From assembly GCA_964383585.1 (NCBI GenBank), contig CAYLHQ010000004.1, forward strand, positions 10,939 to 74,938: 64,000 nt of DNA. The letters are read 5' to 3'. This document shows positions 1-64,000 of this stretch, one piece after another. The first letter of the stretch is position 1, and every line of letters begins with the position of its first letter. A program made the translations under genes and the position numbers. Under the pieces are notes generated by a model. That model had not been told where the DNA came from. It made no database searches and saw nothing but the letters and a program-made list of their open reading frames with translations. This DNA is from an uncultured Acidobacteriota bacterium (GTDB lineage Bacteria; Acidobacteriota; Polarisedimenticolia; Polarisedimenticolales; DASRJG01).

Positions 1-1
1 A

Positions 2-598
2 GAGCGCTCGGTGATCGTCGCCCCCGGCGACGGCGTCGTGCTGCGACGCCTCGTCGAGCCGGGGCAGGAGATCGCCTCGGGATCGGCGGCGCTCGTGTTC
101 GGCTCGGCGGCGGAGGGATGGGTCGTCCGCGCCGGTCTCTCCCAGTCCGACGCCGTGCGGGTAGAGGCGGGGGACGCGGCAGAGGTCGAGTTTCCCGGTC
201 AGGCGGCGCGGGTCGCCGCCTCGGTCACGCGCCTCCACCAGGCGGCCGACCCGGTCACGCGTACGACGACGGTCGAGCTCGAGCTTCGCGCCGTCCCCGA
301 CGGCGTGCGTTCCGGAGACGTCGGCACGGTGGCGATCCGTCGCGCGGCCGATCGCGCGCGGGTCTCGGTCCCGCTCTCGGCCCTCGTCGAGGGGACCGGA
401 AACGATGGTTGGGTCTTTCTCCTCGATCCGGTCTCCTCGACGGTCCGGCGAGCCGCGGTGCGCACCGCGGGGATCGCCGGCGATCGGGCGCTCCTCGACA
501 CGCCGCTCGCGCCGGATGTCCTCGTCGTCATCGTCGGCGCCGAGTACCTGCGCGACGGCGCTTCGGTTCGCGTCGTGCGGGGAGGAGGGACGCGGTGA
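2..598 (+). CDS. efflux RND periplasmic adaptor (membrane-fusion protein), C-terminal part; 5' end outside window
   Basis: The frame is open from the window edge. The sequence ...SVIVAPGDGVVLRRLVEPGQEI...RVEAGDAAEVEF... is typical of the HlyD/MFP beta-barrel and MP-proximal domains. The stop overlaps the next start (GTGA at 595-598). Confidence 0.7.
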   Translation, partial: ERSVIVAPGDGVVLRRLVEPGQEIASGSAALVFGSAAEGWVVRAGLSQSDAVRVEAGDAAEVEFPGQAARVAASVTRLHQAADPVTRTTTVELELRAVPDGVRSGDVGTVAIRRAADRARVSVPLSALVEGTGNDGWVFLLDPVSSTVRRAAVRTAGIAGDRALLDTPLAPDVLVVIVGAEYLRDGASVRVVRGGGTR

Positions 599-3500
599 GG
601 ATCGCGGAGTACGCCGTCCGCAACGGGTCTCTCACCCTCCTGGGCTCGATCCTCCTGGTCGCGGTCGGCGTCGGAGCCTGGATCGACATTCCGCGCGCCG
701 AGGACCCGTCGTTTCCGAACACGAATTTCACGGTGATCGCTGTCTACCCCGGCGCCACCCAAATCGATCTCGAGCAGCTCGTGGTCCGCCCGCTCGAGGA
801 CGCGGTCAAGGAGCTCGACGACCTGGAGACGATCGAGGCTTCGATCGAGGACGGGGTCGCCGTCCTGTCGATCGAGTTCGAAGCGTCTTCCGACGCCGAC
901 GAGAAGTTCGACGAAGTCCTGAGGCAGGTCAACGCGACTCGCGGCGACCTCCCCGCCGAGCTGACGAGCCTCGAGGTCGAGAAGTTCGACACGACGAACG
1001 TCGCGATCCTCCAGCTCGCCCTAGTCTCCGAGGAGGCCTCGTACCGGCGGCTTGACGACCTCGGCGAGGCGCTGCGGAAGCGCCTCGAGGCGGTGCCCGG
1101 GGTCAAGAACGCGAAGACCTGGGCCCTTCCCGAACGCCAGGTACGCGTCTCCCTCGACCTCGACCGGCTCGCCGCGCTCCGGATCCCCGTCGGCCGTGTG
1201 GTCGAGGCGATCCGCGGCGACAACGCGAGCCTCCCCGGCGGCGCGGTCGAACTCGGCCGCCGGCGTCTCAACCTCAAGACGAGCGGGAACTACGCCTCGA
1301 TCGAGGAGGTCGGTCGGACGCCCCTCGACGGGAACGGGGCCGCGGTCGTGAGCCTGCGAGACGTGGCGACCATCGCCTGGGACTACGAGGACCGGGAGTA
1401 CTTCGGCCGCTACGACGGAAAGCGCGCGATCTTCGTGACGGCGACCCAGAGGGAAGGCCAGAACATCTTCCGCGTCCGGGAAGCCCTCATGGCTCAGGTC
1501 GAGGCTTTTCGTGGGTCGCTCCCCGGCGACGTGACCCTCGAAGTCGGTTTCGACCAGTCGGTCAACGTCGCGCACCGCCTCGGCGCCCTCGAGCGCGACT
1601 TTCTGATCGCGATCGGGCTCGTCCTCGTGACGCTCCTCCCCCTCGGGTTACGCGCGTCGGGCCTCGTGATGGTCTCGATCCCGCTCTCCCTCGCGATCGG
1701 TCTGACCCTCCTCCATTACACCGGGTTCAGCCTGAACCAGTTGTCGATCGTCGGCTTCGTGATCGCCCTGGGCCTTCTCGTCGACGACTCGATCGTCGTC
1801 GTCGAGAACATCGCGCGGTTCCGGCGCCAGGGGGTGCCCCCCGTCGAAGCGGCGATCGGGGCGACGCGGCAGATCGGCGTCGCCGTCGTCGGGACGACCG
1901 CGACGATGCTCTTCGCGTTCCTCCCTCTGCTCGCCCTTCCGGAGACCCCGGGGCAGTACATCCGCTCGCTCCCGGTCACCGTCGTCTACACCGTCCTCGC
2001 CTCGATGGTCGTGGCGCTCACGATCGTTCCGTTTCTCGCGAGTCGCGTCCTCACGGGGAGAGAAGACCCGGAGGGAAACGTCTTTCTCCGGGGGATCGAG
2101 CGGGTCATCCACCGCACCTACCGGCCGCTCCTGCACCTCGCGATGCGGAGGCGCCTCGCGACCCTCGGCCTCGCCTTCGCCCTCCTCGCGGGGAGCCTGG
2201 CGCTCGTCCCCGCGATCGGCTTCAGCCTTTTCCCGAAGGCCGGAATGCCCCAGTTCCTCGTGCGGATCGAGGCCCCCGAGGGGACCTCGATCGGCGCCCT
2301 CGACGCGATCGCACGCGAGGCGGAGGGACGCGTCCTCGAAACTCCCGGGATTCGCTCCGTCATGACGAGCGTCGGCCGCGGAAACCCGCAGATCTACTAC
2401 AACGTCGTGCCGCGCAGCCGGAAGTCGAACGTCGCCGAGCTCTTCTGCTCCTTCGAGCGCTACGACTCCGAGGCGAGCCCGGCGGTCCTCCAGGGCCTTC
2501 GCGACCGGCTGGCGGACGTCGCGGGGGCGCGGATCCTCGTCAAGGAGTTCGAGAACGGGCCGCCCATCGAGGCCCCGATCGCCGTTCGTGTCCTCGGTGA
2601 GGACCTCGACGGTCTCGCCCGCGTCGCGGAGGAGGTTGCGGCGATCCTCCGCGACACGCCCGGGACCGCCGACGTCGACAACCCGCTACGCGTGCGCAAG
2701 ACCGACCTGCGGCTCCGGATCGACCGCGACGCGGCGGCGCTTCTCGGCGTCCCCCTCGTCGAGATCGACCGCATGTCCCGCCTCGCGGTGGCCGGGCTCG
2801 TGGTTTCGAGGTTCCGCGAATCGGACGGCGACGAGTACGACATCCGACTGACGGTCCCGCACGGGGAACGGGCCGACCTCTCGGGATTCCGCGCGCTGCA
2901 GGTTCCCGCGGTGACCGGCGCCTACGTCCCCATCCGCCAGGTCGCCGCGCTCGAGTTCGAATCGACCCCGGTGAAGATCGAGCGTCGCGACCGCGAGCGT
3001 GCGGTGACCGTGACCGCGGAGGTCGAGCCCGGCTACAACACCGACGCGTTGACCCGGCAGGTGCGGGACGCCGTCGATGCGAGGGGACTCCCCGCCGGGT
3101 TCCGCTACGAATTGGCCGGGGAGTACGAAAGCCGCGCCGAGAGTTTCGGCGGGCTCGGCACCGCGATCCTCGTGGCCTTCTTCGGCATCTTCGGGATCCT
3201 CGTCGCCGAGTTCAAGAGCTTCCGCGGCACGCTCATCGTCGCCTCGGTGATCCCGCTCGGCGTGATCGGCGGCCTCGTGGGTCTCTTCCTCGCGGGGTAC
3301 ACCCTCTCGTTCACCGCGATGATCGGTTTCGTCGCCCTGATCGGGATCGAGATCAAGAACTCGATCCTCCTCGTTGACTTCACGAACCAGCTTCGGGAAC
3401 AGGGGGTTCCCCTCGACGAGGCGATCGAGCGGGCGGGGGAGGTCCGCTTCCTCCCGGTCGTGCTCACGACCCTCACCGCGGTCGGCGCGCTGATCCCGCT

Positions 3501-3642
3501 CGTCCTCGAGGGTTCGTCGCTCTACTCGCCCCTCGCCCTCGTGATCCTCGGGGGGTTGGTCAGCTCGCTTCTCCTCTCCCGACTGGTCACGCCGGTGATG
3601 TACAGCTTGATTCCGCCGCCGGGGGGAGAGTCGCGCGTGTGA
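595..3642 (+). CDS. RND efflux transporter permease (AcrB/HAE1-like), about 1015 aa
   Basis: GTG at 595 is in frame with track ORF 118-3642. From here the sequence is typical AcrB (RIAEYAVRNGSLTLLGSILLVAVGVGAWIDIPRAEDPSFP..., 12-TM layout, two large periplasmic loops). The Arg-rich upstream 159 codons look like non-coding shadow. Confidence 0.9.
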   Translation: MRIAEYAVRNGSLTLLGSILLVAVGVGAWIDIPRAEDPSFPNTNFTVIAVYPGATQIDLEQLVVRPLEDAVKELDDLETIEASIEDGVAVLSIEFEASSDADEKFDEVLRQVNATRGDLPAELTSLEVEKFDTTNVAILQLALVSEEASYRRLDDLGEALRKRLEAVPGVKNAKTWALPERQVRVSLDLDRLAALRIPVGRVVEAIRGDNASLPGGAVELGRRRLNLKTSGNYASIEEVGRTPLDGNGAAVVSLRDVATIAWDYEDREYFGRYDGKRAIFVTATQREGQNIFRVREALMAQVEAFRGSLPGDVTLEVGFDQSVNVAHRLGALERDFLIAIGLVLVTLLPLGLRASGLVMVSIPLSLAIGLTLLHYTGFSLNQLSIVGFVIALGLLVDDSIVVVENIARFRRQGVPPVEAAIGATRQIGVAVVGTTATMLFAFLPLLALPETPGQYIRSLPVTVVYTVLASMVVALTIVPFLASRVLTGREDPEGNVFLRGIERVIHRTYRPLLHLAMRRRLATLGLAFALLAGSLALVPAIGFSLFPKAGMPQFLVRIEAPEGTSIGALDAIAREAEGRVLETPGIRSVMTSVGRGNPQIYYNVVPRSRKSNVAELFCSFERYDSEASPAVLQGLRDRLADVAGARILVKEFENGPPIEAPIAVRVLGEDLDGLARVAEEVAAILRDTPGTADVDNPLRVRKTDLRLRIDRDAAALLGVPLVEIDRMSRLAVAGLVVSRFRESDGDEYDIRLTVPHGERADLSGFRALQVPAVTGAYVPIRQVAALEFESTPVKIERRDRERAVTVTAEVEPGYNTDALTRQVRDAVDARGLPAGFRYELAGEYESRAESFGGLGTAILVAFFGIFGILVAEFKSFRGTLIVASVIPLGVIGGLVGLFLAGYTLSFTAMIGFVALIGIEIKNSILLVDFTNQLREQGVPLDEAIERAGEVRFLPVVLTTLTAVGALIPLVLEGSSLYSPLALVILGGLVSSLLLSRLVTPVMYSLIPPPGGESRV

Positions 3643-3814
3643 GCGGTGTCACCCCTTCCCCGCGATCCCGTGCCCGTGGAGCCGGGCGTCCGACGGAGAA
3701 TGTTCCACGGCGTCCACCACGTTCGGGGCCCCTCGCGCCCGTTCGGCTTGGCCTGAAGGGCGGGGGGCGACTGGGATGCCGTCGGCCGCGAAAGCGTGCT
3801 AGGTTCCCTTCCCG

Positions 3815-4198
3815 ATGAGAACGGTGAACGACGAGAACCGGATCTCCCTCGACATGCGCCACCGGGCTTCCGTCGCCCGTTTGCGCGAAATCTGCCGCGC
3901 CCGGGAGGTCCTCCTGGACTTCCTGAACGGAGCCAACCAGTACCGATCGACCGAGGCGGACCTCCGGCGCTACTTCGATGCCTTCGCCGTTGCCGCCGCG
4001 AACGAGCGCGTGAGATCTTCCTCGTTGCACCGGTGCCGTACGGCGGCGCCCGCGCGCGCGTTCGCGGGCGGGCACATTTGACCCTGGAAATCGTGCTGCG
4101 ACGACGGCCTGAGGATCGAGTTCCTCGCGGCGCTCAAGAAGCAGGTCGAGCCGATGAACCTCTTCCGGCTGAACAGCAACGTGGCGCCGGCGGCTTGA
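3815..4198 (+). pseudogene. hypothetical protein frame interrupted by in-frame TGA at 4079-4081
   Basis: Track ORF 3815-4081 continues in the same frame to TGA 4196-4198. GC3 stays high and the sequence stays protein-like (PWKSCCDDGLRIEFLAALKKQVEPMNLFRLNSNVAPAA) after the stop. Confidence 0.35.
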
Positions 4199-4220
4199 CG
4201 AGCGGCGAGGGGGGCGCGGT

Positions 4221-5312
4221 TCACCTCGCCCCCCTCGACTCGCGTAGCGAGGCCATGTCGATCACGAAGCGGTACTTCACGTCCCCCCGGAGCATTCGCT
4301 CGTAGGCTGCGTTGATCGACTGGATCGGGATCACCTCGACGTCCGCGGTGATCCCGTGCTCCGCGCAGAAATCGAGCATCTCCTGAGTCTCGCGGATGCC
4401 GCCGATCAGGGAGCCCGCGAGCCGCTTGCGGCCGAAGATGAGGTCGATCGCTCCGACCGGCAGGGGATCGTCCGGGGCGCCGACGAGGGCCATCGTCCCG
4501 TTCCGCCCGAGGAGGGCGAGGTACGGGTTCGGGTCGTAGCGCGCCGAGACCGTGCCGAGGATGAAGTCGAAACTCCCCAGGTGCTTCTGCATTGCCTCGG
4601 TGTTCGTCGAGATCACGGCCTCGTGGGCGCCCAGCCGGATCGCGTCGTCGACCTTGCCCGGGGAGGTCGTGAAGACCACCACCCGCGCTCCGAAGGCGGC
4701 CGCGAACTTGACCGCCATGTGGCCGAGCCCTCCGAGCCCCACGACCCCGACCTTCTGCCCCGCGCGGACGTTCCAGTACCGGAGCGGCGAATAGGTCGTG
4801 ATTCCCGCGCACAGGAGCGGCGCGACCCCCGCGAGGTCCGGTCGATCCGAGACCCGGAGCACGAACCCCTCGTCGACGACCACGCTCTCGGAGTACCCCT
4901 CGAAGGTCGTGCCGCCGAGGTGGAGGTCCGCGGAGTTGTAGGTGAACGTCGCCGGACCCGCGCAGAACTGCTCCTCCCCGTCCCGGCACGCGGGGCAGGC
5001 GCGGCAGGAGTCGACGAGGCAGCCGACGGCCGCGAGGTCGCCTTCCTTGAATCCACGGACGGCGCTTCCCACGCCCGTCACGCGGCCGACGATCTCGTGG
5101 CCGGGGACGCACGGGTAGGTGGTCGGCATGTGGGCCGCCCACTCGTTGCGCACCTGGTGGAGGTCGGAGTGACAGACCCCGCAGAACAGGATTTCGATCC
5201 GGATGTCCTGCGGGCGTGGCGCGCGCCGCCGGATGGTCGTCTGCTCGAGCGGGGATCGGGCGTCTCGGGCGGCGTACGCTCTCACCGAATTCGGGGCGGT
5301 CGCCGTGTTCAT
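4221..5312 (-). CDS. zinc-dependent NAD(P) alcohol dehydrogenase (YahK/cinnamyl-ADH-like)
   Basis: Carries GVCHSDLH, GHEIVG, a structural-Zn Cys cluster CRACPACRDGEEQFC, and the Rossmann motif GVVGLGGLGH. The start was chosen at MNTATAP (ATG 5312), 6 nt after GGAGG; ATG 5318 is also possible. Confidence 0.9.
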   Translation of the reverse strand: MNTATAPNSVRAYAARDARSPLEQTTIRRRAPRPQDIRIEILFCGVCHSDLHQVRNEWAAHMPTTYPCVPGHEIVGRVTGVGSAVRGFKEGDLAAVGCLVDSCRACPACRDGEEQFCAGPATFTYNSADLHLGGTTFEGYSESVVVDEGFVLRVSDRPDLAGVAPLLCAGITTYSPLRYWNVRAGQKVGVVGLGGLGHMAVKFAAAFGARVVVFTTSPGKVDDAIRLGAHEAVISTNTEAMQKHLGSFDFILGTVSARYDPNPYLALLGRNGTMALVGAPDDPLPVGAIDLIFGRKRLAGSLIGGIRETQEMLDFCAEHGITADVEVIPIQSINAAYERMLRGDVKYRFVIDMASLRESRGAR

Positions 5313-5343
5313 CGTCATCCTCCGTTCGGGGGCGTCTGCCCGG

Positions 5344-6534
5344 TCAGAGGCCGCGAAGGGCGACGGCGACCTCGGTCCGCGCCGCGCGGATCGCCGGAAA
5401 GAGTCCGCCAACGAAGCCCATCACGAGGGCGTAGGCGATCCCTCCCGCCAAGAGGGAGGGAGTGACCGTCAGCCGGAAGGCGACCTGGCTGAACGTCTGC
5501 CAGTTGATCGTGGCGGTCTGGTACCCGTTCACGGTGAGCCAGGCGAGGCCCCCCCCGAGGAGCCCGCCGATGACGGCGAGGAGGAGCGACTCGACCAGCA
5601 CCGAAAGGACCACCGGCCCGGCCTGGAACCCGAGGGCGCGCAGGGTCGCGATCTCCTTCCGGCGGGAGGCGACCGCGTTGTACATCGTGTTGAGCGCACC
5701 GAAGGTGGCCCCGACCGCCATGAGCAGCGCGATCAGGTTCCCGAGCACGCCGATCAGCGTGCGGAGCGCGGTCGACTGGGAGGCGTACCACTCGCGCTCG
5801 CGGTGCACGTCGACGTCGAGCCTCGGGTCGGAGGTCAGCGCGTCCTTGAAGGACTGGAACCTCTCCGCCGACTCGAGCCGGACGAAGACCGACTGGAAGG
5901 TGTTGCCGCGGCGGTACGCCGGCTGGACGACCCGGGCGTCCGCCCAGATCTCCGACTCGAAGAGCGAGCCGTTCGCGTCGAATATCCCGACGACCTCCCA
6001 CTCGTTCTCGCCCCAGCGGAGCCGGTTCCCGAGATCGAGTCCCGCGAACTGACTGGACGCTGCCCGCCCGGCGATCACCTCGTTGCGTCCCTCGACGAAC
6101 CGCCTTCCCTCGACGATCCGCACGTCTCCCCGGACGTCGAAGGCGGCGGCTTCCACCCCCCGCAACGGAACGTTGGCGTCGGTGCCCGAGGCGCGGTACG
6201 GCACGTCAACGATCACGAAGAGCTCGGCGGAGGCGACCGGGGCGCCGTCGCGGCGGAGGATGCCCGGCGCGTCCTTCACGATCTTCGCTTGCTCGAGATC
6301 GAATCCGCTCGACATCTCGCTGTCGCTGCCGCCGCGAAGGACGATCGCCACGTCGTCCCGCCCCCCGCTTTCCATCACGTGGCGGAACCCCTCCGCGATC
6401 GAGAGGACGGCGACGAACACGGCGACGACCCCGGCGAACCCGAAGACGGCGACCGCCGACGCGCCGAACCGCTGCGGGAGGCTCCGCAGGTTGAGAAGGC
6501 TCACGACCGCCGTCTGGAAGAGCCAGCGTGTCAT
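5344..6534 (-). CDS. ABC exporter permease, FtsX/MacB-type
   Basis: N-terminal TM helix, large periplasmic domain, and a C-terminal FtsX 3-TM bundle (RRKEIATLRALGF...). The ATG at 6534 overlaps the upstream stop (ATGA). Confidence 0.85.
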   Translation of the reverse strand: MTRWLFQTAVVSLLNLRSLPQRFGASAVAVFGFAGVVAVFVAVLSIAEGFRHVMESGGRDDVAIVLRGGSDSEMSSGFDLEQAKIVKDAPGILRRDGAPVASAELFVIVDVPYRASGTDANVPLRGVEAAAFDVRGDVRIVEGRRFVEGRNEVIAGRAASSQFAGLDLGNRLRWGENEWEVVGIFDANGSLFESEIWADARVVQPAYRRGNTFQSVFVRLESAERFQSFKDALTSDPRLDVDVHREREWYASQSTALRTLIGVLGNLIALLMAVGATFGALNTMYNAVASRRKEIATLRALGFQAGPVVLSVLVESLLLAVIGGLLGGGLAWLTVNGYQTATINWQTFSQVAFRLTVTPSLLAGGIAYALVMGFVGGLFPAIRAARTEVAVALRGL

Positions 6535-7691
6535 CAGGTCCTCCGGAGCGCGTCGACGATCCGGAGGCGCATCGCGTTCCACGCCGGAATCGCGCCCGAA
6601 ACGGCCCCCAGGGCCGCCGCGAGGGCGAGCCCCGTCACGATCGTCGCGCGGGGCACGTAAAAGACCGGGAGGAACATCTCGACGAGGGGGTAGATCTTCG
6701 GCGCCGCGAGCCAGATCAGGGCGAGACCGGTCGCACCGCCCGTCACCGCCAGGAGCAGCGACTCGGCCATCACCATGGTCAGGACGCCCCCGTCGGTGAA
6801 GCCGAGGGTCTTGAGCACCCCGAGTTCGCTCGTCCGCTCGCGGACGGCCTGGGCCATCGTGTTCCCGGCGATCAGGAGGATCACGAAGAAGACGATCGCG
6901 GAGATCGCGGAGAGGATCGCTCCCGTGTCCCCGATCTGTTTGGCGAAGCTCTGCATGAACGCCTTCTCGGTCGTCGTCTTGGTCTCGTTCGGGGAGTTGG
7001 CGAAACGCGCGTCGATCGCCCTCGCGACCTCCACCGCCCGCTCCGGATCCTCGACCTCGACGACGTACCAACCGACCAGCCCGAGGTCGCCCATCCGCTC
7101 CATCAGGTACTTGTGGTGGAAGAAGAACTGGGTCTCGTCGACGTCCGGCCGATCTCCCGTGTAGATCCCGACGAGGTCGAACCGGAACTCCGCCGGACCG
7201 CCGTCCTGCGGCCGCCAGAACGTCGGCACGATCGGAATCGTGTCTCCGACCTTCCAACCGAAACGGGCCGCGAGCTTGCGTCCCGCGATCGCCCCGGAAC
7301 GCGTCCTCTCGAACGCCTCGCGCCGGTCGGCGGGGAGCAGGAACTCGGGGTAGATGTCGAGGTAGGGGCCGGGGACGACGGCGATCTGCGGAAAGAAGTT
7401 CTTGGGGTCCTTGTAAATCCCCCCGAACCAGGTTGCGTGCGTGGCTCTCGCCACCCCGGGAGTCCGTTCGATCTCGAGCAGGTAGCGCTCGGGGAGGAGC
7501 TGGATGATCGAGACCTTGTCGATCGTCAGGAGCCGGTTCTGCCCGGCGATCTGGATCCCCGCGTCGAAGCCGTTGCGCACGGCCATCAGGAGGCCGAAGA
7601 GGAAGAAGGCGACGACGATCGACAGGAAGGTGAACGTCGTCCGGACCTTCTTCCGGGTCAGGTTCCGCCAGAGCAGATGCAAGTATTTCAT
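6534..7691 (-). CDS. ABC exporter permease, FtsX/MacB-type (second copy)
   Basis: [33 protein letters not shown]... with C-terminal [15 protein letters not shown]. The start was chosen at 7691, just below the ATPase stop at 7702. Confidence 0.85.
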
Positions 7692-7701
7692 CGCGCGCGC
7701 C

Positions 7702-8391
7702 TCAGGCTGTCGCCTGCTCGACCAGGACACCCTTGTCGAGGTGGAGCGTGCGCTTCGCGCGTTCGGCGGCCATCGGGTCGTGCGTGACCATGACGACCGT
7801 CTTGTCGTGTCGCTCGTTGAGCGCGACGAGCAGATCCAGAATCTCGCTCGCCGTCTTCCGGTCGAGGTCCCCGGTCGGTTCGTCGCACAGAAGGAGCGAC
7901 GGGTCGTTCACGATCGCCCGCGCGATCCCGACGCGCTGCTCCTGTCCGCCCGAGAGCTGCCGCGGGTAGTGGCGGGCGCGGTCGGTGAGGCCGACGAGCT
8001 CGAGGGCGGTGCGGACGTGCCTTCGCCTTTCGCTCCGCGACAGGCCCGTCAGGAGGAGCGGCAGCTCGACGTTTCGCTCCGCGGTCAGGACGGGGAGGAG
8101 GTTGTAGAACTGGAACACGAACCCGACGTGACGCGACCGGAAGCGCGCGAGGGCCGCGCCGTTCGCGCGTCCGATGTCGGTTCCGTCGACGACGACCTGC
8201 CCCTGGGTCGGCCTGTCGAGCCCTCCGAGGAGATTGAGGAGGGTCGTCTTCCCGGACCCCGACGGTCCCATGAGCGCGAGAAAATCGCCGCGCGGGACGT
8301 CGAGGTCGAGCCCGGCGAGGACGTCGATCCGCTCCGAGCCGCGACGGTAGACCTTGTGCACGCCCTTCACCCGGACGAGCGGTTCACTCAT
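7702..8391 (-). CDS. ABC transporter ATP-binding protein (MacB/LolD-type)
   Basis: Walker [11 protein letters not shown]-loop, signature LSGGQQ-like LSGGQEQR, Walker B LLLCDEPT, and H-loop VTHD. Confidence 0.95.
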
Positions 8392-9623
8392 GGCTTCTCC
8401 CGGACCTCGATACGGGCTCCGTCCGTCAGCTCGGCGGGAGGATCGATCACCACCCGGTCCCCGGCCCGCACGCCCGAAGCGATCGCCCGGCCCCCCGGGG
8501 CCGTCCCGCCGACCGACACCGCCCTCCTTTCGACGGTCTCGCCGTTCACCACGTAGACGTACGTCCGCTCTCCGTCGGACTTCAGGGCCGCTTCGGGGAC
8601 GACGAGGACGGGCTTCGAACCGGTCCCGGAGGGGCCGTCTTCCTCCGCGCGGAAGGAGACCTTCACTCCCATGTCCGGGAGGATCCGCGGGTCGCCGCGC
8701 TCGTCGAAGGCGATGCGGACGCGGACCGTCGCCTTCTGCCGGTCCGCGGCGGGAATCGTCGTGATGACGCTCGCCGGGATCTTCCAGTCGGGGTAGGCGT
8801 CGAGGGTCGCCACGACCCTCTGGCCCGGCTCGACCCGGTGGATGAACGCCTCGTTCACGTCGACCTCGATCTCGAGCGACGCCATGTCGACGATCGTGCT
8901 CACTCCGGTTCGAGTGAAGCTCCCTCCGGCCGACATCGGCGAGATCATCTCGCCGGGCTGCGCGTTCTTCGAGATCGCGACGCCGTCGAACGGCGCGCGG
9001 ACGAGGTGGTCCTCGATCTGTTGCCGGTAGAGGGCGATCTCGCGCTCGGCGACCTCCACGTCGTCCTGGGCGGATTCGAGCCGGGCGACGAGGGAGTCGT
9101 ACTCGGCCTGGGCGAGGTCGAGGTCGCGCCGGCTCGCCACCGCCGAGGCCGCGAGTTCTTGTTGGCGCCCGAGCTCGAGCGCCGCCTCATCCCGCCGGAC
9201 CTCGATCTCCGTGAGACGACTCTTCGCGGCGTCCCGATTCGCCTCGGCCAGGGCGAGCTGCCGCCGGGTCATCGAATCGTCGAGGCGCGCGAGGACCTGA
9301 CCTTCGCGGACCGCCATGCCCTCTTCGACCAGCACTTCTTCGATCTTCCCCGTGATCTTCGAGGAGACCGTCGCCTGCCGGCGCGCGGTCACGTACCCCG
9401 AAGCGTCGAGGACGGAAACCGCGACACGGCCGGCCTCGGCCTGCCGTACCTCGACGACCGCGACGGGGATCGCGGGGTCGCGGAGGAGGAACCACCACCA
9501 GGCCGCGGCGACGGCGGCCACGGCGATCGCGGCGAGCGCGATTCTCCGGGTCCAAGGGCTCCGCTCGTCCGCGCCGTCCCGGTCGATCCGGAGATCGGCG
9601 AGGCGCCCCTTCGGGTCGGTCAT
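8388..9623 (-). CDS. HlyD-family periplasmic adaptor of the ABC exporter
   Basis: MTDPKGRLADLRIDRD..., a TM anchor AAIAVAAVAAAWWWFLL, a coiled-coil hairpin and a beta-barrel. The stop overlaps the ATPase start (ATGA at 8388-8391). The start was chosen at ATG 9623. Confidence 0.85.
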   Translation of the reverse strand: MTDPKGRLADLRIDRDGADERSPWTRRIALAAIAVAAVAAAWWWFLLRDPAIPVAVVEVRQAEAGRVAVSVLDASGYVTARRQATVSSKITGKIEEVLVEEGMAVREGQVLARLDDSMTRRQLALAEANRDAAKSRLTEIEVRRDEAALELGRQQELAASAVASRRDLDLAQAEYDSLVARLESAQDDVEVAEREIALYRQQIEDHLVRAPFDGVAISKNAQPGEMISPMSAGGSFTRTGVSTIVDMASLEIEVDVNEAFIHRVEPGQRVVATLDAYPDWKIPASVITTIPAADRQKATVRVRIAFDERGDPRILPDMGVKVSFRAEEDGPSGTGSKPVLVVPEAALKSDGERTYVYVVNGETVERRAVSVGGTAPGGRAIASGVRAGDRVVIDPPAELTDGARIEVREKP

Positions 9624-9690
9624 GGGTCCTCCGTGACGTGGGAAGCGGCGGTAGTCTAACAAAGGGATTCCATCGGCCCCCGATGGCGGA

Positions 9691-9730
9691 TTGCGTCCAC
9701 TGCATGCACCGCCTATATTCTGTGCATGCA
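9691..9730 (+). promoter_or_regulatory. candidate vapBC promoter/operator
   Basis: TTGCGT (9691-9696), a 17-nt spacer, then TATATT (9714-9719). The vapB ATG at 9726 leaves essentially no leader. The palindrome TGCATGCA occurs twice (9701-9708 and 9723-9730). Confidence 0.4.
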
Positions 9731-9968
9731 ATACACGATTCGCGACGTTCCGCCCCATCTCGACGTCGAACTCCGGGAGCGCGCCCGGCGGGAGGGGAAG
9801 AGCCTGAACCGGGTCGCCCTCGAGGCTCTGGCCGCGGGTCTCGGTCTTGCGGAGACGACGGCTCCGCGAAGGTCGCTCGACGACGTGGCGGGCACCTGGA
9901 AGAAGGACGCCGCCGTCGAGAGGGCGCTCGCCGATCAGGACCGCATCGACCCGACGATGTGGGAATGA
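9726..9968 (+). CDS. vapB: VapB-type antitoxin (ribbon-helix-helix/Arc-like)
   Basis: 80 aa, MQYTIRDVPPHLDVELRERARREGKSLNRVALEAL (RHH N-terminus). ATGA overlap with the PIN toxin gene. Confidence 0.75.
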   Translation: MQYTIRDVPPHLDVELRERARREGKSLNRVALEALAAGLGLAETTAPRRSLDDVAGTWKKDAAVERALADQDRIDPTMWE

Positions 9969-10348
9969 GGGTGGCGTTCGACACGAACCGCTACGTCGAC
10001 CTCTGCAAGGGGGTTCCGGAAACGGTTTCGATCGCGGAAACGGCGGAGGCCGTGTTCCTTCCCTTCGTGGTCGTCGCCGAGCTTCGGGCCGGGTTCGCCG
10101 CGGGACGCCGTCCCGGCGAGAACGAGCGCGTCCTCAGGCGGTTCCTCATGAAGAAGGGGGTCGGCGTCCTCTACGCCGGCGACGGCACCACGCATCGCTA
10201 CGCGGCGATCTTCCGGCAGCTTCGGACGCAGGGGACGCCGATCCCCGCGCACGATCCATGGATCGCAGCGCTCGTCCTCAAGCACGATCTCCTGCTGCAC
10301 TCCCGGGACCGGCACTTCGACCACGTGACGCAGATCGTGAGGGTGTGA
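9965..10348 (+). CDS. vapC: PIN-domain ribonuclease toxin VapC
   Basis: MRVAFDTNRYVD... (first acidic D), ...VVVAELRAG..., ...AHDPWIAAL..., ...LHSRDRHF. This is the classic PIN acidic quartet spacing. Confidence 0.85.
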   Translation: MRVAFDTNRYVDLCKGVPETVSIAETAEAVFLPFVVVAELRAGFAAGRRPGENERVLRRFLMKKGVGVLYAGDGTTHRYAAIFRQLRTQGTPIPAHDPWIAALVLKHDLLLHSRDRHFDHVTQIVRV

Positions 10349-10386
10349 ACCCCGGTGTTGCGGTCTCCCTCACGCTCTTGCATCCT

Positions 10387-10409
10387 GAGCCTCCCAGAAC
10401 AGGAGGCTC
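10387..10409 (+). promoter_or_regulatory. hairpin that pairs the S46 peptidase Shine-Dalgarno
   Basis: GAGCCTCC (10387-10394) and GGAGGCTC (10402-10409) form a perfect 8-bp inverted repeat with a 7-nt loop. The 3' arm contains the AGGAGG SD, 5 nt before ATG 10414. Confidence 0.3.
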
Positions 10410-10413
10410 CCGA

Positions 10414-12597
10414 ATGCGCGCCGCCCTTCGAATCCTCACCCTCCTACCCGTCGCTCTCGCGTCTCCCCTCTCCGCCGACGAGGGGATGTGGCTTCCCCGG
10501 CAGGTGCCGGCGCTCGCCGAGCGGCTCGCTGCGGCGGGCTTCGAGGGAGATGCCCGCGCCTTCGCCGACCTGACCGGGCAGCCCATGGGGGCGATCGTCT
10601 CGCTCGGGGGGTGCAGCGCCTCGTTCGTTTCCCCCGAGGGGCTCGTGGTCACGAACCACCACTGCGTGACCGGGGCGCTGCAGTACAACGCGACCCCGGA
10701 GCGCAATCTCCTCGTCGACGGCTACCATGCCCGCAGCGGGGAGGAAGAGCTCCCGGCAGGGCCCGGCTCGCGACTCTACGTCACCACCCGCGTGAAGGAC
10801 GTGACCGCCGACTTCGAGAAACGGATGAAGCCCGGCCTCACCGACCGCGAGCGGCACGATGTGGTCGATGTCTGGGTCAAGAAGCGGACGGCCGACTGCG
10901 AGAAAGGCGGCTCGAGGTGCCGGATCGCCTCCTTCTTCGGAGGGCTCGAGTGGCTCGAGATCGAGCAACTCGAGATCCAAGACGTGCGCCTCGTCTACGC
11001 GCCTCCCGAGGGGATCGGGAATTTCGGCGGCGAGGCCGACAACTGGCGGTGGCCGCGTCACGTCGGCGACTTCGCGTTCTACCGGGCCTACGTGCGGCCC
11101 GACGGCACGCCGGGCCCCTACGCCAAGGAGAACGTTCCCTACCGCCCGAATCGGTGGCTAGCGGTCTCGCCGAAGGGAGCGAACCCGGGCGATCTCGTCT
11201 TCGTCGCGGGCTACCCCGGTTCGACCGAGCGTCATCAGACCTACGGCGAGATCGCCGAAACGGCGGAGTGGAACCTGCCCCGTTCGATCCGGCGCGCGGA
11301 AGAGCAGATCGCCCTGGCCGACGCACTCGCGGCGGCGGGCACCGACATCGCGATCAAGGTCGAGAACCTGCGCCGGGGTCTCGCGAATGGCCTCACGAAC
11401 AATCGGGGGACGCTCGAGGGAATGAAGCGCGACCGCATCCTGGAACGGAAGAAGGAACGGCAGGACGAGCTGGTCGCATGGATCGCGGCGAGGCCGGAGC
11501 GGACGCGCGAGTTCGGGGGCGTCGTCTCCGACCTGGAGGCGCTCCGGGAAGAGAAGAACCGGACCCGCGAGCGCGACGCGGTGTACCGGGCTCTCGTCGG
11601 CGGACGCGGAGCGCTCCTCTCGGCGGCGGACACGCTGTATCAGCTCTCCCTGAACCGGCCGAAAAAGGACCTCGATCGGGAGAGCGAATACCAGGAGCGG
11701 AACTGGCGGCGCACGCGCGAGTCGCTCGAACGCCTCCAGAAGTACCTCGATCCGACGGTCGACCGGGCCTTTCTCCGGTATGTCGTCGTCGAGGCGGCAG
11801 CCCTCCCCGCGGGCTCGCGCATCGAGGCGATCGACCGGGCGGCTGGGCTCGCGCCCGGGATGTCGCAGGGCGACGCGGAAAAGGCGATCGACGCCTTCCT
11901 CGACCGACTCTACGCGGGTACGAAGCTGTTCGATCGGGAATACAGGGTCGGGCTTTTCGAGAAGTCGACGAAGGAGCTTCTCGCGACGGGGGACACGTTC
12001 CTCGAACTCGCCGCCGCGCTCGACCCGCTGGGGCGCGAGATCCTCGAAGCGTCCAAGGCGAGGGAGGGGGCCCGCTACCGCCTCGTGCCGCGCTACATGA
12101 AGGCCCTTCTCGCACAGGCCGGTGGGCTGACGGCCCCAGACGCGAACGGGACGCTCCGGGTGACCTACGGGCGGGTGCAGGGGGTCGACGGCAAGGACGG
12201 CCTCTTCCTCAAGCCCCAGACGACGCTCGCGGGGATCCCCCCGAAACACACGGGGGAGGGTGAGTTCGACGCTCCCGACCGTCTCCTCGAGGCGATCGAG
12301 AAGCTCCGCTCCGGCGCGAAGACCCCCTATCTCGATCCGGCGCTGGGGGACGTTCCCGTCGACTTCCTTTCGACCGCCGACACGACCGGGGGGAACTCCG
12401 GCTCCGCGACGCTCAACGCGCGTGGGGAACTCTGCGGCCTGCTCTTCGACGGGATGTACGAGACGGTCGCTTCGGATATCCTCTACGATCCCGTGCGCAC
12501 GAGGTCGATCCACGTCGACTCGCGGTACATGCTCTGGGTACTCTCCGAGGTCGCTGGGGCGGAGGAGCTGCTGCGGGAGCTGGGGATGCGGGAATGA
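10414..12597 (+). CDS. S46 family serine peptidase (dipeptidyl-peptidase 7/11-like)
   Basis: Signal peptide followed by the hallmark DEGMWLP, catalytic His in VVTNHHC, and Ser in TTGGNSGSA. About 727 aa. Confidence 0.9.
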   Translation: MRAALRILTLLPVALASPLSADEGMWLPRQVPALAERLAAAGFEGDARAFADLTGQPMGAIVSLGGCSASFVSPEGLVVTNHHCVTGALQYNATPERNLLVDGYHARSGEEELPAGPGSRLYVTTRVKDVTADFEKRMKPGLTDRERHDVVDVWVKKRTADCEKGGSRCRIASFFGGLEWLEIEQLEIQDVRLVYAPPEGIGNFGGEADNWRWPRHVGDFAFYRAYVRPDGTPGPYAKENVPYRPNRWLAVSPKGANPGDLVFVAGYPGSTERHQTYGEIAETAEWNLPRSIRRAEEQIALADALAAAGTDIAIKVENLRRGLANGLTNNRGTLEGMKRDRILERKKERQDELVAWIAARPERTREFGGVVSDLEALREEKNRTRERDAVYRALVGGRGALLSAADTLYQLSLNRPKKDLDRESEYQERNWRRTRESLERLQKYLDPTVDRAFLRYVVVEAAALPAGSRIEAIDRAAGLAPGMSQGDAEKAIDAFLDRLYAGTKLFDREYRVGLFEKSTKELLATGDTFLELAAALDPLGREILEASKAREGARYRLVPRYMKALLAQAGGLTAPDANGTLRVTYGRVQGVDGKDGLFLKPQTTLAGIPPKHTGEGEFDAPDRLLEAIEKLRSGAKTPYLDPALGDVPVDFLSTADTTGGNSGSATLNARGELCGLLFDGMYETVASDILYDPVRTRSIHVDSRYMLWVLSEVAGAEELLRELGMRE

Positions 12598-13304
12598 ATC
12601 GGAGGACACTTCTCGGGCCGGTCTGCGCCGCTCTGTTGCTCGCGACGGCGACCTCCCGAGCGAAACCGGCCGCGGAGCCGTCCGCGACGACTCCGATGGG
12701 GCCCGCGCTACGCCTCCCCGCGACCTTTCGCGGCGACCTCCCCTGCGCCGACTGCGAGGCGATCCGCCATCATCTCGACCTCTGGCCCGACCGTGTGTTC
12801 CACCTGCGGCGGGAGTGGCGCGGGGAAGGCCTGGTCCGCGACGACATCGGGCGGTGGGACTACGACCCGGCGCGCCGCGCGCTCGTCCTCCGGGGCGGCG
12901 CCGAGATGCCCCTCCAATTCGAGATCCTCGCGCCGGACCGGATCCGGGCTCTCGACATGCAGGGAAAACCGATCGTGTCGGACCTCCCGTACGACCTCGC
13001 GACCGACGGGACCCTCGCTCCCACGGACCTCTCCCTCTTCCTCGCGGGCGACGTGCGCTACATGGCCGACGCCGCACGGTTCACGGAGTGCCTGACCGGG
13101 CGGAGCTACCCGATCGCGATGGAGGGGGACTTCGTCGCCCTCGAACGGGCCTACCGCGAGGCCGTCGGCGAGCCGGGTGGCCTTCTCCACGTGACGTTCG
13201 AGGGAGAGATCGTGCCGCGCTCCAAGATGGAGGGAGACGGACTCGAGCGGAGCGTCGTCGTCCGGAAGTTCGTCGGGGTGTGGCCGGGCAGGAGCTGTCC
13301 CTGA
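12594..13304 (+). CDS. NlpE/CutF-like N-terminal-domain lipoprotein (copper/envelope stress family)
   Basis: Signal peptide, then the motif GDLPCADCEAIRHHLDL typical of the NlpE N-domain. ATGA overlap with the S46 stop. Confidence 0.6.
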   Translation: MNRRTLLGPVCAALLLATATSRAKPAAEPSATTPMGPALRLPATFRGDLPCADCEAIRHHLDLWPDRVFHLRREWRGEGLVRDDIGRWDYDPARRALVLRGGAEMPLQFEILAPDRIRALDMQGKPIVSDLPYDLATDGTLAPTDLSLFLAGDVRYMADAARFTECLTGRSYPIAMEGDFVALERAYREAVGEPGGLLHVTFEGEIVPRSKMEGDGLERSVVVRKFVGVWPGRSCP

Positions 13305-13484
13305 CCGGGTGCGGCGGCGCGCGACCGCGACCTCGGCGGGAGTAGCTCCGGCGAGGAGCCCCGAGCCGATGGGAACGACGCAGCGCCCGGCGATCCGCTC
13401 CGCCTCGAGGATCGGAAGAGCGTGAAGGCGCGGATCACCGCGGCGATCGTGACCCCCATCGACCATCTGTTTCCTTGAAGAAGA

Positions 13485-13781
13485 CTACCCGCCGGCGATC
13501 GCGCCGAGGACGACGTACGGCTCGGCTCCTCGCACGACGTCGTCGGGGAGAGGGTCGTCCGGCGCGGCGTCCGAAAGGTCCCGCCCGCACGCGTAGAACC
13601 GCACGTACGCCCGGCGCTTTCCGGTGGCCCGTTCCCGGATCGTTCCGGCGAGCGCCGGGTGGCGGGTTTCGAGCGCATCCAAGAGCGCCCGCTGCGTCGC
13701 CGGCCCTTCGATTTCGAGGACGACACGACCTTCGATCCGTGCGAGAGCCCGGAGCGGCGAGGGGAGGACGACGTGGATCAT
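13485..13781 (-). CDS. MoaD/ThiS-family ubiquitin-like sulfur-carrier protein, C-terminal diglycine
   Basis: 98 aa ending ...VVLGAIAGG followed directly by the stop. The ATG overlaps the stop of the BNR gene (ATGA at 13778-13781). Confidence 0.8.
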
Positions 13782-14893
13782 GGGAGCGTCTGCGCCTCGA
13801 CCGAGAGGACGGCGGGGAGGTCGCGCACGATCGGCGTCCACGAGTCCCCCTCGTCCGAGGATGCGTAAACCTGGCCGCCGGTCGTCCCGAAGTAGACGCC
13901 GCACGGGTCGAGCGCGTCGACGGCCGTCGCCTCGCGGAGGACGTTGACGTAGCAGTGCTCCTGGGGGAGCCCCTTCGTGAGCGGCTCCCACTCGTTTCCA
14001 CCCGAGCGGCTCCTGTAGACGCGCAGCTTTCCCTCCGGGGGGTAGTGGAGCGAATCGCTCGTGAACGGGACGACGTAGATCGTCTCGGGCTCGTGGGCGT
14101 GGACCTCGATCGGGAACCCGAAGTCGGTCGGGAGATTTCCGCTCACTTCCCGCCACGAATCGCCCGCGTCGTCGCTGCGCATCACGTCCCAGTGCTTCTG
14201 CATGAAGAGAACCCCGGGGCGGGACGGATGCATCGCGATGCGATGGACGCAGTGGCCGACCTCGGCTTCCGGATCGGGGAGGTACTCCGACTCGAGCCCG
14301 CGGTTGGTCGGCTTCCAGGTCGCCCCCGCGTCGTCGGAACGAAAGGCGCCGGCGGCCGAGATCGCGATGAAGATCCGACTTTCGTTCGAGGGATCGACCA
14401 GGATCGTGTGGAGGCACAAGCCCCCCGCCCCCGGCATCCACTGCGGACCCGATCCGTGGCCGCGCAGCCCCGCCAACTCCTTCCAGGTCCTCCCGCCGTC
14501 CGCGGTTCGAAAGAGGGCGGCGTCCTCCACCCCGGCGAGAACGACCTCGGGATCGGTGCGCGAGGGTTCGAGATGCCAGACGCGCTTGAATTTCCAGGGA
14601 AGGAGCGAGCCGTCGTAGTCCTGGTGCGTCCCCGTCTCCCCCTCGTAGGCGAACTCGTTGCCGACGGTTTCCCAGTGCTTTCCGCCGTCCTCGGAGCGCT
14701 GCATCACCTGCCCGAACCAGGCGCTCGCCTGCGACGCCCAGATCCGGTCGGGCTCCGCCGGCGAGCCCTTCAGGTGGTAGATCTCCCAGCCGGCGAAGTG
14801 CGGGCCGGAGACCTCCCACCGGAGGCGCTTCCCGTCGGATGTGAGGACGAAGGCCCCTTTGCGCGTTCCCACCAGCAACCGGACACCGCTCAT
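13778..14893 (-). CDS. BNR/Asp-box repeat beta-propeller protein, no signal peptide
   Basis: Five Asp-boxes ([39 protein letters not shown]). The start [15 protein letters not shown] (ATG 14893) is preceded by GGAGGA. Confidence 0.8.
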
Positions 14894-14930
14894 CGTTTCC
14901 TCCTTCTCGAATTTCGGGCAGTATACGGCG

Positions 14931-16067
14931 ATGGCCGGGCTTTCGAACCAGGAAGTGCTCCGGTACAGCCGCCACCTGCTGATGCCGGAGGTGACGCTCG
15001 AGGGGCAGGAGCGGCTCAAGCGGGCGCGCGTCCTCTGCGTCGGGGCCGGAGGGCTCGGTTCCCCGCTCACGCTCTACCTCGCGGCGGCGGGGGTCGGAAC
15101 GATCGGCATCGTCGAGTACGACACCGTCGACCTCACGAACCTTCAGCGGCAGGTGCTTTACGGGACCGGGGACGTCGGCCGGCCGAAGCTCGAGGCGGCG
15201 GTCGCGAGACTCGCCTCCTTGAACCCCGAGATCGAGATCGTTCCGCACCCGGTGAGGCTCACGAGCGCGAACGTGATGGAGACCCTCCGCGGCTACGACG
15301 CGGTCGCCGACGGAAGCGACAACTTCCCCACCCGCTACCTGGTGAACGACGCGTCGGTCCTCCTCGGGAAGCCGAACGTCCATGCGAGCATCTTCCGCTT
15401 CGACGGGCAGGTGAGCGTCTTCGATGCCGCGCGCGGCCCCTGCTACCGCTGCCTCTTCCCCCAACCCCCGCCTCCCGGCCTCGTCCCGTCGTGCGCCGAG
15501 GGCGGGGTGCTGGGGGTCCTTCCGGGGATCGTCGGTTCGCTCCAGGCGCTCGAGGTCCTCAAGATCGTCCTCGGCGTCGGGGAGCCGCTCGTCGGAAGGC
15601 TCGTCCTCTTCGACGCCCTCGGCTTCGTCTTCCGGGAGATCGCGATCGCGAAGGACCCGTCGTGTGCGGTCTGCGGCGATGCGCCCACCATCACCGCCCC
15701 GATCGACTACGACGCGTTCTGCGGCGTCGGCCCGAGCGAGGTCGAAGGGGTTCCGACGATCTCCGTCGAGGAGTTCGAGGCGCGGAGCGCGGACGGCGAG
15801 CGTTTCGATCTCCTCGACGTCCGGGAGCGGCACGAGTGGGAGATCGTGCGCATCCCGGGGGCGACCCTCTTTCCGATGAGCGAAGTCGCGTCACGCCTCC
15901 ACGAGCTCGACCCGACGCGCGCCTACACGATCTCGTGCCACCGCGGGGTCCGGAGCCGGCAGGTGTACCACCTGCTGCGGCGCGCCGGTTTCGAGAAGCT
16001 GACGATCCTCGAGGGAGGGGTCGACGCGTGGGCCGAACGAGTCGATCCGACGATGCCGCGGTACTGA
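14931..16067 (+). CDS. MoeB/ThiF-type E1-like adenylyltransferase fused to a rhodanese domain (MoeZ/MoeBR architecture)
   Basis: [11 protein letters not shown], the nucleotide loop GAGGLGSP, the CxxC pairs CYRC and CAVC, and a C-terminal rhodanese with active-site loop CHRGVRS. Confidence 0.9.
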
Positions 16068-16076
16068 GATGGTCGC

Positions 16077-16490
16077 ATGAGGCGCCCCCGCGGCCGAGCC
16101 CTCGCCCCGGTGGCGGGGGAGTTCCGGGCCCTCGCGGTCACGATCGTGCCCCGTGCCTCCGGTCTCGACGAGAAAGGCTGGCGCATCCTCGAGACGATCG
16201 TGGACGAGGCGCTCGCGCCGCGTCCCGAGGCGATGAAGAGGCAGTTGCGGCTTTTCGTCCGCGTCCTCCAATGGCTTCCGCTCCTCCGCCACGGGCGCAC
16301 CTTCGCCGGGCTCGATCCCCGCCGTCGCCTCGAGTTCCTGCGCGGGATCGAGCGCTCCCGGATTCTCCCCGTCCGCCGGGGGTTCTGGGGATTGCGTACC
16401 CTCGTGCTTCTCGGCTACTGGGGGCGCCCCGAAGCCGCCGCCACGATCGGGTACCGGGCGCACCCCGGCGGCTGGGCCGCGCGGCGATGA
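16077..16490 (+). CDS. small subunit-like protein of GMC dehydrogenases (gluconate 2-dehydrogenase subunit 3-like)
   Basis: 137 aa with ATGA overlap onto the GMC gene. The C-terminal pattern ...RRGFWGLRTLVLLGYW... resembles that family. Confidence 0.5.
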   Translation: MRRPRGRALAPVAGEFRALAVTIVPRASGLDEKGWRILETIVDEALAPRPEAMKRQLRLFVRVLQWLPLLRHGRTFAGLDPRRRLEFLRGIERSRILPVRRGFWGLRTLVLLGYWGRPEAAATIGYRAHPGGWAARR

Positions 16491-18016
16491 TCGAGCGGCG
16501 GGTCGACGTCGCGATCGTCGGGTCGGGGGCGGGAGGGGGCACCGTCGCGCAGGCGCTCGCCCCCCTCGTCCGCGAGGGGCTTTCGGTCGTCGTCTTCGAG
16601 AAGGGCGCGCGGCTCGAAGCGCACGAGTTCACCGGGCGCGAGATCGAGATGGCCTCCGCCCTCTACGAGGACGGCGGCGGGTTCCTCACGGCCGACGGGA
16701 CGCTCACCCTCGCCCTCGGCACCGCCTACGGGGGATCGACCGTCGTCTACACCGGCACGTCGCTCCGGGCACCGGAACGAGTGATCCGCGCGTGGGACGT
16801 CCCCGGTCTCGACCACGCCGACGTGATCGCGCGGTCGGAGCGGTACGAACGGGAGAACCACGTCCAACTCCTCCCCGAGGAGGAGCTCAACGACAACAAC
16901 CGGCTGTTCGTCGAGGGATGCCGCAAGGCGGGATACCGCGCCGAGCAGTTCCCGCTCAACCTTCGCGGCTGCCTCGGCTCGAGCCTGTGCAACCTCGGAT
17001 GCCCCAACGCCGCGAAGCAGGGAACGCACCGGGTGCAGTTGCCGAGCGCGGAGCGGCAGGGAGTGCGGGTCGTCACCCGCGCGGAAGTGCTCCGCGTCGA
17101 GGAGCGCGCTCTCCTCGTCCGCGTCGCGCCGAAGGCTCCCGGCGCGAAGGGGCTCCCCTCCGAGTGGGAGCCCGGGACGTACCGGGTGCGGACCGCGGTC
17201 GTCGTACTCGCGGCGGGATCGGTCGGAACGCCCGCCCTTCTCCTGCGCTCCTCGCTTCCCGGCCTCCCTCGCCGCGTCGGGGAAGGGTTCACCTGCCACC
17301 CCGCGCACATCCTCGTGGGCGAGCACAGGCGGCCGATCACGAACGACGTCGGCCACCCGAAGTCGTTCTACGTCGACCGTGCGGTCGAGGAGGGGTTCCT
17401 CCTCGAGACCTGCATGTACTTCCCGTTCACGACGGCGAAGAACCTCGTCGGGTTCGGGGAGGAGCACGCCCGCTTCCTCGAGGCCTACCCCCACCTTCAG
17501 ATGATTCTCGTCCTCGTCTGCGACCGTGCGACGGCGGGAAACCGCGTCGCGGTCGATCGCGACGGCCGGCCGGTCGTCCACTACCGCTTCACCCCCGAGG
17601 TCGTCCGCGCGCTCGTGCGCGGGACCCGCGCCTCCGCACGGATCTTCTTCGCCGCAGGGGCGCTCCGGGTCCACGCGCCGGAGGCCGACCCACCCGTCCT
17701 GGAGGCGGACGAGGCGCCGCGGATCGACGAGCGGATCCTCGAACGCCACTTCCTTCCGGGGAGGACCTCGGTCTCGGCGGCCCATCCGATGGGAGGGTGC
17801 GGGATGGGCCGCGGGGCCGGAGATTCCGTCACCGACGCGTGGGGAAGGGTGCACGGGATCCCGTGGCTCCGCGTGGCCGACGCGAGCCTCTTCCCCGATT
17901 CGCTCGAGATCAACCCGTACCTGACGATCATGGCCCTGGCCGACCGCGCGGCCGAGGCGGTGCGAACCGACGCGCGGGATCTCCTCGCCTCGGCGCGAAA
18001 GGGGAGGAATGCATGA
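16487..18016 (+). CDS. GMC-family FAD oxidoreductase
   Basis: N-terminal FAD fold VDVAIVGSGAGGG, a C-terminal GMC signature region ...SAAHPMGGCGMG...LRVADASLFP. This is only the last third of the 1513-aa track ORF. Confidence 0.9.
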   Translation: MIERRVDVAIVGSGAGGGTVAQALAPLVREGLSVVVFEKGARLEAHEFTGREIEMASALYEDGGGFLTADGTLTLALGTAYGGSTVVYTGTSLRAPERVIRAWDVPGLDHADVIARSERYERENHVQLLPEEELNDNNRLFVEGCRKAGYRAEQFPLNLRGCLGSSLCNLGCPNAAKQGTHRVQLPSAERQGVRVVTRAEVLRVEERALLVRVAPKAPGAKGLPSEWEPGTYRVRTAVVVLAAGSVGTPALLLRSSLPGLPRRVGEGFTCHPAHILVGEHRRPITNDVGHPKSFYVDRAVEEGFLLETCMYFPFTTAKNLVGFGEEHARFLEAYPHLQMILVLVCDRATAGNRVAVDRDGRPVVHYRFTPEVVRALVRGTRASARIFFAAGALRVHAPEADPPVLEADEAPRIDERILERHFLPGRTSVSAAHPMGGCGMGRGAGDSVTDAWGRVHGIPWLRVADASLFPDSLEINPYLTIMALADRAAEAVRTDARDLLASARKGRNA

Positions 18017-19755
18017 AACCCGGCGCCGAGATCGTGCTCCGTGCGCTCGAGGACGAGCGGATTCCCTTCGCCTTCGGGATTCCGGGGACGCACAACATCG
18101 AGCTGTACGACGCGCTCGGAGCGTCCGAGACCGTACGGCCCGTCCTCGTGACCGACGAGCAGAGCGCTTCCTTCATGGCCGACGCCGTGTGGCGCGCCTC
18201 GGGCCGGATGGCCTGCGTCAACGTCGTCCCCGGCGCGGGGCTGACCCACGCCCTCTCCGGGATCGCCGAGGCGTTCCTCGACAACGTGCCGATGCTGGTT
18301 CTCGGCTGCGGGATCCGTCGCGACACCGGGATGGCCTTCCAGCTCCACGACGTCGACCAGCTCGCGATCACGCGCCCCGTGACGAAAGGAGTGTTCCGCC
18401 CCGAGCGCGGGGAGGAGATCTACGCGACCGTGCGCCGCGCCTGCCGCCTCGCCCGCGAGGGGGTTCCCGGGCCGGTGATGGTCGAGATCCCGGCGAACCT
18501 CTACTTCTTCCGTCACGAGCCGGGGTTCGACGCCTACCGCGAGGAACCGTCCGCCCTCGCGCGGCCGGCGGAGGCCGACGTCGAGCGGGCGGCCGCGATC
18601 CTCTCCCGTGCGAAGGCGCCGCTTCTCTACCTCGGCCTCGGCGCGGTAGGGGCGGGGGAGCGGCTCGTCGCGCTCGCGGAGCGGCTCGAGTCTCCCGTCT
18701 CGTCGACCTTCCAGGGGAAGGGGGTCTTCCCCGAGTCGCACCCGCTCTTCCTGTGGCCGGGATTCGGTGCCGCGGCGCCGCCGTTCGCGCGCGAGATCGC
18801 GAAGGCGTGCGACGCGACCCTCGCGATCGGGTGCCGGTTCGGAGAGGTCGCGACGGGGAGCTACGGCGCGGTCCCTCCGGGACCTCTCGTCCACGTCGAC
18901 CTCTCCCCCGACGTTCCTGGCAGGAACTACCCGGCCGAGGTCGCGATCGAGGCGGACGCCGCCGCGTTCGTCGAGGCGCTCCTTCCGCGCCTCGCGAAGC
19001 GCGCGGCGAATCCGGCGCTCCGAGACGCGATCCGGCAGGGGCATGCGCGCATCGCGGCCGACCGGGGCGCGATCCCCGAGGGAACGGGGGTCGCCCCCGA
19101 GCGCCTCCTTCCGGCGCTCCAGTCGAAATTCGGTCCGGAGACGATCGTCACGACCGACAGCGGGAACGGGACCTTCCTCGCGGTCGAGATGCTCCGCCTC
19201 GACGCGGCCGGAAGGCTCCTCGCCCCGGTCGACTACTCGTGCATGGGGTACGCCGTCCCGGCGGCGATCGGCGCGAAGCTCGCGTGCCCCGGCTCCCCGG
19301 TCGTCGCCCTCGCGGGGGACGGTGCCTTCCTCATGACCGGGCTCGAGCTCCTGACCGCCTCGCAGCTGGGGGTGGGCGTCGTCGTGATCGTGCTCCGCGA
19401 CGGGGAACTCGCGCAGATCGCGCAGTTCCAGGACGTCGCGCTCGACCGGAAGGTCGCGAGCGAGCTTCCGGGCTACGACGTCGCCTCGATCTGCCGCGGG
19501 GTGGGGGTCGAGTGCCTCGCGCTCCCGTCCGATCGGGAGATCGACGCCGTACTCGATCGGGCCCGCGCGATCGCGTCGTCCGGACGCCCGGTCGCGATCG
19601 ACGCCGCGATCGACTACTCGCGGAAGACCTTCTTCACGCGCGGGGTCGTCGCGACGAACCTGCGCCGCCTTCCCTGGCGCGACCGCCTGCGGTTCGTCGG
19701 GCGGGCGCTCGGACGGAAGGCTGCGGGGATCTTGCCCGGCGGAGGGGCTTCCTGA
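18013..19755 (+). CDS. thiamine-pyrophosphate-binding enzyme (acetolactate-synthase-like)
   Basis: N-terminal PYR domain (GIPGTHNIELYDAL) and a TPP-binding motif GDGAFLMTGLEL. ATGA overlap with the GMC stop. Confidence 0.9.
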   Translation: MKPGAEIVLRALEDERIPFAFGIPGTHNIELYDALGASETVRPVLVTDEQSASFMADAVWRASGRMACVNVVPGAGLTHALSGIAEAFLDNVPMLVLGCGIRRDTGMAFQLHDVDQLAITRPVTKGVFRPERGEEIYATVRRACRLAREGVPGPVMVEIPANLYFFRHEPGFDAYREEPSALARPAEADVERAAAILSRAKAPLLYLGLGAVGAGERLVALAERLESPVSSTFQGKGVFPESHPLFLWPGFGAAAPPFAREIAKACDATLAIGCRFGEVATGSYGAVPPGPLVHVDLSPDVPGRNYPAEVAIEADAAAFVEALLPRLAKRAANPALRDAIRQGHARIAADRGAIPEGTGVAPERLLPALQSKFGPETIVTTDSGNGTFLAVEMLRLDAAGRLLAPVDYSCMGYAVPAAIGAKLACPGSPVVALAGDGAFLMTGLELLTASQLGVGVVVIVLRDGELAQIAQFQDVALDRKVASELPGYDVASICRGVGVECLALPSDREIDAVLDRARAIASSGRPVAIDAAIDYSRKTFFTRGVVATNLRRLPWRDRLRFVGRALGRKAAGILPGGGAS

Positions 19756-20196
19756 CAGACTTGTCGCAGAATCCGGTTTGCCTGAGGAGGTCCCGCTCGC
19801 CCCGCCGGGTGAGATCGAGGGGCGCGAGGTGGCCGGCGTGTTCGAGCGGCTCGGGGAGATCCGCGAGCGGGCGCGGAAGCCGTTCGTGTCCGCGCGCGCC
19901 ATCCTCGACGCGGGCCGCAAGCGCTGATCCCGGTTCTTGCGATCCGGTAGCGCTCCTGACTCCGGGATCGAAGTCATTGGCCCTTTCCGGGACGGCGGGC
20001 GGCCCCGCGGCATCCGCGGAGAGAATCTCCCGCACCGCCGACCTCGGTCCTTCCGCGATCGAGGCCTGGTCGATCTGGCCCGGCGGGACGAGCGGGGTCG
20101 TCGGGTCGCCCGCCTCGCTTCGATTCCTCGAGCGGTTCCTAACCGACGACCCGATCCGGGTCCGGCTCGGGAAGGAGGAGGTGAGTCCGTTCGCCG

Positions 20197-21861
20197 TCAC
20201 GGTCGAGTAATACGTGCCGGCTCCCCGGAGGAGATGATCGACGTCCACCGCGTGGGCAACGGAACGATGTAGAAGGGCCCGAACCGGTAGACGGCGCCTC
20301 CCGGCTCGGACAGCAGGCGGTTGAGGCGCGGGAAGTGGACGAGGTGCGTCCCCATCCACGTTCCCTTGTGCTCGACTACCACGTACCGGCAGTCGTTCCG
20401 CCGCATTGCGTCGAGGATCCGGTCCTCGTACCGGTCCCACGCGTCGGTGCCGGGTTCCGGGATCGTCAACCCGAAGTGGAACCAGAGAGCCGGGTTGAGG
20501 GACGGCCGACCGGCGAGCGCGTAGAGGATCGAGGAATCGCCGAGCAGGAAGAAGTTCCCGGGCCTTTCGTCGAAGAACGTGACCACGGAGCCCAAGTGCT
20601 CCGCGCGCACGACGCCGTAGGTGGGATCGGCGGTGTCCTCGGGTTGGGCGAACTCGAGAAAGGCCATCTCCGACGCGATTCGCGCGCCGTCCTCCGTGAT
20701 CGGACGCTCCCGGAAGTCGTTCAAACGGCGCGTTTCGGTCCAATCGGTGTGGAACCGACGGGCTTCCGATGCCCCGACGAGCAGCGCGGCGGCCGTGATG
20801 GCGAGCGCGAGGCGTCTCGCGACGACCGTCGCGTCACCGACGGCAGTTCGCCACGCGATCGCCGTCAGGCCGAGAGAGACCGGCAAGTACCCGAGACCGT
20901 AGGCCTGCTGGTTGTTCGTCACCGCGATGTATAGCACCGAAGAGACGATGAGGCCGGCTCCGAGAAAGTGAATCGGCATCTGGGCTCGAAGGGAGGCGCC
21001 GAGCTTCCGCGGGGTCTTGGGACCGAAGGCGAGGGCGGCGGCGACGAGGAACCCGAGAACCGAGAGGGCGAGCGTCGGGTAGGCGCGCGGCGCGTCGAGG
21101 AGGATCGCCGACCAGCGCGCCTCGGACAACCGGGCCGCGCCCTGGGTCCGAGGAAGGTCGATCCACGCCTCGCGGGCGACGCTCCAGTCCACGCCGAACG
21201 CCTCCCCGGCCGCGAGGAAAAGCAGGACGGCGGCGAAGCCTCCCGCCGCAAACGCGACGCGCCGGCGCGACACGAGGAGTAGCACGGGGAGGAGGAACAG
21301 CGAAGGAACCTGCTTGCTGAAGACACCGAGCACGACGGCGGCCCCCGCGGCGCCGGCCCAGGCCGTGGCGGCGCGGACGTCCTTGCTCCGGTCCGCATGG
21401 AGCAGGAGATAGGCCGCCAGGAGCCCGAAGGCGAACGAGGCGTGGTCGTGAGACGGAACGCCGACTCCCGGATAAAAGAGGAGGGCCGCGAAGAACGCGA
21501 AGCTCGCCGAGACTACCCTCGTGCCGCCCGCGAGCCGGAGGATGCCGAACGTCAGGAGGGCGAACGCCCCGTTGCAAAGCGCCGCGTGGAGACAGTAGGC
21601 GAACCATGTGACGCCAAGAACCCGAAAGAAGGCGGCCTGGATCAGGATCGGAACCAACCCAGAAGGCGTGGTGAAGTCGCGGTAAGGAACCTGACCGGAC
21701 AGGACGCGCCAGCCTCCGTCGAAGGTGATCGAGTGGTCGAGCGGCATGTACCCGCGGCGGCCGTACTCGAGGCAGACGAGCACCCCGAAGAGCGCGACGA
21801 GCAAGACGATCGGGACGTCCCGGCGAGGGTGCGATACGATGCGGCCCGTCACGGAGAACAC
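20197..21861 (-). CDS. polytopic membrane protein, GT-C fold glycosyltransferase-like (ArnT/PMT family 39-like)
   Basis: More than 10 predicted TM helices. The early loop is ...LDHSITFDGGWRVLSGQVPYRDFTTPSGLVP..., and there is a large C-terminal soluble domain. The start is uncertain (GTG 21861 or 21852). Confidence 0.55.
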   Translation of the reverse strand: MFSVTGRIVSHPRRDVPIVLLVALFGVLVCLEYGRRGYMPLDHSITFDGGWRVLSGQVPYRDFTTPSGLVPILIQAAFFRVLGVTWFAYCLHAALCNGAFALLTFGILRLAGGTRVVSASFAFFAALLFYPGVGVPSHDHASFAFGLLAAYLLLHADRSKDVRAATAWAGAAGAAVVLGVFSKQVPSLFLLPVLLLVSRRRVAFAAGGFAAVLLFLAAGEAFGVDWSVAREAWIDLPRTQGAARLSEARWSAILLDAPRAYPTLALSVLGFLVAAALAFGPKTPRKLGASLRAQMPIHFLGAGLIVSSVLYIAVTNNQQAYGLGYLPVSLGLTAIAWRTAVGDATVVARRLALAITAAALLVGASEARRFHTDWTETRRLNDFRERPITEDGARIASEMAFLEFAQPEDTADPTYGVVRAEHLGSVVTFFDERPGNFFLLGDSSILYALAGRPSLNPALWFHFGLTIPEPGTDAWDRYEDRILDAMRRNDCRYVVVEHKGTWMGTHLVHFPRLNRLLSEPGGAVYRFGPFYIVPLPTRWTSIISSGEPARITRP

Positions 21862-21862
21862 G

Positions 21863-22432
21863 ATGGATCGATCCGCTGGACTCGACAAGCCCTTCGGGCT
21901 CGTTATTCTCGGGATCGTGATGGCAGGTTGCGTCGGTTCTTCCGAGGTCGCGACGCCGGAGCGGGAGGAGACCCCGACCGCGACGGAGAAGGTGCCAGAG
22001 GCGGTGCGCGCCGCGGCAGCTGGAATCGTGGCGGTCCTCGGAGAGGGGGTGGTCTGCCGGGAGTGGTTCTGGGACTCCGAAAGCTCCGATTGGGAGTGCA
22101 CCCTCGAGGGGCTTTCGAGGAAGGCCGAGCTCGACCTCGCGACCGACGGGACCTTCCGGGAACTCGAGCTCGTGTACGCCCTCGACGAGGTCGACGCCGC
22201 TCTCCCCGAAACGGGAGCGTGGATCCACCGGACCTGTCGCGATTTCCCCGGGGAGCTCGTCGAGCTGTCCCTGCGCCGCGAGCACCATCTCGACCCCGTC
22301 CCGACGCTCGCGGAGGCGTGGAGACAAGACGGCGTCGTGCTCGAGATCCAGTGCCCCGACGGCGAAGACTACGAGATCGACGCGAGAGGGCTCGGGATCT
22401 CCCACCGGGGGGACGACCTCGAGACCCCCTAG
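21863..22432 (+). CDS. lipoprotein with PepSY-like repeats (hypothetical)
   Basis: The signal peptide ends in ...LGIVMAGC (lipobox). Two segments of the type EKVPEAVRAAAAG...EWECTLEG...ELDLATDGTFRELE are present. Confidence 0.55.
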   Translation: MDRSAGLDKPFGLVILGIVMAGCVGSSEVATPEREETPTATEKVPEAVRAAAAGIVAVLGEGVVCREWFWDSESSDWECTLEGLSRKAELDLATDGTFRELELVYALDEVDAALPETGAWIHRTCRDFPGELVELSLRREHHLDPVPTLAEAWRQDGVVLEIQCPDGEDYEIDARGLGISHRGDDLETP

Positions 22433-22779
22433 CTCTCGATCTTGTCGATCAGGAGATCGATCAGCTCCTCGCCGCGCCCCCGGAAGTCACGGTACTCGTA
22501 TTCGCTCTCGAACCACCGCGAGACGGGGTCGCTCTCCCCGTCCCGGTGCTTGCGGAGCACGGAGGGGCTCGCGGAGGTGAGCTTCACCACCCGCTCCAGG
22601 ATCGGAGAGGCCGCGGGGTCGGACGCGCGGTGCACGGCCCGGAGGTACGAGACGATCGCGTAGACGAGCACCGGATCGATCCGCTCGGCCGCCGCGACCG
22701 CGCTCGAGGAGGCCGGAACGCCGTTCTCGAGGGCGTGCAGCAATTCGACCGCGTCCCGGCGCTCCTGGAGTGCGCTCAT
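22429..22779 (-). CDS. hypothetical protein (116 aa)
   Basis: ATG 22779 (MSALQERRDAVELL...). GC3 is high and composition is protein-like. No family recognised. Confidence 0.5.
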   Translation of the reverse strand: MSALQERRDAVELLHALENGVPASSSAVAAAERIDPVLVYAIVSYLRAVHRASDPAASPILERVVKLTSASPSVLRKHRDGESDPVSRWFESEYEYRDFRGRGEELIDLLIDKIES

Positions 22780-22790
22780 CGGCCCCCACT

Positions 22791-25700
22791 CTACGGGCAA
22801 ACGGACAGTTCGGCATCCCTCCCCGGAAGTTCCGAGGGGGAACCGTCGTCCCACGTGGCGACGCCGGCACAGTTCCGCCCCCGAGCCAGATAGAAGAAGC
22901 CGTCACCCGGGTCGGGAAGGGCGGCGTCCTCGAGCGAGGTTCCCGGAACGTTCGACGCGAGGCAGGTGTCGGCCGCGGCCGTGAAGTCCCCGGCGGACGC
23001 CGCGAGGATGCCGATCGACCCTCGGGCGACGTCGTATCCGGTCGCCTCCGCCACCGTGCTCCAGGAGATCGCGACCCCTCCCGCCGAACGATCGACGGTC
23101 AACGACGGTGACCCGGCGGGGGCGACGAGGAGCGCACAGACGCAGTACCGGCCCCCGCTTCCGAGAAACCCCGCGGAACCGCTTCCGCCCCACACGAGCA
23201 TCTCGTCTCCGGTCCAGACGGCGCCGTGCAGCTCGCGCGGGCTCGGTGCTCCGAGCGTCGCGGTCGAAAACCACGCGTCGAGGTCGGGACGATACCGTCC
23301 TCCCGTACCTTCGAGGGTTCCGCCCGCCCCCCCCCAAAGCAGCATCTCGAGGCCGTTCCACACCGCCGTCGCCCGTTGCCTCGGACTCGGCGCGTCGGCC
23401 TCGCTGAGGGCGGTCCACGCGTCGAGCGCTGGGTTGTACCGCCCCCCGGAGGCGAGGTAGTCGAACTCGAATCCCCCCCACACGATCATTCCGCTTCCGT
23501 CCCACACCGCGGCGTGAGCGTACCGCGCGAGGGGGGCGCCGGTCGCGGCAACCGGCGTCCACGCGTCGGCCGAAGGGTCGTACCGGGCACCGTCGGCATA
23601 CGGGATTTGACCGTCCTGTCCGCCCCACACGATCATCTCGGATCCGGTCCAGACGCTCCGATGGTCGATCCGCTTCGCGGGAGCGCCCGCGGTTGAGATC
23701 GGAGTCCACGCGTCGGCGGTCGGCGCGTAGCGTCCGCCGTCGGCGAGGTTCCCCGACGCTCCCTGACCGCCCCAGACGATCATCGCGTCGCCCGACCAGA
23801 CGGCGGTGTGCCGGTAGCGGCCGCTCGGCGCCCCGGCGAGGCTCGTCGGCGTCCACGCGTCGGAAGCCGGGTCGTACCGTCCCCCGGAGGAGAGGAAGGT
23901 CGCGGCCCTCCCGCCCCACACGATCATCTCCGAGCCGGTCCAAACCGCCTGATGCTCGCTGCGCGCTTCGGGGGCGCCCGCGAGCGCGGTCGCGCTCCAC
24001 GAACCCGTGACGGGGTCGAATCGTCCTCCCGTCGCGAAGTTCCCGCCGATCCCGGTGCCCCCCCAGACGATCGCCTCGGCCCCGGTCCACACGAGGGTGT
24101 GACGGTCGCGGGCGTCGGGTGCGCCGCCGATCCGGACGGGCGTCCACGCATCGCCGGACGGGTCGTAGCGGGAACCGCTCGAGAGGTAACTGAGCGTGCC
24201 GCGCCCCCCCCACACGATCATTTCGGCCCCCGACCAGACGGCGGTGTGCTCGTAGCGTGCGGCGAGCCCCGCGGGGGCGATCGCGCTCCAGGCGTCCCCG
24301 AGGGGATCGTACCGGGCGCCGTCGTCGAGGTACGACGACGTGCCGACCTGTCCCCCCCAAACGACCATCGCGCTCCCGGTCCAGACCGCGGTGTGACGAT
24401 AGCGCGCGGCGGGTGCTGAGGTCGCGGTCGTGGGAGTCCAGCCGTCGGCGGCCGGGTCGTAAACGCCGCCCCCCGAAACCGGGCCCGCCGCGTCGCGACC
24501 TCCCCAGACGATCATCTCGCTCCCGTTCCACACGGCGGTGTGCAGGTAGCGGGCGAGAGGCGCCCCCGTCGCGCTCGTCGGCGTCCACGATCCCCCCACG
24601 GGATCGAATCGCGCGCCGCCGGCGAGCGGTCCCGATGCGCCCTGGCCTCCCCACACGATCATCTCGGTGCCGGACCAGACGGCGGTGTGGTCGAACCGTG
24701 CGGGGGCCGAGGCCGACGCGGGGATCGGCACCCAAACGTCGCCCGCGGGGTCGTAGATCCCGCCGTCGCCGAGAGCGCCCGCGGCGTTCCGTCCTCCCCA
24801 CACGATCATCTCGCTCCCGGTCCAGACCGCCGTGTGAAGGGAGCGCGCGCCTGGTGCGCCGCCCGAGGCGTTCGGCGTCGTCCAGGTGTCGGAGGAGGGG
24901 TCGTAGCGGGCTCCGTCCCCCAGGTAGCCGGCGGCGTTCCGCCCTCCCCACACCACCATCTCGCGACCGGTCCAGACGGCCGTGTGGTCGTAGCGAGGAT
25001 CGGGGGCGTTCAGTGCGCTCGTCGGTCGCCAGGCATCGGTCGCGGGGTCGTAGATCCCCCCGGAATCGAGCGCCCCCGCCCCGTTGTTTCCCCCCCAGAC
25101 GATCATCTCGGCTCCGGTCCAGACGGCGGTGTGCTGGAAACGCTCGTCCGGCTCCGACCGCATCCGCCCCCAGGTGTCGGGGGTGCAGGTCCCGACGGCG
25201 GGGCCTCCGAGCGGGAGCCCGGCCACGCCCTCGACGGGCGAGGGGAGGGGTGCCGGCTGCTTCGCGATCCAGAGGTCGAACGGGACCTTGTCCCAGGTTT
25301 CGATCGAGACCACGACCCGGCCGAATCCCTTGTCGAGCAGGATCGTCCGCGAGAATCCATCCGGTCCCTCTCCGAGAGGTCCCGCCCGGTTCACGGGAAG
25401 CGCATCGAGGGAAACGGTGTCCGTGTCGATCCCCAGACGCACCGCGAGGTCGCCGATCGTGCGCCGCCCGTCCGGTCCTTCGGTCGGGAGTCGGACCACC
25501 GACCGGCGCGGTGCCAAGCCCGCCTCCGCACGAGCGCGCACCGCGGCGTGGAGCGCCGGGTCCCACGCGTAGCGTTCCCTCGCGAGCCGCTCCGCGACGA
25601 TCGGCCGCGCGAGGGTCTCGGCGACGAGCACGGGGTCGTTGTCGAGGGCGGAGAACAGATCGCGTAGAACGTCGGGGCGCCGGGTGTCGCGCACCATCCG

Positions 25701-25979
25701 ATCGATTTCCCTCCGGAGCGCCGATGCGTCGATCCGGATCCCCCAACGGCGTTCGAGCGCGTCCGAGGCGGCGAGGGTCCGGAGAACCTTCGCGTGGACG
25801 GTCTCACGCGAGGGGGGGACGGGAGCCTCTCCTCCCGAGCGAAGGGCGGAATAGACCGACTCCACGCGGGTCCGCAGCTCGACACGGTCGTCGAGCGAGA
25901 GCGGTCGTGAGTCTTCGTCCGCGAGAAGAGAGGAAGGGAGCGCGAGGGAAACAAGGGCGAGGGCGGCGGCGTGACGCAT
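22791..25979 (-). CDS. secreted Kelch-repeat protein: N-terminal unknown domain, 14 Kelch-like blades, C-terminal FN3-like module
   Basis: Signal peptide MRHAAALALVSLALPSSLLA. Fourteen repeats of about 50 aa of the form H-T-A-V-W-T-G-x-E-M-I-V-W-G-G...G-G-R-Y-D-P-x-x-D-x-W. Confidence 0.85.
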   Translation of the reverse strand: MRHAAALALVSLALPSSLLADEDSRPLSLDDRVELRTRVESVYSALRSGGEAPVPPSRETVHAKVLRTLAASDALERRWGIRIDASALRREIDRMVRDTRRPDVLRDLFSALDNDPVLVAETLARPIVAERLARERYAWDPALHAAVRARAEAGLAPRRSVVRLPTEGPDGRRTIGDLAVRLGIDTDTVSLDALPVNRAGPLGEGPDGFSRTILLDKGFGRVVVSIETWDKVPFDLWIAKQPAPLPSPVEGVAGLPLGGPAVGTCTPDTWGRMRSEPDERFQHTAVWTGAEMIVWGGNNGAGALDSGGIYDPATDAWRPTSALNAPDPRYDHTAVWTGREMVVWGGRNAAGYLGDGARYDPSSDTWTTPNASGGAPGARSLHTAVWTGSEMIVWGGRNAAGALGDGGIYDPAGDVWVPIPASASAPARFDHTAVWSGTEMIVWGGQGASGPLAGGARFDPVGGSWTPTSATGAPLARYLHTAVWNGSEMIVWGGRDAAGPVSGGGVYDPAADGWTPTTATSAPAARYRHTAVWTGSAMVVWGGQVGTSSYLDDGARYDPLGDAWSAIAPAGLAARYEHTAVWSGAEMIVWGGRGTLSYLSSGSRYDPSGDAWTPVRIGGAPDARDRHTLVWTGAEAIVWGGTGIGGNFATGGRFDPVTGSWSATALAGAPEARSEHQAVWTGSEMIVWGGRAATFLSSGGRYDPASDAWTPTSLAGAPSGRYRHTAVWSGDAMIVWGGQGASGNLADGGRYAPTADAWTPISTAGAPAKRIDHRSVWTGSEMIVWGGQDGQIPYADGARYDPSADAWTPVAATGAPLARYAHAAVWDGSGMIVWGGFEFDYLASGGRYNPALDAWTALSEADAPSPRQRATAVWNGLEMLLWGGAGGTLEGTGGRYRPDLDAWFSTATLGAPSPRELHGAVWTGDEMLVWGGSGSAGFLGSGGRYCVCALLVAPAGSPSLTVDRSAGGVAISWSTVAEATGYDVARGSIGILAASAGDFTAAADTCLASNVPGTSLEDAALPDPGDGFFYLARGRNCAGVATWDDGSPSELPGRDAELSVCP

Positions 25980-26575
25980 GATGCCTTCTCCGAGGTGCTT
26001 CGGGACCCGTCTCCACGGCGCCGGGTGAGGAGCGACCGCCGGCCGGCGCGGCACCCGGCGCATGAGCGCATTCGGCCGGATTCGGGGGACCGGAAGTATA
26101 CGACGCACGCGAAGATCGACCTCAAAATCCTCGGGGAGGTGGAGGAGGAGCCGTCGCTTCCGGCTTGTGTCTCAGGATTCCCGAGGCCCGGCCGTGGGGA
26201 AAGCCGCCGAGCCGGACGATGGCGGGCACGGCGTGACGCGAATCGTGGGGACGGGAGGATCGGCGGACGCCGCCGAAGTTGCGGTGGGATCTGGGGATTC
26301 CCTTTCCGCGCCGATCGGAAGCCCAGGGCTCGCGAATGCGCCGGACGGGCGTCGCGATGGAACTCTCGGACCCATCGCAACTTCGGCCGCGTGCGCGGCG
26401 CGAGTCCTCCCCACCCTTCGCGCCACCTTGCGACACACAGCGCCGGCACCGAACTCAGGTTGATCCCGGTCGCCTACGTCACCTTGACGGCGTGGGTCCC
26501 GGGCGCCGCGCTCGCCCGCTGGCGCTTCGAGGCGCGGCGGCGGTCCGCCGCGCCCACGGCCGCCCCCGAGTCGTT

Positions 26576-27829
26576 CTAGCCGGGGAACGCCGCCTTCCTC
26601 CTCCTCATTTCGGAGGCCATCTCCCGGATCTCCGAGAGGTCGCGCACCATCTCGCTCCACCCGTACCAGAGGGCGTAGTCGGGGTTCGCGTGGAACGCCC
26701 CCTGGAAGGCGCGCATCCGATGTTCGAGGTGCATCTCGAAGAGGCGCTGCTCGATCGGGGTCGGGGCGTCGTGAAAGGTCAGGAGGTCGGGGAAGGCGTA
26801 CGCGTACGACTCGGGTTTTCTCAGGATCCCGTCCTTGTAGAGCCCGGCGACCACGCGGATCGCCTCGGCGAGGAGGTGATCCGCCTCGCGGAGCAGGTCG
26901 TCCCCTTTTCGGAGCTCGGCGCGCGCGAAGTTCTCCGAGTGGCAGTCGCTGCAAACGGCGATCAGTTTCTCCCGCTCCCGGTCGAACGCCTCCTGGGTCA
27001 GCCGGGCCACGTCGGCCGCCTTCACCACGTCGAGCCGGGCGGTCGGCTTCCCGTCGGGATCGAGCACGCCGAGCGCCTGGAGGATCGTCGTCTGGTCGGC
27101 CTTCCACTGCGGGTCCTCGGAAAGGGGGAGCCGGACCGCGAGGAACCCCCACGCGGTGCGGACCTCGTGGTCCCCCTTCGGCATGTGGCAGTCTTGGCAG
27201 GTCGGGGCCGGGGTCGTCGCGGGGAGGGTCCCGTTCTGCTTGAGGAGGTAACGCACGCCGTGCTTCGAGGAGGACCACATTTCCCACTGCGGGTGGTCGA
27301 ACCCCATGTGGCAGGTCTGGCAGGCCTGGGGCTCGCGCGCCTCCTTGACCGAGAAGGTGTGGCGGGTGTGGCACGAATCGCACGAGGCGTGGCCGAACAC
27401 GGAGCCTTCGGATTTGAGCCGCCCGATCTCGGCGTCGTCCTTGAAACCGATCTTGTGGCAGCCGCCGCATCCTTTCATCCCGCCCGAGAGCGACATCGGG
27501 AGGGCGTGGGTCGTCGGCATCGCCTTGTAGGAGGCCCATCCGAGAGCGTGCTTCCCTTTCGCGAACTGTCCGTGCTGGGTCTCGTGGCAGACGGCGCAGG
27601 TCGCGGCGGTGACCGTCTTTACCTTCGCCACGTCCGCGGCGGAAGCGTGCTCGCCGCCGTGGCAGGCGTCGCATCCCACCCCGCTCCCGGCGTGCGCGCT
27701 CGCCTTCCAGTCGGCGACGAGGTTCGGGGTGAGCTTCCCGTGACAGGCAACGCAGGCGCCGTCGTCGGCCGCGGTCGCTCCCGGTCCGAGCAGCAGGAGA
27801 AGGGCGGGGATCCAGGCTCGCTTCCTCAT
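26576..27829 (-). CDS. octaheme c-type cytochrome, hydroxylamine-oxidoreductase (HAO)-like family
   Basis: Signal peptide and eight CXXCH motifs (CVACH, CDACH, CAVCH, CGGCH, CDSCH, CQTCH, CQDCH, CSDCH). HAO-like C-terminal helical region ...GAFHANPDYALWYGW.... RBS GGGAGG. Confidence 0.85.
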   Translation of the reverse strand: MRKRAWIPALLLLLGPGATAADDGACVACHGKLTPNLVADWKASAHAGSGVGCDACHGGEHASAADVAKVKTVTAATCAVCHETQHGQFAKGKHALGWASYKAMPTTHALPMSLSGGMKGCGGCHKIGFKDDAEIGRLKSEGSVFGHASCDSCHTRHTFSVKEAREPQACQTCHMGFDHPQWEMWSSSKHGVRYLLKQNGTLPATTPAPTCQDCHMPKGDHEVRTAWGFLAVRLPLSEDPQWKADQTTILQALGVLDPDGKPTARLDVVKAADVARLTQEAFDREREKLIAVCSDCHSENFARAELRKGDDLLREADHLLAEAIRVVAGLYKDGILRKPESYAYAFPDLLTFHDAPTPIEQRLFEMHLEHRMRAFQGAFHANPDYALWYGWSEMVRDLSEIREMASEMRRRKAAFPG

Positions 27830-27889
27830 CGTGACCTCCCAGGGGTGAAGCCGGAGAACGATTATGCACGCAAGCGGGGAAAGGGACGC

Positions 27890-27905
27890 TGTGACTTCGG
27901 TCACA
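27890..27905. promoter_or_regulatory. CRP/FNR-family type binding site TGTGA-N6-TCACA
   Basis: TGTGACTTCGGTCACA is a perfect inverted repeat. It is centred in the 122-bp divergent region between the HAO-like gene (ATG 27829) and the hemerythrin gene (TTG 27952). Confidence 0.45.
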
Positions 27906-27951
27906 CCGGAATCGCCCAAGAAGGCGCACGTTCGGCAGGGAGGAGGCGCTC

Positions 27952-28560
27952 TTGAGACCCACCCAAGTGTTGAAGAACGAACACCGCGTGATCGAACTCG
28001 TCCTCGACTGCCTCGACGCGATGGCGGCCCGCTGCGAGGCGGACGGAAGGCTCGACGGCGAATCGGCCCGCGAGGCGATCGGCTTCTTCCGCAACTTCGC
28101 GGACCGATGTCACCACGCCAAGGAAGAGAACCAGCTCTTCCCCCTCATGGAGGCGCGAGGGTTCGACGCGAACGCGGGGCCGACCGCGGTCATGCGGCAC
28201 GAGCACGTGATGGGGCGTGCGTACGTCGCTGCGATGGAACGCGCCGTGCCGGGAGCCTCCGCGGGAGAGGCGGAGCCGCGCGCGGGTTGGCTCGAGGCGG
28301 CCCGTGCCTACTCCTTCCTGCTCCGCGAGCACATCGACAAGGAGGACCATTGCCTCTTCCCGATGGCCGATCAGGGTCTCCTCGCGACCGACGTCGCACG
28401 ACTCACGGAGGAGTTCCTGAGGGTCGAGCGGGAAGAGATCGGGCCCGGGGTCCACGAACGGTACGTCGCGCTCGCGGATGCCCTGGCCGACCGGTTCGGC
28501 GTCAGCAGGGAGGGAGTTCCGGACGCCGCCCGGTCCTGCGGGTGCTCGGGGCAGCATTGA
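27952..28560 (+). CDS. hemerythrin-like (HHE cation-binding) domain protein
   Basis: LKNEHRVIE, CHHAKEENQLFPLM, MRHEH, and HIDKEDHCLFPMAD. TTG start 6 nt after AGGAGG. Confidence 0.85.
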   Translation: MRPTQVLKNEHRVIELVLDCLDAMAARCEADGRLDGESAREAIGFFRNFADRCHHAKEENQLFPLMEARGFDANAGPTAVMRHEHVMGRAYVAAMERAVPGASAGEAEPRAGWLEAARAYSFLLREHIDKEDHCLFPMADQGLLATDVARLTEEFLRVEREEIGPGVHERYVALADALADRFGVSREGVPDAARSCGCSGQH

Positions 28561-29723
28561 GAGGGGCGGTTCCCGCGCTCGTCGCGGCGCTCGCCGTTTC
28601 CGGCGCGGCGGCCGAGGAGAAAGACCTCGGCACGTTCGGGATCGGCCTGCGCTACCGCTACGAGAACGTCTCCGAAGACGCGTTCGCGAAGGACGCCCAT
28701 GCTTCGACGTTGCGGACGAACGTCTTCTACGAGTCCGCCGAGGTCCGCCGCTTCTTCGCCTTCCTCGAGTTCGAGAACACCGCGGACCTCGGCCTCGGCG
28801 ACCAGCACAACAGCACCACGAACGGGATCACCGACCGGCCGGTCGTCGCCGATCCGAAGGGGACCGAGGTCCACCAGGTCTATCTCGGGTACGAAGGGAT
28901 CCCGGGGACGCGAATCCTCGCCGGACGGCAGGAGATCGTCTTCGACGACGCCCGGTTCGTGGGGAACGTCGCGTGGCGGCAGAATTTCCAGTCGTTCGAC
29001 GGAGCGCGCGTGACCCAGCGGTCGATCCCGCGGACGGTCCTCGACTACGCGTGGGTCCGCAACGTCAACACCGTGGTCGGGACGAACCGCGACTCCGACC
29101 ACCACCTCCTGCAGGCGGAGGTCGACGCAGGCCGGTTCGGGAAGGCGCTCGCCTACTTCTACCGACTCGACTTCGGCCCCTCCGCGGCTTCGAGTGCGTC
29201 CGCGACCTTCGGCGTGCGATGGGCGGGGACGATCCGGACGGCTCCGGTCGAGATCCCGTTCCGTGTCGAGGCGGCCCGGCAGGAGGCCGCGGCGGACAAT
29301 CCCGGTCCGCTCGAAGCCGGTTACCTGCGCGCGGTCGCCGGGATCCGACGGGGCGGATGGAAGGCCGACCTCGGGTGGGAGCGCCTCGGCGGGAGCCCCG
29401 GGGAGGGGCAGTTCCAGACCCCGCTCGCCACGCTCCACAAATGGAACGGATGGGCCGACAAGTTCCTGACGACTCCGGCGAACGGCCTCGAGGATCTCGT
29501 CGTGTCGGTCTCGTACGGCGCAGGCGCCTGGTCGGGGGAGATCGCCGCGCACCGCTTCGACGCGGACTCGGGAGGTGCGACGTACGGGCACGAGCTCGAC
29601 GGACAGGTGACCTACCGCGCACGCTGGGGCCAGGAGTTCCTCTTGAAGCTCGCCCTGTATGATGCCGACGCGTTCTCCACGGACACCGAGAAACTGTGGA
29701 TCCAAACGACCTACCGGTTCTGA
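28557..29723 (+). CDS. alginate-export-family outer-membrane beta-barrel porin
   Basis: Signal peptide, FGIGLRYRYENVSEDAF..., ...GRQEIVFDDARFVGNVAWRQNFQSFDG..., and a C-terminal ...TTYRF. TTGA overlap with the hemerythrin stop. Confidence 0.7.
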   Translation: MRGAVPALVAALAVSGAAAEEKDLGTFGIGLRYRYENVSEDAFAKDAHASTLRTNVFYESAEVRRFFAFLEFENTADLGLGDQHNSTTNGITDRPVVADPKGTEVHQVYLGYEGIPGTRILAGRQEIVFDDARFVGNVAWRQNFQSFDGARVTQRSIPRTVLDYAWVRNVNTVVGTNRDSDHHLLQAEVDAGRFGKALAYFYRLDFGPSAASSASATFGVRWAGTIRTAPVEIPFRVEAARQEAAADNPGPLEAGYLRAVAGIRRGGWKADLGWERLGGSPGEGQFQTPLATLHKWNGWADKFLTTPANGLEDLVVSVSYGAGAWSGEIAAHRFDADSGGATYGHELDGQVTYRARWGQEFLLKLALYDADAFSTDTEKLWIQTTYRF

Positions 29724-30238
29724 GCGGCACCCGGGCTCGCGTGGTCGGCGTCGTCGCCCCGAGCGGCACGGGGAAGACGACCCTTCTCTGCCGGGTCGTG
29801 CCGATTCTCCGCGCGCGGGGTCTTCGTGTGGGCGCGGTCAAGCACGCCCATCACGGGTTCGACCTCGACCGGCCCGGCAAGGACAGCCATCGCCTCCGCG
29901 AAGCGGGAGTCGAGCAGATCCTCCTGGTCGGGCCGGAACGGTGGGCGCTTCTCGGGGAGGCGGAGCCCGGAGAACAAGACACCCTCGAACGGGCCCTCGA
30001 GCGGATGGACGCGGAACGACTCGATGTCATCCTCGTCGAAGGGTACCGCGGGAGCCGCTACCCGAAGATCGAGGTCTACCGCGACGCGATCGGAGAGCCT
30101 CCGCTCCACCCCGCCGACCCGAGCGTCATCGCCGTCGCGACGAACGGTCCCCTTCCCGCGCCGACGACTCTTCCCGTGCTTCCGCTCGACGATCCCGAGC
30201 GCGTCGCCTCGTTCCTCCTCCGCTTCGTGCGAAGATGA
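29696..30238 (+). CDS. mobB: molybdopterin-guanine dinucleotide biosynthesis adaptor protein MobB
   Basis: P-loop VVAPSGTGKTTL, KHAHHGFDLDRPGKDS, and LVEGY. The GTG 29696 start overlaps the porin 3' end by 28 nt, so the start is not certain. Confidence 0.85.
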   Translation: MDPNDLPVLSGTRARVVGVVAPSGTGKTTLLCRVVPILRARGLRVGAVKHAHHGFDLDRPGKDSHRLREAGVEQILLVGPERWALLGEAEPGEQDTLERALERMDAERLDVILVEGYRGSRYPKIEVYRDAIGEPPLHPADPSVIAVATNGPLPAPTTLPVLPLDDPERVASFLLRFVRR

Positions 30239-30242
30239 CCGG

Positions 30243-30485
30243 GTGCGCTGGCTCGACCGCATCCCGTGGTTCGTCCTCGTCTTGGCCGCGATTCTTCTCG
30301 GTACGGCGCCGCTCCGGCCCGAGCCCCACCTCTGGCAGAAACTGAAGACGCTGGCGAACGGGACCCGCCTCCGGCCGATCGACGTCTTCGATCTCGCGAT
30401 GCACGGAGCCCCCGTCGCGCTTTTGGCGCTCGAGTTCGTCAGGGAGGCGACTCTGCGGCGAGGCGGCGACCGGTCCTCGAAATGA
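30243..30485 (+). CDS. small membrane protein (80 aa), conserved partner of TusA-like genes
   Basis: GTG start, VRWLDRIPWFVLVLAAILLGTAPLRPEPHLWQKLKTL...IDVFDLAMHGAP. The stop overlaps the tusA-like ATG (ATGA). Confidence 0.5.
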   Translation: MRWLDRIPWFVLVLAAILLGTAPLRPEPHLWQKLKTLANGTRLRPIDVFDLAMHGAPVALLALEFVREATLRRGGDRSSK

Positions 30486-30721
30486 CGGGAGACGCCGCCC
30501 CGACCCTCGAGGCCCGCGGCCTGCGCTGTCCGGTTCCGATTGCTCGCACGCGGGAACGCCTCGCGACGCTTCAGGCGGGGGACCGGCTCGACGTCCTCGG
30601 GGACGACCCGTTCTTCCGCCTCGACATGCAGGCGTTCTGTGCGTGCGAGGGGCACCGGTACCTCGGGGAGAAGCCGGAGCCGGGCGGCGGATGGAGACTC
30701 TCCCTTCGAAAAGGAAGCTAG
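30482..30721 (+). CDS. TusA/SirA-family sulfurtransferase
   Basis: 79 aa, with LEARGLRCPVPIARTRERL containing the conserved CPxP active-site Cys. Confidence 0.8.
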   Translation: MTGDAAPTLEARGLRCPVPIARTRERLATLQAGDRLDVLGDDPFFRLDMQAFCACEGHRYLGEKPEPGGGWRLSLRKGS

Positions 30722-31272
30722 CGGCCCGAGGGAGAAGGGGGCGGATCATCGTCGCCGCCTCCGGCCGCGAGAGCCGCCGCCGCGCCGACGCCGAGCACGA
30801 TGCCGACGATTCCGCCCGGCTTCTTGTACCAGGGCTTCGCCCCCGCAACGCGATCGTCCTCGTTCTCCCCGGTGCTCGGAGCCGGCGCCTGCCGCTGGAA
30901 CGCGACATCGAGCCGGTTCGTTTCAGCCGAGTCGACGTGCACCGGGGGAATGCTCTGGACGGGAAGCGGAACCCCGTCGGGGGCGAGGACGCGGGCGAGC
31001 GTGTACTTGCTACCGACCGGTACCGAGACCGAGTAGGCCCCGTCCGATCCGCTCGGTCCGCTCGTGAACTCCGTACCTCGCTCGATGTCCTTGAGGACGA
31101 CCCGAAAGCCGGCGGCCGGACGACCGTCGGGGTCGAGGATCGTTCCGACGAAGCGAGCGAACTCCTGCGCGGGTACGGGGTTACCGGCAGCGGTGACGAG
31201 GAGGGAAAGGCCCATCGCGATCGCGATCGGAGCGCGCCACGTACGGGGGGATGTAGCGGCAAGTAACGCCAT
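30718..31272 (-). CDS. secreted carboxypeptidase-regulatory-like (CarboxypepD_reg) domain protein with C-terminal TM helix
   Basis: Signal peptide, GTILDPDGRPAAGFRVVLKD...SGSDGAYSVSVPVGSKYTL, and C-terminal GGIVGIVLGVGAAAALAAGG. RBS GGAGG. Confidence 0.6.
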   Translation of the reverse strand: MALLAATSPRTWRAPIAIAMGLSLLVTAAGNPVPAQEFARFVGTILDPDGRPAAGFRVVLKDIERGTEFTSGPSGSDGAYSVSVPVGSKYTLARVLAPDGVPLPVQSIPPVHVDSAETNRLDVAFQRQAPAPSTGENEDDRVAGAKPWYKKPGGIVGIVLGVGAAAALAAGGGDDDPPPSPSGR

Positions 31273-31360
31273 GGGAGAGCCTCCAGAGAATCGCCGTATT
31301 TTCCGGGATCGCTCACGGGGCCGTCAAGGCGGCAGCGACGTGCGATCGCGGGAAAGCGAT

Positions 31361-31407
31361 AAAGGGGACTGGCACCTTTTCGTTCCGAAAAGGTGCCAGT
31401 CCCCTTT
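31361..31407. repeat. REP hairpin doublet (20-bp perfect stem, 7-nt loop)
   Basis: AAAGGGGACTGGCACCTTTT cgttccg AAAAGGTGCCAGTCCCCTTT. It lies in a divergent intergenic region. Confidence 0.9.
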
Positions 31408-31427
31408 TCGTGCAAGAATTCGAAGGG

Positions 31428-32534
31428 ATGAAACGAGCCGCTTTTTTCCTCCTGGCCGCCTCGATCGGCGGTGGGTTCGCGCCGTCGCACGCCGCGGACG
31501 CGGTCCGGGCCCGGGTGTCGGCCGACGTCGGGGGGGCGTCGACCCGCGTCGTGATCACGCTCGACCGGGACCTTGCCCACGAGGTGCGGCGCACGCCGCG
31601 CGGTCTCGATGTCGTCTTCACCGCGCCGGTCGCCCCCGATCCGCGGACCCAGGAACTCGCCGACACGATCCTTTCGGGGTGGCGACTCGACGGAGACCGA
31701 ACGCTCGCGCTCGTGACCGGAGAGGGATACCGGCGCTTCGACGTCTTCGAGTTGAGAAACCCGACCCGGATTGTCCTCGATCTCCAGGGAGAGCGCGCCG
31801 CGCCCCCCACTCCTTCCCCCGTCGCGACGTCCCGGCCCTCGCGTGTCATCGTCCTCGATCCCGGACACGGCGGCGCTGAGGAGGGCGCGAAGGGTCCCTC
31901 GGGCCTTCTCGAGAAGGACGTCGTCCTCGACCTCGCGCGGAGGCTCGAACGGGTGCTCGAACGGAGCGGGACGGACGTCGTGCTGACGCGCGACGAGGAC
32001 CGCCTCGTCCCCCTCGACGAGCGGACGGCGATCGCGAACCAGAACCGCGCGGAGCTGTTCGTGTCGATCCACCTCAACAGCGCACCGACCCGTGCGGCGT
32101 TCGGGGCGGAGACCTACTTCCTCTCCCCCGACGCGACGGACGACGAGGCGCGCACCCTCTCCGCCCTCGAGAACCGCGCGTACGCCGCGGACGTGGGGAC
32201 GCCCGCCGCGGCTCCTCCCGCAGACGGCCTCGAGCTGATCCTCTGGGACCTCGCGCAGAACCGTTACCTGGAAGAGAGCGCGCGGCTCGCCGAAGAGGTC
32301 CAGCGGGAGTTGAACCTCCTCGTCGGGACGCGCGACCGCGGGATCCGCCAGGCCCCCTTCACCGTCCTCATGGGGGCGACGATGCCGGCGATCCTCGTCG
32401 AGGTCGGCTTCGTGTCGAACCCCGAGGAAGAGACGAAGCTCCGGGACGACGCCTACCGCGACCGGATCGTCGAGGCGCTCGCCCGCGCGATCGGCACCTT
32501 CCGTCAGGGCGCCGTCGCGGGAGGGGAGCGTTGA
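31428..32534 (+). CDS. N-acetylmuramoyl-L-alanine amidase (AmiC-like, AMIN domain + Amidase_3)
   Basis: Signal peptide, an AMIN-like N-domain (RVVITLDRD...RIVLDL), and a catalytic region VIVLDPGHGG...ELFVSIHLNS...EVGFVSNPEE. Confidence 0.9.
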   Translation: MKRAAFFLLAASIGGGFAPSHAADAVRARVSADVGGASTRVVITLDRDLAHEVRRTPRGLDVVFTAPVAPDPRTQELADTILSGWRLDGDRTLALVTGEGYRRFDVFELRNPTRIVLDLQGERAAPPTPSPVATSRPSRVIVLDPGHGGAEEGAKGPSGLLEKDVVLDLARRLERVLERSGTDVVLTRDEDRLVPLDERTAIANQNRAELFVSIHLNSAPTRAAFGAETYFLSPDATDDEARTLSALENRAYAADVGTPAAAPPADGLELILWDLAQNRYLEESARLAEEVQRELNLLVGTRDRGIRQAPFTVLMGATMPAILVEVGFVSNPEEETKLRDDAYRDRIVEALARAIGTFRQGAVAGGER

Positions 32535-33145
32535 GAGCGTCGATCGCCATCGCCTCCGCCGTATGCCTCCTCGCGCTCGCTTGCGGAGGCGCCCCCGCTC
32601 CGCCGGCCGACGCGCCCGAGGAGAGCGCCTCGCGCGGCCCCGCGCCGGAAGCGGGCGAGGATCCCACCCCCTCCACCATCCCGCGGATCGAGGTCATCCT
32701 CTGGTTCCCCTCCTCGGCGGCGGATGCCCTCGTCGGGGAGCCGGGGGAGATCTTCTCCACGACCGACCCGGGGGCCCGCGCGAAGCAGATCGTGACCGCC
32801 CTCCTCGCCGGGCCGCAGACGGTCGACGCGATGCCGGCGCTTCCCCCGGAGACGACGCTCCGGCAGGTCTACGTCCTGGACGACGGCACCGCCTGGATCG
32901 ACTTCTCGTCGCAGATCCGGAGGGGCCTCGGGGGAGGAAGCTCCGACGAGCGCCTCGCGGTCTACTCCGTCGTCGATTCGGTCGCGTTCAACGTGCCCGA
33001 GATCGGGCGGGTCGGGATCCTCGTCGACGGAAACCCGGTCGAGACGCTGAACGGGCACCTCGACCTGAGACGGCCCCTTCTCCCGGACCGTTCCCTCCTG
33101 ACCGGCCCCGGGATCGTCGGCGCCCCCGAGAGCGGAGAGATCTGA
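32531..33145 (+). CDS. GerMN-domain lipoprotein
   Basis: Lipobox LLALAC, followed by ...VYVLDDGTAWIDFS...AVYSVVDSVAFNVPEIGRVGILVDGNPVETLNGHLDL. TTGA overlap with the amidase stop. Confidence 0.65.
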   Translation: MRASIAIASAVCLLALACGGAPAPPADAPEESASRGPAPEAGEDPTPSTIPRIEVILWFPSSAADALVGEPGEIFSTTDPGARAKQIVTALLAGPQTVDAMPALPPETTLRQVYVLDDGTAWIDFSSQIRRGLGGGSSDERLAVYSVVDSVAFNVPEIGRVGILVDGNPVETLNGHLDLRRPLLPDRSLLTGPGIVGAPESGEI

Positions 33146-33147
33146 CG

Positions 33148-34002
33148 GTGGACCCGCGGCCGATCGGCGTTTTCGACTCGGGGGTGGGAGGGTTGACCGT
33201 CTTCCGCGCGCTCGAACGGGCCCTCCCGCGCGAGCGCCTCTTCTATCTCGGGGATACCGCGCGCGTCCCGTATGGGCCGAAGTCTCCCGAGACGGTCGAG
33301 CGCTTCGGCCTCGAGGCGGCGCGCTTCCTCCGGAAGCACGACGTCAAGGCGGTCGTCGTCGCGTGCAACACCGTCTCGGCGGTCGCGATCGACGCGGTCG
33401 CCGCGGAGGCCCGCGTCCCGACCGTCGGCGTGATCCTCCCCGGGGCGCGGCACGCGGTGAAGGTGTCGAAGACGGGGCGCATCGGCGTGATCGGCACGCG
33501 CGCGACCGTCGCGAGCGAGGCCTACCCGCGGGCGATCCTCGCCCTCCGCGGCGACGCCGAGGTCTTCAGCCAGGCCTGCCCCCTCTTCGTCCCCCTCGCG
33601 GAGGAGGGGTGGACGGACGACGAGGTCGCGCGCGCGGTCGCCGAGCGCTACCTCGCGACCCTGAAGACGTCGGGGGTCGACACCGTCGTCCTCGGCTGCA
33701 CCCACTACCCGCTCCTGAAGCCGACGATCCAGGACGTGATGGGCGACGCCGTCGTCCTCGTCGACTCGGCGGAGGCGGTCGCGGCCGAGGTCCGCGAGTG
33801 GCTCGCCACCGACGCCGTCCTCGCGGCGCCGGAGCGCGATCCGCGGGAGGGGGGAGGGCACCGCTTCTACGTCACCGACGCGCCGGCGCCCTTCCAGGCG
33901 GTCGCCGAGCGCTTCCTCGGCCGCCCCGTCGGGCTCCTCGGGCGGGCGCGTCTCGAAACGCAGGATGCGGAAAACGCGCCGAGCCCGGGGAGGAAACGAT
34001 GA
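33148..34002 (+). CDS. murI: glutamate racemase
   Basis: IGVFDSGVGGLTV, VVACNTVSA, and LGCTHYPLL (the two catalytic Cys motifs). GTG start. Confidence 0.9.
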   Translation: MDPRPIGVFDSGVGGLTVFRALERALPRERLFYLGDTARVPYGPKSPETVERFGLEAARFLRKHDVKAVVVACNTVSAVAIDAVAAEARVPTVGVILPGARHAVKVSKTGRIGVIGTRATVASEAYPRAILALRGDAEVFSQACPLFVPLAEEGWTDDEVARAVAERYLATLKTSGVDTVVLGCTHYPLLKPTIQDVMGDAVVLVDSAEAVAAEVREWLATDAVLAAPERDPREGGGHRFYVTDAPAPFQAVAERFLGRPVGLLGRARLETQDAENAPSPGRKR

Positions 34003-34748
34003 CCGAGCGCCACGACGGGAGGGGGCCGCGCGACCTGCGCCCGGTGACGATCGAGACCGGATGGCTCAAGCGTTCCCCCGGGAGCGCCCTGATCTCCATC
34101 GGCGACACGCGCGTCCTCTGCTCGGTGTCGGTCGAGGAGCGCGTCCCTCCCTTCCTCGTGGGTACGGGGACGGGCTGGGTGACCGGCGAGTACGGGATGC
34201 TCCCGGGCTCTTCGAACCCGCGAATCGCGCGGGAGTCGTCGAAGGGGAGGCCGTCGGGGCGCACGATGGAGATCCAGCGGCTGATCGGCCGCGCCCTCCG
34301 CGTCGTCGTCGACCGGGTCGCCCTCGGCCCGCGCACCCTCTGGATCGACTGCGACGTTCTCCAGGCCGACGGGGGGACGCGGACCGCGAGCGTGACCGGG
34401 GCGTGGGTCGCCCTCGCCCTCGCCCTCGACCGGCTCCGCGAGGCGGGGACGATCGCCGCTCCCGCCCTCACCGGCCAGATCGCAGCGGTGTCGGTGGGGA
34501 TCGTTGCAGGAAACCCCTGCGTCGACCTCGACTACGTCGAGGACTCGGGCGCGGAGGTCGACATGAACGTCGTGCGCACCTCCGACGGGCGTTACGTCGA
34601 GGTGCAGGGGACGGCGGAGACGACGCCGTTCCGCCGCGACGGTCTCGGCGGGTTGCTCGACCTCGCCGACGACGGAATCGACCGGCTCCTCGCGATGCAA
34701 CGGGAGGCGGTGGGGGAGGCGCTCCCCCGCGTCGTGGCGGTGCCGTGA
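33999..34748 (+). CDS. rph: ribonuclease PH
   Basis: RHDGRGPRDLRPV, GSALISIGDTRVLC, GRTMEIQRLIGRALR, and DCDVLQADGGTRTA. Confidence 0.95.
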   Translation: MTERHDGRGPRDLRPVTIETGWLKRSPGSALISIGDTRVLCSVSVEERVPPFLVGTGTGWVTGEYGMLPGSSNPRIARESSKGRPSGRTMEIQRLIGRALRVVVDRVALGPRTLWIDCDVLQADGGTRTASVTGAWVALALALDRLREAGTIAAPALTGQIAAVSVGIVAGNPCVDLDYVEDSGAEVDMNVVRTSDGRYVEVQGTAETTPFRRDGLGGLLDLADDGIDRLLAMQREAVGEALPRVVAVP

Positions 34749-35335
34749 CGAGGCGACTCCTCGTCGCGACAGGGAACGCGGGAAAGCTCCGCGAGTTCCA
34801 ATCGGCGCTCGCGCCCTACGGGATCGAGGTCGTCGGGCTCGAGGCGCTCGCCGACCGGAGCGAGGACGCGGAGACGGGGAGGACGTTCGAGGAGAACGCC
34901 CGGCTGAAGGCCGAGGCGTACTCGCGGCGAACCGACCTACCGGTCCTCGCCGACGACTCGGGGCTCGAGGTCGATGCGCTCGGGGGACGGCCGGGGGTCC
35001 TCTCCGCGCGGCTCGGCGGGCCCGCGATGTCGGACGCCGCGCGCTGCAAGGCGGTCCTCAAGGGGCTCGTCGACGTCCCCGACGAGGCACGCACCGCGCG
35101 GTTCCGATGCGTTCTCGCCCTCGCCCGCGCGGGGAAGACGGTGGCGGTGGTCGAGGGCTCGGTCGAGGGGACGATCCTGCGGGAGCTTCGGGGTGGCGGA
35201 GGGTTCGGATACGACCCGATCTTCTTCCATCCTCCGTCGGGGAAGACCTTCGCCGAGATGACCCCCGAGGAAAAGGAGCGCGTCTCTCACCGAGGAGAGG
35301 CGATCAGAAAAGGGGACTGGCACCTTTTTCGATAG
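34745..35335 (+). CDS. rdgB: dITP/XTP pyrophosphatase (RdgB/HAM1 family)
   Basis: LLVATGNAGKLREF, DDSGLEVDAL, GFGYDPIF, and SHRG. The last 8 codons (KGDWHLFR) are encoded by a REP arm. Confidence 0.9.
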   Translation: MTRRLLVATGNAGKLREFQSALAPYGIEVVGLEALADRSEDAETGRTFEENARLKAEAYSRRTDLPVLADDSGLEVDALGGRPGVLSARLGGPAMSDAARCKAVLKGLVDVPDEARTARFRCVLALARAGKTVAVVEGSVEGTILRELRGGGGFGYDPIFFHPPSGKTFAEMTPEEKERVSHRGEAIRKGDWHLFR

Positions 35336-36035
35336 GGTCCTCCACTGGCGGGCGGGAACTGCCTTCCTCCGGTCCTTTCCGGATGCGCGGCCGTCCGCGC
35401 TCCCGGAGGCTCCCCTCGAGCCCGAGGTCGCGCGCGGTCTTCACCATCCACGCGGGTTCGCCGTAGGGCCTTCCGCGAACGAGGTGCTTCCGGAGCATCT
35501 CGACATCGGGAACCGGCTGATTCAGGTCGACGCGGGCCTCCCAGTCCTCGGGGCGGTCGATCGGGCCTGGGTCGCCGAACGTCGGCCAAGTTCCGCGCCG
35601 CCACCAGTGGATCGAGGACCACGGCCAGAGGGCGGCGCGCGACGCGAGTCCGGCGCGGACCGGGTTCCGCTCGACGTAAAGGAGCACGCGGAGCAGGTGC
35701 TCGTCTTCCTGAACCGGGAACGACTTGAATCGATCCTGCCAGACCCGTCCGCTCGATTCGTGACGGCCGTGGTATCTACGCACGTGGCTCGTCGTGAGCC
35801 TATGAAGGAAAAGGCTCAGGTCGCCGTCCGCAGCGGGCCACAGCACGAGGTGGAAGTGGTTGGGCATCAGGCAGTACGCCAGCACCCGGACGGGATGAGC
35901 CTCGTACGCGCGGGCAATCAGGTTCACGAATTGCTGATAGTCGGAGGCGTCGTGGAAGACCGTCGCTCGACGGTTTCCCCGGTTCATGACGTGGTAGCAC
36001 AACCCTCCGACGCACATGCGGCGGCCTCTCGGCAT
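35304..36035 (-). CDS. REP-associated tyrosine transposase (RAYT; IS200/IS605 TnpA Y1 HUH family)
   Basis: HUH motif in LMPNHFHLVL and a catalytic-Tyr helix in LLYVERNPVRAGL. About 243 aa, flanked by inverted REP arms. Confidence 0.85.
   Translation of the reverse strand: MPRGRRMCVGGLCYHVMNRGNRRATVFHDASDYQQFVNLIARAYEAHPVRVLAYCLMPNHFHLVLWPAADGDLSLFLHRLTTSHVRRYHGRHESSGRVWQDRFKSFPVQEDEHLLRVLLYVERNPVRAGLASRAALWPWSSIHWWRRGTWPTFGDPGPIDRPEDWEARVDLNQPVPDVEMLRKHLVRGRPYGEPAWMVKTARDLGLEGSLRERGRPRIRKGPEEGSSRPPVEDPIEKGASPLF
35308..35329. repeat. single REP arm, AAAAGGGGACTGGCACCTTTTT
   Basis: Exact match to the repeat-family consensus. It forms the left inverted terminus of the RAYT unit, paired with 36143-36163. 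Confidence 0.85.
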
Positions 36036-36110
36036 GGTTCGATTCCGGGGAGGCGGGCGGGACGCCAGCGAAAAACTAGGGCTCTTCGTGGCGGAACGCA
36101 AGGAGAGTGG

Positions 36111-36163
36111 AAAAAGGGGACTGGCACCTTTTCCGTCGAGGGAAAGGTGCCAGTCCCCTTTTT
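36111..36163. repeat. REP hairpin doublet (21-bp stem, 11-nt loop) with flanking T/A runs
   Basis: AAAAAGGGGACTGGCACCTTT tccgtcgaggg AAAGGTGCCAGTCCCCTTTTT. It lies 11 nt below the stop of gene 36174-37802, in a terminator-like position. Confidence 0.9.
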
Positions 36164-36173
36164 CCGCCAGCCT

Positions 36174-37802
36174 CTAGTCCACCAAGTACCAGTAGCTTTG
36201 CGGCGCGCTCAAAGCGCCGGCGTCGACGTAGGAGGTCCCCGAAGCGCCGGCGTCGACGGACGAGTCGAAGTGCGCGGGGGTCGGGCCGAGCGCGCGCCGC
36301 ACGAGGAAGGGGGCGGCGCCGTTGTCGTTCCACGAGAGCTTCACGCCGCTGGTCGCCGCGTCTTTCTCGAGGCGCACCGTGATCCGGGTCGTCGTCACCG
36401 TGAGGGCGAGCCTTGGCCCCTCGCCGCTCTCCCTGCTCGACCACTTCGCGAGCTCCGGTTCGACTCCCTCGATCACGAGTGTCACGATTCCGTCGGCGTC
36501 CCCCTTGACCGTCGACGTCACGCCGTGCGACATCGACCCATCCGGCGTCCACTCGGGGATCGCGCCCAGGTTCCCGGGGTCGAGCGCAGGTGCGTTCGCC
36601 CAGGTGATCGTCTGCTCCCCCCACGAAGTCCCGGCGGACGAGCGCATCAACCCCGTCCCCTTCGTGATCGTGCGCAGGCTCAGCTTCGCGTGGCGGATCT
36701 TCGTGCGCTCGATCCCGGAGAGATCGAACTTCATGTAGGCGCGCGCGACGTTCGTCGGGCCCGAGGTGCGGAGGTAGGTGAGAGAGCCGGAGTTCGACGA
36801 TGGCGCTCCCGACTCGACCGACGCGTCGGCGATCGCGTCCACCGTGACCAGATCGGTCAGGGAGTCCTGCCCCCACCAGCCCCTCGCGGTCGGCTCGGTC
36901 TCGAAAAACCGGTGGAGGAGGTCCGCGACTTTCTGCTCCCCCGAAGGGCGCAGGTGGATCCCGTCGTTCTCGAGGTCGTCGTAAAGCCAAACGAGCCCGT
37001 CATCCCGGCCGAGTTCACCGTCGGTCCACAGATACGGCCCCCACAGAAGGACCGGCGCCTCGACCGGGCCGCGCGCAGCGACCGGGTTGAGTGAGGGGTC
37101 GCCCTCGATCTGGTCCTCCACGAGCCACTTCACCGCGAAGCCGGTTTCGTAGCAGAGCGGTTCTCCGTGGTCGGGGCGATCGCTCCATCCGCCGTAGGTG
37201 CGCGACGAGACGTAGGCGAGGGCGACGTTCGGATACTTGTCCTTGACGTTGCGGGCGATCGCGGCGAGGTCGTCTCGGAGGGCGAGGGCGTGTTCGGGGA
37301 AGAGAAGGGTCGTCTGCGAGCCCCCGCCATGCTTGAGCCAGACGACCTGGACCTGCTCGGGGGTGATCCCGCTCGCGCGAACCCGGGCCTCGAGCTGCTC
37401 CCAGACCGGATCGCCCGGATTCCTCCACTCGAGGCTGCTCGCGGCGCCGACCGCGCCGTTCACGAGGACGAGGCGGCCGTTGCGCCGCACGTCCCGGTCG
37501 GCGTCACGCTCGAAGACCTTGGTCTCCTGGACGGTGTTCGACATCCCGATCGAGATCCAGCCGACCAAACCGTCCGGCGAGGGGACGCCGAGCGCGTCGC
37601 GAGAGACGATCGTCGCAGCGGCGTCCATCGCGATCGCGAGGTGGTCGCCCGGAGGGACGTTCGTCCCGCCGGGGTAGAGACCTCCTTGCTGCGCTTTGTA
37701 GAGCCCGGTCCCCAACTCGTCGAGCGGCGTGAAGCCGGTCGACGGGCCCGCCCACGAATACATCGAAAACAGGGCAACCGCCCCGAGAGCCCCCCACCGC
37801 AT
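36174..37802 (-). CDS. secreted protein: esterase-like N-domain (GMSNT motif), DNRLRE/CBM96-like domain, FN3-like C-terminus
   Basis: Signal peptide MRWGALGAVALFSMYSWA. Also WISIGMSNT, ...ADASVESGAPSSNSG...RAYMKFDLSGI...SWGEQTITWANAP, and the end ...SYWYLVD. Confidence 0.7.
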   Translation of the reverse strand: MRWGALGAVALFSMYSWAGPSTGFTPLDELGTGLYKAQQGGLYPGGTNVPPGDHLAIAMDAAATIVSRDALGVPSPDGLVGWISIGMSNTVQETKVFERDADRDVRRNGRLVLVNGAVGAASSLEWRNPGDPVWEQLEARVRASGITPEQVQVVWLKHGGGSQTTLLFPEHALALRDDLAAIARNVKDKYPNVALAYVSSRTYGGWSDRPDHGEPLCYETGFAVKWLVEDQIEGDPSLNPVAARGPVEAPVLLWGPYLWTDGELGRDDGLVWLYDDLENDGIHLRPSGEQKVADLLHRFFETEPTARGWWGQDSLTDLVTVDAIADASVESGAPSSNSGSLTYLRTSGPTNVARAYMKFDLSGIERTKIRHAKLSLRTITKGTGLMRSSAGTSWGEQTITWANAPALDPGNLGAIPEWTPDGSMSHGVTSTVKGDADGIVTLVIEGVEPELAKWSSRESGEGPRLALTVTTTRITVRLEKDAATSGVKLSWNDNGAAPFLVRRALGPTPAHFDSSVDAGASGTSYVDAGALSAPQSYWYLVD

Positions 37803-37918
37803 ACGGACCGGGACATTACGAAGAGCGCGTCCGTTTTTCCAGAGGTTCCTTCGGGTATTTCCGCGAGACGAACCCGGAAAAGGGCGGTATCGCTTCCGCA
37901 CGATGCCGCAAAAGCAAG

Positions 37919-37967
37919 AAAGGGGACTGGCACCTTTTCCGTTTTGGAAAAGGTGCCAGTCCCCTTT
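37919..37967. repeat. REP hairpin doublet (22-bp stem, 5-nt loop)
   Basis: AAAGGGGACTGGCACCTTTTCC gtttt GGAAAAGGTGCCAGTCCCCTTT. The right arm abuts and overlaps the TAA stop of gene 37966-39579. Confidence 0.9.
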
Positions 37968-39579
37968 AATCGACCAGGTACCAGTAGCTTTGCGAATCGT
38001 CGAGCGCGCCCGCGTCGGAGAACTCCGTTCCCGGGACCGGTGTGCTCACGGCCTTCTCGAAGTCCGCGGGGGTCGGCCCGAGCGCGCGCCGCACGGCGAA
38101 GGGACGGAGCCCCGTGTCGTTCCAGCGGAGGACCACGCCCGCGCTCGCGAGGTCCTTCTCCAACCGCAGCGTGATCCGCGCGGTCGGAACGGTGAGTATC
38201 AGGCGCGGCGGCTCGCCGCTCTCCCGCGCCTGCCACCGCCGCACCGTCGCGTCGGCCCCCTCGACGACGAGCGTGACGACACCGTCGGCGTCTGCGCCCA
38301 CCGTCCCGGTCACGTCGTGCGCCATCGAGGAGTCGTGGCTCCATTTCGGAATCGCCCCGAGCGAGCCGGGATCGGGAGGAGGGGCGTTCGCCCAGGTGAT
38401 CGCCGCCTCGCTCCAACCCGTGTCGGCCGACGACCGCAAGAGTCCGAGCCCCTCGCTCAACGTCCGAAGCGAGAGCTTCGCGTGCACGACGTCCCGTCCG
38501 CCGACGTCGAACTTCAAGTACGCCCGCCCGACCGAGATCACTCCCACCGTACGCAGGAACGTGTTCCCCCCGTTGTTGAGGGAGGGGGACGCCGAGTCGA
38601 CCGACGCGTCGGCGATCGCGTCGATCGCGACGCGGTCGGTCCCGTCATCCGGCCCCCACCACGCCCGCGCGGTTTCCTCGACTTCGAAGAAACGAAGGAG
38701 GAGATCGCCGACCTTCCGCTCCCCCGACGGGGACGGATGGATCGCGTCGGCCTCGAGGTCCTCGCGCAACCACGCGAGCCCGTCCGCGCGCGGCACCTCC
38801 CCGTCCGCCCAGAGGTACGGCCCCCAGAGGAGGAGCGGCGCCTCGACCGGTCCGCGGACGGGATCGAACTCGAGGCCCGGATCCCCGGCGATCTGGTCCT
38901 CGATCAGCCACTTCACCGAGAATCCCGTCTCGTACGAGAGCGGCTCCCCGCGATCGGGCCGGTCGCTCCAGCCGCCGTAGATGCGGGACGACAGGTAGCA
39001 GAGCCTCGCGTTCGGGAAACGGTCGCGCAGGTTCCGCACGATGAGGCGGAGGTCGTTCTCGAGATCGAGGGCATGGGCCGGGAAGGCGGTCGTGGCCGGC
39101 GCACCCTGCGCCGTCTTGAGCCACACGACTTGCACCTGAGCCGCCGCGAGTCCCGCCGCCTCGAGCCGTTCCTCGAGCATCGTCCAGACCGGATGCGCGA
39201 TGTCGCGCCACTCCTGGCTGCTCATCCCCCCCGCCGCTCCGTTCACGAGGACGACCCGCGCATTGCGGCGCGGATCGGCGTCGGAATCGCGTTCGAAGAC
39301 CTTGAACTCCTGGGTCGTGTTCGACATCCCGATCGAGACCCACCCGATGAGCCCGTCGGAGGAGGGGTTCCCCGCCGCGTCGCGCGGTACGACCTCGTGC
39401 GCCTCGGCGAAAGCCGCGTCGAAGTGGCCCGGAGGAGGGACGTTCGCGCCGCCGGGATAGAGCCCGCCCTGGACCCCGAGGTACGTTCCCGGCCCCAGTT
39501 CGTTCAACGGCGTCAGCCCCGCCGCCGCGCCGGCCGGCGAAACGAGACACGCGAGGGAGAGGATCGCCGCGATCCGCAT
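37966..39579 (-). CDS. tandem paralog of 36174-37802 (esterase-like + DNRLRE-like + FN3-like)
   Basis: Collinear with its neighbour along the full length (WVSIGMSNT, RAYLKFDVGG, GWSEAAITWANAP, ...SYWYLVD). Signal peptide MRIAAILSLACLVSPAGA. Confidence 0.7.
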   Translation of the reverse strand: MRIAAILSLACLVSPAGAAAGLTPLNELGPGTYLGVQGGLYPGGANVPPPGHFDAAFAEAHEVVPRDAAGNPSSDGLIGWVSIGMSNTTQEFKVFERDSDADPRRNARVVLVNGAAGGMSSQEWRDIAHPVWTMLEERLEAAGLAAAQVQVVWLKTAQGAPATTAFPAHALDLENDLRLIVRNLRDRFPNARLCYLSSRIYGGWSDRPDRGEPLSYETGFSVKWLIEDQIAGDPGLEFDPVRGPVEAPLLLWGPYLWADGEVPRADGLAWLREDLEADAIHPSPSGERKVGDLLLRFFEVEETARAWWGPDDGTDRVAIDAIADASVDSASPSLNNGGNTFLRTVGVISVGRAYLKFDVGGRDVVHAKLSLRTLSEGLGLLRSSADTGWSEAAITWANAPPPDPGSLGAIPKWSHDSSMAHDVTGTVGADADGVVTLVVEGADATVRRWQARESGEPPRLILTVPTARITLRLEKDLASAGVVLRWNDTGLRPFAVRRALGPTPADFEKAVSTPVPGTEFSDAGALDDSQSYWYLVD

Positions 39580-39619
39580 GCCGCCCCAGACTGTACGGCG
39601 CGACCCGGGGTTTAGCGAG

Positions 39620-39642
39620 AAAAGGGGACTGGCACCTTTTCC
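39620..39642. repeat. single REP arm
   Basis: AAAAGGGGACTGGCACCTTTTCC, 4 nt from the stop codon of the DDE integrase gene. Confidence 0.85.
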
Positions 39643-39646
39643 GACC

Positions 39647-40927
39647 TCACGCCGCCCGCTCGAGCGCGACGACCGGCAGGTGGCGCCGGCCGTCCAAGAA
39701 CCTCACCCGCACGTCGGGGACGGCCCCCGGGGAACCGGCGCCTCGCAACGCCGTGGGCGGGCCTCCCGAGTACGCCTCGTCCGGCGTCGCCCCCGCAAGC
39801 CTCTCGTGCGGTCGCAGCCCGTTGTACCAGCACCGGAAGAGCGAAAGCTCCTCCCGAAGGGCGGCCGCCGAGTAGGCGACGACGACCCGCCGCGTGCACT
39901 CGCGCTTCATCGTCTGGATCAGCCGCTCGATCACCGCGATGCTCCCGAACTGACCGATCGCCCCGAACCACTGCCGCATCCCGAGGCGTGCGCACCACGT
40001 GCGGAACCTCCGCTCGCGAAACTGCCAACCGTGATCCGTGACGAGAACCCGCGGCCGGCTGCCCGACTCGCGCACGACGCAGCCGAGAAACCTCCGCACC
40101 GCCCGCGCGGACGGCTGCCCCCTGAAGACCTCGAACCCGAGGAGGCGTCGCGAAAAGTGGTCGGCGACGACCGCGACCCACCAGCAGTAGGGCCAGCGCT
40201 GCGGGAACGAGAAAGGAAACCACGAAACCCACAAGCCCAGGGAGGTCGGGACGATCGTGAGGTCGCAATGCCAGACATGATTCGGATAGCGCCCGACGAT
40301 CCGCCGTCCCGGCGTGCGCTCGGCGACGGGGTCCCTCCCGGCGCCCGGGTTTCCCTTCTCGCGGAGCATCCGCCGGACCGTGGTCGCCCCGAGATGCAGC
40401 CCTTCGCGGCACAGCACCTGCGCGATCTTCTTGTAGCCGAGACTCGGGCACAGGAGCTTCAATCGCCGTACGATGTACGAGACGAACTCGGGGAACTTGT
40501 TCACGGGAGTGGGGAGTTGAACGACCGCCGTGGGACCTTCGTCTCTCAGCCGCCGCATCCAGGCAGACACGGTGGCGGGGGAGACCAGAAGCCGGTTCGC
40601 GGCCTGCGTGAGGGACCATCCGCGGCAGGCGCGCAGCTCGAGGATGGCGAGCCGTTCGGTCGGTGCGTAGTGCGGCCGCTCCGGCGCGGGGATTCGGGCC
40701 ATGCGGGCGTCCTTGATGCGGATTTCCTCCTGGAGCAACGCCACCTCCTGGCGCAGCCGATCGACCTCGGTCTTCAGACGGACCCGGGCACTGCGATGAT
40801 TCGCCGCCCAGCCGCGGCTCGTGACGAGCGCGGTGTGGGCGAGCGCGCAGACGTGGATGACGGCGGAGCGGACCCGCTTCGGCCACCCCTTGGGAAGCAC
40901 GGCGCCGAAGTTCGGTTGATGGGTCAT
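39647..40927 (-). CDS. DDE-type integrase/transposase (rve core; IS481/IS3-superfamily-like) with N-terminal HTH
   Basis: HTH in RGWSLTQAANRLLVSPATVSAWMRRL. DDE triad: HVWHCDLT, LVTDHGWQF, and E 36 residues later in AVIERLIQTMKRE. RBS GGGAGGA before ATG 40927. Terminal inverted repeats were not identified. Confidence 0.85.
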   Translation of the reverse strand: MTHQPNFGAVLPKGWPKRVRSAVIHVCALAHTALVTSRGWAANHRSARVRLKTEVDRLRQEVALLQEEIRIKDARMARIPAPERPHYAPTERLAILELRACRGWSLTQAANRLLVSPATVSAWMRRLRDEGPTAVVQLPTPVNKFPEFVSYIVRRLKLLCPSLGYKKIAQVLCREGLHLGATTVRRMLREKGNPGAGRDPVAERTPGRRIVGRYPNHVWHCDLTIVPTSLGLWVSWFPFSFPQRWPYCWWVAVVADHFSRRLLGFEVFRGQPSARAVRRFLGCVVRESGSRPRVLVTDHGWQFRERRFRTWCARLGMRQWFGAIGQFGSIAVIERLIQTMKRECTRRVVVAYSAAALREELSLFRCWYNGLRPHERLAGATPDEAYSGGPPTALRGAGSPGAVPDVRVRFLDGRRHLPVVALERAA

Positions 40928-41151
40928 GGATCCTCCCGAAACGGTCGTGAAACGAACCGAGAACATGCGTCGATAACCCTTTACGTGGCAACATCTTCGC
41001 CGCAATTCGGCACCGTTCAGAATCGCTGGCACCGCCTCCGTGGGCCGGCGTTTTCGCGTGGGCTTCGATCGTTGACGCTTTCCCGGGCCCGGTGGTACAT
41101 TTCCGCGGCTGTTCGGGCCGATTCCTCAGGGAAGAGGCCACGTGCGGATGT

Positions 41152-41226
41152 TCCTGAGTAGCTCAGTGGTAGAGCAGGCGGCTGTTAACCGCCGGGTCGG
41201 GGGTTCAAATCCCTCCTCAGGAGCCA
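41152..41226 (+). tRNA. tRNA-Asn (anticodon GTT), CCA encoded
   Basis: Acceptor TCCTGAG/CTCAGGA, D-stem GCTC/GAGC, anticodon stem GGCGG/CCGCC with loop CTGTTAA, T-arm GGGGG-TTCAAAT-CCCTC, discriminator G plus CCA. Confidence 0.95.
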
Positions 41227-41406
41227 GCCCGTACTCACTTCGAAATCAGGGCTCTCTGGTGAACAGGCGTGCGCGGGAAGGCGCGAGGTGTCGCCGAAAT
41301 CGCCAATTGTGAACGGCGTTCAGATTCTCGTGATTCGAACCGGGTGGCGTCGGCAACGCGTTCGGGTGGACAACGGCTCTTTCGCGCTTCCACTCAGTTC
41401 AGAGAG

Positions 41407-41449
41407 CCGCGCAACCCACCGGGGTTCTAGAAAATCCGGCTTCGCACCC
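41407..41449. repeat. left copy of an imperfect direct repeat of about 42 bp flanking the hicAB cassette
   Basis: CCGCGCAACCCACCGGGGTTCTAGAAAATCCGGCTTCGCACCC versus 42109-42151. About 33 of 42 aligned positions are identical by eye. Confidence 0.5.
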
Positions 41450-41455
41450 CCGCGC

Positions 41456-41484
41456 TTGCGTGTGTACACATATACGTGTACATT
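41456..41484 (+). promoter_or_regulatory. candidate hicAB promoter/operator
   Basis: TTGCGT (41456-41461), a 17-nt spacer, then TACATT (41479-41484). GTGTACAC palindrome at 41462-41469 and GTGTACA repeated at 41476-41482. The GTG at 41491 would be almost leaderless. Confidence 0.4.
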
Positions 41485-41490
41485 GGCCGC

Positions 41491-41673
41491 GTGAAGCGCA
41501 AGGAGCTGGAGCGACGGCTGCGCGAATTGGGTTGGACGCTGCAGCGCCATGGAGGCAAGCACGACGTCTGGGTCAGCATCGACGGTTCGTTCACGGAGTA
41601 CGTGCCGAGGCATCCCGATGTCAACGAGAAGCTGGCACGGGCGATTCTGAGACGGGCCGAGGAGAGGCGATGA
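41491..41673 (+). CDS. hicA: HicA-family mRNA interferase toxin
   Basis: VKRKELERRLRELGWTLQRHGGKHDVW...HPDVNEKLARAILRRA. The alternative GTG at 41476 is the track start. The stop overlaps the hicB ATG (ATGA). Confidence 0.8.
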   Translation: MKRKELERRLRELGWTLQRHGGKHDVWVSIDGSFTEYVPRHPDVNEKLARAILRRAEERR

Positions 41674-42083
41674 GATTTTCAGGGAGAATCAAGAAGGACG
41701 GGAAATTCTGGCTCGTGGAGATTCCGGCGTTCGATGCGGTGACGCAGGGGCGCACCAAGCGTGAAGCGTTCGAGATGGCTGAGGATCTGATCGAGACGAT
41801 GGCAGGTGTCAGGGGATTCCGAGCCACAGTCTATCCCACGGGCGGGGAGACCTTTGAGATCGGAGCGAATCGCGTCGGTGTGCTCCTCGCGCTCCTGTTG
41901 CGCCGACAGCGAGAGCGTCAAGGCTTGACGTTGGCGGAGGTCGCAGAACGACTGGGGCAACGTTCCAGGAACGCCTACGCACGGTATGAACAAGGACGGG
42001 CGATGCCGACCGTCGAGAAACTGGAGCAACTCCTCAAGGCGATCGCACCCGACCAGACGATCGTGTGGCACGTCGCGGCCTGA
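41670..42083 (+). CDS. hicB: HicB-family antitoxin with C-terminal XRE-type HTH
   Basis: The N-terminal HicB fold (GKFWLVEIPAFDAVTQGRTKREAFEMAEDLI) and C-terminal HTH (QGLTLAEVAERLGQRSRNAYARYEQG). Confidence 0.8.
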   Translation: MRFSGRIKKDGKFWLVEIPAFDAVTQGRTKREAFEMAEDLIETMAGVRGFRATVYPTGGETFEIGANRVGVLLALLLRRQRERQGLTLAEVAERLGQRSRNAYARYEQGRAMPTVEKLEQLLKAIAPDQTIVWHVAA

Positions 42084-42108
42084 GCGGAACTTGGACGAAA
42101 CCTGCTCC

Positions 42109-42151
42109 TCCGCAATCCCCACCGGGGCCCCAGAAAACCCGGCTGCGACCC
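42109..42151. repeat. right copy of the direct repeat flanking hicAB
   Basis: TCCGCAATCCCCACCGGGGCCCCAGAAAACCCGGCTGCGACCC, 25 nt after the hicB stop. Confidence 0.5.
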
Positions 42152-42257
42152 GTGAAAGGTCGCATAAACCCCTATCCGGCCTGGTCTTGCGGAGTCGGAC
42201 CGACCGCTCAGTTTCGCTAGCACCCAGTGCGGCGGGCTACTTCCACACCCCGCCGGA

Positions 42258-43957
42258 GTGGTGCTCACCTTCGAGGCTCTCGGCCGCGCCGTCGAGGAGG
42301 CCGCGCTCGGCTTCGAGGCGATCGGCGTCCGGCCGGGGGACCGCGTCGGCATCCTCTCCTACAACCGCCCGGAGTGGGCCGTCCTCGACCTCGCGATCAT
42401 GTCCTTGGGCGCGATCTCGGTGCCGATCCACCACGTCATGTCGCGGACCCAGGTCGCCTACGTCCTCCGCGACGCCGAGGTGACGACGCTCGTGGTCGAA
42501 AACCCGGAACAGATGGCGAAGGTCGGGGCCGCGCGCGGGGCTTCGCTCCGGCGAATCGTCGCGCTCGACCCGCTCGACTCCTCGGCAGTCCCGGCGGTTG
42601 CGTTCGACGAGCTGTGCGCGCGGGGCCGTGCGCGGCGCGAGGAGGACGCCGGGGCCTTCGCCCGATTCCTCGAGGCGCTCGACCCCGCCGCCCCGTGCAG
42701 CGTCGTCTACACGTCGGGCGCGATCGCCGACCCGAAGGGGGTGGTGCTCTGCCATCGCGGCTTCCTCACGGTCGTCCTTTCGAGCGAGAGCGTCTTGAAC
42801 CTCCGCACGGACGACGTCTTCCTGTCGCATCTCCCGTTGAGCCACCTGTACGAGCGGGTCGCGGGGCACTGGTGCCCGCTCTACCGGGGGTGCACGATCG
42901 CGTACGCCCGCGACGTCCGGGCGGTGGTCGAGGATCTCGCGAGGGTGAGGCCGACCGTCATGGTCAGCGTGCCTCTCGTCTACGAGAAGATGCGAGAACG
43001 TGTCGAGGGGGCCGCATCGAAGGCCGGACGGCGGTCGGAGCGGATCTTCCACCGGGCGATCGCCGCGGGGCGGGCGTACCGTCAGGCGCGCGCGGCAGGG
43101 CGGGCCGGCCTCGTGCTCGCGGCCGCGAACGCAGTGGCCGAACTTCTCGTCTTCCGGCGCGTGCGGGAGCGCCTCGGAGGACGCTTCCGCTTCCCGATCT
43201 CGGGGGGAGCGCCGCTGTCCGTCGACACGCTCGCCTTCTTCGAGGCGATGGGGTTCCCGATCGTCGAGGGGTACGGCATGACCGAGACCCACCTGATCGT
43301 CACCCTGACGCCCCCCGGAAGCACGCGCCACGGTTCGTGCGGCCGGCCGATCCCGGGCGTCACGGTACGGATCGCGGCGGACGGCGAGGTCCTGGTGCGG
43401 GGGGACACCTTGATGCTCGGCTACCTCGGCAACGAGGAGGCGACCCGCGAGACGATCGAAGCGGACGGATGGCTCCACACGGGCGACATCGGCCGCCTCG
43501 ACGCGGACGGGTTCCTCCACGTCACCGATCGCAAGAAGAACATCATCGTGAACCAGGGGGGGAAGAACATCGCCCCCGCCCCGATCGAGAACGCCCTCCG
43601 GGCGAGCCGGTACATCGCCGACGTCTGCGTCGTCGGAGACCGGCGCACCTACCTCGTGCGCTCGTCGTCCCCGAGTTCGAGATGCTCGAGACCTGGGCGC
43701 TCGCGCGGGGTCTCGACCCCTCCGACCGCGACGCGCTCGCCGCCCACCCGGACCTGAGCGCCCTCCTCATGGAGGAGATCCGGGCCCGGCAGGAGGACGT
43801 CCCCCCTCACGAGCGGGTGCGGAAGTGCCACGTGCTCACGGAGCCGTTCTCGATCGAGCGCGGGGAACTCACGGCGACGCTCAAGGTGCGCCGCAAGGCG
43901 GTCGAGGAGAACCGCCGCGAGGCGATCGAGCGGCTCTACTCGGCCGACCCGCGCTAG
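42258..43957 (+). pseudogene. long-chain acyl-CoA synthetase (AMP-binding family), frameshifted
   Basis: Frame 0 (42258-...) carries GDRVGILSYNRPEW, GYGMTE, WLHTGDIG and NIAPAPIENAL up to ...VVGDRRTYLV. The C-terminus (ALVVPEFEMLETWA...RRKAVEENRREAIERLY) continues in another frame from about 43658. A likely N-terminal extension ...AAGYFHTPPEW lies in a third frame up to about 42261. Confidence 0.7.
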
Positions 43958-43959
43958 GA

Positions 43960-44003
43960 TCCTCTCGACGCCCGCGCGCCGCGCGCGGGCCCCGTCGAGA
44001 GGA
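43960..44003 (+). terminator. GC-rich interrupted hairpin after the acyl-CoA ligase stop; its 3' arm overlaps the SD of the next gene
   Basis: Outer arms TCCTCTCGACG/CGTCGAGAGGA and inner arms CCCGCGCG/CGCGCGGG. There is no T-run. GAGGAG of the 3' arm lies 5 nt before ATG 44009. Confidence 0.35.
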
Positions 44004-44008
44004 GGGCC

Positions 44009-44623
44009 ATGAGCTCGGAGCCTCGCGTCCTGCGCGTCCTGCGGAACAAGTTCTTCGCGGGACTGATGATCCTGATCCCGATCGTGATCACCACGAAGGT
44101 CCTGTGGTGGCTCTTCGCCTACGTCGACCAGCACGCCCGCCCGCTCCTCCAGACCCTCCTCGGCCGGGACGTCCCGGGCGCGGGGTTCGCGATCACGGTC
44201 GCGATCGTCCTCTTCACCGGGATCCTCTTCTCCGTGAGGCCGCTCAGCCGGCTGCTCGAGGTGCTCGTCGACGTCCTCGAGAGCGTTCCGGTCTTCGGGC
44301 CGGTGTACGGGACGATCCGCAAGGTGCTCTCGGGATTCGGGAGCCCGGAGGCGCGGCAGGCGTTCCAGCGATTCGTGCTCGTCCGCCGCGGGGAAACGCT
44401 GAGGCCCGGCTTCCTGACCGGATCGCTCGTTCTCGCGCGTAAGGACGGGACGACGGAGATCTTCCACTCCGTCTACGTCCCGACGAACCACCTCTACCTC
44501 GGGGACGTCGAGATGCTCCCTGCGGTCGACGTCATCCCGACCGACGTTTCGGTCGAGGACGGGATCGGCCTCGTCCTTTCGGCCGGTGCGTCGATTCCGG
44601 TGGAGGTGCGGGAGCCTGCCTGA
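44009..44623 (+). CDS. DUF502-family membrane protein
   Basis: LRNKFFAGLMILIPIVITTKVLWWLF, two TM helices, then ...SVPVFGPVYGTIRKV...VYVPTNHLYLGD. Confidence 0.8.
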   Translation: MSSEPRVLRVLRNKFFAGLMILIPIVITTKVLWWLFAYVDQHARPLLQTLLGRDVPGAGFAITVAIVLFTGILFSVRPLSRLLEVLVDVLESVPVFGPVYGTIRKVLSGFGSPEARQAFQRFVLVRRGETLRPGFLTGSLVLARKDGTTEIFHSVYVPTNHLYLGDVEMLPAVDVIPTDVSVEDGIGLVLSAGASIPVEVREPA

Positions 44624-44626
44624 GAG

Positions 44627-44683
44627 CCGGTGCCCGGGACCGCTGGCGCGGCTGCGTGAAAGTGGGTAGACCGGTGCCCGGGA
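44627..44683. repeat. two perfect 13-bp direct repeats CCGGTGCCCGGGA spaced 44 bp
   Basis: Copies at 44627-44639 and 44671-44683, upstream of the 44726 operon. Confidence 0.35.
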
Positions 44684-44725
44684 GCGTCCAGAAGGTTCCC
44701 GTCCCGATGGGAGGGGAGGTGAGCG

Positions 44726-45151
44726 ATGAAGCGGACCTGGGCGATGATCCCGGTTTCCCTCCTCCTGCTCGTCACGTCCGCCTGAGGCTCGACGCTCGAG
44801 TTGGGCGATCCGACCTGGCGTGCGGACGGGGAGGGGGGCGACCAGGGAACGCTGGTGATCGACTTCGGCGGCCGCGACGCATTCGGCCCGATGTCGAGCT
44901 TCGACGTCGACATGACCCTCCATGGCCCGGCGTGCGAGTCTCCCGACGGGGTCCAGGGTCGCGGCAGGCAGACGGCGGCGGAGTTGCCCCCGGCGGTCCA
45001 TTTCGCCGTCCAGATCGGAAGCTCGGTCTACCGCTTCGACGGGACCCGGAGCGGTTATGCGATGAGCGGCACCTACGCGCGCGTGAGCGGCCCCTGCATC
45101 CCCTGCGAGTGCGGCCTCGGCGAGAGCGGGACCTGGGAGGCGTCGTCGTGA
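44726..45151 (+). pseudogene. secreted/lipoprotein-like small protein interrupted by in-frame TGA (44783-44785)
   Basis: A strong SD (GGAGGT) precedes ATG 44726. The signal peptide MKRTWAMIPVSLLLLVTSA is followed by TGA, and then the same frame continues GSTLELGDPTWRADGEGG... to 45151. Confidence 0.5.
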
Positions 45152-45768
45152 GACGCGCGAGCCCGCTGGCCGCGGCCACGCTCCTGGTGCCTGCCATGAT
45201 CGGCTCGCCGGTCCCGGCGCAGACCCACGAGGAGAAGACGACGATCGGCGTCGAGGTCGGGAGAATCACGATCGACGCGAGAAGCTTCGACAGCGACGCG
45301 ACTTGATTCAACCTCCGCGTCGGCCGCGAGCTCGGCGGATCACTCGGGGCGGAGTTGAGCCTGTTCGGGGCGAGTGCGGAGGAGGACCCCCTCCCCGGGG
45401 TGACGCGGAGCGTGAGAGAGATCGTCCTCGCCGGGAACGTGCTCTACGGCTTCCGCCCGCGCGAGAGCGTTTCTCCCTACTTCCTGGTCGGGGCGGGGAT
45501 CGGGAGTGTCGAGTTCGAGGCGATCGGCCTTTCCGACAGCGAGTTCGCCCTCGGGATCCACGGCGGGGCCGGATGCCGGTTCCGGTTCGGAGAGAGCCGT
45601 CGCTCCGCGATTCGCGTGGAGCTGTTGCTCGGCGTCATGCAGGGTGTCTCGTGGAGCACGGACACGGACGAGGGGTACGTACGCTCCGCGAGCGTCGGCA
45701 TCGGCTTCGAGCACGTGCTCGGCGAGCCCGGACGGACCCCTACGGCCCCTCCTGGTGGCAGGCGTTGA
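45148..45768 (+). pseudogene. outer-membrane beta-barrel (OMP_b-brl-like) protein interrupted by in-frame TGA (45304-45306)
   Basis: GTGA overlap with the upstream gene. The signal peptide is VRRASPLAAATLLVPAMIGSPVPAQT. The sequence ...SFDSDAT is followed by TGA, then FNLRVGRELGG...YFLVGAGIGSVEFE...ASVGIGFEHV continues in the same frame. Confidence 0.55.
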
Positions 45769-48700
45769 CCGCGCGGACCTCGAAGAAGGTCACCGCAGGC
45801 GTCGTGTTCGCCCCGTCCTCGAGGGTGAACGACGTCTCGGTCGTCGTGGTACCGAGAAGCTCCACGGTGCTCCCGAAGGACGGGTCGGCCGACTGCAGGA
45901 CGTGGTACCCGGCGCCCGCGACCGCGCTCCAGTCGAACGCGAGATCGATCCGGGCTCCGGCGTCGACGCGGTTCACGCGGAGGTCCGGCGCGGCGGTCGG
46001 CTTCGGCTCGCCGCAGGGGCGGGGTTCGCATCCGAACCCGCCGACGATCGTCGCGTGGAGGGTGCGCGGCCGGATGTAGCCGTCGGTCGTGACGCCGGAT
46101 CCGTCGACGTCCTGGACCGAGAGCGTCCACAGGCCGTTCAGCGGCTCCCCGGCGAAGTCGGCCATCGCGCCGGGTCCGTCCGGAACCCGATCGCGGTCGA
46201 AGCGGATCTGGATCCCGTACCCGTTCCCGGCGGTCCGATCGTGCAGGCGGACGCGCGTCCCCGACGGAGACACCAACTCGACGACGAGTTGCGTCGGGGC
46301 CTGGTGGAAGATGTCGAGCGTCACGTCGAGATCGGCGATCGTGCGAGCGTCGGCGACGTTCCAGTAGACCTCCACCGGAGCGGCGGTGAGGTAAGGGATC
46401 GGCACGATCTCGGTTTCGGGGTAGTCCCGGAAGGGCGTACCCATCGGGATGCGGATCTCACTCGAGAGAGGCGCGGAGTTCGCCGCGGTGGCGTCGAGGG
46501 CGAGGACGAGCTCCTCGCCGCAGGCCGCCTCTTCGAGCACCACGACCCGGTGGTGGGGGGGGAGGCTCTCCGCCGTCGTGCCGGGGTCGATCGCGGGCCA
46601 CGAAGCTCCCGGCCGGAGCACGCGGACGTCCCCCGGGGCGACCGCTCGCAGCGTCGCCGCGACCGACAGGGCGGGATCGGCGCCGGCGTTGAAGAGCGAG
46701 ACCGGAAGGTCGAACGTCTCCCCCGGCTCCGGGACGCCGTCCTCGCCGTCCTCGACCCGGTGCGAGGCCATCTGGAGCCGGCTTCCGGGCGGGGCGCCGA
46801 CGCAGTTCGAAACCCTGCTGAAGCAGGCCCGGTTCGCGGCGAAGGCCTCGACCCGGTAGTGGCGAAGGACCTCGGAATCGGCGCTTTCGTCGACGAACGT
46901 CGTCTGTCCCGCGGGAAGCGACGCGATCGGGACTTGCTGCCGGTCGCAGCCGAGTTCCCCTCGGTAGACGCGGGTCTCGGCGGCCCCGGGAACGGCGGTC
47001 CAGGACAGCTCGACCCCGGCGGGCGTCATCGCCCTCGAGAGCACCGGCGTCGGGAGCGACGGGCAAGACGAGGTGCTCTGGTTGGTCGCGTCGGTCACGG
47101 CGCCGCAGGCGATGTCGTGGCGCCGGAAGGCGGCGAAGAGCGCGGCGGCGTGCGGGGTTCCGTTCGCGAGGTTGCCGTCGTCGTCGTCGGCGACGCGCAT
47201 CCTCTGGTACCAGCTCGTCGAACCGCAGGAGTTCGAGAGGGTCGAAAGGCAGGTGTACGCGTCCCCTCCCGATCCCGGCCGGGTCAGGTACCAGAGCCGC
47301 TCGACGAGCTGCCAGGCGCTCGCCGCGTCCATCCCCGTCGCGGGAAGGTCGCGCGTCGCGAGGTCGTACATCGCCTCGCTCGAGACGTACGACTCGCAGT
47401 GGGGCTCGCGGCGGCACGGTCCGGAGAAACTGCTCGTGTCGGTGGGACAGTAGACTCGCACGAAGTTCGAGGGGGTCGCCGGGGTGTTCGACTCTCGCTT
47501 CGTCCAGTCGAACTCGCGAAAGCCGGTGCAGGTGAGGCACGTGTCGCCGTACCCGGTGCAGGTGCTCCCGTCGTTGTACGTCCCCTGGCCCATGCAGGAA
47601 TCGCGCGAGGTGAGAATCGCCACGATGTCCGAGTACGCCTCGGAGGGCCGGTCCCTGCCGCCGCCGTCGTTCTGGTCGTAGCCGTGGCCCCATTCGTGGA
47701 CGAGGATGTCGGCGCTCTCGCCGGTGTTGTTGCAGTTGCCTCCGGCGCCGTACATGTTGATGACCGACCCGCTCCAGTTGGCGTTGCAGCTCGAGGAGAG
47801 GTTGACGTTGACCGTGAGCGGGCTCCGGAGCCAGGCGTTGTCCGTGTGGTAGAAGCGGGCGAGCTCGGCGATCCGGTTGACGTGGTAGAACGAGGTCCTC
47901 GCCGCCGCGGTGTTCCCGTCAGACGCGCCGGGCTGGACCGTGCAGTTCTCGCCGGCCTTCATGCCGAGGTCGGCGCCCGAATCGCACGCTCCGATCTCCG
48001 AGGTCGTTCCGCACGCATCGGCGACGTGCACGTAGGGCCCGCTCAGGTTCGTCTCGAACGTCGCGCCCGGATCGAGACAGGTCAGGTTTCCGTACGCGTC
48101 CGCGTACGTTTCGGCCTGGCCCGATTCGGTCGTGTCGGCGAACGGCATCGGGAAGCCGGCGACCTCGCACCCCCCCTCCGCGCAGTCGCCGTCGGGAGAG
48201 CGCGGGAAGACGCCGCCGCGTACCGCCGCGTTCACGCTTCCCTCGTAGAAGGCGACGATCGAACCGTCGCGCGCGTCGACCTCGCCGACCCAGGAGGTCG
48301 GGGCGCCGCGCTCGTCGAAGCGGAACCGCCAAACGAGGACGTGGCGGATTCCCGCACCGCGCGGGCCGGACCACGCGCGCGACTCCCCGTCGTCCGGCTC
48401 GGCGGCCACCGGGAGGAGGATCAACTCCGGCTCCCCGGCGGGGACGAGGCGGGACGCATCGCCGCCCACGAACGAATCCAGCCGTCGGCGAGCGGAGGCC
48501 GCGTCGAGCGCGGGAGAGCCTCCGACGCGCGGACGGGTCCAGAGGTGGGCGCCCATGAGGACCATCCGCCCCCGCACGACGTGGAAATCGAGCCTCGCGT
48601 TCTTGACGGGGACGGAGTCGACGCGCTGGCGATAGACGAGCTGAACGTGACCCTCCCGCAGTTCGAGGCTCGCCGCGCGGTCGAGTTCCAGAAGATCGGA

Positions 48701-49087
48701 CCACGCGCCGAGCCTCGCGACGTTTTCCGCGAGGAACCTCCGCGCGATCGTGTCGAGATCGTCGAGCGTGGCCTCCGCGGCTCCGCCTTCCGGCACGAAG
48801 GGGATCCCGGGGCCCGAGAGCAGGGTCGGAAGGCCTGTGCGCTCGTCGAGGTACACGGTCCAATCGGATCCGTTCCGGAGGCGAAACTCCTCCCACGCCG
48901 CCCGGAGGCCGTCCGAGGAGGAGAGGCTTTCCAGCGGGATGGGGAGGACCGAGATCGCGGCACCGGCGCGGTGGAGGACCCGGGCGTCGAGGGGGGACGG
49001 GGCGCGCCGCTCGCGGGCGGCGTGGGTCGCCGTGAAAGCGAAAAGGATCGAAAGGACCGTGAGGGCGCTTGGAATCGGGCGGTTCAC
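45740..49087 (-). CDS. secreted zinc metalloprotease (HEXXH) with thermolysin/fungalysin-type propeptide, FN3-like, proprotein-convertase P-domain and C-terminal FN3-like module
   Basis: GTG 49087 overlaps the stop of the S8 gene (GTGA). Signal peptide VNRPIPSALTVLSILFAFTATHAA. Active site ADILVHEWGHGYD. P-domain: IADLDVTLDIFHQAPTQLVVELVSPSGT...LNGLWTLSVQD. Confidence 0.8.
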   Translation of the reverse strand: MNRPIPSALTVLSILFAFTATHAARERRAPSPLDARVLHRAGAAISVLPIPLESLSSSDGLRAAWEEFRLRNGSDWTVYLDERTGLPTLLSGPGIPFVPEGGAAEATLDDLDTIARRFLAENVARLGAWSDLLELDRAASLELREGHVQLVYRQRVDSVPVKNARLDFHVVRGRMVLMGAHLWTRPRVGGSPALDAASARRRLDSFVGGDASRLVPAGEPELILLPVAAEPDDGESRAWSGPRGAGIRHVLVWRFRFDERGAPTSWVGEVDARDGSIVAFYEGSVNAAVRGGVFPRSPDGDCAEGGCEVAGFPMPFADTTESGQAETYADAYGNLTCLDPGATFETNLSGPYVHVADACGTTSEIGACDSGADLGMKAGENCTVQPGASDGNTAAARTSFYHVNRIAELARFYHTDNAWLRSPLTVNVNLSSSCNANWSGSVINMYGAGGNCNNTGESADILVHEWGHGYDQNDGGGRDRPSEAYSDIVAILTSRDSCMGQGTYNDGSTCTGYGDTCLTCTGFREFDWTKRESNTPATPSNFVRVYCPTDTSSFSGPCRREPHCESYVSSEAMYDLATRDLPATGMDAASAWQLVERLWYLTRPGSGGDAYTCLSTLSNSCGSTSWYQRMRVADDDDGNLANGTPHAAALFAAFRRHDIACGAVTDATNQSTSSCPSLPTPVLSRAMTPAGVELSWTAVPGAAETRVYRGELGCDRQQVPIASLPAGQTTFVDESADSEVLRHYRVEAFAANRACFSRVSNCVGAPPGSRLQMASHRVEDGEDGVPEPGETFDLPVSLFNAGADPALSVAATLRAVAPGDVRVLRPGASWPAIDPGTTAESLPPHHRVVVLEEAACGEELVLALDATAANSAPLSSEIRIPMGTPFRDYPETEIVPIPYLTAAPVEVYWNVADARTIADLDVTLDIFHQAPTQLVVELVSPSGTRVRLHDRTAGNGYGIQIRFDRDRVPDGPGAMADFAGEPLNGLWTLSVQDVDGSGVTTDGYIRPRTLHATIVGGFGCEPRPCGEPKPTAAPDLRVNRVDAGARIDLAFDWSAVAGAGYHVLQSADPSFGSTVELLGTTTTETSFTLEDGANTTPAVTFFEVRAVNACHQEGP

Positions 49088-51816
49088 GGCTGCCCTCCCG
49101 AGTTCTCGGCGATCACGCGGTACACGAAGGACTCGGAAGCGAGCGCGGCATCGACGTCGACCCACCGGGTCGACGTCGCGGAGCCGGCCTCGACCCAGGG
49201 GCCCTGCGCCGACGACGCGCGTTCGATCCGGTAGAGCGTCGCCGCGTCGTGGCCCGCGTCGACGGGAGGGGCGTCCCACGTCAGCACCGCATGGACTCCG
49301 TCGAGGGAAACGCGGAGCGTGTTCCCGACCGGGTTGGGCGGCCGCTGAACCGGCGGCAGGTAGTCCTGGCAGTCGACCCATCTCCCGGTGACGTGCACCT
49401 CGTCGATCGCCGCCTCGACGACGCTGTCGGTGCCGCCGTCCGTTGCGGTGAAACGCAACCGCATGTCGTCGCTCGGCGCGATCACGGAAAGGAGATCGAC
49501 GCTGTACGTGCCCCATCCGTTCGTCGGCGTGACGCGCTGCTCGAGGAGCGTCCAGGTCGATCCGCCGTTGTTCGAGATCTCGGCCTTGAGCGAGTCGCTC
49601 GACGCGGAATCGTCGTAGTACCAGCGGTCGAAACGGAGGGACATCCGGTCGATGTGCGGCTCTCCGAACGCGGGGGAGTGGAGGTACGTGGAGCCGCCGT
49701 CGACGTCGTTCTGGTTCGCGCTCCCGCCCCCGCTCCCGGTCACCCAGCAGGCGACGCCGGGGGCCGGGGTCGTGTCGTCCTCGGGGTTGCTCAACCCGCC
49801 GGTGACCGGGACGCCGACCGGGTCCTCGCGAACCCAGGTCCCCTTGCTCGCCGTGCCGGGGTCGGAGGTCCAGCCGGCGACGGTTTCCATGTCCCAGTCG
49901 AGCGCGAGCGGCGTTTCCGTCCCGACGCGCACCCGGAAGGTCGAGCGGCGCACCGAGCCGTCGTAGCGAAACTCGAGGTCGAAGACGGCGATCGCGGCGC
50001 ACGCTCCCGGGTCGACCGAGAGCGAGAAATGCGGGGCGAGGCTCGTCGCGGTGCCCCCCGCGGGGAGGGGCGGAAAGTACCCGACGCGGTCATGGATCGT
50101 GATGCCCGGAGTGGCGGTGGTCAGGATCGCCTGGAGGCCGTCGATCGGGGCGTCGGTCCGGCTCTCGACCGTCACGGAGAGCACGACCTGTTCGCCGGGG
50201 TCGAGCCCTGCGTCGCCGTTCCCGAACGCGGAATCGTCGAAGGCGTGGGCGTGGTACACGACCCCGGACTCCACCGCGAGCACCGCGGGGTGGGCCTGCA
50301 GGAACCCCGCTCCGTAGACGTTGTCCTTGCCGGGGTCTCCGCGAGGTTCGGCCGTCGTCATCAGCGCCTGCGCCAGCTCCTCGGGCGTCGCGTCGGGGTT
50401 GGCCTGCAGCATCAGGGCGATCGTCCCCGAGACGTGGGGCGCGGCCGAGGACGTGCCGCTGAAGCTGCAGTAGCTCGGTCCGGGGCAGGTCGACGTCGTC
50501 CCGGATCCGTAGGCCGAAAGATCCGGCTTGATCAGCCCCAGCTGCGCGCCGTTCTCGTACGGGTAATCGAGGTACTCCGGGGGGTTGACGTGCGGGAAGG
50601 TCGGGTCGGTGTTCGCCTGGATGTCCTCCCAGGCGGAGGGACCACGCGACGAGGACGACGCGATGACGCCGGTGCCGAGGTGGATGTCTCCCACCGCCAG
50701 GATCGACGACGTGCCCCCGACGAGGGTCTGGTCCGGGTGAAGCCACGGAGGGGGACCGTTGGCCGGGGCGGAGACGTTGTAGGGAATCGGGTAGGTTTCC
50801 AGACTTCCGCCGTGGTTTCCGGCGGAGTTGACGTGGACGATTCCGGCCGCGAGTTCGACGTCGGTCTGGCGCCGGAATGCCTCGTAGTCGGGCCGGTCGG
50901 TCCACCACCAACTGTAGGACTGCGAGAGGACGTGGGCGCCGTGGGCGATCGCGTAGTCGCTCGCCTGCCACGCCCGCGACGGCGTGTCGCAGTCGATTCC
51001 GAGAACCATGATCTCCGCATCGGGGGCCATGCCGGTGACCCGCCCGTTCGTTCCGTCCCCCGCGACCTGTCCCGACACCTCGGTGCCGTGCGTCTGGACG
51101 ACCGGCGGGGTGCCGAGGCAGAAGTCCCATCCCCAGGTATCGTCCACGAATCCGTTCCCGTCGTCGTCGAGGCCGTTTCCGGGGACCTCGCCGAGGTTGG
51201 TCCAAATGTGGTCGGCCAGGTCGGGGTGCGTTCGATCCACCCCGTCGTCGACGACCGCGACGATGACCCCGACTCCCGTGTAACCGAGTTCGTCCCAGAC
51301 CCGCTTCGCGCCGTGAGCGATCACGTCCGGGTTCACCGTGGCGTCGGGGTTCGGACCCGAGGTGTCGCCCCCGGTCGGTCCGGTGTCCTTGCCGTCGGCG
51401 TGCGCCGTCGCGCGGTCGTACAGAACCCAACGGACCTCCGGAATCGCGGCGAGACGGGCGATCAGGTCCGGCGTCGCCTCGAGCGCGAGACCGTTGATCC
51501 CCCAGAGCACCCGGATGTCGTTCGCGGCCGCGGGTTCGGCGTGGATCTTCTCCCGCACCGCGCGCTGGCTCCGATCCGCCAGGGCCTTCAGGGTCGAGAC
51601 GACATGCGCCCTCCGGCGATCGCGGGTCATTCCCCGGACCTCGCGCAGGAGTCGCTCGCGGTCGGGGAACTCCTCCATGACCACCACGACCGGAAGGCGC
51701 TCCTCCGGCCCGCCGCCGTCGAGCGCGTCGCGCAGACGGGGGCTCGGGGAGCCCGCGGACGCGGGGATCGACGCGGTCAGGGCCGCAGCGAAAAAGACGA
51801 ACCGAACGACTCGCAA
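49084..51816 (-). CDS. secreted S8 subtilisin-like serine protease (910 aa)
   Basis: TTG start after GGAGGGG, followed by a signal peptide. Triad: D in VAVVDDGVD, H in HGTEVSG, S in SGTSSAAPHVSG. FN3-like C-terminus. Confidence 0.9.
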   Translation of the reverse strand: MRVVRFVFFAAALTASIPASAGSPSPRLRDALDGGGPEERLPVVVVMEEFPDRERLLREVRGMTRDRRRAHVVSTLKALADRSQRAVREKIHAEPAAANDIRVLWGINGLALEATPDLIARLAAIPEVRWVLYDRATAHADGKDTGPTGGDTSGPNPDATVNPDVIAHGAKRVWDELGYTGVGVIVAVVDDGVDRTHPDLADHIWTNLGEVPGNGLDDDGNGFVDDTWGWDFCLGTPPVVQTHGTEVSGQVAGDGTNGRVTGMAPDAEIMVLGIDCDTPSRAWQASDYAIAHGAHVLSQSYSWWWTDRPDYEAFRRQTDVELAAGIVHVNSAGNHGGSLETYPIPYNVSAPANGPPPWLHPDQTLVGGTSSILAVGDIHLGTGVIASSSSRGPSAWEDIQANTDPTFPHVNPPEYLDYPYENGAQLGLIKPDLSAYGSGTTSTCPGPSYCSFSGTSSAAPHVSGTIALMLQANPDATPEELAQALMTTAEPRGDPGKDNVYGAGFLQAHPAVLAVESGVVYHAHAFDDSAFGNGDAGLDPGEQVVLSVTVESRTDAPIDGLQAILTTATPGITIHDRVGYFPPLPAGGTATSLAPHFSLSVDPGACAAIAVFDLEFRYDGSVRRSTFRVRVGTETPLALDWDMETVAGWTSDPGTASKGTWVREDPVGVPVTGGLSNPEDDTTPAPGVACWVTGSGGGSANQNDVDGGSTYLHSPAFGEPHIDRMSLRFDRWYYDDSASSDSLKAEISNNGGSTWTLLEQRVTPTNGWGTYSVDLLSVIAPSDDMRLRFTATDGGTDSVVEAAIDEVHVTGRWVDCQDYLPPVQRPPNPVGNTLRVSLDGVHAVLTWDAPPVDAGHDAATLYRIERASSAQGPWVEAGSATSTRWVDVDAALASESFVYRVIAENSGGQP

Positions 51817-52074
51817 CCGTACCCCTCCCCGATTGAACGGCCAAGGTTATAGAGCGAATCGGCGCGAACGCCCGTCAGGGAATCCCCTACTTTCCGGGGG
51901 TTTCCCGCTGAGGGCGGCGGCCTCGATCTTCGCCCCGGTTTCGTCCGTGGACTTTCCTTCCGGAAGTAAGGAGAACCCCGACCGACGGGACACGCCGTTG
52001 CTCGGATACTCCGGGCTCGTCGCCGCATGTCCTGGCCCGGGATCGGGCTTCGACGGGCGGCGGCAGGAGCACAC

Positions 52075-52518
52075 ATGAGTCGGGCGAGGATGCTCCTTGT
52101 GGCCGTGAACGACGACCTCCTCGATGGGATCGTCGGTTGGGTCGCCGCCGGTGACCGGATCGAGGTCGTCGGCCGGGCGCATTCGGGGTCGTTCGCACTG
52201 GAAAGACTGGACGCGATGGAGGTCGACGTCGTTCTGGTCGACGTCACGCTTCCCGACGTGAGCGGGTTCGAACTCGCGCGCCGGATCAAGTCCCGCCCGA
52301 ATGCTCCGGCGGTGGTCCTCCTGTCGTTCCACGACAGCCAGGTGGCCCGCCACGAGGCGGCGTTTGCCGGGGCGGACGGCTTCGTGTCGATGCCCGAAAC
52401 CGCCGAATGTTTGCTACCGCTGGTCGAGGGTCTCCTCGACGGGCGTGCCGCAGGGGTCCCGAAACACGGTTCCTTTTCTCCAACACGGCGGGTGCATTCC
52501 ACGGAGGTCTCCGAGTGA
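52075..52518 (+). CDS. stand-alone response-regulator receiver domain protein
   Basis: MLLVAVNDD (acidic pocket), VVLVDVTLPDVSG (phospho-acceptor Asp), VVLLSF. The conserved Lys position reads SMP instead of KP. AGGAG lies 6 nt before the ATG. Confidence 0.75.
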   Translation: MSRARMLLVAVNDDLLDGIVGWVAAGDRIEVVGRAHSGSFALERLDAMEVDVVLVDVTLPDVSGFELARRIKSRPNAPAVVLLSFHDSQVARHEAAFAGADGFVSMPETAECLLPLVEGLLDGRAAGVPKHGSFSPTRRVHSTEVSE

Positions 52519-52553
52519 GTCCGAGAAGGTTGCGATCCGCGAAAGGGGGGTCC

Positions 52554-54269
52554 ATGAAGAAGAGTTTCGTTCTGCTGGGACTGGCGGCACTGGCCGTCCT
52601 CCTGGCCACCTCGGCCTCCGCGGACAACCGCGGAGTTTCGTTCACCGGCATCGGGTTCATCGAGAACCCGGGTCCGTTCCCCGCTTCGCAAGTCTGGGCG
52701 ATGAACCCGGACGGAACGGTGTTTCTCGTCTCGCCGTCGTTCCAGGCCGGTTACATCGCCACGTGGACCCGGGAGGGCGGCTGGGGTGAGCTGGTCGGCA
52801 GCGCGAACGCGGGCACGGCCGACATCTCCCCGGGCGGCGTGATCATGGCCAGCGGGATCTATCCCGGCTCGAACCCGCCCTACCTCTGGCCGGGAACCTG
52901 GACCGGCGTGACCGACGTGTGGGACCCGATTTCGGCCGATTCCGGCTACGCCCCCTGCGGCTCCTCCCGCATGTCCCATTACGACATGGGCGGCGAGGGC
53001 GACTTCGGCGTCGGGCTGACCTGGCGAGGATGCTCGTTCGCCCAGGGCTACCTCTGGGACAAGGCCACCAACACGTCGATCGGCCTCGGCAGCCCCAACG
53101 GCAAGAGCACGCGCGCGAACGCCGTGACCGCGGACGGAACCAAGGTGATGGGTTGGGGCACGGCCCTGTTCGGCACGCGGCGCGGTGCCTACTGGCAGAA
53201 CGGAATCTGGACGTTCTACGGCGACCCGGAAGGCCGGGAGCCCAAGATCTGCAGCCAGAGCGGACAGTACTGCACGTTCAACGGGAGCGGGACGAACGGT
53301 TGTCCCGAGTTCGTCGACGACGGGTTCTGCCCGAACGACAGCAAGGGGACCTGCGTTTCCGGCGTCTGCGTCGGCGGGTACGACGCCGGCAACACCTGCA
53401 CCTCGAACAGCCAGTGCGGCGGAACGTGCGTCGGGCCGAACGCCGGCGCTCGTTGCACCTCGAACGGCCAGTGCCCCGACACGCTTGTCTGCATCCCCAA
53501 CCCGGAATGGACCGACGACCTGTTCAAGGGAGAGGTCTACAGCGCGACCGACGACGGCAGGTACGCCACCGGCCGGAACTTCGACTCCGGCGCGAAGTCG
53601 AACAGCGGCTTCCGCGCCAACCCCGACGGCACCTTCACCGAGATTCCCCCGCCCGAGACCTGGCCCTACCTCGTCGACCCGTACGGCGGGATCAGCGCGG
53701 ACGGCAAGGTGATCGGCGGCGTCGCCGGTACCCGTTTGACGGGCACCGCCCCGATCGTGTGGATCGAGGGGGTCGGGACGCTCGACTTCCAGCTCTTCCT
53801 CATCGCCCAGGGTCTCGACGAGCTCTACTTCTGGTACCTCGCCCAGGTCAACGCGGTCAGCGCCGACGGGACCGTCGTCGCCGGCTTCGGATACAACCCC
53901 GACAACCGGATGGAAGGGTTCGTCGTCGACATGAGCAAGCTCTGGGTGTGCCACGCGCCCCCCGGACAGCCGGAGCGCGCGCGCACCCTCGGCGTCAGCC
54001 TCGAGGGCGTCGCCGACCACGTCGCGCACGGTGACTTCCTCGGGACCTGCGAGTTCCTGAACTCGGGCGGGCTGTCGCGGGCCGCCGATCTGCGCAAGGA
54101 GCTCGCGGAGCTCGCGCAGAAGCACGCCGCGGACGATGCCCGACTCGACGGCATCGGCAGGAGGGGCACGGACATCGATCCGTGGACCCCGACGACCACC
54201 ACCACGTCCCGGGAGCGGTCCGGCGCGTCGCAGGAGCGACGGGCGCAGGGAGCGCGCCGGGAGCACTGA
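52554..54269 (+). CDS. secreted repeat protein with central Cys-rich region and C-terminal CH..PG...HxxHGDxxGxC motif
   Basis: Signal peptide MKKSFVLLGLAALAVLLATSASA. HAF-like repeats (STRANAVTADGTKVMGWG...GAYWQNG). Twelve or more Cys in CSQSGQYC...CPDTLVC. The tail is WVCHAPPGQPERARTLGVSLEGVADHVAHGDFLGTCE. Confidence 0.7.
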   Translation: MKKSFVLLGLAALAVLLATSASADNRGVSFTGIGFIENPGPFPASQVWAMNPDGTVFLVSPSFQAGYIATWTREGGWGELVGSANAGTADISPGGVIMASGIYPGSNPPYLWPGTWTGVTDVWDPISADSGYAPCGSSRMSHYDMGGEGDFGVGLTWRGCSFAQGYLWDKATNTSIGLGSPNGKSTRANAVTADGTKVMGWGTALFGTRRGAYWQNGIWTFYGDPEGREPKICSQSGQYCTFNGSGTNGCPEFVDDGFCPNDSKGTCVSGVCVGGYDAGNTCTSNSQCGGTCVGPNAGARCTSNGQCPDTLVCIPNPEWTDDLFKGEVYSATDDGRYATGRNFDSGAKSNSGFRANPDGTFTEIPPPETWPYLVDPYGGISADGKVIGGVAGTRLTGTAPIVWIEGVGTLDFQLFLIAQGLDELYFWYLAQVNAVSADGTVVAGFGYNPDNRMEGFVVDMSKLWVCHAPPGQPERARTLGVSLEGVADHVAHGDFLGTCEFLNSGGLSRAADLRKELAELAQKHAADDARLDGIGRRGTDIDPWTPTTTTTSRERSGASQERRAQGARREH

Positions 54270-54294
54270 GCGGTAGTACAGTCTGACGGATGAC

Positions 54295-54326
54295 GGCGGC
54301 GGCCTCTTCGGGGGCCGCCGCCTTTT
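54295..54326 (+). terminator. rho-independent terminator
   Basis: GGCGGCGGCC tcttcggg GGCCGCCGCC followed by TTTT, 26 nt after the stop at 54269. Confidence 0.7.
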
Positions 54327-54348
54327 GCGCGTTTTCGGGGGAGGGTCG

Positions 54349-57300
54349 ATGAGGTTCGCCGCCATGCTCGGGGCGTTCGCGATGGCGGCGTCGTTCGCGC
54401 ACGCCGGCTCCCCTCCCGATCCCGCGGGCCCGGCGACGACCGACCACACCTTGCGCCTCGGGGGCTTTGCGTTCGACCCGCTTGCCGGGGAGCCCTCCCT
54501 CCCGGAGGGCTGGAGCCGGTCGCTGACGGCGGTTCCTGACCTCCATTTGGTGCAATTCGACGGACCGATTCCGGGCGACGCTCCCGCGGGGATGCGCTCC
54601 GCCGGCCTCGAGCCGGTCCGTTACGTTTACCCCGACACCTACATCGTGTGGGGGCGGACGCTCGACCGGGATTCGCTCCGAGGCAAACCGAGAGTCCGTT
54701 GGACCGGCGACTTTGCGCCGGCCTACCGGGTGCTGCCGGAGCTTCGAGACCGCATCGGCGAGACCCTCGACGTTCGCATCCTCATTTATCGCGGGGCGGG
54801 GACCGACACCGTCGTGGAGGCGCTCTCGCGGCTCGGATCTCCGATCGGACGCCGCACCGTTCTCGACGACACGCTCGAAATCGCCGGGTTCCGGATTCCC
54901 GGGGAGCGAATGCGTTTCGCCGCCGCGGTCCCCGGCGTCTACTCCATCCAACCGTTGACGGGCGAGTGGGCCGCACGGGCGGAGATGTCGTCGCAAGTGA
55001 ACGTCGGAAACGTCGACGGATCGGGCATCCCGTTTCCCGGCTACGCCTCCTGGCTCTCGAGCGTCGGCGTCGACGGGAACGGCGTCACCGTGGCGATCGT
55101 CGACGAAGGGGTCGATGAGGGCCACCCCGACCTCGCAGCCGGCCATCTCCCGTGCGTGGGGCCGAGTTGCACCGTGCCCGCGAGCATCCACGGCACCCAC
55201 GTCGCCGGGATCGTGACGGGAGACGGCACGAGCGGAGTCACGGATTCGTACGGATTCCTCCGCGGGCTGGGCGTGGCGCCCGGCTCCGCGTATTTCGAGC
55301 AAGAGTTCGTCATGTTCCGCTTTCTTCCCGGCGGGGTCTCGGAATTGATCGCCGACTCCCGCCGGAACGGCGCGACGATCTCGAACAACAGCTGGGGGAC
55401 TTCGTCGATCGCGAGGGGGTACAACGCCGACGCGCTGATGCTCGACATCGGCGTTCGCGATGCGGATCCGGAGGAACCGGGAAATCAACCGCTGTTCTAC
55501 GTGCAAGCCATGGGCAACGGCGGAGGCGGGGTCTCGTCGCAGGGGGCGCCCGACGAGGCCAAGAACGTGATCGTCGTCGGCTCGACTTGGGCGGCGGACC
55601 TCGAGGGGAACCCGATCCCGAACATCGACAGCCTTTCGGACAACAGCGCCCACGGGCCGGCCCTGGACGGGAGGACCATTCCCCACGTCGTCGCGCCGGG
55701 ATGCCGGGTCGACTCGACGACTCCGGACAACGGCGAGGGGTACGGCCACCTCTTCCAGTGCGGCACCTCGATGGCCGCGCCGCAGATCTCCGGCGCCGCA
55801 GCGATCTTCACCCAGCACTACCGGGGCCTGCCCGGCGCCCCGGGCGACCCGAGTCCGGCCCTGATCAAGGCGGCCCTGCTCGCGACCGCCCGCGACCTCC
55901 ACGGCAACCAGGACGCCGACGGCGCGACGATGGGCCACCGGCCCGACAGCAAGCAGGGATGGGGGCGGCTCGACCTGAGGGCGCTCGTCTCGCAGCCCGC
56001 GGGAAGCGTGCTCTACTTCGACCAGGGACGGATCTTCGAGGAGACCGGCGAGAACTGGCTGCGCGAGGTCGTGCCCGTCCAACCGAGCGAGCCGATGCGC
56101 GTGATGCTCGTCTGGACCGACGCGCCGGGACACGGCCTGGGAGGGAACACCCCCGCGTGGAACAACGACCTCAACCTGGTCGTCGACGTGGGCGGAAACT
56201 CCTACCTGGGAAACGTGTTCGGAGGCGACGGGTGGTCGACGACCGGCGGAACCGCGGACACCAGGAACAACGCCGAGGGCGTGTTTTTCGCCGTTCCCCC
56301 GGAGCGGGTCACGATCCGCGTGGTCGCCTCGAATCTCAACTCGGACGGCGTTCCGAACGCCGGGGACAAGATCGACCAGGACTTCGCCCTCGTATGCGTC
56401 AACTGCGCCTACGCCCCCGGATTCGACCTCGACCCCGTCCCCGTCACCCGGAACGTTTGTGCGCCGCAGACGGCCGTCTACGACGTCGAGGTCGACTCGC
56501 TGTCCGGCTATGTCGAGCCGGTGACCCTCTCGCTCGCGGGCCTCCCCGCGGGCGCAAGCGCCACCTTCGACGTGAACCCGGTCGTACCCGGCGGCCGATC
56601 GCTCCTCTCGATCGATCCCGGGACCGTCGCGGACGGCGACTACGCGTTGAGCCTCCACGGGGACGCGGCGTCCCTCGCCCGGGCACACCCGCTCTACCTG
56701 CGCCTCCGCACGGCGTCGCCCGCTCCGGCCGTCTTGAGCCTCCCCGCGGACGGCTCGACGGACGTCTCTCCGCAGCCGACCCTCGAGTGGACCGCTGTCC
56801 CGTGGGCGGCGAGCTACGTCGTCGAGGTCTCGACCGACCCGACCTTCCAGACCGTGTTCTACACGGCCTACTCGGAGACCCCGGTCCACAAGGTCCGGGA
56901 GATTCTGGCGCAGGGGACCCCGTACTTCTGGCGCGTGCGATCGCGAAACGCCTGCGGATTCGGGGCGTTCTCGACGGTTCGGAGCTTCACCACCCGCGAC
57001 CTTCCTCCCGTGCTCCTCGTCGACGACGACTGGGACTACTGGGGCGACTACCAGCCCGATTACCGAGCGGCGATGGACGCGCTCCCGCTTTCCCCCTACT
57101 TCTATCCCGTGACGTACGACGTCTGGGACGTGTACGCGGGGATGGCCGGGGAAGAGCCGGACTACGCGACGCTCGCCCTCTACCCGAAGGTGATCTGGTG
57201 GACGGGCCGGGAGGACTTCTACGCGGGGCCGGAGTCGTTCTCGGAGTCCGAGCTCGCGAGGTGGTTCGACGAGCGGGGAGGCTGCTTCTTCCTGACGAGC

Positions 57301-58026
57301 GCCGACTACGTCTTCGCGCGGGACGGCGTGAACGGCTTCATGCGGGAGCGCCTGGGCGTCGCGACCGTCGCCGAGGACACGGGGCAGGGCCAGGTGACCG
57401 GCCAGGGCACGGTGTACGGCGCGCTGGGGACGATCACGCTCAGGAACCTCAGCAGCGACTATTCCGACTCGGTGTCCCCCGACGCGACCGCCGAGCTGGC
57501 TTTCTCCGGGAATCGCGGGAATGCCGGAGTCGACAAGAACGGGTCCTTTTACCGGACGACCTTCCTGGGCTTCGGCATGGAGCGGTTGTTCTCCCCCGCA
57601 GACCGCCAGAAAACGCTGCTCGCGTTCCTCCAGTGGTGCGACGGACTTCCCGGCCTCGACGGCGACGGGGATGCGGTTTCGAACGGCGCCGACTGCATGC
57701 CGGGCGTGGCGGAGGCGTGGACCGCGCCCGCTCCCGTGACCGACCTGCGCCTGCACAAGGCGGAGAACGGATTCACCTGGTCGCAACCCGTGAGCGGCGC
57801 GGGGGCCGTCTACGACCTCGTGCGGAGCGGGAACGCCGGGGACTTCTGGAACGCGACGTGCGTCGCAGCGGGGAGGGAGGAGACCTCGGTGCCCGCGGCG
57901 TGGGACAGCGAGCCGCGCCCGGGAGAGGTCGTCTTCTATCTGGTGAGGGCGTCGAGCCCCTGCGGCACCGCGCCCATGGGCAACGCGTCCGACGGGACGG
58001 GCCGGCAGGGAACCGCCTGCCGATGA
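54349..58026 (+). CDS. secreted S8 subtilisin-like serine protease (about 1225 aa) with FN3-like and other C-terminal domains
   Basis: Signal peptide MRFAAMLGAFAMAASFAHA. Triad: VAIVDEGVD, HGTHVAGIV, GTSMAAPQISG. Internal FN3-like segment (YFWRVRSRNACGFG). C-terminal module ...VVFYLVRASSPCG.... Confidence 0.9.
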   Translation: MRFAAMLGAFAMAASFAHAGSPPDPAGPATTDHTLRLGGFAFDPLAGEPSLPEGWSRSLTAVPDLHLVQFDGPIPGDAPAGMRSAGLEPVRYVYPDTYIVWGRTLDRDSLRGKPRVRWTGDFAPAYRVLPELRDRIGETLDVRILIYRGAGTDTVVEALSRLGSPIGRRTVLDDTLEIAGFRIPGERMRFAAAVPGVYSIQPLTGEWAARAEMSSQVNVGNVDGSGIPFPGYASWLSSVGVDGNGVTVAIVDEGVDEGHPDLAAGHLPCVGPSCTVPASIHGTHVAGIVTGDGTSGVTDSYGFLRGLGVAPGSAYFEQEFVMFRFLPGGVSELIADSRRNGATISNNSWGTSSIARGYNADALMLDIGVRDADPEEPGNQPLFYVQAMGNGGGGVSSQGAPDEAKNVIVVGSTWAADLEGNPIPNIDSLSDNSAHGPALDGRTIPHVVAPGCRVDSTTPDNGEGYGHLFQCGTSMAAPQISGAAAIFTQHYRGLPGAPGDPSPALIKAALLATARDLHGNQDADGATMGHRPDSKQGWGRLDLRALVSQPAGSVLYFDQGRIFEETGENWLREVVPVQPSEPMRVMLVWTDAPGHGLGGNTPAWNNDLNLVVDVGGNSYLGNVFGGDGWSTTGGTADTRNNAEGVFFAVPPERVTIRVVASNLNSDGVPNAGDKIDQDFALVCVNCAYAPGFDLDPVPVTRNVCAPQTAVYDVEVDSLSGYVEPVTLSLAGLPAGASATFDVNPVVPGGRSLLSIDPGTVADGDYALSLHGDAASLARAHPLYLRLRTASPAPAVLSLPADGSTDVSPQPTLEWTAVPWAASYVVEVSTDPTFQTVFYTAYSETPVHKVREILAQGTPYFWRVRSRNACGFGAFSTVRSFTTRDLPPVLLVDDDWDYWGDYQPDYRAAMDALPLSPYFYPVTYDVWDVYAGMAGEEPDYATLALYPKVIWWTGREDFYAGPESFSESELARWFDERGGCFFLTSADYVFARDGVNGFMRERLGVATVAEDTGQGQVTGQGTVYGALGTITLRNLSSDYSDSVSPDATAELAFSGNRGNAGVDKNGSFYRTTFLGFGMERLFSPADRQKTLLAFLQWCDGLPGLDGDGDAVSNGADCMPGVAEAWTAPAPVTDLRLHKAENGFTWSQPVSGAGAVYDLVRSGNAGDFWNATCVAAGREETSVPAAWDSEPRPGEVVFYLVRASSPCGTAPMGNASDGTGRQGTACR

Positions 58027-58036
58027 GGGGATCGGA

Positions 58037-61000
58037 ATGAAAGCTCCCTGGAGTGTGATTGTCGCCGGGCTCGTGGCGCTCGCGTATTCCGTCCCGTCGG
58101 GCGCGTCCGACGGGAAGGTCTCCCTCCGATCGACTGTGATCGACGGCAGCCGAGCGGACGGCACGGTCCCGACCGCCGGACCGGGGGAGACCGCACGATG
58201 GGTCGTCCGGTTCCAGCGCAATCCCGGATGGCTCGAGAGGGCCGCGCTCGAGGCGGCGGGGGCCCGCGTCGTGGCTCCGCTCCCGGGGCAGGCCTATCTG
58301 GTCGACGTTCCGCCCGGTCGACCCGTCGCCCTCGCGGCGATCGCCGGAGTCGACTGGGCCGCTCCGTATCTGCCGTCGGACAAGATCGCTCCGGAGGTCG
58401 CGGCGTCGCTCGGCTCCGGCGACGACGCGGATCTCGCGGTCGTGGTTCAACTGTTCGGCGACGCAGACCCCCACACGGTGGCGGCCGAACTCCGCGCCTC
58501 CGGCTTCCGGGTTGCCGGTTCCGGGCGCGGGGGGACGTTCGGCCGCCTCGTGATCCTCGCCACGCCGGAGGAGGTGCGGAATCGGGTGGCCGTCCTGGCC
58601 GGGCGGAACGACGTGTTCTGGATCGGGCTTCGTGGCCGGCGGACGCTCGCCAACGACAACGCGATCTGGGTCGGCCAGTCCGGCTTGAACGGAGGGCAGA
58701 CGACCCCCGTCTTCCAGAAAGGAATCCGCGGCGAGGGACAGGTTGCGGCCATCCTCGACACCGGACTCGACGCCGACATGTGCTACTTCCGGGATCCGGT
58801 GCTCGGGCTTCCGCTCGCCAACATCGGAACCGGATCGGCCGCAGTCGATCCGAGCCATCGCAAGGTGCTCGCGGTCGATTTCCTTTGGAACGCCGACGAT
58901 CCGGCGGATCCTGCCGACTGGGACAACCAGGGGCACGGCACGCACGTGGCGGGAACGCTCGCGGGGGACGACCTCGCGAACCCGATCGTTCACGACACCG
59001 GAGACGGTCACGCGCCCGCGGCGAAGATCGTCGTGCAGGACGCCGGCTATGCCGCCGACGCGTGCGGCGATCTCCCCGGCATCGGGTGCCCGGTGACCGA
59101 TCTCAACCCCGTCTTCCAGCAGGCGTACGACCAGGGAGCGCGCGTCCACTCGAACTCCTGGAACGACAACGAGAACGCGACCGTGCAGAACACCTACACC
59201 GACGCCTCGGTCGACGTGGACGAGTTCATGTGGAACCACCCCGACTTCCTGATCGTGTTCGCCTGCGGCAACCATGCGCTCGGCGGCGTCGGCACGATGG
59301 GAAGCCCGTCGACCGCGAAGAACGGGGTGGCGACGGGGGCCACCTACAACGGCCAATCCTCGATCTACCTCTCCGACATCTCGGCATGGGGGCCGACGGC
59401 GGACGGCCGGATCAAGCCCGACGTCGTCTTCCCGGGCGCGAGCATCCAGTCGGCGGGGAACGACAGGAACGTCGGGACGAACAACTGTGGAACGTCCGGA
59501 ATGACGGGGACGTCGATGACCGCGCCCGCCGTCTCGGGCCTGGCCCTCTTGACCCGACAGTACTTCATGGAGGGATGGTACCCGACGGGGTCGCCCGTTC
59601 CCGCCGACGCCTTCACGCCGACGGCTGCGCTGCTCAAGGCGATGCTCGTCAACTCGGCCGTCGCGATCCCGTTCGACGCGGAGGGTCGGCCGATCACGAT
59701 CCCGTCGAACGAGCAAGGCTGGGGTCGCGTGCTGCTCGACCATGCGCTGCATTTCTCGGGGGATGCCCGCGGCCTCTGGGTCGCGGACGACGTCGGCGAC
59801 TTCACGTCCCCCTCCGACCCGCCGGTGATCTTCCAGCTCGACATGCAGGACACGGGGGAGCCGCTCGAGGTGACGCTCGCGTGGACCGACTATCCGTCGA
59901 CGACGGCCGCCGCGACCAACCTCGTGAACGACCTCGATCTGCGGGTCGACGGGCCGAGCGGCGGATTCTGGGGGAACGACTTCTTCCAGGGGGTCTCGAA
60001 GACCGGCGGATCGCCCGACCGCCTGAACAACCTGGAGCAGGTGCTGATCGCCGATCCCGCGCCGGGGAACTACTCGATCCAGATCTCGCCCCACGCGATC
60101 CCGGCCGGGCCGCAATCGTTCGCCCTCGTCGTGACCGGCGGGCGGTTCACGGTCACCTCGGGTCCACATCCGTCCTACTGGTCGCACGTCGTGGACGATT
60201 CGGGGCCCAACGGAAACGGCGACGGCGTGCTGGATCCGGGGGAGTCGGCGCGAATCCAGGTGACGCTCCGGAACGCCGGCGACGCGCCGGCGACCGCGGT
60301 CGTCGGCCAACTTTTCTCGGCCTACCCCGACGGACTCAAGGTCTACGGCGGGACCGCGTCGTACCCGAACATGGCGGTCGGAGCGCAGGGAACCTCGGCC
60401 TCCCCCCACTACGACGTCACGCTCGAGCCCTCGGCGCAATGCGGGCAGATCCTCGGCGCGACGATGCGGATCACGGGGAACGGGTTCGACGTCGGGAGCG
60501 CCTTCACGACCGACATCGGGGTTTACGAGAAGGACTACCCGTCCACCGACACGCCCCTCTCGATCCCGCGGAGCAGTTCGACCGGCGCGAATTCCTATCT
60601 CAGCGTGCCCGTGAGCTTCCCGTTGACCGAGGTGGACGCCACCGTCAACATCGCCCACACCGACATCGGGGACCTGGAGGTCCTCCTGTACCGGCCCGGA
60701 ACGAGCAACCCGCCGGTCTACCTGCACAACAACACGGGGGTCGGCGTCTCGGGAATCCACACGACCTATGACGAACTGACCGAGCCCGACGGCCCCGGCA
60801 GCCTCGACAGTTTCGTGGGCGGCGAGCCTCGGGGAACGTGGCGCCTCAAGGTGACCAACGCCGGCAGCAAGAACGGGACGCTCGAGAACTGGACGCTCCA
60901 CCTGAAGAGCGACGTGCCGTTCAACTGTACGCCGCGGGGATGCGGGCAGGGAGTGCCGCCTGCGGTCGCGAACACGCTGACGGTCGAGAAATCGGGGGCG

Positions 61001-61204
61001 GCGGACGTACGGGTCGCGTGGACCGGCGTGGGTGCCTCGAACTACAACGTCTGGCGATCGAGCGACGCTCAGTTCGGGACGGCGGTCTTCGCGGGGGCCT
61101 CCGGGGGGGCGACGAGCTTCACGGATGCGGGCGCGCAGAACCTCCCCGGTCTCCACTACTACCTCGTGCGCTCCGTCAATTCGTGCCGCTGGGAGAGCGA
61201 CTGA
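58037..61204 (+). CDS. secreted S8 subtilisin-like serine protease (1055 aa) with P-domain and C-terminal FN3-like module
   Basis: Signal peptide. Triad: AAILDTGLD, HGTHVAGTL, GTSMTAPAVSG. P-domain: IGDLEVLLYRPG...GTWRLKVTNAG...WTLHL. The end is ...HYYLVRSVNSCRWESD. Confidence 0.9.
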   Translation: MKAPWSVIVAGLVALAYSVPSGASDGKVSLRSTVIDGSRADGTVPTAGPGETARWVVRFQRNPGWLERAALEAAGARVVAPLPGQAYLVDVPPGRPVALAAIAGVDWAAPYLPSDKIAPEVAASLGSGDDADLAVVVQLFGDADPHTVAAELRASGFRVAGSGRGGTFGRLVILATPEEVRNRVAVLAGRNDVFWIGLRGRRTLANDNAIWVGQSGLNGGQTTPVFQKGIRGEGQVAAILDTGLDADMCYFRDPVLGLPLANIGTGSAAVDPSHRKVLAVDFLWNADDPADPADWDNQGHGTHVAGTLAGDDLANPIVHDTGDGHAPAAKIVVQDAGYAADACGDLPGIGCPVTDLNPVFQQAYDQGARVHSNSWNDNENATVQNTYTDASVDVDEFMWNHPDFLIVFACGNHALGGVGTMGSPSTAKNGVATGATYNGQSSIYLSDISAWGPTADGRIKPDVVFPGASIQSAGNDRNVGTNNCGTSGMTGTSMTAPAVSGLALLTRQYFMEGWYPTGSPVPADAFTPTAALLKAMLVNSAVAIPFDAEGRPITIPSNEQGWGRVLLDHALHFSGDARGLWVADDVGDFTSPSDPPVIFQLDMQDTGEPLEVTLAWTDYPSTTAAATNLVNDLDLRVDGPSGGFWGNDFFQGVSKTGGSPDRLNNLEQVLIADPAPGNYSIQISPHAIPAGPQSFALVVTGGRFTVTSGPHPSYWSHVVDDSGPNGNGDGVLDPGESARIQVTLRNAGDAPATAVVGQLFSAYPDGLKVYGGTASYPNMAVGAQGTSASPHYDVTLEPSAQCGQILGATMRITGNGFDVGSAFTTDIGVYEKDYPSTDTPLSIPRSSSTGANSYLSVPVSFPLTEVDATVNIAHTDIGDLEVLLYRPGTSNPPVYLHNNTGVGVSGIHTTYDELTEPDGPGSLDSFVGGEPRGTWRLKVTNAGSKNGTLENWTLHLKSDVPFNCTPRGCGQGVPPAVANTLTVEKSGAADVRVAWTGVGASNYNVWRSSDAQFGTAVFAGASGGATSFTDAGAQNLPGLHYYLVRSVNSCRWESD

Positions 61205-61282
61205 CGGGAGGCGGGCTGCGGGAAATTCCTGGCAGCCTCGAGGGTCGACGTGGCCGGAATGGAGACGCGAACCGGGGCGCGC

Positions 61283-61522
61283 TCAGCCCTTCACGCGGAT
61301 TCCGCGCGCCGCCAGGATCTCGCGAAGGCGCTCGCGCCGGTCCCCGTGGAGCTCGACCGTTCCCTCCACGACCGCGCCGCCGGTGCCGAGCGCGCGCTTC
61401 CACTCGCGCGCGAGTTCCTCGAGGGCGGCGGGTTCGACCGAGAGGTCGTAGACGACGGTCACCGCCTTCCCGCCGCGGCCCTTCTTCTCGAGCCGGAGCT
61501 TCGCGACGGGCGGAGGGGTCAC
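61283..61522 (-). CDS. SUI1/YciH-family translation initiation factor-like protein (core domain only, 79 aa)
   Basis: KLRLEKKGRGGKAVTVVYDL...LAREWKRALGTGGAVVEGTVELHGDRRERLREILAARGIRVKG. GTG 61522 overlaps the upstream stop (GTGA). Confidence 0.7.
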   Translation of the reverse strand: MTPPPVAKLRLEKKGRGGKAVTVVYDLSVEPAALEELAREWKRALGTGGAVVEGTVELHGDRRERLREILAARGIRVKG

Positions 61523-61839
61523 GGGCCGGGCTCCGCGCCGGGCACGATCCGGTCTCCCCGGACGACACGATAGGCGTCGAGCGCGATCGGGACGTAGCGG
61601 ACCGCCGCGCCGAGCGCGCGGAGGACTCGGCTCGGACCCGCGATCATCACGACCCCCGCGACGAGCGCGATCACCGGCCCGGAGCGGCGGAGCGCGGTGG
61701 CGGCGCGCACGAGCGTCGCGACCCAGCCGATCTCGCCGCGGATACGCGCGGCGCACGACCCGATCTCGTCCCGTTGCGCGTGCGAGCGCTCCACGAGAGC
61801 CTCGCGCCTCGCGGCAAGGTCGGCCAGGTGCGATCTCAC
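61519..61839 (-). CDS. YqjK-like small membrane protein
   Basis: 106 aa with an N-terminal coiled segment (LAARREALVERSHAQRDEI) and one hydrophobic helix. Its position after the yqjE-like gene matches the E. coli yqjDEK order. GTGA overlap. Confidence 0.5.
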   Translation of the reverse strand: MRSHLADLAARREALVERSHAQRDEIGSCAARIRGEIGWVATLVRAATALRRSGPVIALVAGVVMIAGPSRVLRALGAAVRYVPIALDAYRVVRGDRIVPGAEPGP

Positions 61840-62213
61840 CGTTTCTCCTCGAGCGACTCGTAGTCCCGCTCGAGCTCGGTGAGGCTCGCGTCGAACATGC
61901 GGGGCTTCGACTGGACGAGCCCCCGCACGTACAGGTACGAGCCCCCCGCCGCCGCGAGGAAGACGGCCGCCAGGATTCCTGCGGCGAGCGGCCGGTGCGA
62001 CTCGTCCACGCTCAGGAGGACGAGCACGGCGATGAAGGTGAGTCCCACGACCGCGCAGAGGAGGGCCGCGAGGCTCCAGATCAAGACGGCCACGAGCCGC
62101 GCGAGCTCCTCCTGCAGTTCCGTCGAGAGGAGCTCGACGCGGTTGTGCACCATGGCGACGAGCGTCGCGAGGAGCGCCTTCAGCGAGTCGAGGATCCCCA
62201 AGGGGCCGCTCAA
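61836..62213 (-). CDS. YqjE-like (holin-X/DUF1469-type) membrane protein
   Basis: LLATLVAMVHNRVELLSTELQEELARL followed by two TM helices. TTG start overlapping the upstream stop (TTGA). Confidence 0.65.
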   Translation of the reverse strand: MSGPLGILDSLKALLATLVAMVHNRVELLSTELQEELARLVAVLIWSLAALLCAVVGLTFIAVLVLLSVDESHRPLAAGILAAVFLAAAGGSYLYVRGLVQSKPRMFDASLTELERDYESLEEKR

Positions 62214-62512
62214 CGACGGTTCGCGAGGGACCCGACGATGAAGCCGAGACCGGCGGCGATCGCGATCGCCGTCCAGGGGTTCTCGTGGACGTACTCGTCG
62301 GTCGACTTCGCGGCGGCCTTCGCGCGGGCGCCGATCTCGGCCCCCGCCTCCTTCATGCGCTCGCGGGCGGCGGCGAGCGATTCCTTCGCGCGGGCGCGGA
62401 CCTGCTCGATCTTCTCTCCGGTCTGGCCCGCGGTCGCGGCGAGCAGCGCCTCCGCGTCCTCGACGACCACCTTGAGGTCCCGGAGGAGCTTGTCGGTCGT
62501 GACCTGTTCCAT
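62210..62512 (-). CDS. ElaB/YqjD/DUF883-family membrane-anchored ribosome-binding protein
   Basis: LLRDLKVVVEDAEALL...TDEYVHENPWTAIAIAAGLGFIVGSLANRR (canonical C-terminal anchor). Start at MEQVTTDK (ATG 62512). Confidence 0.8.
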   Translation of the reverse strand: MEQVTTDKLLRDLKVVVEDAEALLAATAGQTGEKIEQVRARAKESLAAARERMKEAGAEIGARAKAAAKSTDEYVHENPWTAIAIAAGLGFIVGSLANRR

Positions 62513-62566
62513 GCGTGTCTCCTTATCGATGTCGATGATCCATCCTTTCACTCTACCGGACCGGGG

Positions 62567-62929
62567 CTATCTTCGCTCCAGGATCTCGATGTCGTAACCG
62601 TTCGGGTCCTTGACGAAGATGTAGCGGGACCCGACCTCCGGCCGGGACCGGCGGTACCACCATCCTCTGGCCTCCACCTCCCGCACCACCGATTCGAGGT
62701 CGTCCGTCCGGAAGGCGAGGTGGCCGAACTGGTCGCCCAGCGTGTACTCGGAGCGGCCGTGGTTGTACGTGAGCTCGACGGTCCGGCCCCCGCCGTCCTC
62801 GAGGAAGACGAGCGTCGCCTCGTCCCCGATCGACTTCCGGCGCGTCTCCTCGAGACCGAGGAAGTCGCAGTAGAACTCGAGCGTCCGGTCGAGGTCCTTG
62901 ACGCGGATCATCGTGTGGGCGAATTCCAA
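62567..62929 (-). CDS. gloA: lactoylglutathione lyase (glyoxalase I)
   Basis: FAHTMIRVKDLDRTLEFYCDFLGL, VELTYNHG, FGHLAF, and FVKDPNGYDIEILE align motif-for-motif with E. coli GloA. Confidence 0.85.
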   Translation of the reverse strand: MEFAHTMIRVKDLDRTLEFYCDFLGLEETRRKSIGDEATLVFLEDGGGRTVELTYNHGRSEYTLGDQFGHLAFRTDDLESVVREVEARGWWYRRSRPEVGSRYIFVKDPNGYDIEILERR

Positions 62930-62959
62930 CGGGAGTCCTCCGGAGCGCCGCTCTGGGCG

Positions 62960-63259
62960 CTAGGAAACTTCCTCGAGCACCTTGAGGAAGGCGTCGTAGG
63001 GGAGGGCCTGCCAGCTCTCGGCCGACGTCGCCCCTTCCGAGCGGGAGATCAGAGAGACCCGGTGTGCCGTCTCGACGTCGGGCGCCTCGTAGAGGTCCAT
63101 GAAATCGTACGGGCCGAGGATGGCGTAGTGCGCGATCCACTTCACCTCGGGGCAGCGTTCTTTCACCTTCTTGAGCCAACCCTTGCCGGTCTTGCGCCGG
63201 CCTTCGGCATCGTGGAGGGTTTCGGGGCCGAGTCGCGACATCAGGACGAAGGTGGGCAT
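62960..63259 (-). CDS. GYD-domain protein (99 aa)
   Basis: MPTFVLMSRLGPETL...WIAHYAILGPYDFMDLYEAPDVETAHRVSLI. AGGAGG RBS before ATG 63259. Confidence 0.8.
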   Translation of the reverse strand: MPTFVLMSRLGPETLHDAEGRRKTGKGWLKKVKERCPEVKWIAHYAILGPYDFMDLYEAPDVETAHRVSLISRSEGATSAESWQALPYDAFLKVLEEVS

Positions 63260-63759
63260 GGCGGAACCTCCTTTCCGCAGCGGGTGGAACTCGACTCTTC
63301 GCCATCCTACTCTAGACATTCCGGTTGGGACTAGAGTTCGGTCGCGGGGTCCGATGAGCCCGCGGACCCTGCCGTCTCGAGGCATGAGCACGGCGAGCCG
63401 GGAACGGCGAGAGTCGGCATGTGGGACGGGAACTCGGACTCCTCGTGATCCTTGCGCGCTCGGTGGTTGGGACGTTGTTTCGGCGGCGGAGGGACCGAAC
63501 GTCGTGAGGTCCGGGGCGGGCGACGTCGCGCCGGCGGGGACCTTCCGGGACCCGTTTCGATCCGTGAGGACCTCGACGACGGGACGACGCTCGCCTTCGA
63601 AGGGACGCTCACGCTCGAACCGCAGCCGGAGGTGGCGTTCTTTTTCGCGTACGGGCGCACCTCGACACGGAAGCCGACGCGGAGAACCGCGAGTTGGCGG
63701 CGACCCGATCGACGTGACCCTCTGGGTCGCGCAGCTCTCGGCGGGCGTGATTGAGGAAC

Positions 63760-63806
63760 GGGGACAGGCACCTTTTCGAGCACGAAAAGGTGCCTGTCCC
63801 CTTTTT
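63760..63806. repeat. variant REP hairpin (19-bp stem, 4-nt loop) followed by T5; terminator-like
   Basis: GGGGACAGGCACCTTTTCG agca CGAAAAGGTGCCTGTCCCC TTTTT. It differs from the main family (ACTGG becomes ACAGG) with a matching change in the other arm. Confidence 0.8.
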
Positions 63807-63885
63807 ATCCCCCGCGGGCCGGGAAGATTGACAAGACCTCCGCGGCGCGGTACGTCTACCCCTCTTTGACCCAGGGGGGCAATCG

Positions 63886-64000
63886 ATGAAATGGATCGGC
63901 TTCGGAACCGTCCTCGTGGTGGTGTGCGCACTCGCGGCCGCGGCATCGGCCGCCTCGCCGGTCTTCGTCGACGCCGGTCGGACCGTCACGGTCGACCCGG
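63886..64000 (+). CDS. 5' part of a secreted protein gene (runs off the window)
   Basis: ATG 63886 follows a G-rich SD. MKWIGFGTVLVVVCALAAAASAASP is a clear signal peptide. TTGACA at 63828-63833 is a possible -35. Confidence 0.45.
   Translation, partial: MKWIGFGTVLVVVCALAAAASAASPVFVDAGRTVTVDP

Follow-up and report, generated by a model that had tools for sequence, protein, structure and literature searches.

The DNA covered in this study is a 64-kb window, i.e., the whole stretch that was analysed, together with its flanks, from an uncultured acidobacterium of a Polarisedimenticolia-like lineage. Seven proteins encoded in the window end in an FN3-like module, and the features are the following:

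22791..25979, minus strand: secreted protein with Kelch repeats, 1062 aa (matches to Kelch families with E down to 4.6e-127; N-terminal h-region)
22794..23144, minus strand: Kelch type A C-terminal domain, an FN3-like core with a Cys-locked tail, end ..ELSVCP (type A HMM, E 6.4e-21)
36174..37802, minus strand: est1, secreted enzyme with CBM96/DNRLRE after an N-terminal putative catalytic domain (ORF and domain matches)
36177..36386, minus strand: est1 est-type terminal FN3 module, end ..SYWYLVD at strand F, without G strand (leave-one-out E 1e-3)
37966..39579, minus strand: est2, paralogue of est1 (CBM96/DNRLRE; est1 and est2 modules 64% identical)
37969..38178, minus strand: est2 est-type terminal FN3 module, end ..SYWYLVD (profile match)
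45740..49087, minus strand: metalloprotease with HExxH, 1115 aa; internal FN3, P-domain and terminal FN3-like module (P_proprotein, 1.8e-10)
45743..46036, minus strand: metalloprotease short P-domain-linked terminal module, CxxxxC linker and FN3 strands A-F, end ..VRAVNACHQEGP (leave-one-out 3e-5)
46796..47053, minus strand: metalloprotease internal FN3, complete, G strand present (pooled HMM, E 0.001-0.1)
49084..51816, minus strand: S8_1 subtilase, 910 aa (Peptidase_S8)
49087..49377, minus strand: S8_1 terminal FN3 module, end ..FVYRVIAENSGGQP (FN3-like; no partner in the window; best outside FN3 match 6.6e-11)
54349..58026, plus strand: S8_2 subtilase, 1225 aa (Peptidase_S8)
56725..56994, plus strand: S8_2 internal FN3, complete, end ..YFWRVRSRNACGFGAFSTVRSFTT, G strand present (E 5e-6 to 4e-4 in all leave-one-out runs)
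57655..58023, plus strand: S8_2 type A C-terminal domain, a DGDGD..C loop, FN3-like core and Cys-locked tail, end ..RQGTACR (type A HMM, E 2.4e-26)
58037..61204, plus strand: S8_3 subtilase, proprotein-convertase-like, 1055 aa (Peptidase_S8)
60536..60913, plus strand: S8_3 P-domain (Pfam PF01483, 3.1e-11; AF2 jelly roll)
60920..61201, plus strand: S8_3 short P-domain-linked terminal module, FNCTPRGCG linker and six-stranded FN3-like sandwich, end ..VRSVNSCRWESD (AF2 pLDDT 90.7)

The seven ORFs, their C-terminal coordinates and their endings (Kelch FFYLARGRNCAG.., est1 and est2 SYWYLVD, metalloprotease TFFEVRAVNACHQEGP, S8_1 FVYRVIAENSGGQP, S8_2 VVFYLVRASSPCG.., S8_3 HYYLVRSVNSCRWESD) are as described in an earlier note on this DNA, and so are the catalytic parts: the Kelch repeats, CBM96/DNRLRE on the est pair, P_proprotein with HExxH on the metalloprotease and the three Peptidase_S8 domains. 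From the GxSN and DxxH motifs of est1 we infer an SGNH-like enzyme. The Peptidase_M4 match of the metalloprotease (0.0053) was under the cut-off; the PF01483 scores of the S8_3 and metalloprotease P-domains were 43.6 and 41.2 bits (cut-off, 21), and Foldseek matched the S8_3 P-domain to furin, Kex2 and ASP. The start of the metalloprotease gene is overlapped by the stop of S8_1. All seven proteins bear an N-terminal hydrophobic h-region (KD10 ≥ 2.0), the hydrophobicity criterion by which we call them signal-peptide-like. A C-terminal hydrophobic stretch was found in none of them (maximal 15-residue Kyte-Doolittle mean over the last 40 aa ≤ 1.0).

The terminal modules are 70-120 aa long in all seven proteins. 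The AF2 model of the S8_3 module consists of six strands (A, B, C, C', E, F) and lacks strand G, and in five of the seven proteins the chain ends 0-8 aa past strand F without a G strand, whereas this strand is kept by both internal FN3s (S8_2 and metalloprotease). A seven-stranded A-B-C-C'-E-F-G sandwich was considered and rejected, the S8_3 model being six-stranded and five of the seven modules stopping near strand F. In hhalign comparisons with the window modules, canonical repeats are left with 20 unmatched columns at their end. Fragments of orthologues and 10 MAG loci of Acidobacteriota keep exactly these end points: the ends of est1 orthologues are conserved, S8_1 orthologues terminate in ENSGGxE, and the S8_2 type A domain is present in the orthologues of loci L004-L009. 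Among the S8_3 orthologues (n = 8), module and catalytic domain are equally conserved (0.70 each), and conservation is highest in the last 12 aa (0.91). Several conserved Cys and a Ca-loop-like motif are present in the modules, features that would fit a stable extracellular domain.

By profile similarity, the modules can be assigned to the FN3 superfamily, in agreement with the likeness noted earlier. Comparison of the modules (A1) with 24 canonical FN3 repeats by hhalign gave 98.3% and an E value of 2.5e-14, with 92.4% for type A and 97.3% for the short type, and the best PDB match of the modules was the Fn3-like protein 3mpc (E 1.5e-5), titin and FN3con being matched as well. Pfam fn3 (PF00041) itself gave no match to the full proteins (E ≤ 0.01) or to the modules (E ≤ 10). 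Leave-one-out HMMs run against the 678 six-frame segments of the window recovered five groups, namely kelch (6e-4), est1 (1e-3), metalloprotease (3e-5), S8_2 (3e-4) and S8_3 (1e-8): the pattern common to the modules exceeds chance. It had been proposed for all seven proteins, and S8_1 was not recovered. The HMM built from the seven pooled modules is a generic FN3 profile. It had 20,034 library matches, which carry Pfam fn3, and the best 150 of these contain 1,899 repeats, mostly internal and tandem, an outcome that, formally, the earlier note had named as refuting its proposal; it also picked up the complete internal FN3s of S8_2 and of the metalloprotease, the latter of which matches unrelated FN3 repeats at 1.7e-13.

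The idea of one and the same module at the end of all seven proteins was not upheld. Judged from their sequences, the modules make up three or more subfamilies, which are uncatalogued and found only at C-termini, the comparisons yielding the groups {S8_3, metalloprotease, est1, est2}, {kelch, S8_2} and {S8_1}. Within the first group, the terminal modules of the metalloprotease and S8_3 are 34% identical (E 5e-10); this short form is always preceded by a P-domain, lacks the G strand and ends in VRxVNxCxxE[GS][DP], and the est-type ends in YWYLVD, at strand F. The S8_1 module is the outlier, a more ordinary FN3, likewise truncated past the FG loop, for which BLAST gave no match to the other six. 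A Cys after strand F, said to be present in five proteins, was found in four of the seven (kelch, metalloprotease, S8_2 and S8_3), and an upstream Cys in five of the seven. Between type A and the short type, the distance is about the same as from either of them to generic FN3. Because the subfamilies have only the generic FN3 core in common, it is not evident that one receptor could serve them all.

In type A (Kelch and S8_2), an FN3-like core, whose strand C reads YDVxxGxL, may be preceded by a DxDGDGxxDxCDC loop and is followed by the tail ..NxCGxGR[WY]ETxSDGRDRxxxxC[P], so that the protein ends in ..C[P/R]; the GR[WY]ETxS part of the tail aligns with the beginning of a G strand. The type A HMM aligned over its full length, Cys-locked tail included and up to the last residue, with Kelch and S8_2, and at E ≤ 1e-3 it did not match S8_3, metalloprotease, est1, est2 or S8_1. 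Just 16 of the 1,899 generic repeats were matched by this HMM, the tail never being among the matched parts, and no match to type A was found in Pfam, NCBIfam or PDB. Type A thus forms a family of its own. Scanning gave 22 instances, all of them terminal and each ending at most 21 aa from the stop, on carriers as different as GSDH, Kelch, DUF6345/TSP_3, est-like, S8 and unknown proteins. The terminal position on unrelated signal-peptide proteins, to which attention had been drawn before, is real, and it recurs in other genomes: among about 20 loci surveyed, type A ends the products of six adjacent unrelated genes within 22 kb in another metagenome (L017), and such terminal modules are found on three genes in L020 and on two in L019.

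We then considered what fills the C-terminal slot in the est2 family, which comprises 3055 homologues. In the best 120 of these, the slot that follows CBM96 holds type A in 49 cases and an est-type FN3 in 9, and it is otherwise taken by dockerin-like modules (about 23), T9SS-CTD-like modules (11) or a TM segment with a basic tail (3). As a positive control, three of four tested T9SS-CTD-like tails scored above the TIGR04183 cut-off. The FN3-like CTD is the occupant in the lineage of the window, and the T9SS, dockerin-like and TM+basic occupants belong to other lineages, with GC-type dockerin-like modules in the Planctomycetota homologues. Positional analogy does not equal function. The swap may be taken as indirect support for the sorting or anchoring role suggested in the earlier note, although the modules match no known sorting-signal model and have no TM/basic tail. 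A localisation handle is probable because the modules occupy the slot of known export or anchoring tags in the related enzymes of other phyla.

Homology, subfamilies, strict terminal position, recurrence, positional equivalence and conservation are direct observations. The reading that we favour, with a probability of about 0.45, is that the FN3-derived CTDs are lineage-specific, retained, disulfide-stapled localisation or docking domains carried by many unrelated exoproteins. The proteins would be carried across the inner membrane by Sec, and the CTD would fold and become disulfide-stapled in the periplasm; the mature protein would keep it as a non-catalytic docking or retention handle, which would fix the proteases and esterase-like enzymes to a component of the cell surface or matrix. 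The several Cys of the module, and its conservation, which equals that of the catalytic domain, suggest that it is retained and is not a tag to be cleaved off. No binding partner, ligand, export or sortase machinery was identified in the window and seven related loci. If this reading is correct, the CTD is this lineage's functional counterpart of the T9SS CTD, the GC-type dockerin or the TM anchor in the homologous enzymes of other phyla.

The modules could instead be ordinary accessory FN3s, with no targeting role, that help in binding substrates or polymers, in solubility or in stabilisation and come last only since nothing follows them; their family-like resemblance would then stem from domain shuffling in an FN3-rich lineage. 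The generic behaviour of the pooled HMM speaks for this, as does the fact that the modules match internal repeats of unrelated proteins at least as well as their partners in the window; internal FN3s are also present in two of the seven proteins, and FN3 is common in bacterial hydrolases such as CtXyl5A (5g56) and chitinase A1 (1k85). We nevertheless hold this explanation to be less likely: it leaves unexplained that type A is never internal, be it in the 22 scanned instances or in the 49 homologues, that the G strand is lost in five of the seven terminal modules and kept in both internal ones, and that sorting or anchoring devices take the slot in other lineages. Moreover, a last domain cannot be a spacer.

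A true C-terminal sorting signal appears unlikely; it would be read by an outer-membrane machinery dedicated to export or attachment, in the way that PorV/PorU recognise the Ig-like T9SS CTD, and would then be cleaved or covalently attached. As in T9SS, the modules lie at the extreme C-terminus of signal-peptide-like proteins of diverse function, in several genomes, and their genes form cargo-like clusters (seven over 38 kb of the window, six over 22 kb of L017). In homologues, the same slot is taken by a bona fide T9SS sorting domain, T9SS CTDs are beta-sandwiches of similar size, and in the S8_3 orthologues conservation peaks at the extreme C-terminus. However, TIGR04183, TIGR04131 and PF18962 gave no match to the window modules at E ≤ 10, nor did the NCBIfam CTERM models, and a single genome carries three or more subfamilies that differ in their termini. 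The catalytic-domain-like conservation and the disulfide-forming Cys fit a retained domain, and the window and seven related loci showed neither PorU, PorV, SprA or other T9SS genes nor another candidate machinery. In the literature, T9SS is presented as a system specific to the FCB superphylum (PMC12398890). There is likewise a small chance that Polarisedimenticolia-like Acidobacteriota possess an export or cell-surface attachment system not yet described, for which the FN3-like CTDs serve as cargo tags, most of all type A, whose terminal Cys is invariant. Such tags would be folded, disulfide-stapled and analogous to T9SS CTDs but unrelated to them in sequence; an outer-membrane secretion step might then read the tag, or an anchor protein might complete it by strand donation.

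It is very improbable that the incomplete FN3 is a strand-acceptor whose strand F edge is completed by a strand donated by an anchor or scaffold partner, as in pilin donor-strand complementation: the G-less AF2 model of S8_3, the 20 unmatched columns at the end of canonical repeats and the conserved truncation points would agree with this purely inferential scheme, but AF2 gives a confident model of the six-strand domain alone, the type A tail aligns with the place where a G strand begins and no candidate donor protein was identified.

The terminal modules can be compared with several known systems. Bacterial FN3 or Fn3-like modules (PF00041; C. thermocellum 3mpc, CtXyl5A, chitinase A1) are also carried by secreted enzymes, and they share with the window modules the W of strand B, Y-x-V-x-R of strand C, T-x-F-x-D of strand E and YYYxVxAxN of strand F. 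Canonical FN3s are mostly internal or tandem, whereas the window modules are strictly terminal, have conserved flanking Cys and either lack the G strand or have the Cys-locked tail instead. The P-domain directly before the module is shared by S8_3 and the metalloprotease with the kexin/furin-like subtilases (PF01483), but the CxxxxC linker and G-less FN3 that follow it are absent from the architecture of furin, Kex2 and ASP. The tripartite signals PEP-CTERM, MYXO-CTERM and GlyGly-CTERM (PMC1569441, PMC11980579, PMC3237569) are, as here, numerous paralogous C-terminal tags on unrelated exported proteins of one genome, and MYXO-CTERM likewise has an invariant Cys near the C-terminus; these signals measure ~25-35 aa, in contrast to a folded domain of 70-120 aa without TM helix or basic cluster. 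The GC-type dockerin anchor (NF041540/PF00404) is C-terminal, Ca-binding, Cys-bounded and ends in ..C(P), as type A ends in CP. However, type A has a single DxDGDGxxD loop upstream of its core instead of a duplicated EF-hand helix pair, the core in the window is a beta-sandwich, and the dockerin models gave no match to the window modules. Finally, the T9SS type A sorting domain (TIGR04183 Por_Secre_tail/PF18962, to which FlgD_ig PF13860 is related) differs in its motifs from the window modules, which are Cys-rich and belong to an acidobacterial host and not to the FCB group; it is likewise a beta-sandwich, of ~70-100 aa, that forms the very C-terminus of various Sec-exported proteins, and it takes the same slot in est2 homologues of other lineages.

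Translation of the seven ORFs reproduced the description given in an earlier note, quoted endings included, and Pfam recognised the catalytic parts: Kelch repeats, CBM96/DNRLRE on the two esterase-like paralogues (est1 and est2), a P-domain with HExxH on the metalloprotease, and Peptidase_S8 on the three subtilases (S8_1, S8_2 and S8_3); S8_3 also has a P-domain. As PDB sequence searches with the est catalytic domain, and likewise with the metalloprotease, returned no matches, the name esterase-like derives solely from GxSN and DxxH motifs read in the sequence. Each of the seven proteins has a basic n-region and then a hydrophobic h-region at its N-terminus, and a hydrophobic C-terminal stretch was found in none (0/7). 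The common C-terminal pattern, which the note had taken for one shared module, possibly a sorting or anchoring tag, was visible when the last 125 residues were aligned. Leave-one-out HMMs run on the window's complete set of 678 six-frame segments recovered the modules of the Kelch protein (6e-4), est1 (1e-3), the metalloprotease (3e-5), S8_2 (3e-4) and S8_3 (1e-8) but missed that of S8_1; they also matched internal domains of S8_2 (E 5e-6 to 4e-4, every run) and of the metalloprotease (0.001-0.1). Pairwise BLAST split the modules into three groups (S8_3, metalloprotease, est1 and est2; Kelch and S8_2; S8_1 alone), and every module resembled internal repeats of unrelated proteins equally well or better than its window partners. 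Because of these matches to unrelated repeats, the single HMM proposed in the note returned generic FN3 (fibronectin type III), formally an outcome that it had counted against its idea. A single module for all seven was therefore an overstatement, and four proteins rather than five have a Cys soon after strand F; nevertheless, the feature is real, and the suspicion of a dedicated terminal domain holds up for the subfamilies.

No Pfam or NCBIfam model matched the C-termini, even at E <= 10. A seven-module profile gave 20,034 matches at E <= 1e-3 among 1.84 billion representative proteins. The best 150 of these 20,034 were giant proteins with 7-44 matched stretches each, and re-scanning them yielded 1,899 domains, repeating every ~90-93 residues, compared with 76 profile columns; the giant repeat proteins carry Pfam fn3. 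The best PDB sequence matches were 3mpc, an Fn3-like protein of C. thermocellum (1.5e-5), titin and FN3con, and when the seven modules were aligned to 24 canonical repeats with hhalign, the probability was 98.3% (E 2.5e-14). Of the 97 template columns, this alignment covered only 14-77, leaving the G strand and the linker unmatched. By profile similarity the modules are thus members of the FN3 superfamily that escape the Pfam fn3 model and fall short of seven strands. A homologue search with the seven-module profile retrieved only short gene fragments, in which termini were conserved and architectures not visible, and a metagenome scan with the alignment A3 yielded one locus. Pfam fn3 (E <= 0.01) also missed two complete internal FN3 domains:
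46796-47053, minus strand, in the metalloprotease
56725-56994, plus strand, in S8_2
Cys-containing bacterial FN3 variants appear to be under-modelled.

An AF2 model of the C-terminal 229 residues in S8_3, computed with a 46-sequence alignment, reached a pLDDT of 90.7 (a single-sequence run gave 35) and predicts that a P-domain jelly roll precedes six strands (TVEKS, DVRVA, NYNVWRS, VFAGA, SFTD and YYLVRSV), the G strand being absent from the terminal module. Foldseek with this model returned the P-domains of furin, Kex2 and ASP, together with FN3 pairs. The stop codon lies 0-8 residues after strand F in five of the seven proteins; the canonical G strand is kept in both internal FN3 domains. 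Orthologue fragments share the stop positions (NSCRWES[DP]*, NACHQEGP*, ENSGGxE*, YWYLV[DE]* and QGTAC[x]*, asterisks marking stops), which are also conserved in ten MAG loci, as is the S8_2-S8_3 tandem. A frameshift or assembly artefact behind the missing G strand was rejected, since seven independent genes and orthologues in >10 MAGs end at the same residues. Eight S8_3 orthologues share an identity of 0.70 with the S8_3 of the window over the catalytic domain and of 0.64 over the P-domain; for the terminal module the value is again 0.70, and for the last 12 residues 0.91. Completion of the fold in cis by a shared N-terminal strand appears unlikely from the sequences, no common motif being found after the seven signal peptides.

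Type A, the subfamily of the Kelch protein and S8_2, has a Cys-locked tail, and its HMM aligned from end to end, as far as the final residue, with the C-terminal domains (CTDs) of both proteins (6.4e-21 and 2.4e-26, respectively). Its Cys positions are conserved, and most members have an upstream DxDGDGxxDxCDC loop. Only 16 of the 1,899 generic FN3 repeats were matched, partially and never in the tail, and no match to type A was found in Pfam, NCBIfam or PDB. With hhalign, type A gave 92.4% against FN3 and 95.4% (E 1.7e-8) against the short, P-domain-linked form of S8_3 and the metalloprotease, the latter alignment taking in C..RWE as well as the flanking Cys. Type A differs from generic FN3; with the short form and the est-type of est1 and est2, at least three terminal subfamilies exist, in which the G strand is missing or replaced.

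The type A HMM was run, blind to position, on six frames of every collected homologous locus from other metagenomes or MAGs. Locus L017 has six neighbouring type A genes (a GSDH-family protein, an est homologue, a 504-aa unknown, a DUF6345/TSP_3 protein, and unknowns of 391 and 1094 aa), L020 has three (an est homologue, a Kelch protein next to it and a 1034-aa unknown) and L019 two; S8_2 orthologues carry type A as well. All 22 instances end <=21 residues from a stop codon and none is internal, and type A proteins with complete starts have signal-peptide-like N-termini. Type A is thus strictly terminal and recurs on unrelated exported proteins in several genomes. Beside the 1034-aa protein, a lanthipeptide-type cluster (L020, 16833-21111) comprises Lant_dehydr_N/C, a methyltransferase and a 50-aa ORF. 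S8_2 orthologues of two long-read MAGs are split over two frames (L007, 539-1490; L013, 1-1452), frameshifts that reflect assembly errors or pseudogenes.

A full-length est2 search yielded 3055 homologues, in the best 120 of which the slot after CBM96 was inspected.

Table. Contents of the slot after CBM96 in the best 120 of 3055 est2 homologues.
Type A FN3-like module, Cys-locked tail ..NxCGxGR[WY]ETxSDGRDRxxxxC[P]*: 49
Est-type FN3, ending YWYLV[DE]* or FFYLVQPGG..: 9
Dockerin-like EF-hand repeats (proteins named Phycisphaerae/Planctomycetota): about 23
FlgD_ig / T9SS-CTD-like: 11
TM helix and basic tail: 3
Empty or other: about 13
Different architecture: 12

As controls, three of four tested T9SS-like tails passed the curated TIGR04183 cut-off, and the dockerin-like tails matched NF041540 (GC-type dockerin anchor) below its cut-off. 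The CTD therefore occupies the position of sorting or anchoring devices of other lineages: it is an uncatalogued, C-terminus-only family that stands on orthologous enzymes in place of T9SS, dockerin or TM anchors. Dockerin-like modules and another, unassigned C-terminal module of Planctomycetota-type homologues (P0281, P0282, P0302, P0321, P0328, P0357 and others) are, like type A, Cys-bounded and end in ..CP*; a terminal Cys-Pro may be common to several unrelated C-terminal modules.

The window (G+C ~70%) is part of a 275-kb metagenomic contig (JGI 3300043177 Ga0484859_0000031), and close relatives of its proteins come from Acidobacteriota MAGs only, one named Candidatus Polarisedimenticolaceae. 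It holds ordinary chromosomal genes (RND efflux, ABC transporter, RNase PH, multihaem cytochrome) and some mobile elements. Features near the CTD genes include:
20197-21816, minus strand, multi-pass membrane protein adjoining the Kelch gene
26576-27829, minus strand, secreted multihaem c-type cytochrome (Multi-haem_cyto, 4.5e-26)
35304-35987, 39647-40966 and 41476-42083, Y1_Tnp and rve integrase-type transposases on either side of the est1/est2 tandem duplicate, with a HicA toxin / HTH antitoxin pair nearby
49084-49087, four-base overlap of the S8_1 stop codon with the metalloprotease GTG start
52090-52518 and 52554-54269, plus strand, stand-alone response regulator and 571-aa Cys-rich secreted protein between the two protease pairs
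The est1/est2 pair is located in a mobile, variable patch. The four-base overlap suggests an operon with translational coupling. The 571-aa protein matched no Pfam or NCBIfam family and is without the terminal module. The cytochrome agrees with the extracellular or periplasmic cytochromes reported for marine Polarisedimenticolia and Thermoanaerobaculia (PMC8528874). In the window and in L015-L020, no neighbouring machinery recurred except a PMT_2-like GT-C gene in two of seven places: the protein at 20197-21816 matched PMT_2 (GT-C protein mannosyltransferase-like) weakly (E 0.004, under the cut-off), and a clear PMT/PMT_2 gene adjoins the est homologue of L017 (8430-9977). These neighbours could hint at periplasmic glycosylation of the exoproteins, or be coincidence.

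We infer that the CTD is a putative localisation device. It would stay on the protein as a docking or retention handle (probability about 0.45), a reading favoured because the domain is Cys-stapled, has a Ca-loop-like motif, equals the catalytic domain in conservation and comes in several subtypes. An ordinary accessory FN3 without targeting role, with the FN3 homology on its side and the strict terminal position of type A to be set against it, is rather unlikely; even a mere binding domain would still be a distinct G-strand-less, disulfide-stapled FN3 variant. Less probable again is a cleaved sorting signal recognised by putative machinery, which would suit the terminal position and the exchange with T9SS-like tails; the Cys-stapling speaks for the retained handle. 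Strand complementation of the G-less sandwich is speculative and very improbable.

Acidobacteriota are abundant in soils and sediments. Extracellular protein is thought to sustain this lineage (PMC8528874). The C-terminus-only family gives a concrete hold on a cargo set and, by phylogenetic profiling, a route to any cognate machinery, and it supplies an annotation model missing from Pfam and NCBIfam. Literature searches for an FN3-type CTD, a G-less FN3 or secretion in this lineage found no relevant description; the novelty is an FN3-derived C-terminal domain of putative localisation type. Because the defining sequence features of T9SS CTD, PEP-CTERM/MYXO-CTERM-type and dockerin families were sought in the modules and found lacking, these lie outside all three; T9SS CTDs and GC-dockerin anchors may nonetheless offer the best analogy for how the window modules work.

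Follow-up and report, generated by a model that had tools for sequence, protein, structure and literature searches.

A Tyr-less HAO-family octaheme cytochrome c behind a putative CRP/FNR-type operator in an uncultured Acidobacteriota bacterium

Within the 64,000-nucleotide stretch of DNA from an uncultured Acidobacteriota bacterium analyzed here as a whole (the window, 64 kb), a minus-strand gene for an octaheme cytochrome c and a plus-strand gene for a hemerythrin-domain protein diverge from a 122-bp intergenic region (27830-27951) that carries the perfect TGTGA-N6-TCACA palindrome TGTGACTTCGGTCACA (27890-27905). The locus raises two questions: what reaction does the cytochrome catalyze, and does the palindrome serve one gene or both? 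A first-pass annotation, made from the sequence alone, took the two genes to be a co-regulated unit for N-oxide detoxification or respiration. The reading favored here, which we hold to be probable though far from secure, is that of a periplasmic, Tyr-less reductase of the hydroxylamine oxidoreductase (HAO) family under CRP/FNR-type activation, to which the hemerythrin gene is incidental.

The cytochrome gene occupies 26576-27829 of the minus strand, inside an enclosing ORF (26576-27919) whose internal ATG at 27829 yields a 417-aa product beginning MRKRAWIPALLLLLGPGATA/AD, and the JGI gene call on the source contig likewise gives 417 aa. Eight CXXCH and no CXXCK motifs are present, spaced by 27, 25, 43, 29, 20, 41, and 82, and all eight are invariant in a family alignment of 25 sequences. 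Residues 1-20 (27770-27829, minus strand), read directly from the sequence as the signal peptide MRKRAWIPALLLLLGPGATA with an A next after it, show by eye basic residues at the N-terminus, then a hydrophobic core and the motif A-T-A, and a hydrophobic N-terminal leader recurs in 25 of 25 aligned family members; such a peptide would place the protein in the periplasm. The Shine-Dalgarno sequence GGGAGG (27835-27840, minus strand) lies 5 nt upstream of the ATG and is kept in two orthologous loci, L001 and L087. At 417 aa the chain is shorter than the 500-582 residues of solved HAO chains, and no other ORF with two or more CXXCH motifs occurs within the 64-kb window, so that the first-pass description of a secreted eight-heme protein, shorter than canonical HAO and without a partner cytochrome nearby, is borne out. 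An AlphaFold2 model built from the 25-sequence alignment was poor (pLDDT 62, pTM 0.51) and was left out of residue-level conclusions, including any structural check of the Tyr loop discussed below. It predicts three C-terminal helices, at residues 299-332, 358-379, and 383-414; their pLDDT is 90-96 along some stretches of the first and third and 65-87 in the remainder, and they align with the C-terminal regions of two solved family members, HAOr and NeHAO.

The cytochrome belongs to a large and uniform subfamily of proteins of about 415 aa that are 66-90% identical overall. At least 7,735 clusters match it. Among the best 120 listed, identity is 72-89% and the length nearly always 405-429 aa (one has 503); the heme spacing is identical in 118 of these 120 listed members. 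Carriers number at least 581 GTDB species, and the 80 loci fetched as a sample of genomic context come from Acidobacteriota, Gemmatimonadota, Ignavibacteria, Zixibacteria, Calditrichota, Ferrimonas, Shewanella canadensis, and others, while no Campylobacterota appeared among ten low-GC representative clusters looked up. Two conserved insertions mark the subfamily, one of 19 aa between the heme 4 and heme 5 motifs, directly following the catalytic heme motif, and one of about 30 aa between hemes 7 and 8; both are absent from all solved HAOs and could alter substrate specificity. A rough neighbor-joining tree places the subfamily in a clade of its own, separate from the three solved HAO enzymes included, and a search of the literature returned no biochemical data on it. 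The "orange octaheme cytochrome" of Beggiatoa was considered as a member of the same family and rejected, as its supplementary alignment is without the family motifs and the legend gives CxxCH/K sites.

All-against-all clustering of ORFs across the 80 loci returned no conserved neighbor gene, only shadow ORFs of the cytochrome gene itself, which is thus mostly an orphan and usually stands alone. A gene for a tetraheme NapC/NirT protein of about 205 aa lies directly downstream of the orthologue in 8 of the 80 loci, a cytochrome c554-like gene follows the orthologue in one (L003), and a Rieske gene occurs in three. Pfam scans of about 37 ORFs recovered no nitrogen-cycle gene other than the cytochrome in the 64-kb window, and amo-type genes are found neither in the window nor among the Pfam families that recur most often in genes directly flanking the orthologues. 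The reverse-HURM idea reportedly comes from Nautilia; a HURM-type module pairs an HAO with c554 and/or a NapC/NirT-type cM552 quinol dehydrogenase, and the window has neither such a co-encoded partner cytochrome nor an electron-donor gene near the cytochrome.

The palindrome between the two genes is the only perfect TGTGA-N6-TCACA site in the 64 kb, and none of 100 shuffles gave any. It is identical in loci L001, L085/86, and L087/88, and the 24-nt spacer between it and a candidate -10 hexamer of the cytochrome promoter, CATAAT (27861-27866, minus strand), has diverged in sequence and kept its length among the window, L001, and L087; the window and L001 share the block GCGTGCATAATCG unchanged, and L087 retains CGTGCATAATCG. 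These observations support a real, conserved site of the CRP/FNR-family type and thus a putative operator, as the first-pass annotation had supposed. That annotation had also put the palindrome exactly mid-way in the intergenic region; it does lie in this region, but its center, at 27897.5, stands 68.5 bp away from the start codon of the cytochrome gene (ATG) and 54.5 bp away from that of the hemerythrin gene (TTG). CRP/FNR-dependent promoters of class II, known from anaerobic N-oxide genes such as the FNR-controlled nir and nrf of E. coli and those behind the Dnr/NnrR boxes of denitrifiers, carry a TGA-N6-TCA-type palindrome about 41.5 bp upstream of the transcription start site (TSS) in place of a -35 box. 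CATAAT starts 24 nt after the 14-mer of the box, from which a TSS near 27854 is predicted, with the palindrome centered at about -43.5. Neither a -35 box nor a full sigma-70 match was found at the cytochrome promoter, and the lack of a -35 box is what an activator-dependent promoter would be expected to show.

Analogous boxes occur at some orthologous loci. A perfect TTGAY-N4-RTCAA box lies upstream of the orthologue, at -62 to -123, in 13 of the 77 loci on which upstream boxes were counted, and these belong to several phyla; shuffled sequence would give 0.02 such loci, and 0.2% of control windows have the box. The looser core TGA-N6-TCA is found in 18 of 77 against 1.5 expected. In 6 of 16 loci a TAnnnT element begins exactly 22 nt past the box, and almost nowhere else. 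FNR-type boxes recur upstream of this gene family; an upstream box is present in only about a quarter of the orthologous loci. Relative to the class II layout of these loci, with a -10 hexamer exactly 22 nt downstream of the box (the canonical spacing, -41.5), the window is 2 bp longer and its half-sites are CRP-like (GTGA) and not FNR-like (TTGA). With these differences, the palindrome is best taken to be an activator site of the class II type that serves the cytochrome promoter. Searches confined to the window were negative: the sole near-match to the operator, TGTGAGCGGTGTCACC (3638-3653), falls where an AcrB gene has its 3' end, operator patterns in relaxed form are not enriched, and no CRP/FNR regulator (cNMP-binding or HTH_Crp domain) was detected in the 64 kb by Pfam scans of about 37 ORFs or by tblastn queries with CRP and FNR of E. 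coli. Upstream of the orthologues, no signal was obtained for sigma-54 promoters or for common 8-mers.

The most serious alternative is that of the first-pass annotation, in which the palindrome is a shared, bidirectional operator and cytochrome and hemerythrin together form a compact unit for N-oxide detoxification or respiration. A hemerythrin (HHE) gene does indeed lie divergently at 27952-28560 of the plus strand, encoding 202 aa that match PF01814 over residues 3-139 (E 2.8e-20; 73.5 bits against a cut-off of 25.3). Its TTG start is preceded by the Shine-Dalgarno sequence GGGAGGAGG (27938-27946, plus strand), seen in the sequence and kept in L001 and L087, and because L001 has ATG and L087 has GTG at this position, the evidence supports the TTG at 27952 over JGI's GTG at 27967. 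Both genes thus have a strong Shine-Dalgarno sequence with the palindrome between them, and three relatives at the species level (the window, L001, and L087/88) retain the divergent layout together with an identical palindrome, all of which is consistent with a shared operator. The predicted geometry, however, fits activation of the cytochrome and not of the hemerythrin gene, since a class II TSS 41.5 bp downstream on the hemerythrin side would fall at about 27939, inside the Shine-Dalgarno sequence, and no -10-like hexamer is present on that side of the palindrome.

The distribution of the hemerythrin gene also speaks against such a unit. Of the 80 loci, only 3 have a hemerythrin gene within 6 kb of the orthologue: in L001 the two genes are neighbors and divergent, in L016 they are neighbors on one strand, and in L005 about 3 kb separates them. 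The adjacent and divergent arrangement is limited to the lineage of the window, and among 1,856 hemerythrin homologues, those elsewhere sit in varied and unrelated contexts. The hemerythrin is a lineage-specific neighbor in this part of the Acidobacteriota and not a conserved partner. Its class had been associated with Fe-center repair, and the protein does show weak local similarity to YtfE and DnrN, which repair di-iron centers; with the RIC/YtfE equivalog models, whose cut-off is 254 bits, it reaches at best 31.6 bits along 34 residues, and assignment as a RIC/YtfE/DnrN repair protein was rejected. The gene instead opens an operon of its own, in which an alginate-export-type outer-membrane porin gene (28557-29723, plus strand; PF13372, E 1.3e-9) overlaps the hemerythrin stop codon by 4 nt and is followed at 29741-30721 (plus strand) by MobB (PF03205, E 1.3e-45), an 80-aa ORF, and TusA (PF01206, E 3.2e-16), an order given by the JGI gene calls and repeated in L085-L088. 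Translational coupling to the porin, with MobB and TusA beyond it, suggests a different functional context. MoeB-rhodanese genes also lie within the window. Neither the joint unit nor the co-regulation of both genes holds up well against these results, and we regard a shared operator as unlikely, while granting it some weight.

A second alternative is that the protein, HAO-like in fold, acts on something other than nitrogen compounds, be it sulfite, tetrathionate, metal oxides, or extracellular electron transfer, or is no more than an electron-transfer wire. By its sequence, the cytochrome is an octaheme member of the HAO family, apart from MccA, OTR, ONR, and NrfA. It matches PF13447 with an E-value of 4.5e-26 (92 bits; cut-off 21.9). 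Against solved structures, a profile of the subfamily matches the HAO family only (HAOr 1.8e-39, NeHAO 5.7e-34, KsHOX 1.7e-31, HDH 2.3e-27, IhOCC 9e-25), and a broader profile ranks the same family first (HAOr, PDB 6h5l, 3.5e-73; KsHOX 6e-68; NeHAO 2e-64; IhOCC 5e-50), with OmhA/OcwA at about 7e-14, NrfA, MccA, and ONR marginal at 1e-5 to 1e-6, and OTR (1sp3) absent among the 51 chains listed at E <= 0.001. Foldseek returned HAO-family chains as its only significant matches, HAOr first, at a TM-score of about 0.3 and with the poor model as query. The family assignment of the first-pass annotation is thus upheld, and the cytochrome does not group with the MccA or tetrathionate types. The heme motif CHMGFDH aligns with CHSGVDH of NeHAO, CHMGIDH of KsHOX, and CHMGPDH of HAOr, and the distal Asp-His pair (D178 and H179, after the heme 6 motif; Asp267-His268 in NeHAO) is invariant in the 25 aligned family sequences. 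A non-nitrogen role would accord with the two conserved insertions, one beside the catalytic heme motif, that no solved HAO possesses, with the lack of nitrogen-cycle neighbors and the presence of TusA and MoeB-rhodanese genes in the window, and with carriage by Ferrimonas and Shewanella, which respire metals and sulfur. Against it stand the invariant Asp-His pair, typical of HAO N-oxide chemistry, the marginal or missing similarity to MccA, ONR, NrfA, and OTR, and the fact that the closest characterized relatives all act on nitrogen compounds, so that we judge this alternative improbable.

A third alternative keeps the nitrogen substrate and reverses the reaction, making the protein an oxidative HAO that converts hydroxylamine or hydrazine to NO or N2 through a P460-type cross-link provided by Y385 or Y389. 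Several subfamily members are indeed labeled "hydroxylamine dehydrogenase" by JGI. The column of the cross-linking tyrosine, which is Tyr467 in NeHAO and chain residue Tyr415 in both KsHOX and BfHOX, has Leu387 in the cytochrome; this placement was obtained for all three enzymes with the broader HMMER profile and with MAFFT, and for NeHAO with a second HMMER profile as well, although one narrower HMMER alignment put the KsHOX tyrosine on Y389 instead. Y385 and Y389 flank Leu387 within two residues and are invariant in the tight family of 25 aligned sequences, but they are not kept in sister clusters, the nearest of which have N, R, or G at position +9. The His-to-helix loop is equal in length to that of Tyr-less HAOr and 1-2 residues short of the oxidative enzymes, the fetched carriers lie outside known nitrifier lineages, amo-type genes are absent from the window and from the commonest neighbor families as noted above, and an FNR-type promoter points to anoxic expression. 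An oxidative role therefore seems to us very improbable. The further suggestion that the palindrome has no regulatory role, being an inverted repeat that arose by chance or a hairpin in RNA or DNA, can point to the absence of a regulator gene from the window; it is already disfavored and scarcely credible, given the empty shuffles, the perfect conservation in three relatives beside a diverged spacer, and the analogous boxes at a fixed -10 offset upstream of orthologues in several phyla.

With Leu in the cross-link column, the cytochrome is of the Tyr-less type. Tyr-less HAOs are reductases, and HAOr reduces nitrite to NO and does not oxidize NH2OH (PMC8042395); from this literature on the type, the cytochrome is predicted to be reductive. 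HAOr (Kuenenia stuttgartiensis Kustc0458) is its best solved relative by both sequence and Foldseek, and the two have in common eight CXXCH hemes, the distal Asp-His pair, equal His-to-helix loops, a C-terminal helical domain (predicted for the cytochrome), and a cross-link column without Tyr, which holds Trp in HAOr. They differ in that HAOr has 517 residues and is complexed with the co-encoded diheme protein Kustc0457 (PMC8042395), whereas the cytochrome has 417 and no partner gene, and adds the 19 aa between heme 4 and 5 motifs and the approximately 30 residues between hemes 7 and 8; Foldseek identity to 6h5l is about 22% over the alignment, and the two fall in separate clades of the rough tree. 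Epsilon-Hao (Haase et al., 2017) is likewise a Tyr-less HAO-family octaheme protein of non-nitrifiers, and as cited in PMC8042395 and PMC8940962 it reduces nitrite and hydroxylamine in vitro. Its proposed electron donor is a NapC/NrfH-type quinol dehydrogenase, to be compared with the NapC/NirT gene that follows some of the cytochrome orthologues. An epsilon-Hao homologue in Caldithrix adjoins a nap cluster (PMC5317091), in contrast to the orphan gene of the window.

The oxidative HAO, HOX, and HDH enzymes (N. europaea 1fgj/4fas; Kuenenia 4n4j, 6hif) share with the cytochrome the fold family, the heme order, a catalytic heme 4 with a His proximal ligand, and the distal Asp-His pair, but possess the cross-linking Tyr, longer N- and C-terminal regions, and c554/cM552 partners, where the cytochrome has Leu387, is about 130 residues shorter, and lacks partner genes. 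Tyr-less "hao" genes (K10535/PF13447) are reported to be abundant in metagenomes, for example from hypersaline mats (PMC8940962), and resemble the cytochrome in Pfam family, lack of the Tyr, and occurrence in non-nitrifiers. That study did not set apart the present subfamily of about 415 aa, nor did it describe the fixed heme spacing, the orphan state of the gene, or a promoter of the FNR type.

In the reading favored here, a periplasmic Tyr-less reductase under CRP/FNR-type activation, a CRP/FNR-family regulator encoded elsewhere in the genome would bind the TGTGA-N6-TCACA palindrome in response to a signal, probably low O2, NO, or something related to these, and would activate the -35-less promoter with its CATAAT hexamer in a class-II-like arrangement. 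The exported cytochrome, presumably a trimer, would then receive electrons from the quinol pool via an unlinked NapC/NirT/NrfH-type protein or another periplasmic cytochrome, and may reduce nitrite, NO, and/or hydroxylamine at a five-coordinate, His-ligated heme 4 served by the distal Asp-His pair.

The cytochrome of the window is ordinary in kind and adds no new principle; what the locus may contribute concerns the subfamily. Its markers (the fixed heme spacing, the two insertions, Leu in the cross-link column, and the Asp-His pair), its spread through at least 581 species, its usual orphan status, and its recurrence behind predicted FNR/CRP-type class II promoters together lead to the prediction of an O2-, NO-, or nitrite-responsive reductase. 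In some metagenomes, "hao" in non-nitrifiers is among the most abundant nitrogen-cycle calls (PMC8940962), and such genes are routinely misread as evidence of hydroxylamine oxidation. We suggest, as a tentative possibility, that these orphan proteins of about 415 aa constitute an unrecognized and widespread periplasmic N-oxide reductase, switched by FNR/CRP under O2 limitation, that fills the nitrite/NO step. If so, the subfamily might produce NO out of nitrite or remove hydroxylamine and NO, its insertions might confer a substrate or partner specificity unlike that of any characterized HAO, and the nitrite/NO step would be covered in organisms scored as being without NirS, NirK, or NrfA. Cultured carriers exist among Ferrimonas species and in Shewanella canadensis, and should the subfamily prove to be a nitrite/NO reductase, the nitrogen-cycle gene inventories of many heterotrophic phyla would need revision.

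The cytochrome gene (26576-27829, minus strand) lies within a longer open reading frame (26576-27919) and is assigned a start at ATG 27829, which is preceded by GGGAGG. Its 417-aa product begins with what appears, by eye, to be a Sec-type signal peptide (MRKRAWIPALLLLLGPGATA, followed by ADDGAC), and CXXCH occurs in it exactly eight times and CXXCK not at all, in agreement with the first-pass annotation of a secreted octaheme protein. It matches PF13447 (E 4.5e-26), and when this single sequence was compared with all PDB sequences the only significant matches were chains of the HAO family. A profile of its tight family matched HAOr (6h5l, 1.8e-39), NeHAO (5.7e-34), and KsHOX (1.7e-31) and, more weakly, HDH (2.3e-27) and IhOCC (9e-25). 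A broader profile gave the same picture (HAOr, 3.5e-73; KsHOX, 6e-68; BfHOX, 4e-67; NeHAO, 2e-64; HDH, 8e-54; IhOCC, 5e-50), with OmhA/OcwA at ∼7e-14 and NrfA, MccA, and ONR at 1e-5 to 1e-6, while OTR was absent among the matches listed. The large gap in profile score between the HAO family and NrfA, MccA, or ONR places the protein, as judged from sequence, among HAO-clade enzymes, and the grouping with MccA or tetrathionate-reductase types that had been named as the outcome speaking against this was not found by profile. The distal Asp-His pair is retained (CHMGFD178H179, aligned with CHSGVDH, CHMGIDH, and CHMGPDH), and because all eight heme motifs are CXXCH the catalytic heme has His as its proximal ligand, where NrfA and ONR have Lys.

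The residue that separates oxidative from other HAO-family enzymes is the cross-linking Tyr, for which the first-pass annotation had advised a search. In NeHAO this is Tyr467 (chain numbering), within AHVNPGGWTY467TEGWGPM, and the corresponding segment of the window cytochrome is H380-ANPDYALWYGWSEM. HMMER aligned Leu387 with Tyr467 using both the family profile and the broader profile, the latter also placing the Tyr of KsHOX and BfHOX (AHMSMYNQTY415GNG) in the Leu387 column, and MAFFT L-INS-i alignment of 58 C-terminal domains likewise assigned the NeHAO and KsHOX Tyr to it. A competing assignment, Tyr389, was picked only by the narrower profile against KsHOX. The loop from His to helix is equal in length to that of the Tyr-less HAOr (AHAQQDVSWWWGQAPM), whereas that of oxidative HAO enzymes is one to two residues longer; flanking positions vary among the nearest sister clusters, with N, R, R, R, N, or G at position +9. 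The cross-link Tyr thus appears to be absent from the aligned column, with the caveat that two invariant Tyr lie within two residues of it and may allow an unusual link. HAOr reduces nitrite to NO and does not oxidize NH2OH (PMC8042395), and epsilon-Hao is likewise Tyr-less and reductive, according to the passage of the same source that cites it. Since these two enzymes set the rule for Tyr-less HAO proteins, the window cytochrome would by analogy be expected to function as a reductase.

The 122-bp intergenic region upstream of the cytochrome gene contains the palindrome TGTGACTTCGGTCACA (27890-27905), the sole perfect TGTGA-N6-TCACA match in the window, with none found in 100 shuffles; it sits 7 bp off the midpoint rather than exactly mid-way. 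Three species-level relatives were compared, namely the window, L001 (an Acidobacteriota MAG with 90% amino-acid identity, the closest GTDB genome among the matches listed), and L087/88. All three keep CCGGTGTGACCGAAGTCACAGCG and the order of palindrome, spacer, CGTGCATAATCG, and Shine-Dalgarno sequence, and the 24-nt spacer is constant in length and diverged in sequence, a combination that reads as a classical footprint. The cytochrome promoter region lacks a -35 box and any full sigma-70 match; if CATAAT serves as the -10 hexamer, the predicted transcription start site (TSS) falls near 27854 and the palindrome is centered at about -43.5. Activator sites in class II promoters canonically lie at -41.5. 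Among 77 orthologous loci, 13 have a perfect TTGAY-N4-RTCAA box 62-123 bp before the start codon (shuffles, 0.02; control windows, 0.2%), in FCB-group, Eisenbacteria, Calditrichota, Zixibacteria, Ignavibacteriales, Acidobacteriota, Gammaproteobacteria, and Deltaproteobacteria genomes, and the TGA-N6-TCA core is present in 18 of 77 against 1.5 expected. In 6 of 16 non-redundant boxes a TAnnnT hexamer begins exactly 22 nt past the box, with almost none at other offsets, and the element at this offset is CATAAT in L052 and TATATG in L009; such spacing would correspond to canonical class II geometry. Half-sites are CRP-like (GTGA) in the window's lineage and FNR-like (TTGA) in other loci, the former matching a recognition helix of the RE..R type and the latter one of the E..SR type. 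The 64-kb window has no gene for a CRP/FNR protein. Given the footprint and the recurrence of boxes at a fixed offset from the -10 element, the palindrome is best explained as a putative activator site of the cytochrome promoter, and a CRP/FNR-type promoter for this gene is well-supported at the sequence level.

Similar palindromes elsewhere have other explanations. Perfect TGTGA-N6-TCACA matches inside cytochrome coding sequences (L011:6001-6016, L023:6373-6388, L030:4464-4479, L041:555-570, L066:4959-4974, and L074:6448-6463) arise because codons of the heme motif C-D/E-x-C-H-T read TGT GAN NNN TGT CAC A, and genome-wide counts of CRP sites will include such artefacts in multiheme cytochrome genes. 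The second-best palindrome of the window, TGTGAGCGGTGTCACC (3638-3653, one mismatch), spans the stop codon of an AcrB-type transporter gene (118-3642) and is probably not a promoter site, since it sits between convergent genes.

The palindrome at 27890-27905 could in principle also act on the divergent hemerythrin gene. The start favored for this gene is TTG 27952 (plus strand), behind GGGAGGAGG, over the GTG 27967 of the JGI annotation, because L001 has ATG and L087 has GTG at the position of the TTG. A class II TSS driven from the palindrome would then lie within the Shine-Dalgarno sequence, near 27939, and there is no -10-like hexamer on the hemerythrin side of the palindrome, which makes activation of hemerythrin unlikely; repression or no effect is possible. 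The product is a plain PF01814 protein of 202 aa that scores far under the cut-offs of the RIC, YtfE, and DnrN models. It appears to head a five-gene operon (27952-30721, plus strand) in which it is followed consecutively by an alginate-export-type porin (28557-29723, plus strand, with a 4-nt overlap between its start and the hemerythrin stop), MobB, an 80-aa ORF, and TusA, an order kept in L001 and L087/88. A ThiF/MoeB-type adenylyltransferase fused to a rhodanese domain (14841-16067, plus strand) is the third molybdenum-cofactor or sulfur-transfer gene of the neighborhood, beside MobB and TusA, and no molybdoenzyme gene was seen in the window.

Hemerythrin homologues (1,856 clusters) are found elsewhere behind an EB_dh/Fer4 operon or beside sulfatase, AhpC, or PQQ proteins, and just 3 of 80 loci fetched around cytochrome orthologues have a hemerythrin nearby. 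Judging from these varied contexts, the pairing with the cytochrome is a feature of the window's lineage only, and the functional unit first proposed finds no support as a conserved module. The initial observation was confirmed, and its interpretation stands in part: predicted promoter control of the cytochrome by a CRP/FNR-type site is supported, and the joint cytochrome-hemerythrin unit is weakened. In L081:1915-4609, a 68% identical hemerythrin homologue closes an operon that also encodes a heme b gamma-subunit-like (EB_dh) protein and one matched faintly by Fer4_11; if these were type II DMSO-reductase-family subunits, they would hint that the hemerythrin family is linked to periplasmic molybdoenzymes.

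Neighbors of the cytochrome gene were surveyed across the 80 loci by scanning the closest gene on either side against Pfam and tallying CXXCH-rich ORFs. Clustering of all ORFs around these loci yielded no conserved neighbor gene, and the window has no second multi-heme ORF in its 64 kb, which bears out the earlier remark that no partner cytochrome lies nearby. In eight loci (L049, L056, L064, L068, L071, L074, L078, and L080) the next gene downstream, in the same orientation, is of the tetraheme NapC/NirT type (∼205 aa). A cytochrome c554-like gene is present in L003, Rieske proteins occur in three loci, and the majority of the 80 have none of these. By analogy, such neighbors echo the HAO-c554-cM552 logic and would support a connection with the quinol pool. 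A conserved ORF of ∼180 aa ending in RYSNG comes immediately before the cytochrome gene, on the same strand, in Ferrimonas (L007:5353-5904, L011:5309-5851, and L015:5304-5852), which suggests a genus-specific two-gene operon. Immediately downstream of the window cytochrome gene is a secreted 1,062-aa protein with Kelch-like WGG...YDP...W repeats (22791-25979, minus strand) and no Pfam hit in the JGI annotation; L001 keeps it at 81% identity, and L087 has an RND transporter in its place. Farther away, an IS200-like Y1 transposase (35304-36101, minus strand) and an rve-type integrase (39647-41032, minus strand) adjoin the sole tRNA gene of the window (41152-41223, plus strand), a region that may be a mobile-element insertion site.

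Homologues of the cytochrome form at least 7,735 clusters, and a profile run exhaustively against 1.84 billion cluster representatives recovered 2,211 relatives at E ≤1e-3 and 303 at ≤1e-30. The best 120 homologues listed share 72-89% identity and almost all fall within 405-429 aa, one reaching 503 aa, with a heme-motif spacing of 27,25,43,29,20,41,82 in 118 of them. At least 581 GTDB species, scanned at one genome per species, are carriers, the best 80 of which include Acidobacteriota, Gemmatimonadota, Ignavibacteria, Zixibacteria, Calditrichota, Latescibacterota, Bacteroidota, and Chromatiales, together with the cultured Ferrimonas species and Shewanella canadensis HAW-EB2 (orthologues L007, L012, L015, and L020). 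Unlike solved HAOs, the subfamily has a conserved insertion of 19 aa separating heme motifs 4 and 5 (in the region 126-149) and ∼30 additional residues, almost invariant, separating hemes 7 and 8 (in the region of about 226-280), and the window cytochrome is missing ∼55 N-terminal and ∼55 C-terminal residues of canonical HAO enzymes. In a rough NJ tree built from representatives and parts of three solved enzymes, the family of the window cytochrome makes up a tight clade of its own, and HAOr, NeHAO, and KsHOX group with the canonical-spacing clade. Six distant HAO-like representatives (P0140, P0150, P0159, P0166, P0185, and P0188) have an N-terminus like GGFxEWxxAGYP, resembling the C-terminal end of rhodanese, and may be rhodanese fusions or truncated gene calls. 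No biochemical study of the subfamily was found in the literature searched, and the substrate of the window cytochrome, its catalytic direction, its electron donor, and its regulator are inferred. Tyr-less hao genes are reported to be very abundant in mats (PMC8940962). The window cytochrome belongs to an established kind, the octaheme cytochromes of the HAO family that lack the Tyr, and is typical of it. A modest novelty lies in the overall view of its subfamily, which combines extreme conservation and wide spread with a mostly orphan gene under repeated, putative FNR/CRP-type control, and which stands apart in the rough tree from the three solved HAO enzymes.

Follow-up and report, generated by a model that had tools for sequence, protein, structure and literature searches.

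Canonical REP sequences number tens to hundreds per genome, in extragenic positions. For RAYT proteins of group 1 (TnpA_Y1 subclass 2.1) association with REPs was reported to be absent or weak (PMC6006769, PMC5581495): Quentin et al. detected none for subclass 2.1 (PMC6006769), and Bertels described 16-mers flanking group 1 genes, with ~12 copies genome-wide (PMC5581495). Subclass 2.1 proteins have a median length of ~238 aa, the motifs NH[YF]H/NHVH, W[EQ] and Y[IV]xLNP, and a conserved C-terminal extension resembling HTH domains (Bac_DnaA_C/HTH_23/HTH_28); none of these enzymes has been biochemically tested (PMC6006769). TIRtron systems were reported from Acidobacteria and other phyla; the inverted repeats flanking their 'TIRYT' genes share the common motif GGGGWSAS (Di Nocera et al. 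2013, PMC3733652).

Repeat arms and doublets in the window

The window (the whole stretch of DNA analysed, 64 kb) contains 10 arms of 21 bases (AAAAGGGGACWGGCACCTTTT) at six loci, arranged as four inverted doublets and two single arms (Table 1). A search with AAAAGGGGACTGGCACCTTTT, with up to three mismatches allowed, returned exactly these 10 arms, versus 0 in 100 dinucleotide shuffles; additional degenerate copies were not found in the 64 kb. The six loci and four hairpin doublets listed in a preliminary description of this DNA were thereby confirmed, with coordinates correct to within 1-4 nt. All arms are extragenic or located at gene ends, and they are at least 95% identical across loci; GGGGACAG is carried by the 63756 doublet and GGGGACTG by the arms elsewhere. 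The copies are clumped: no more than 8.3 kb separates five of the six loci from the Y1 transposase gene considered below, while arms are absent from 1-31 kb and 40-63.7 kb of the window. No arms were present in 7.2 kb beyond the window, for a total of six loci in 71 kb.

In the doublets the 21-nt arms are separated by 7-9 nt; the extended hairpins have arms of 22-26 nt that are 95-100% complementary, stems of 22-26 bp, loops of 3-5 nt and folding energies of -43 to -53 kcal/mol. These four doublets were the top repeat-like short-range inverted repeats across the 64 kb. RNA folding gave z = -8 to -9 for doublets and a weak signal, z about -1.2, for single arms. At the Rfam gathering score the sole match was a tRNA-Asn; the doublets matched no family (they had far sub-threshold matches to miRNA hairpin models), and no Rfam families were found at related loci. 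The searchable literature had no instance of the exact 21-nt arm sequence.

Table 1. Repeat loci and the Y1 transposase gene (positions in the window)
Feature	Position	Strand	Structure or product	Hairpin energy (kcal/mol)	Setting
Doublet	31360-31380/31388-31408	+/-	22-bp perfect stem, 3-nt loop	-45.5	212-nt divergent intergenic region; 19 nt 5' of the ATG that opens the amidase-Germane-MurI-RNase PH-Ham1 gene string and 145 nt 5' of a CarboxypepD_reg-like gene
Y1/HUH tyrosine transposase gene	35304-36017	-	237 aa; probable RAYT group 1 / TnpA_Y1 subclass 2.1 / 'TIRYT'
Single arm	35308-35328	+	Exact match		Terminal repeat at the right-hand end of the transposase unit
Doublet	36112-36132/36142-36162 (element 36109-36165)	+/-	26-bp stem	-53.2 (z -8.7)	9 nt past the stop of CBM96 gene 2; 95 nt upstream of the RAYT start, 77 nt from its alternative upstream ATG at 36035; outer arm 36162->36142 (minus strand) is the terminal repeat at the left-hand end of that unit
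Doublet	37918-37938/37948-37968	+/-	22-bp perfect stem	-43.9	Between tandem CBM96/DNRLRE paralogues
Single arm	39620-39640	+			Between the rve gene stop (39647) and the CBM96 paralogue 1 start (39579)
Doublet	63756-63776/63785-63805	+/-	ACAGG variant	-43.2	Intergenic region of 626 nt separating two divergent genes, GYD-domain (62960-63259, minus) and DUF8300/BNR (from 63886, plus)

The Y1 transposase gene and its flanking arms

The transposase gene had been overlooked in the preliminary description. Its product, identical to the protein of database record P0001, matches Pfam Y1_Tnp (E 2e-13) and is a borderline pass, at 81 bits with a cutoff of 80, for NCBIfam NF047646 REP_Tyr_transpos ('REP-associated tyrosine transposase'). 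Its closest relative in the PDB is E. coli TnpA_REP, 4ER8 (E 1.5e-8, profile 4.8e-10); structures of ISDra2 TnpA come next. We saw the motifs NHFH (in PNHFHLV), VWQ and YVERNP, with HFH, WQ and YVERNP invariant in the alignment; the HUH and catalytic-Tyr motifs align with HMH and YIYINP of 4ER8. The C-terminal extension of ~90 aa has a conserved W...LGL...RGRP pattern; the C-terminal 96 aa had no Pfam match even at E up to 10. Judged from the sequence, the length of 237 aa and the motifs fit RAYT group 1 / TnpA_Y1 subclass 2.1, which Di Nocera 2013 called 'TIRYT'; NHFH and WQ agree with the subclass traits, and YVERNP has R where L is expected. The gene is present in one copy in the 64-kb window.

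The arms flank this gene in inverted orientation, 36162->36142 upstream and 35328->35308 over the stop codon, as in a REPtron; the gene with its flanking arms is a REPtron/TIRtron at 35308-36162. The arm at 35308-35328 is shared by the 3' ends of two convergent genes, Ham1/RdgB (end at 35335, ...KGDWHLFR-stop) and RAYT (end at 35304), and it encodes the last eight codons of the transposase (EKGASPLF-stop). With respect to GGGGWSAS, GGGGACAG fits at 8/8 positions and GGGGACTG at 7/8, the ACTGG arm being off at one position.

This arrangement is conserved. In a related genome (L122/L123/L124; 82% protein identity) the transposase gene, synteny and arms are all kept, and arm 35308-35328 is exactly conserved at the same place; the doublet at the 36109 position is broken in L122 by an assembly gap. 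The Y1 transposase gene appears to be vertically inherited. Among seven distant homologues inspected (33-60% identity, other phyla) six had arms of the same class at the same positions; the exception, the Aquisphaera homologue, has only a 9-nt remnant. The homologue arms read AAAAGGGGTCAGGCTACTTTT in L178, AAAAGGGGACGGGCACGTTTA in L181 and AAAAAGGGGACATTCTACTTTT in L182-184, with arms also in L176 and L156; matches to the GGGGWSAS region were GGGGTCAG, GGGGACGG and GGGGACAT. Downstream, the arm overlaps the stop codon or adjoins it in L178, L181, L182, L183 and L184, and lies about 60 nt past the stop in L176.

We consider it probable (at roughly 0.8) that the repeats are cognate end-sequences, REP-like and of 'TIR' type, of the domesticated Y1/HUH transposase encoded at 35304-36017 on the minus strand, single-copy in the window. 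With the arm as the probable end-sequence of a local transposase gene, the family is of the REP/REPIN type; the likeness to REP/REPINs that the preliminary description had proposed is supported by the Y1 RAYT gene flanked by the same repeats, and the hairpin repeats are a further family of this known kind and do not make up a novel element type.

In the transposase unit AAAAGGGGAC... is the upstream arm, with its reverse complement across the stop codon; the dispersed doublets would be gene-less miniature derivatives of this unit, REPIN/MITE-like, and the single arms its half-elements. The analogy to IS608 TnpA and to TnpA_REP of E. coli leads us to infer catalysis on the arms: the enzyme would recognise an arm as folded single-stranded DNA, either as a short stem AAAAGG/CCTTTT with the loop GGACWGGCA or as the long doublet hairpin, and would nick and rejoin at the outer end of the arm. 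The same analogy suggests mobility, with units possibly copied or moved over long times inside a vertically inherited lineage.

Polarity, arm variation and copies elsewhere

Close doublets had the polarity '+-' in 35 cases, versus three '-+' and one '++'; the latter four are junctions of neighbouring elements, so that genuine exceptions number 0 versus 35. The dispersed doublets have the same polarity as the gene-flanking arms, with the GGGG ends outward. In a position-frequency table of 98 arms a GT[AG]G or CGTC tag was absent on either side; the flanks were weakly G/A- and C-biased.

Arm position 11 commonly varies between A and T, and 18 of the 37 distinct doublets are unpaired there; doublet arms frequently fail to match at positions 11 and 15. 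At other positions the arms do covary, and overall they covary beyond shuffles. The preliminary description had taken ACAGG/CCTGT in the two arms at 63756-63805 as a compensatory change arguing that structure, beyond sequence, is kept. The variant is present as described, but it does not carry that argument, given the unpaired state in half of the doublets or nearly so and the orthologous doublet in L130, which has one A-type and one T-type arm. The covariation at other positions would arise just as well from a need of both arms to suit a single protein, or from doublets being made out of one arm.

One could suppose that the hairpins are chiefly intrinsic (bidirectional) terminators of the host, with RNA structure under selection, the likeness among copies reflecting common design and no link to a transposase. 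The hairpins do have high stability, with runs of A and T on their flanks; two doublets are 0-9 nt past the stops of CBM96 genes, 37920-37966 passes a terminator scan on the minus strand, the overall covariation exceeds shuffles, and copies in Collinsella (see below) look like terminators, with no RAYT nearby. Yet three of the four doublets fail the scan, single arms fold weakly, mismatches at positions 11 and 15 are frequent, and two of the four doublets are between divergent genes. One of these, the 31360 doublet, is 19 nt before the ATG of a housekeeping operon, and therefore transcription must cross it; it is kept in three lineages. The strict outward-GGGG polarity, the sequence identity of 21-nt arms and the bracketing of the Y1 transposase by arms, both here and in distant homologues, would all be left unexplained, and we regard this reading as unlikely.

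Three doublets were initially placed right after stop codons; we found only two (36112 and 37918), each behind one of the two CBM96 genes on the minus strand. An arm of the 37918 doublet contains the TAA stop (37966-37968, minus strand) of the upstream CBM96 paralogue. No convincing gene ends before the 63756 doublet. This doublet is just upstream of a TTGACA-like hexamer. A terminator role is possible for the two doublets at gene 3' ends and is not general, two others being between divergent genes, as the preliminary description had remarked for the 31361 copy. Side-effects of the hairpins on the host are likely: those of -43 to -53 kcal/mol located 3' of the two CBM96 genes can be terminators or 3'-end stabilisers, and the doublets in 5' regions are likely to be transcribed structures.

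In relatives, the 31360 site has a single arm in L122 and a doublet with a 43-nt spacer in L143. Every comparable orthologous site was occupied in all relatives, with differences in architecture only; no mobility event was seen among them. Further copies, at loci outside the window set, were found in ~20 contigs of one related metagenome; the G+C content of these contigs (0.67-0.72) matches, and the ~20 loci are unrelated.

Such copies bear on two other origins, in which the arms would not be a dispersed mobile family: they were copied by segmental duplication together with neighbour genes, or they are operator-like protein-binding palindromes. Two doublets do follow tandem CBM96 paralogues sharing the C-terminus QSYWYLVD; however, the paralogues are 61% identical versus at least 95% for the arms, the other four loci have unrelated flanks, the metagenome has ~20 more unrelated loci, and 21-nt arms, some of them solitary, are atypical of operators. 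These origins are highly improbable. Also highly improbable is derivation of the arms from a DDE transposase (rve, IS481/IS3-like; 39647-41032), as its terminal inverted repeats or MITE derivatives. A single arm is located 6 nt beyond the rve gene stop, but a partner arm on the far side of this gene was not found, and it is the Y1 gene that they bracket; the L122 stretch has the arms and the Y1 gene and no rve gene, and Y1 homologues elsewhere have the same kind of arms with no rve neighbour.

The 21-nt unit AAAAGG-GGACWGGCA-CCTTTT is not confined to one lineage and occurs letter for letter in contigs of 27-73% G+C, Gemmataceae and 'Deltaproteobacteria' MAGs among them; the genes of a low-G+C contig with the exact unit are, we presume, Bacteroidota-like. 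Collinsella has tens of copies of the unit per genome, with an abundant 18-21-nt core; there, the unit caps a longer hairpin with an outer stem of different sequence. No RAYT-like ORF turned up in the ~0.84 Mb surrounding 138 Collinsella copies; therefore, the motif can persist or serve without an adjacent transposase. One could speculate, tentatively, that the unit is a pan-bacterial, deeply conserved hairpin signal in single-stranded DNA, being either a recognition site of group-1 RAYT/TIRYT or an element with a host function that survives with no transposase nearby. The former would mean a common site for group-1 RAYT/TIRYT, a family said to lack REPs.

Comparison with known systems

Intrinsic terminators and MITEs share some features with the repeats: the former are stable G+C-rich hairpins with A/T runs at some gene ends, the latter small gene-less elements with inverted ends. 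Ordinary terminators, however, lack the sequence identity, polarity and Y1-gene association of the arms, and neither target-site duplication nor a DDE transposase is involved here. With IS200/IS605 elements (IS608, ISDra2 TnpA) the protein shares the catalytic fold and motifs; these elements use subterminal hairpins on single-stranded DNA, as the enzyme here would by analogy. They differ in that the gene here occurs once in the window, with no tnpB and with conserved synteny, has Y---NP in place of Y---Q, and has ends that spread without the gene.

The likeness to REP/REPIN-RAYT systems (E. coli REPtron 4ER8, Pseudomonas REPINs; Nunvar 2010, Bertels & Rainey 2011, Ton-Hoang 2012) is closer: (i) short palindromic repeats border a Y1/HUH gene, present once in the 64-kb window, and are also dispersed in extragenic DNA, mostly as hairpin doublets; (ii) related genomes retain the occupied sites and the synteny; (iii) as in REPINs, inverted repeats with a short spacer form a hairpin, with four doublets versus two singlets and polarity fixed in 35/35. 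On the other hand, the hairpin foot lacks the GT[AG]G or CGTC tag, the protein fits a different RAYT group, group 1 / subclass 2.1, with its ~90-aa C-terminal extension, and the copy number appears modest (6 loci in 71 kb).

With TIRtrons (PMC3733652) the locus shares a RAYT-like Y1 gene bracketed by inverted repeats, the downstream repeat over the gene 3' end, GGGGWSAS in the repeat, and a moderately abundant dispersed family often found as dimers. The main arm variant departs from the published motif by a single position, and the hairpins here are tight and near-perfect (22-26 bp, arms 7-9 nt apart); therefore, the doublets look more REPIN-like than TIRtron repeats do.

A repeat family bracketing a transposase gene

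Searching the window with the arm consensus AAAAGGGGACTGGCACCTTTT (up to 3 mismatches) we found 10 arms at six loci, against none in 100 shuffles; thus the repeats reported in the preliminary description are real, and their coordinates were correct within a few bases. Looser core searches of the window yielded no additional degenerate arms. Eight arms are joined in inverted doublets, for which an inverted-repeat search delimited arms 22-26 nt long with 95-100% complementarity and 3-5 nt in the loop. Folded as RNA the doublets reach -43 to -53 kcal/mol (z -8 to -9); for the solitary arms the gain over shuffles is marginal (z about -1.2). Arms generally carry GGGGACTG; the doublet at 63756 has GGGGACAG, with ACAGG present in both arms, as had been stated. 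The copies are clumped, with five of the six loci in the window no farther than 8.3 kb from the transposase gene described below; arms are absent from 1-31 kb and from 40-63.7 kb of the window, and an identical JGI contig, Ga0484859_0000031, gave zero additional copies in the 7.2 kb beyond it. No Rfam family was matched at gathering scores (relaxed thresholds gave miRNA-hairpin noise alone), and a literature search with core sequence strings returned irrelevant matches only.

The REP/REPIN-like reading of these repeats is right, as the window has a gene for a REP-associated tyrosine transposase (RAYT) bracketed by the same arms; more precisely, the family consists of repeats of the terminal inverted repeat (TIR) type belonging to this group-1 RAYT (TIRYT). 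Genes in the window (∼70% G+C) were established by third-position G+C, Pfam and gene calls on identical public contigs. ORF 35304-36017 (minus strand) encodes a Y1/HUH transposase (Pfam Y1_Tnp, E 2e-13), scoring 81 bits against the NCBIfam equivalog ‘REP-associated tyrosine transposase’ (cutoff 80). Among solved structures E. coli TnpA_REP is closest to it (4ER8; E 1.5e-8, by profile 4.8e-10), followed by ISDra2 TnpA. Homologues show no variation in the HUH motif (PNHFHLV), in the WQ motif or in YVERNP with its catalytic tyrosine. The recorded product, 237 aa long, begins at the third Met; neither the 265-aa nor the 243-aa version of the ORF product had an exact match on record, and Pfam did not match the C-terminal extension.

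One doublet is situated 95 nt upstream of the RAYT start (77 nt from an alternative ATG at 36035), while a solitary arm overlaps the stop codon and encodes the last residues, EKGASPLF*. The convergent Ham1/RdgB gene also reads through this arm, ending in ...KGDWHLFR*; the two genes, each extended by the arm, overlap by 32 nt (35300-35335). In the sense orientation of RAYT, AAAAGGGGAC... is read in the outer upstream arm and its reverse complement in the downstream arm, so that 35308-36162 is a REPtron-like unit.

Repeat arms, doublets and related loci (L-numbers denote public contigs or loci compared with the window)
Feature	Source	Coordinates	Form or sequence
Inverted doublets (n = 4; 8 arms)	window	31360-31408; 36112-36162; 37918-37968; 63756-63805	
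Solitary arms (n = 2)	window	35308-35328; 39620-39640	
Site upstream of amidase gene	window		tight doublet
Site upstream of amidase gene	L122		single arm
Site upstream of amidase gene	L143		doublet, 43-nt spacer
Arm	Phycisphaerales L178		AAAAGGGGTCAGGCTACTTTT
Arm	L181		AAAAGGGGACGGGCACGTTTA, around two paralogues, plus extra copies
Arm	L182, L183, L184		AAAAAGGGGACATTCTACTTTT
Arm	Woeseiaceae L176		GGGGACATTCTGCTTTTT, downstream doublet
Arm	L156		GGTGTCAGGCTTCATTTT
∼72-nt MITE-like family	L132; L134; L137; L142; L149; L150; L167; L170; L173	2540; 5136-5249; 1888/3248/3498/6051; 1776; 1793; 736; 2085; 5913; 125 (respectively)	
Arms in low-G+C contigs	L127; L148; L155; L164; L152; L138	790, 1451; 116; 399; 583, 1007; 232; 163 (respectively)	
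Collinsella hairpin	L001-L120	e.g. L069 3426, L053 4954, L002 4617	

The arrangement is conserved. In L122 (GCA_964628935.1), with a RAYT protein 82% identical to that of the window, the gene order is the same (CBM96, RAYT, Ham1, RNase PH, MurI, Germane, amidase); an identical arm crosses the RAYT stop codon, another arm precedes the amidase gene and a doublet upstream of RAYT is broken by an assembly gap. Both arm-encoded tails, ...KGDWHLFR* and ...EKGASPLF*, are kept there. The N run (2184-2193) is exactly in the middle of the doublet, thus doublet hairpins evidently break short-read assemblies. For the window's RNase PH the best named relatives, ∼70% identical, come from Polarisedimenticolaceae and Terriglobia MAGs; the host is tentatively taken to be an uncultured bacterium with probable kinship to Acidobacteriota.

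Arms of the same architecture were present at the same places in six of seven inspected homologues from other phyla (33-60% identity); the seventh, from Aquisphaera (L175), had a 9-nt GGGGACATT remnant only. Outer AAAAGGGGAC is the best-conserved part of the arm, while the inner half differs with the protein. The upstream arm is located 16-80 nt 5′ of the start; in most homologues the stop is overlapped or directly adjoined by the downstream arm, which in the Woeseiaceae contig follows ∼60 nt beyond it. L181 (6072-10690) has two paralogous Y1 transposase genes 3.9 kb apart with a common arm, and additional copies of it between them at 8336, 8451 and 9942.

Directly upstream of the RAYT gene (36174-39579) there are two tandem CBM96/DNRLRE-domain paralogues (61% identical, ending in QSYWYLVD), versus a single CBM96 gene seen in L122; a CBM96-containing gene also directly precedes the RAYT homologue in Woeseiaceae (L176 5354-9916). 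Co-duplication of the arms with these paralogues was rejected, the paralogues being merely 61% identical. We also rejected the arms as ends of the adjacent IS481/IS3-like rve gene, for which a partner arm is missing. This gene (39647-41032), scoring below both NCBIfam cutoffs (IS481 and IS3), abuts tRNA-Asn (41152-41226). G+C content is slightly lower, 0.65-0.67, at 36-42 kb, and this region with its rve and tRNA-Asn genes is a possible hotspot for insertions or a possible small island.

Dispersed copies and their genomic settings

A metagenome scan with the ACTGG arm produced 50 loci, ∼20 of them from one metagenome (G+C 0.67-0.72); of these ∼20, almost all are at loci not in the window. Therefore, the family in this lineage extends well beyond the six loci of the window. 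In 35 close pairs the GGGG ends pointed outward; the exceptions, three ‘-+’ and one ‘++’, were junctions of adjacent elements. As either polarity would fold equally well, the fixed polarity stems from how the unit is built (arm, gene, inverted arm) rather than from hairpin stability, and the best reading of the doublets is that they are miniature versions of the transposase unit that lack the gene.

In another lineage (G+C 0.62-0.66) the same 21-nt arms occur in a MITE-like family of ∼72 nt with a conserved 29-30-nt interior (GTGCGAAGCACCC...GGGCC...GGC) that has small hairpins of its own; this family often shows arms of two kinds, GGGGACTGGCTCC versus GGGGACAGGCACC.

A site 19-22 nt upstream of the amidase start was occupied in three lineages, including L143 with ∼75% nucleotide identity to the window over the amidase operon, and the doublet at 63756 has an orthologue in L130. 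No clean pair of filled and empty sites was found among the compared relatives. Persistence with slow structural change has been reported for REPIN populations. The occupied sites compared here would be consistent with the same behavior, stability rather than visible mobility.

It had been proposed that the hairpins could act as terminators. This is plausible in part: two doublets (36112-36162 and 37918-37968) are positioned 3′ of the stops of the tandem minus-strand CBM96 genes, and one of these two passed a simple terminator scan; the other two, however, are between divergent genes. Of the latter, the doublet at 63756-63805 is flanked by a GYD gene and a DUF8300/BNR gene that are separated by 626 nt, and the doublet at 31360-31408 is 19 nt 5′ of the amidase ATG, so the family is not simply a terminator, as the preliminary description had recognized. 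Since that gap is too short for a promoter, the amidase operon is presumably transcribed through the hairpin. Termination or RNA stabilization is plausible as a by-product at some sites, not as the identity of the family. A TTGACA hexamer (63826-63835) immediately follows the 63756 doublet and precedes the DUF8300/BNR start at 63886 by ∼55 nt. Its surroundings are conserved in L130, and it is a possible promoter for this gene.

Matched changes in doublet arms

The ACTGG to ACAGG change at 63756, matched in the partner arm, was taken earlier as an argument that structure is maintained. We aligned the 21-nt arms of 37 distinct doublets, a biased sample, as one arm per doublet had to match the search pattern. 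Two-sided changes were seen in 13 of 21 pairs, a level reached in 0 of 500 shuffles; thus, the arms overall covary beyond shuffles. At position 11, the one in question, the argument is not upheld: U-A pairs were counted in 15 doublets, A-U in 3, a G·U-type pair (U-G) in 1, and the position was unpaired in 18 (position 15 in 14). Furthermore, the L130 orthologue of the 63756 doublet combines one A-type and one T-type arm, placing the ‘compensatory’ state of the window one step from a mismatched state. Concordant changes at other positions do exist, e.g. in L137 and L174; still, they are equally expected if both arms have to fit one protein, or if doublets regenerate from one arm. Given these alternatives and the bias of the sample, the argument for maintained structure is not established, and matched changes in both arms of such hairpins should not by themselves be taken as evidence of selected RNA structure.

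The arm core across phyla and relation to known repeat families

The 18-21-nt core (cross-phylum motif AAAGGGGACWGGCACCTTT) is not restricted to one lineage: it is exact in contigs of 27-73% G+C, and was found in Gemmataceae and ‘Deltaproteobacteria’ MAGs and in a low-G+C contig whose genes we take to be Bacteroidota-like. The 21-nt arm is also present, exact or nearly so, in contigs of 27-42% G+C, where the G+C-rich core is conspicuous in A+T-rich intergenic DNA; in one of these, L155, the genes, judged by eye, are presumably for RluE-like, SMI1/KNR4-like and rhodanese-like proteins and have a Bacteroidota-like look.

A scan of a genome collection with AAGGGGACNGGCACCTTT gave almost only Collinsella among the matches listed. 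The core occurs there tens of times per genome, by our estimate roughly 20 extra copies per Mb, at the apex of a longer hairpin, AAACCACCACA-AAGGGGACAGGCACCTT-TGTGGTGGTTT, which has an outer stem of another sequence; this supports the notion that the single arm functions as a stem-loop. The Collinsella hairpin had no Rfam match. Searching near the Collinsella and other cross-phylum copies by tblastn and by profile on six-frame ORFs, we found no RAYT-like ORF in ∼0.84 Mb around the Collinsella copies, and among the cross-phylum copies searched L156 alone has a neighboring RAYT, with a flanking TIR that differs. One conserved enzyme family may read the core everywhere, or the core may have another role.

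Group 1 is the largest and most widespread group of RAYTs, and we know of no biochemistry on it. The window is a compact and clear-cut case of a group-1 RAYT accompanied by a REPIN-like repeat population of its own, in an uncultured high-G+C host. Its main interest lies in the conservation of the arm across phyla and in a well-defined putative enzyme/substrate pair for group-1 DNA recognition, the 21-nt arm (outer AAAAGGGGAC) and the RAYT protein. For annotation, the repeats account for the odd C-terminal tails of two genes, for strong hairpins in two promoter regions and for assembly gaps at repeat sites.

The traits of the protein (237 aa, NHFH, WQ, Y[IV]xxNP and an extended C terminus) fit those tabulated by Quentin et al. 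2018 (PMC6006769) for TnpA_Y1 subclass 2.1, equal to group 1 of Bertels et al. 2017; in the Quentin paper this subclass is treated as equivalent to the ‘TIRYT’ proteins described by Di Nocera et al. 2013. Repeat association in this class has been described as absent or weak (PMC6006769, PMC5581495). TIRs flanking TIRYT genes have a common GGGGWSAS and are not GTAG-tagged REPs; in some genomes they make up dispersed families of moderate abundance, ‘organized as REPs in dimers or clusters’ (PMC3733652). The present arms likewise differ from GTAG-tagged REPs: no GTAG or CGTC tag was seen in the frequency table of 98 arms, and the arms of the window carry GGGGACTG or GGGGACAG. For group 1, 16-mers flanking the gene occur ∼12 times per replicon, above the counts for flanks of housekeeping genes and far below those for groups 2 and 3 (Bertels et al. 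2017, PMC5581495), and the repeat family described here agrees with this copy-number description.
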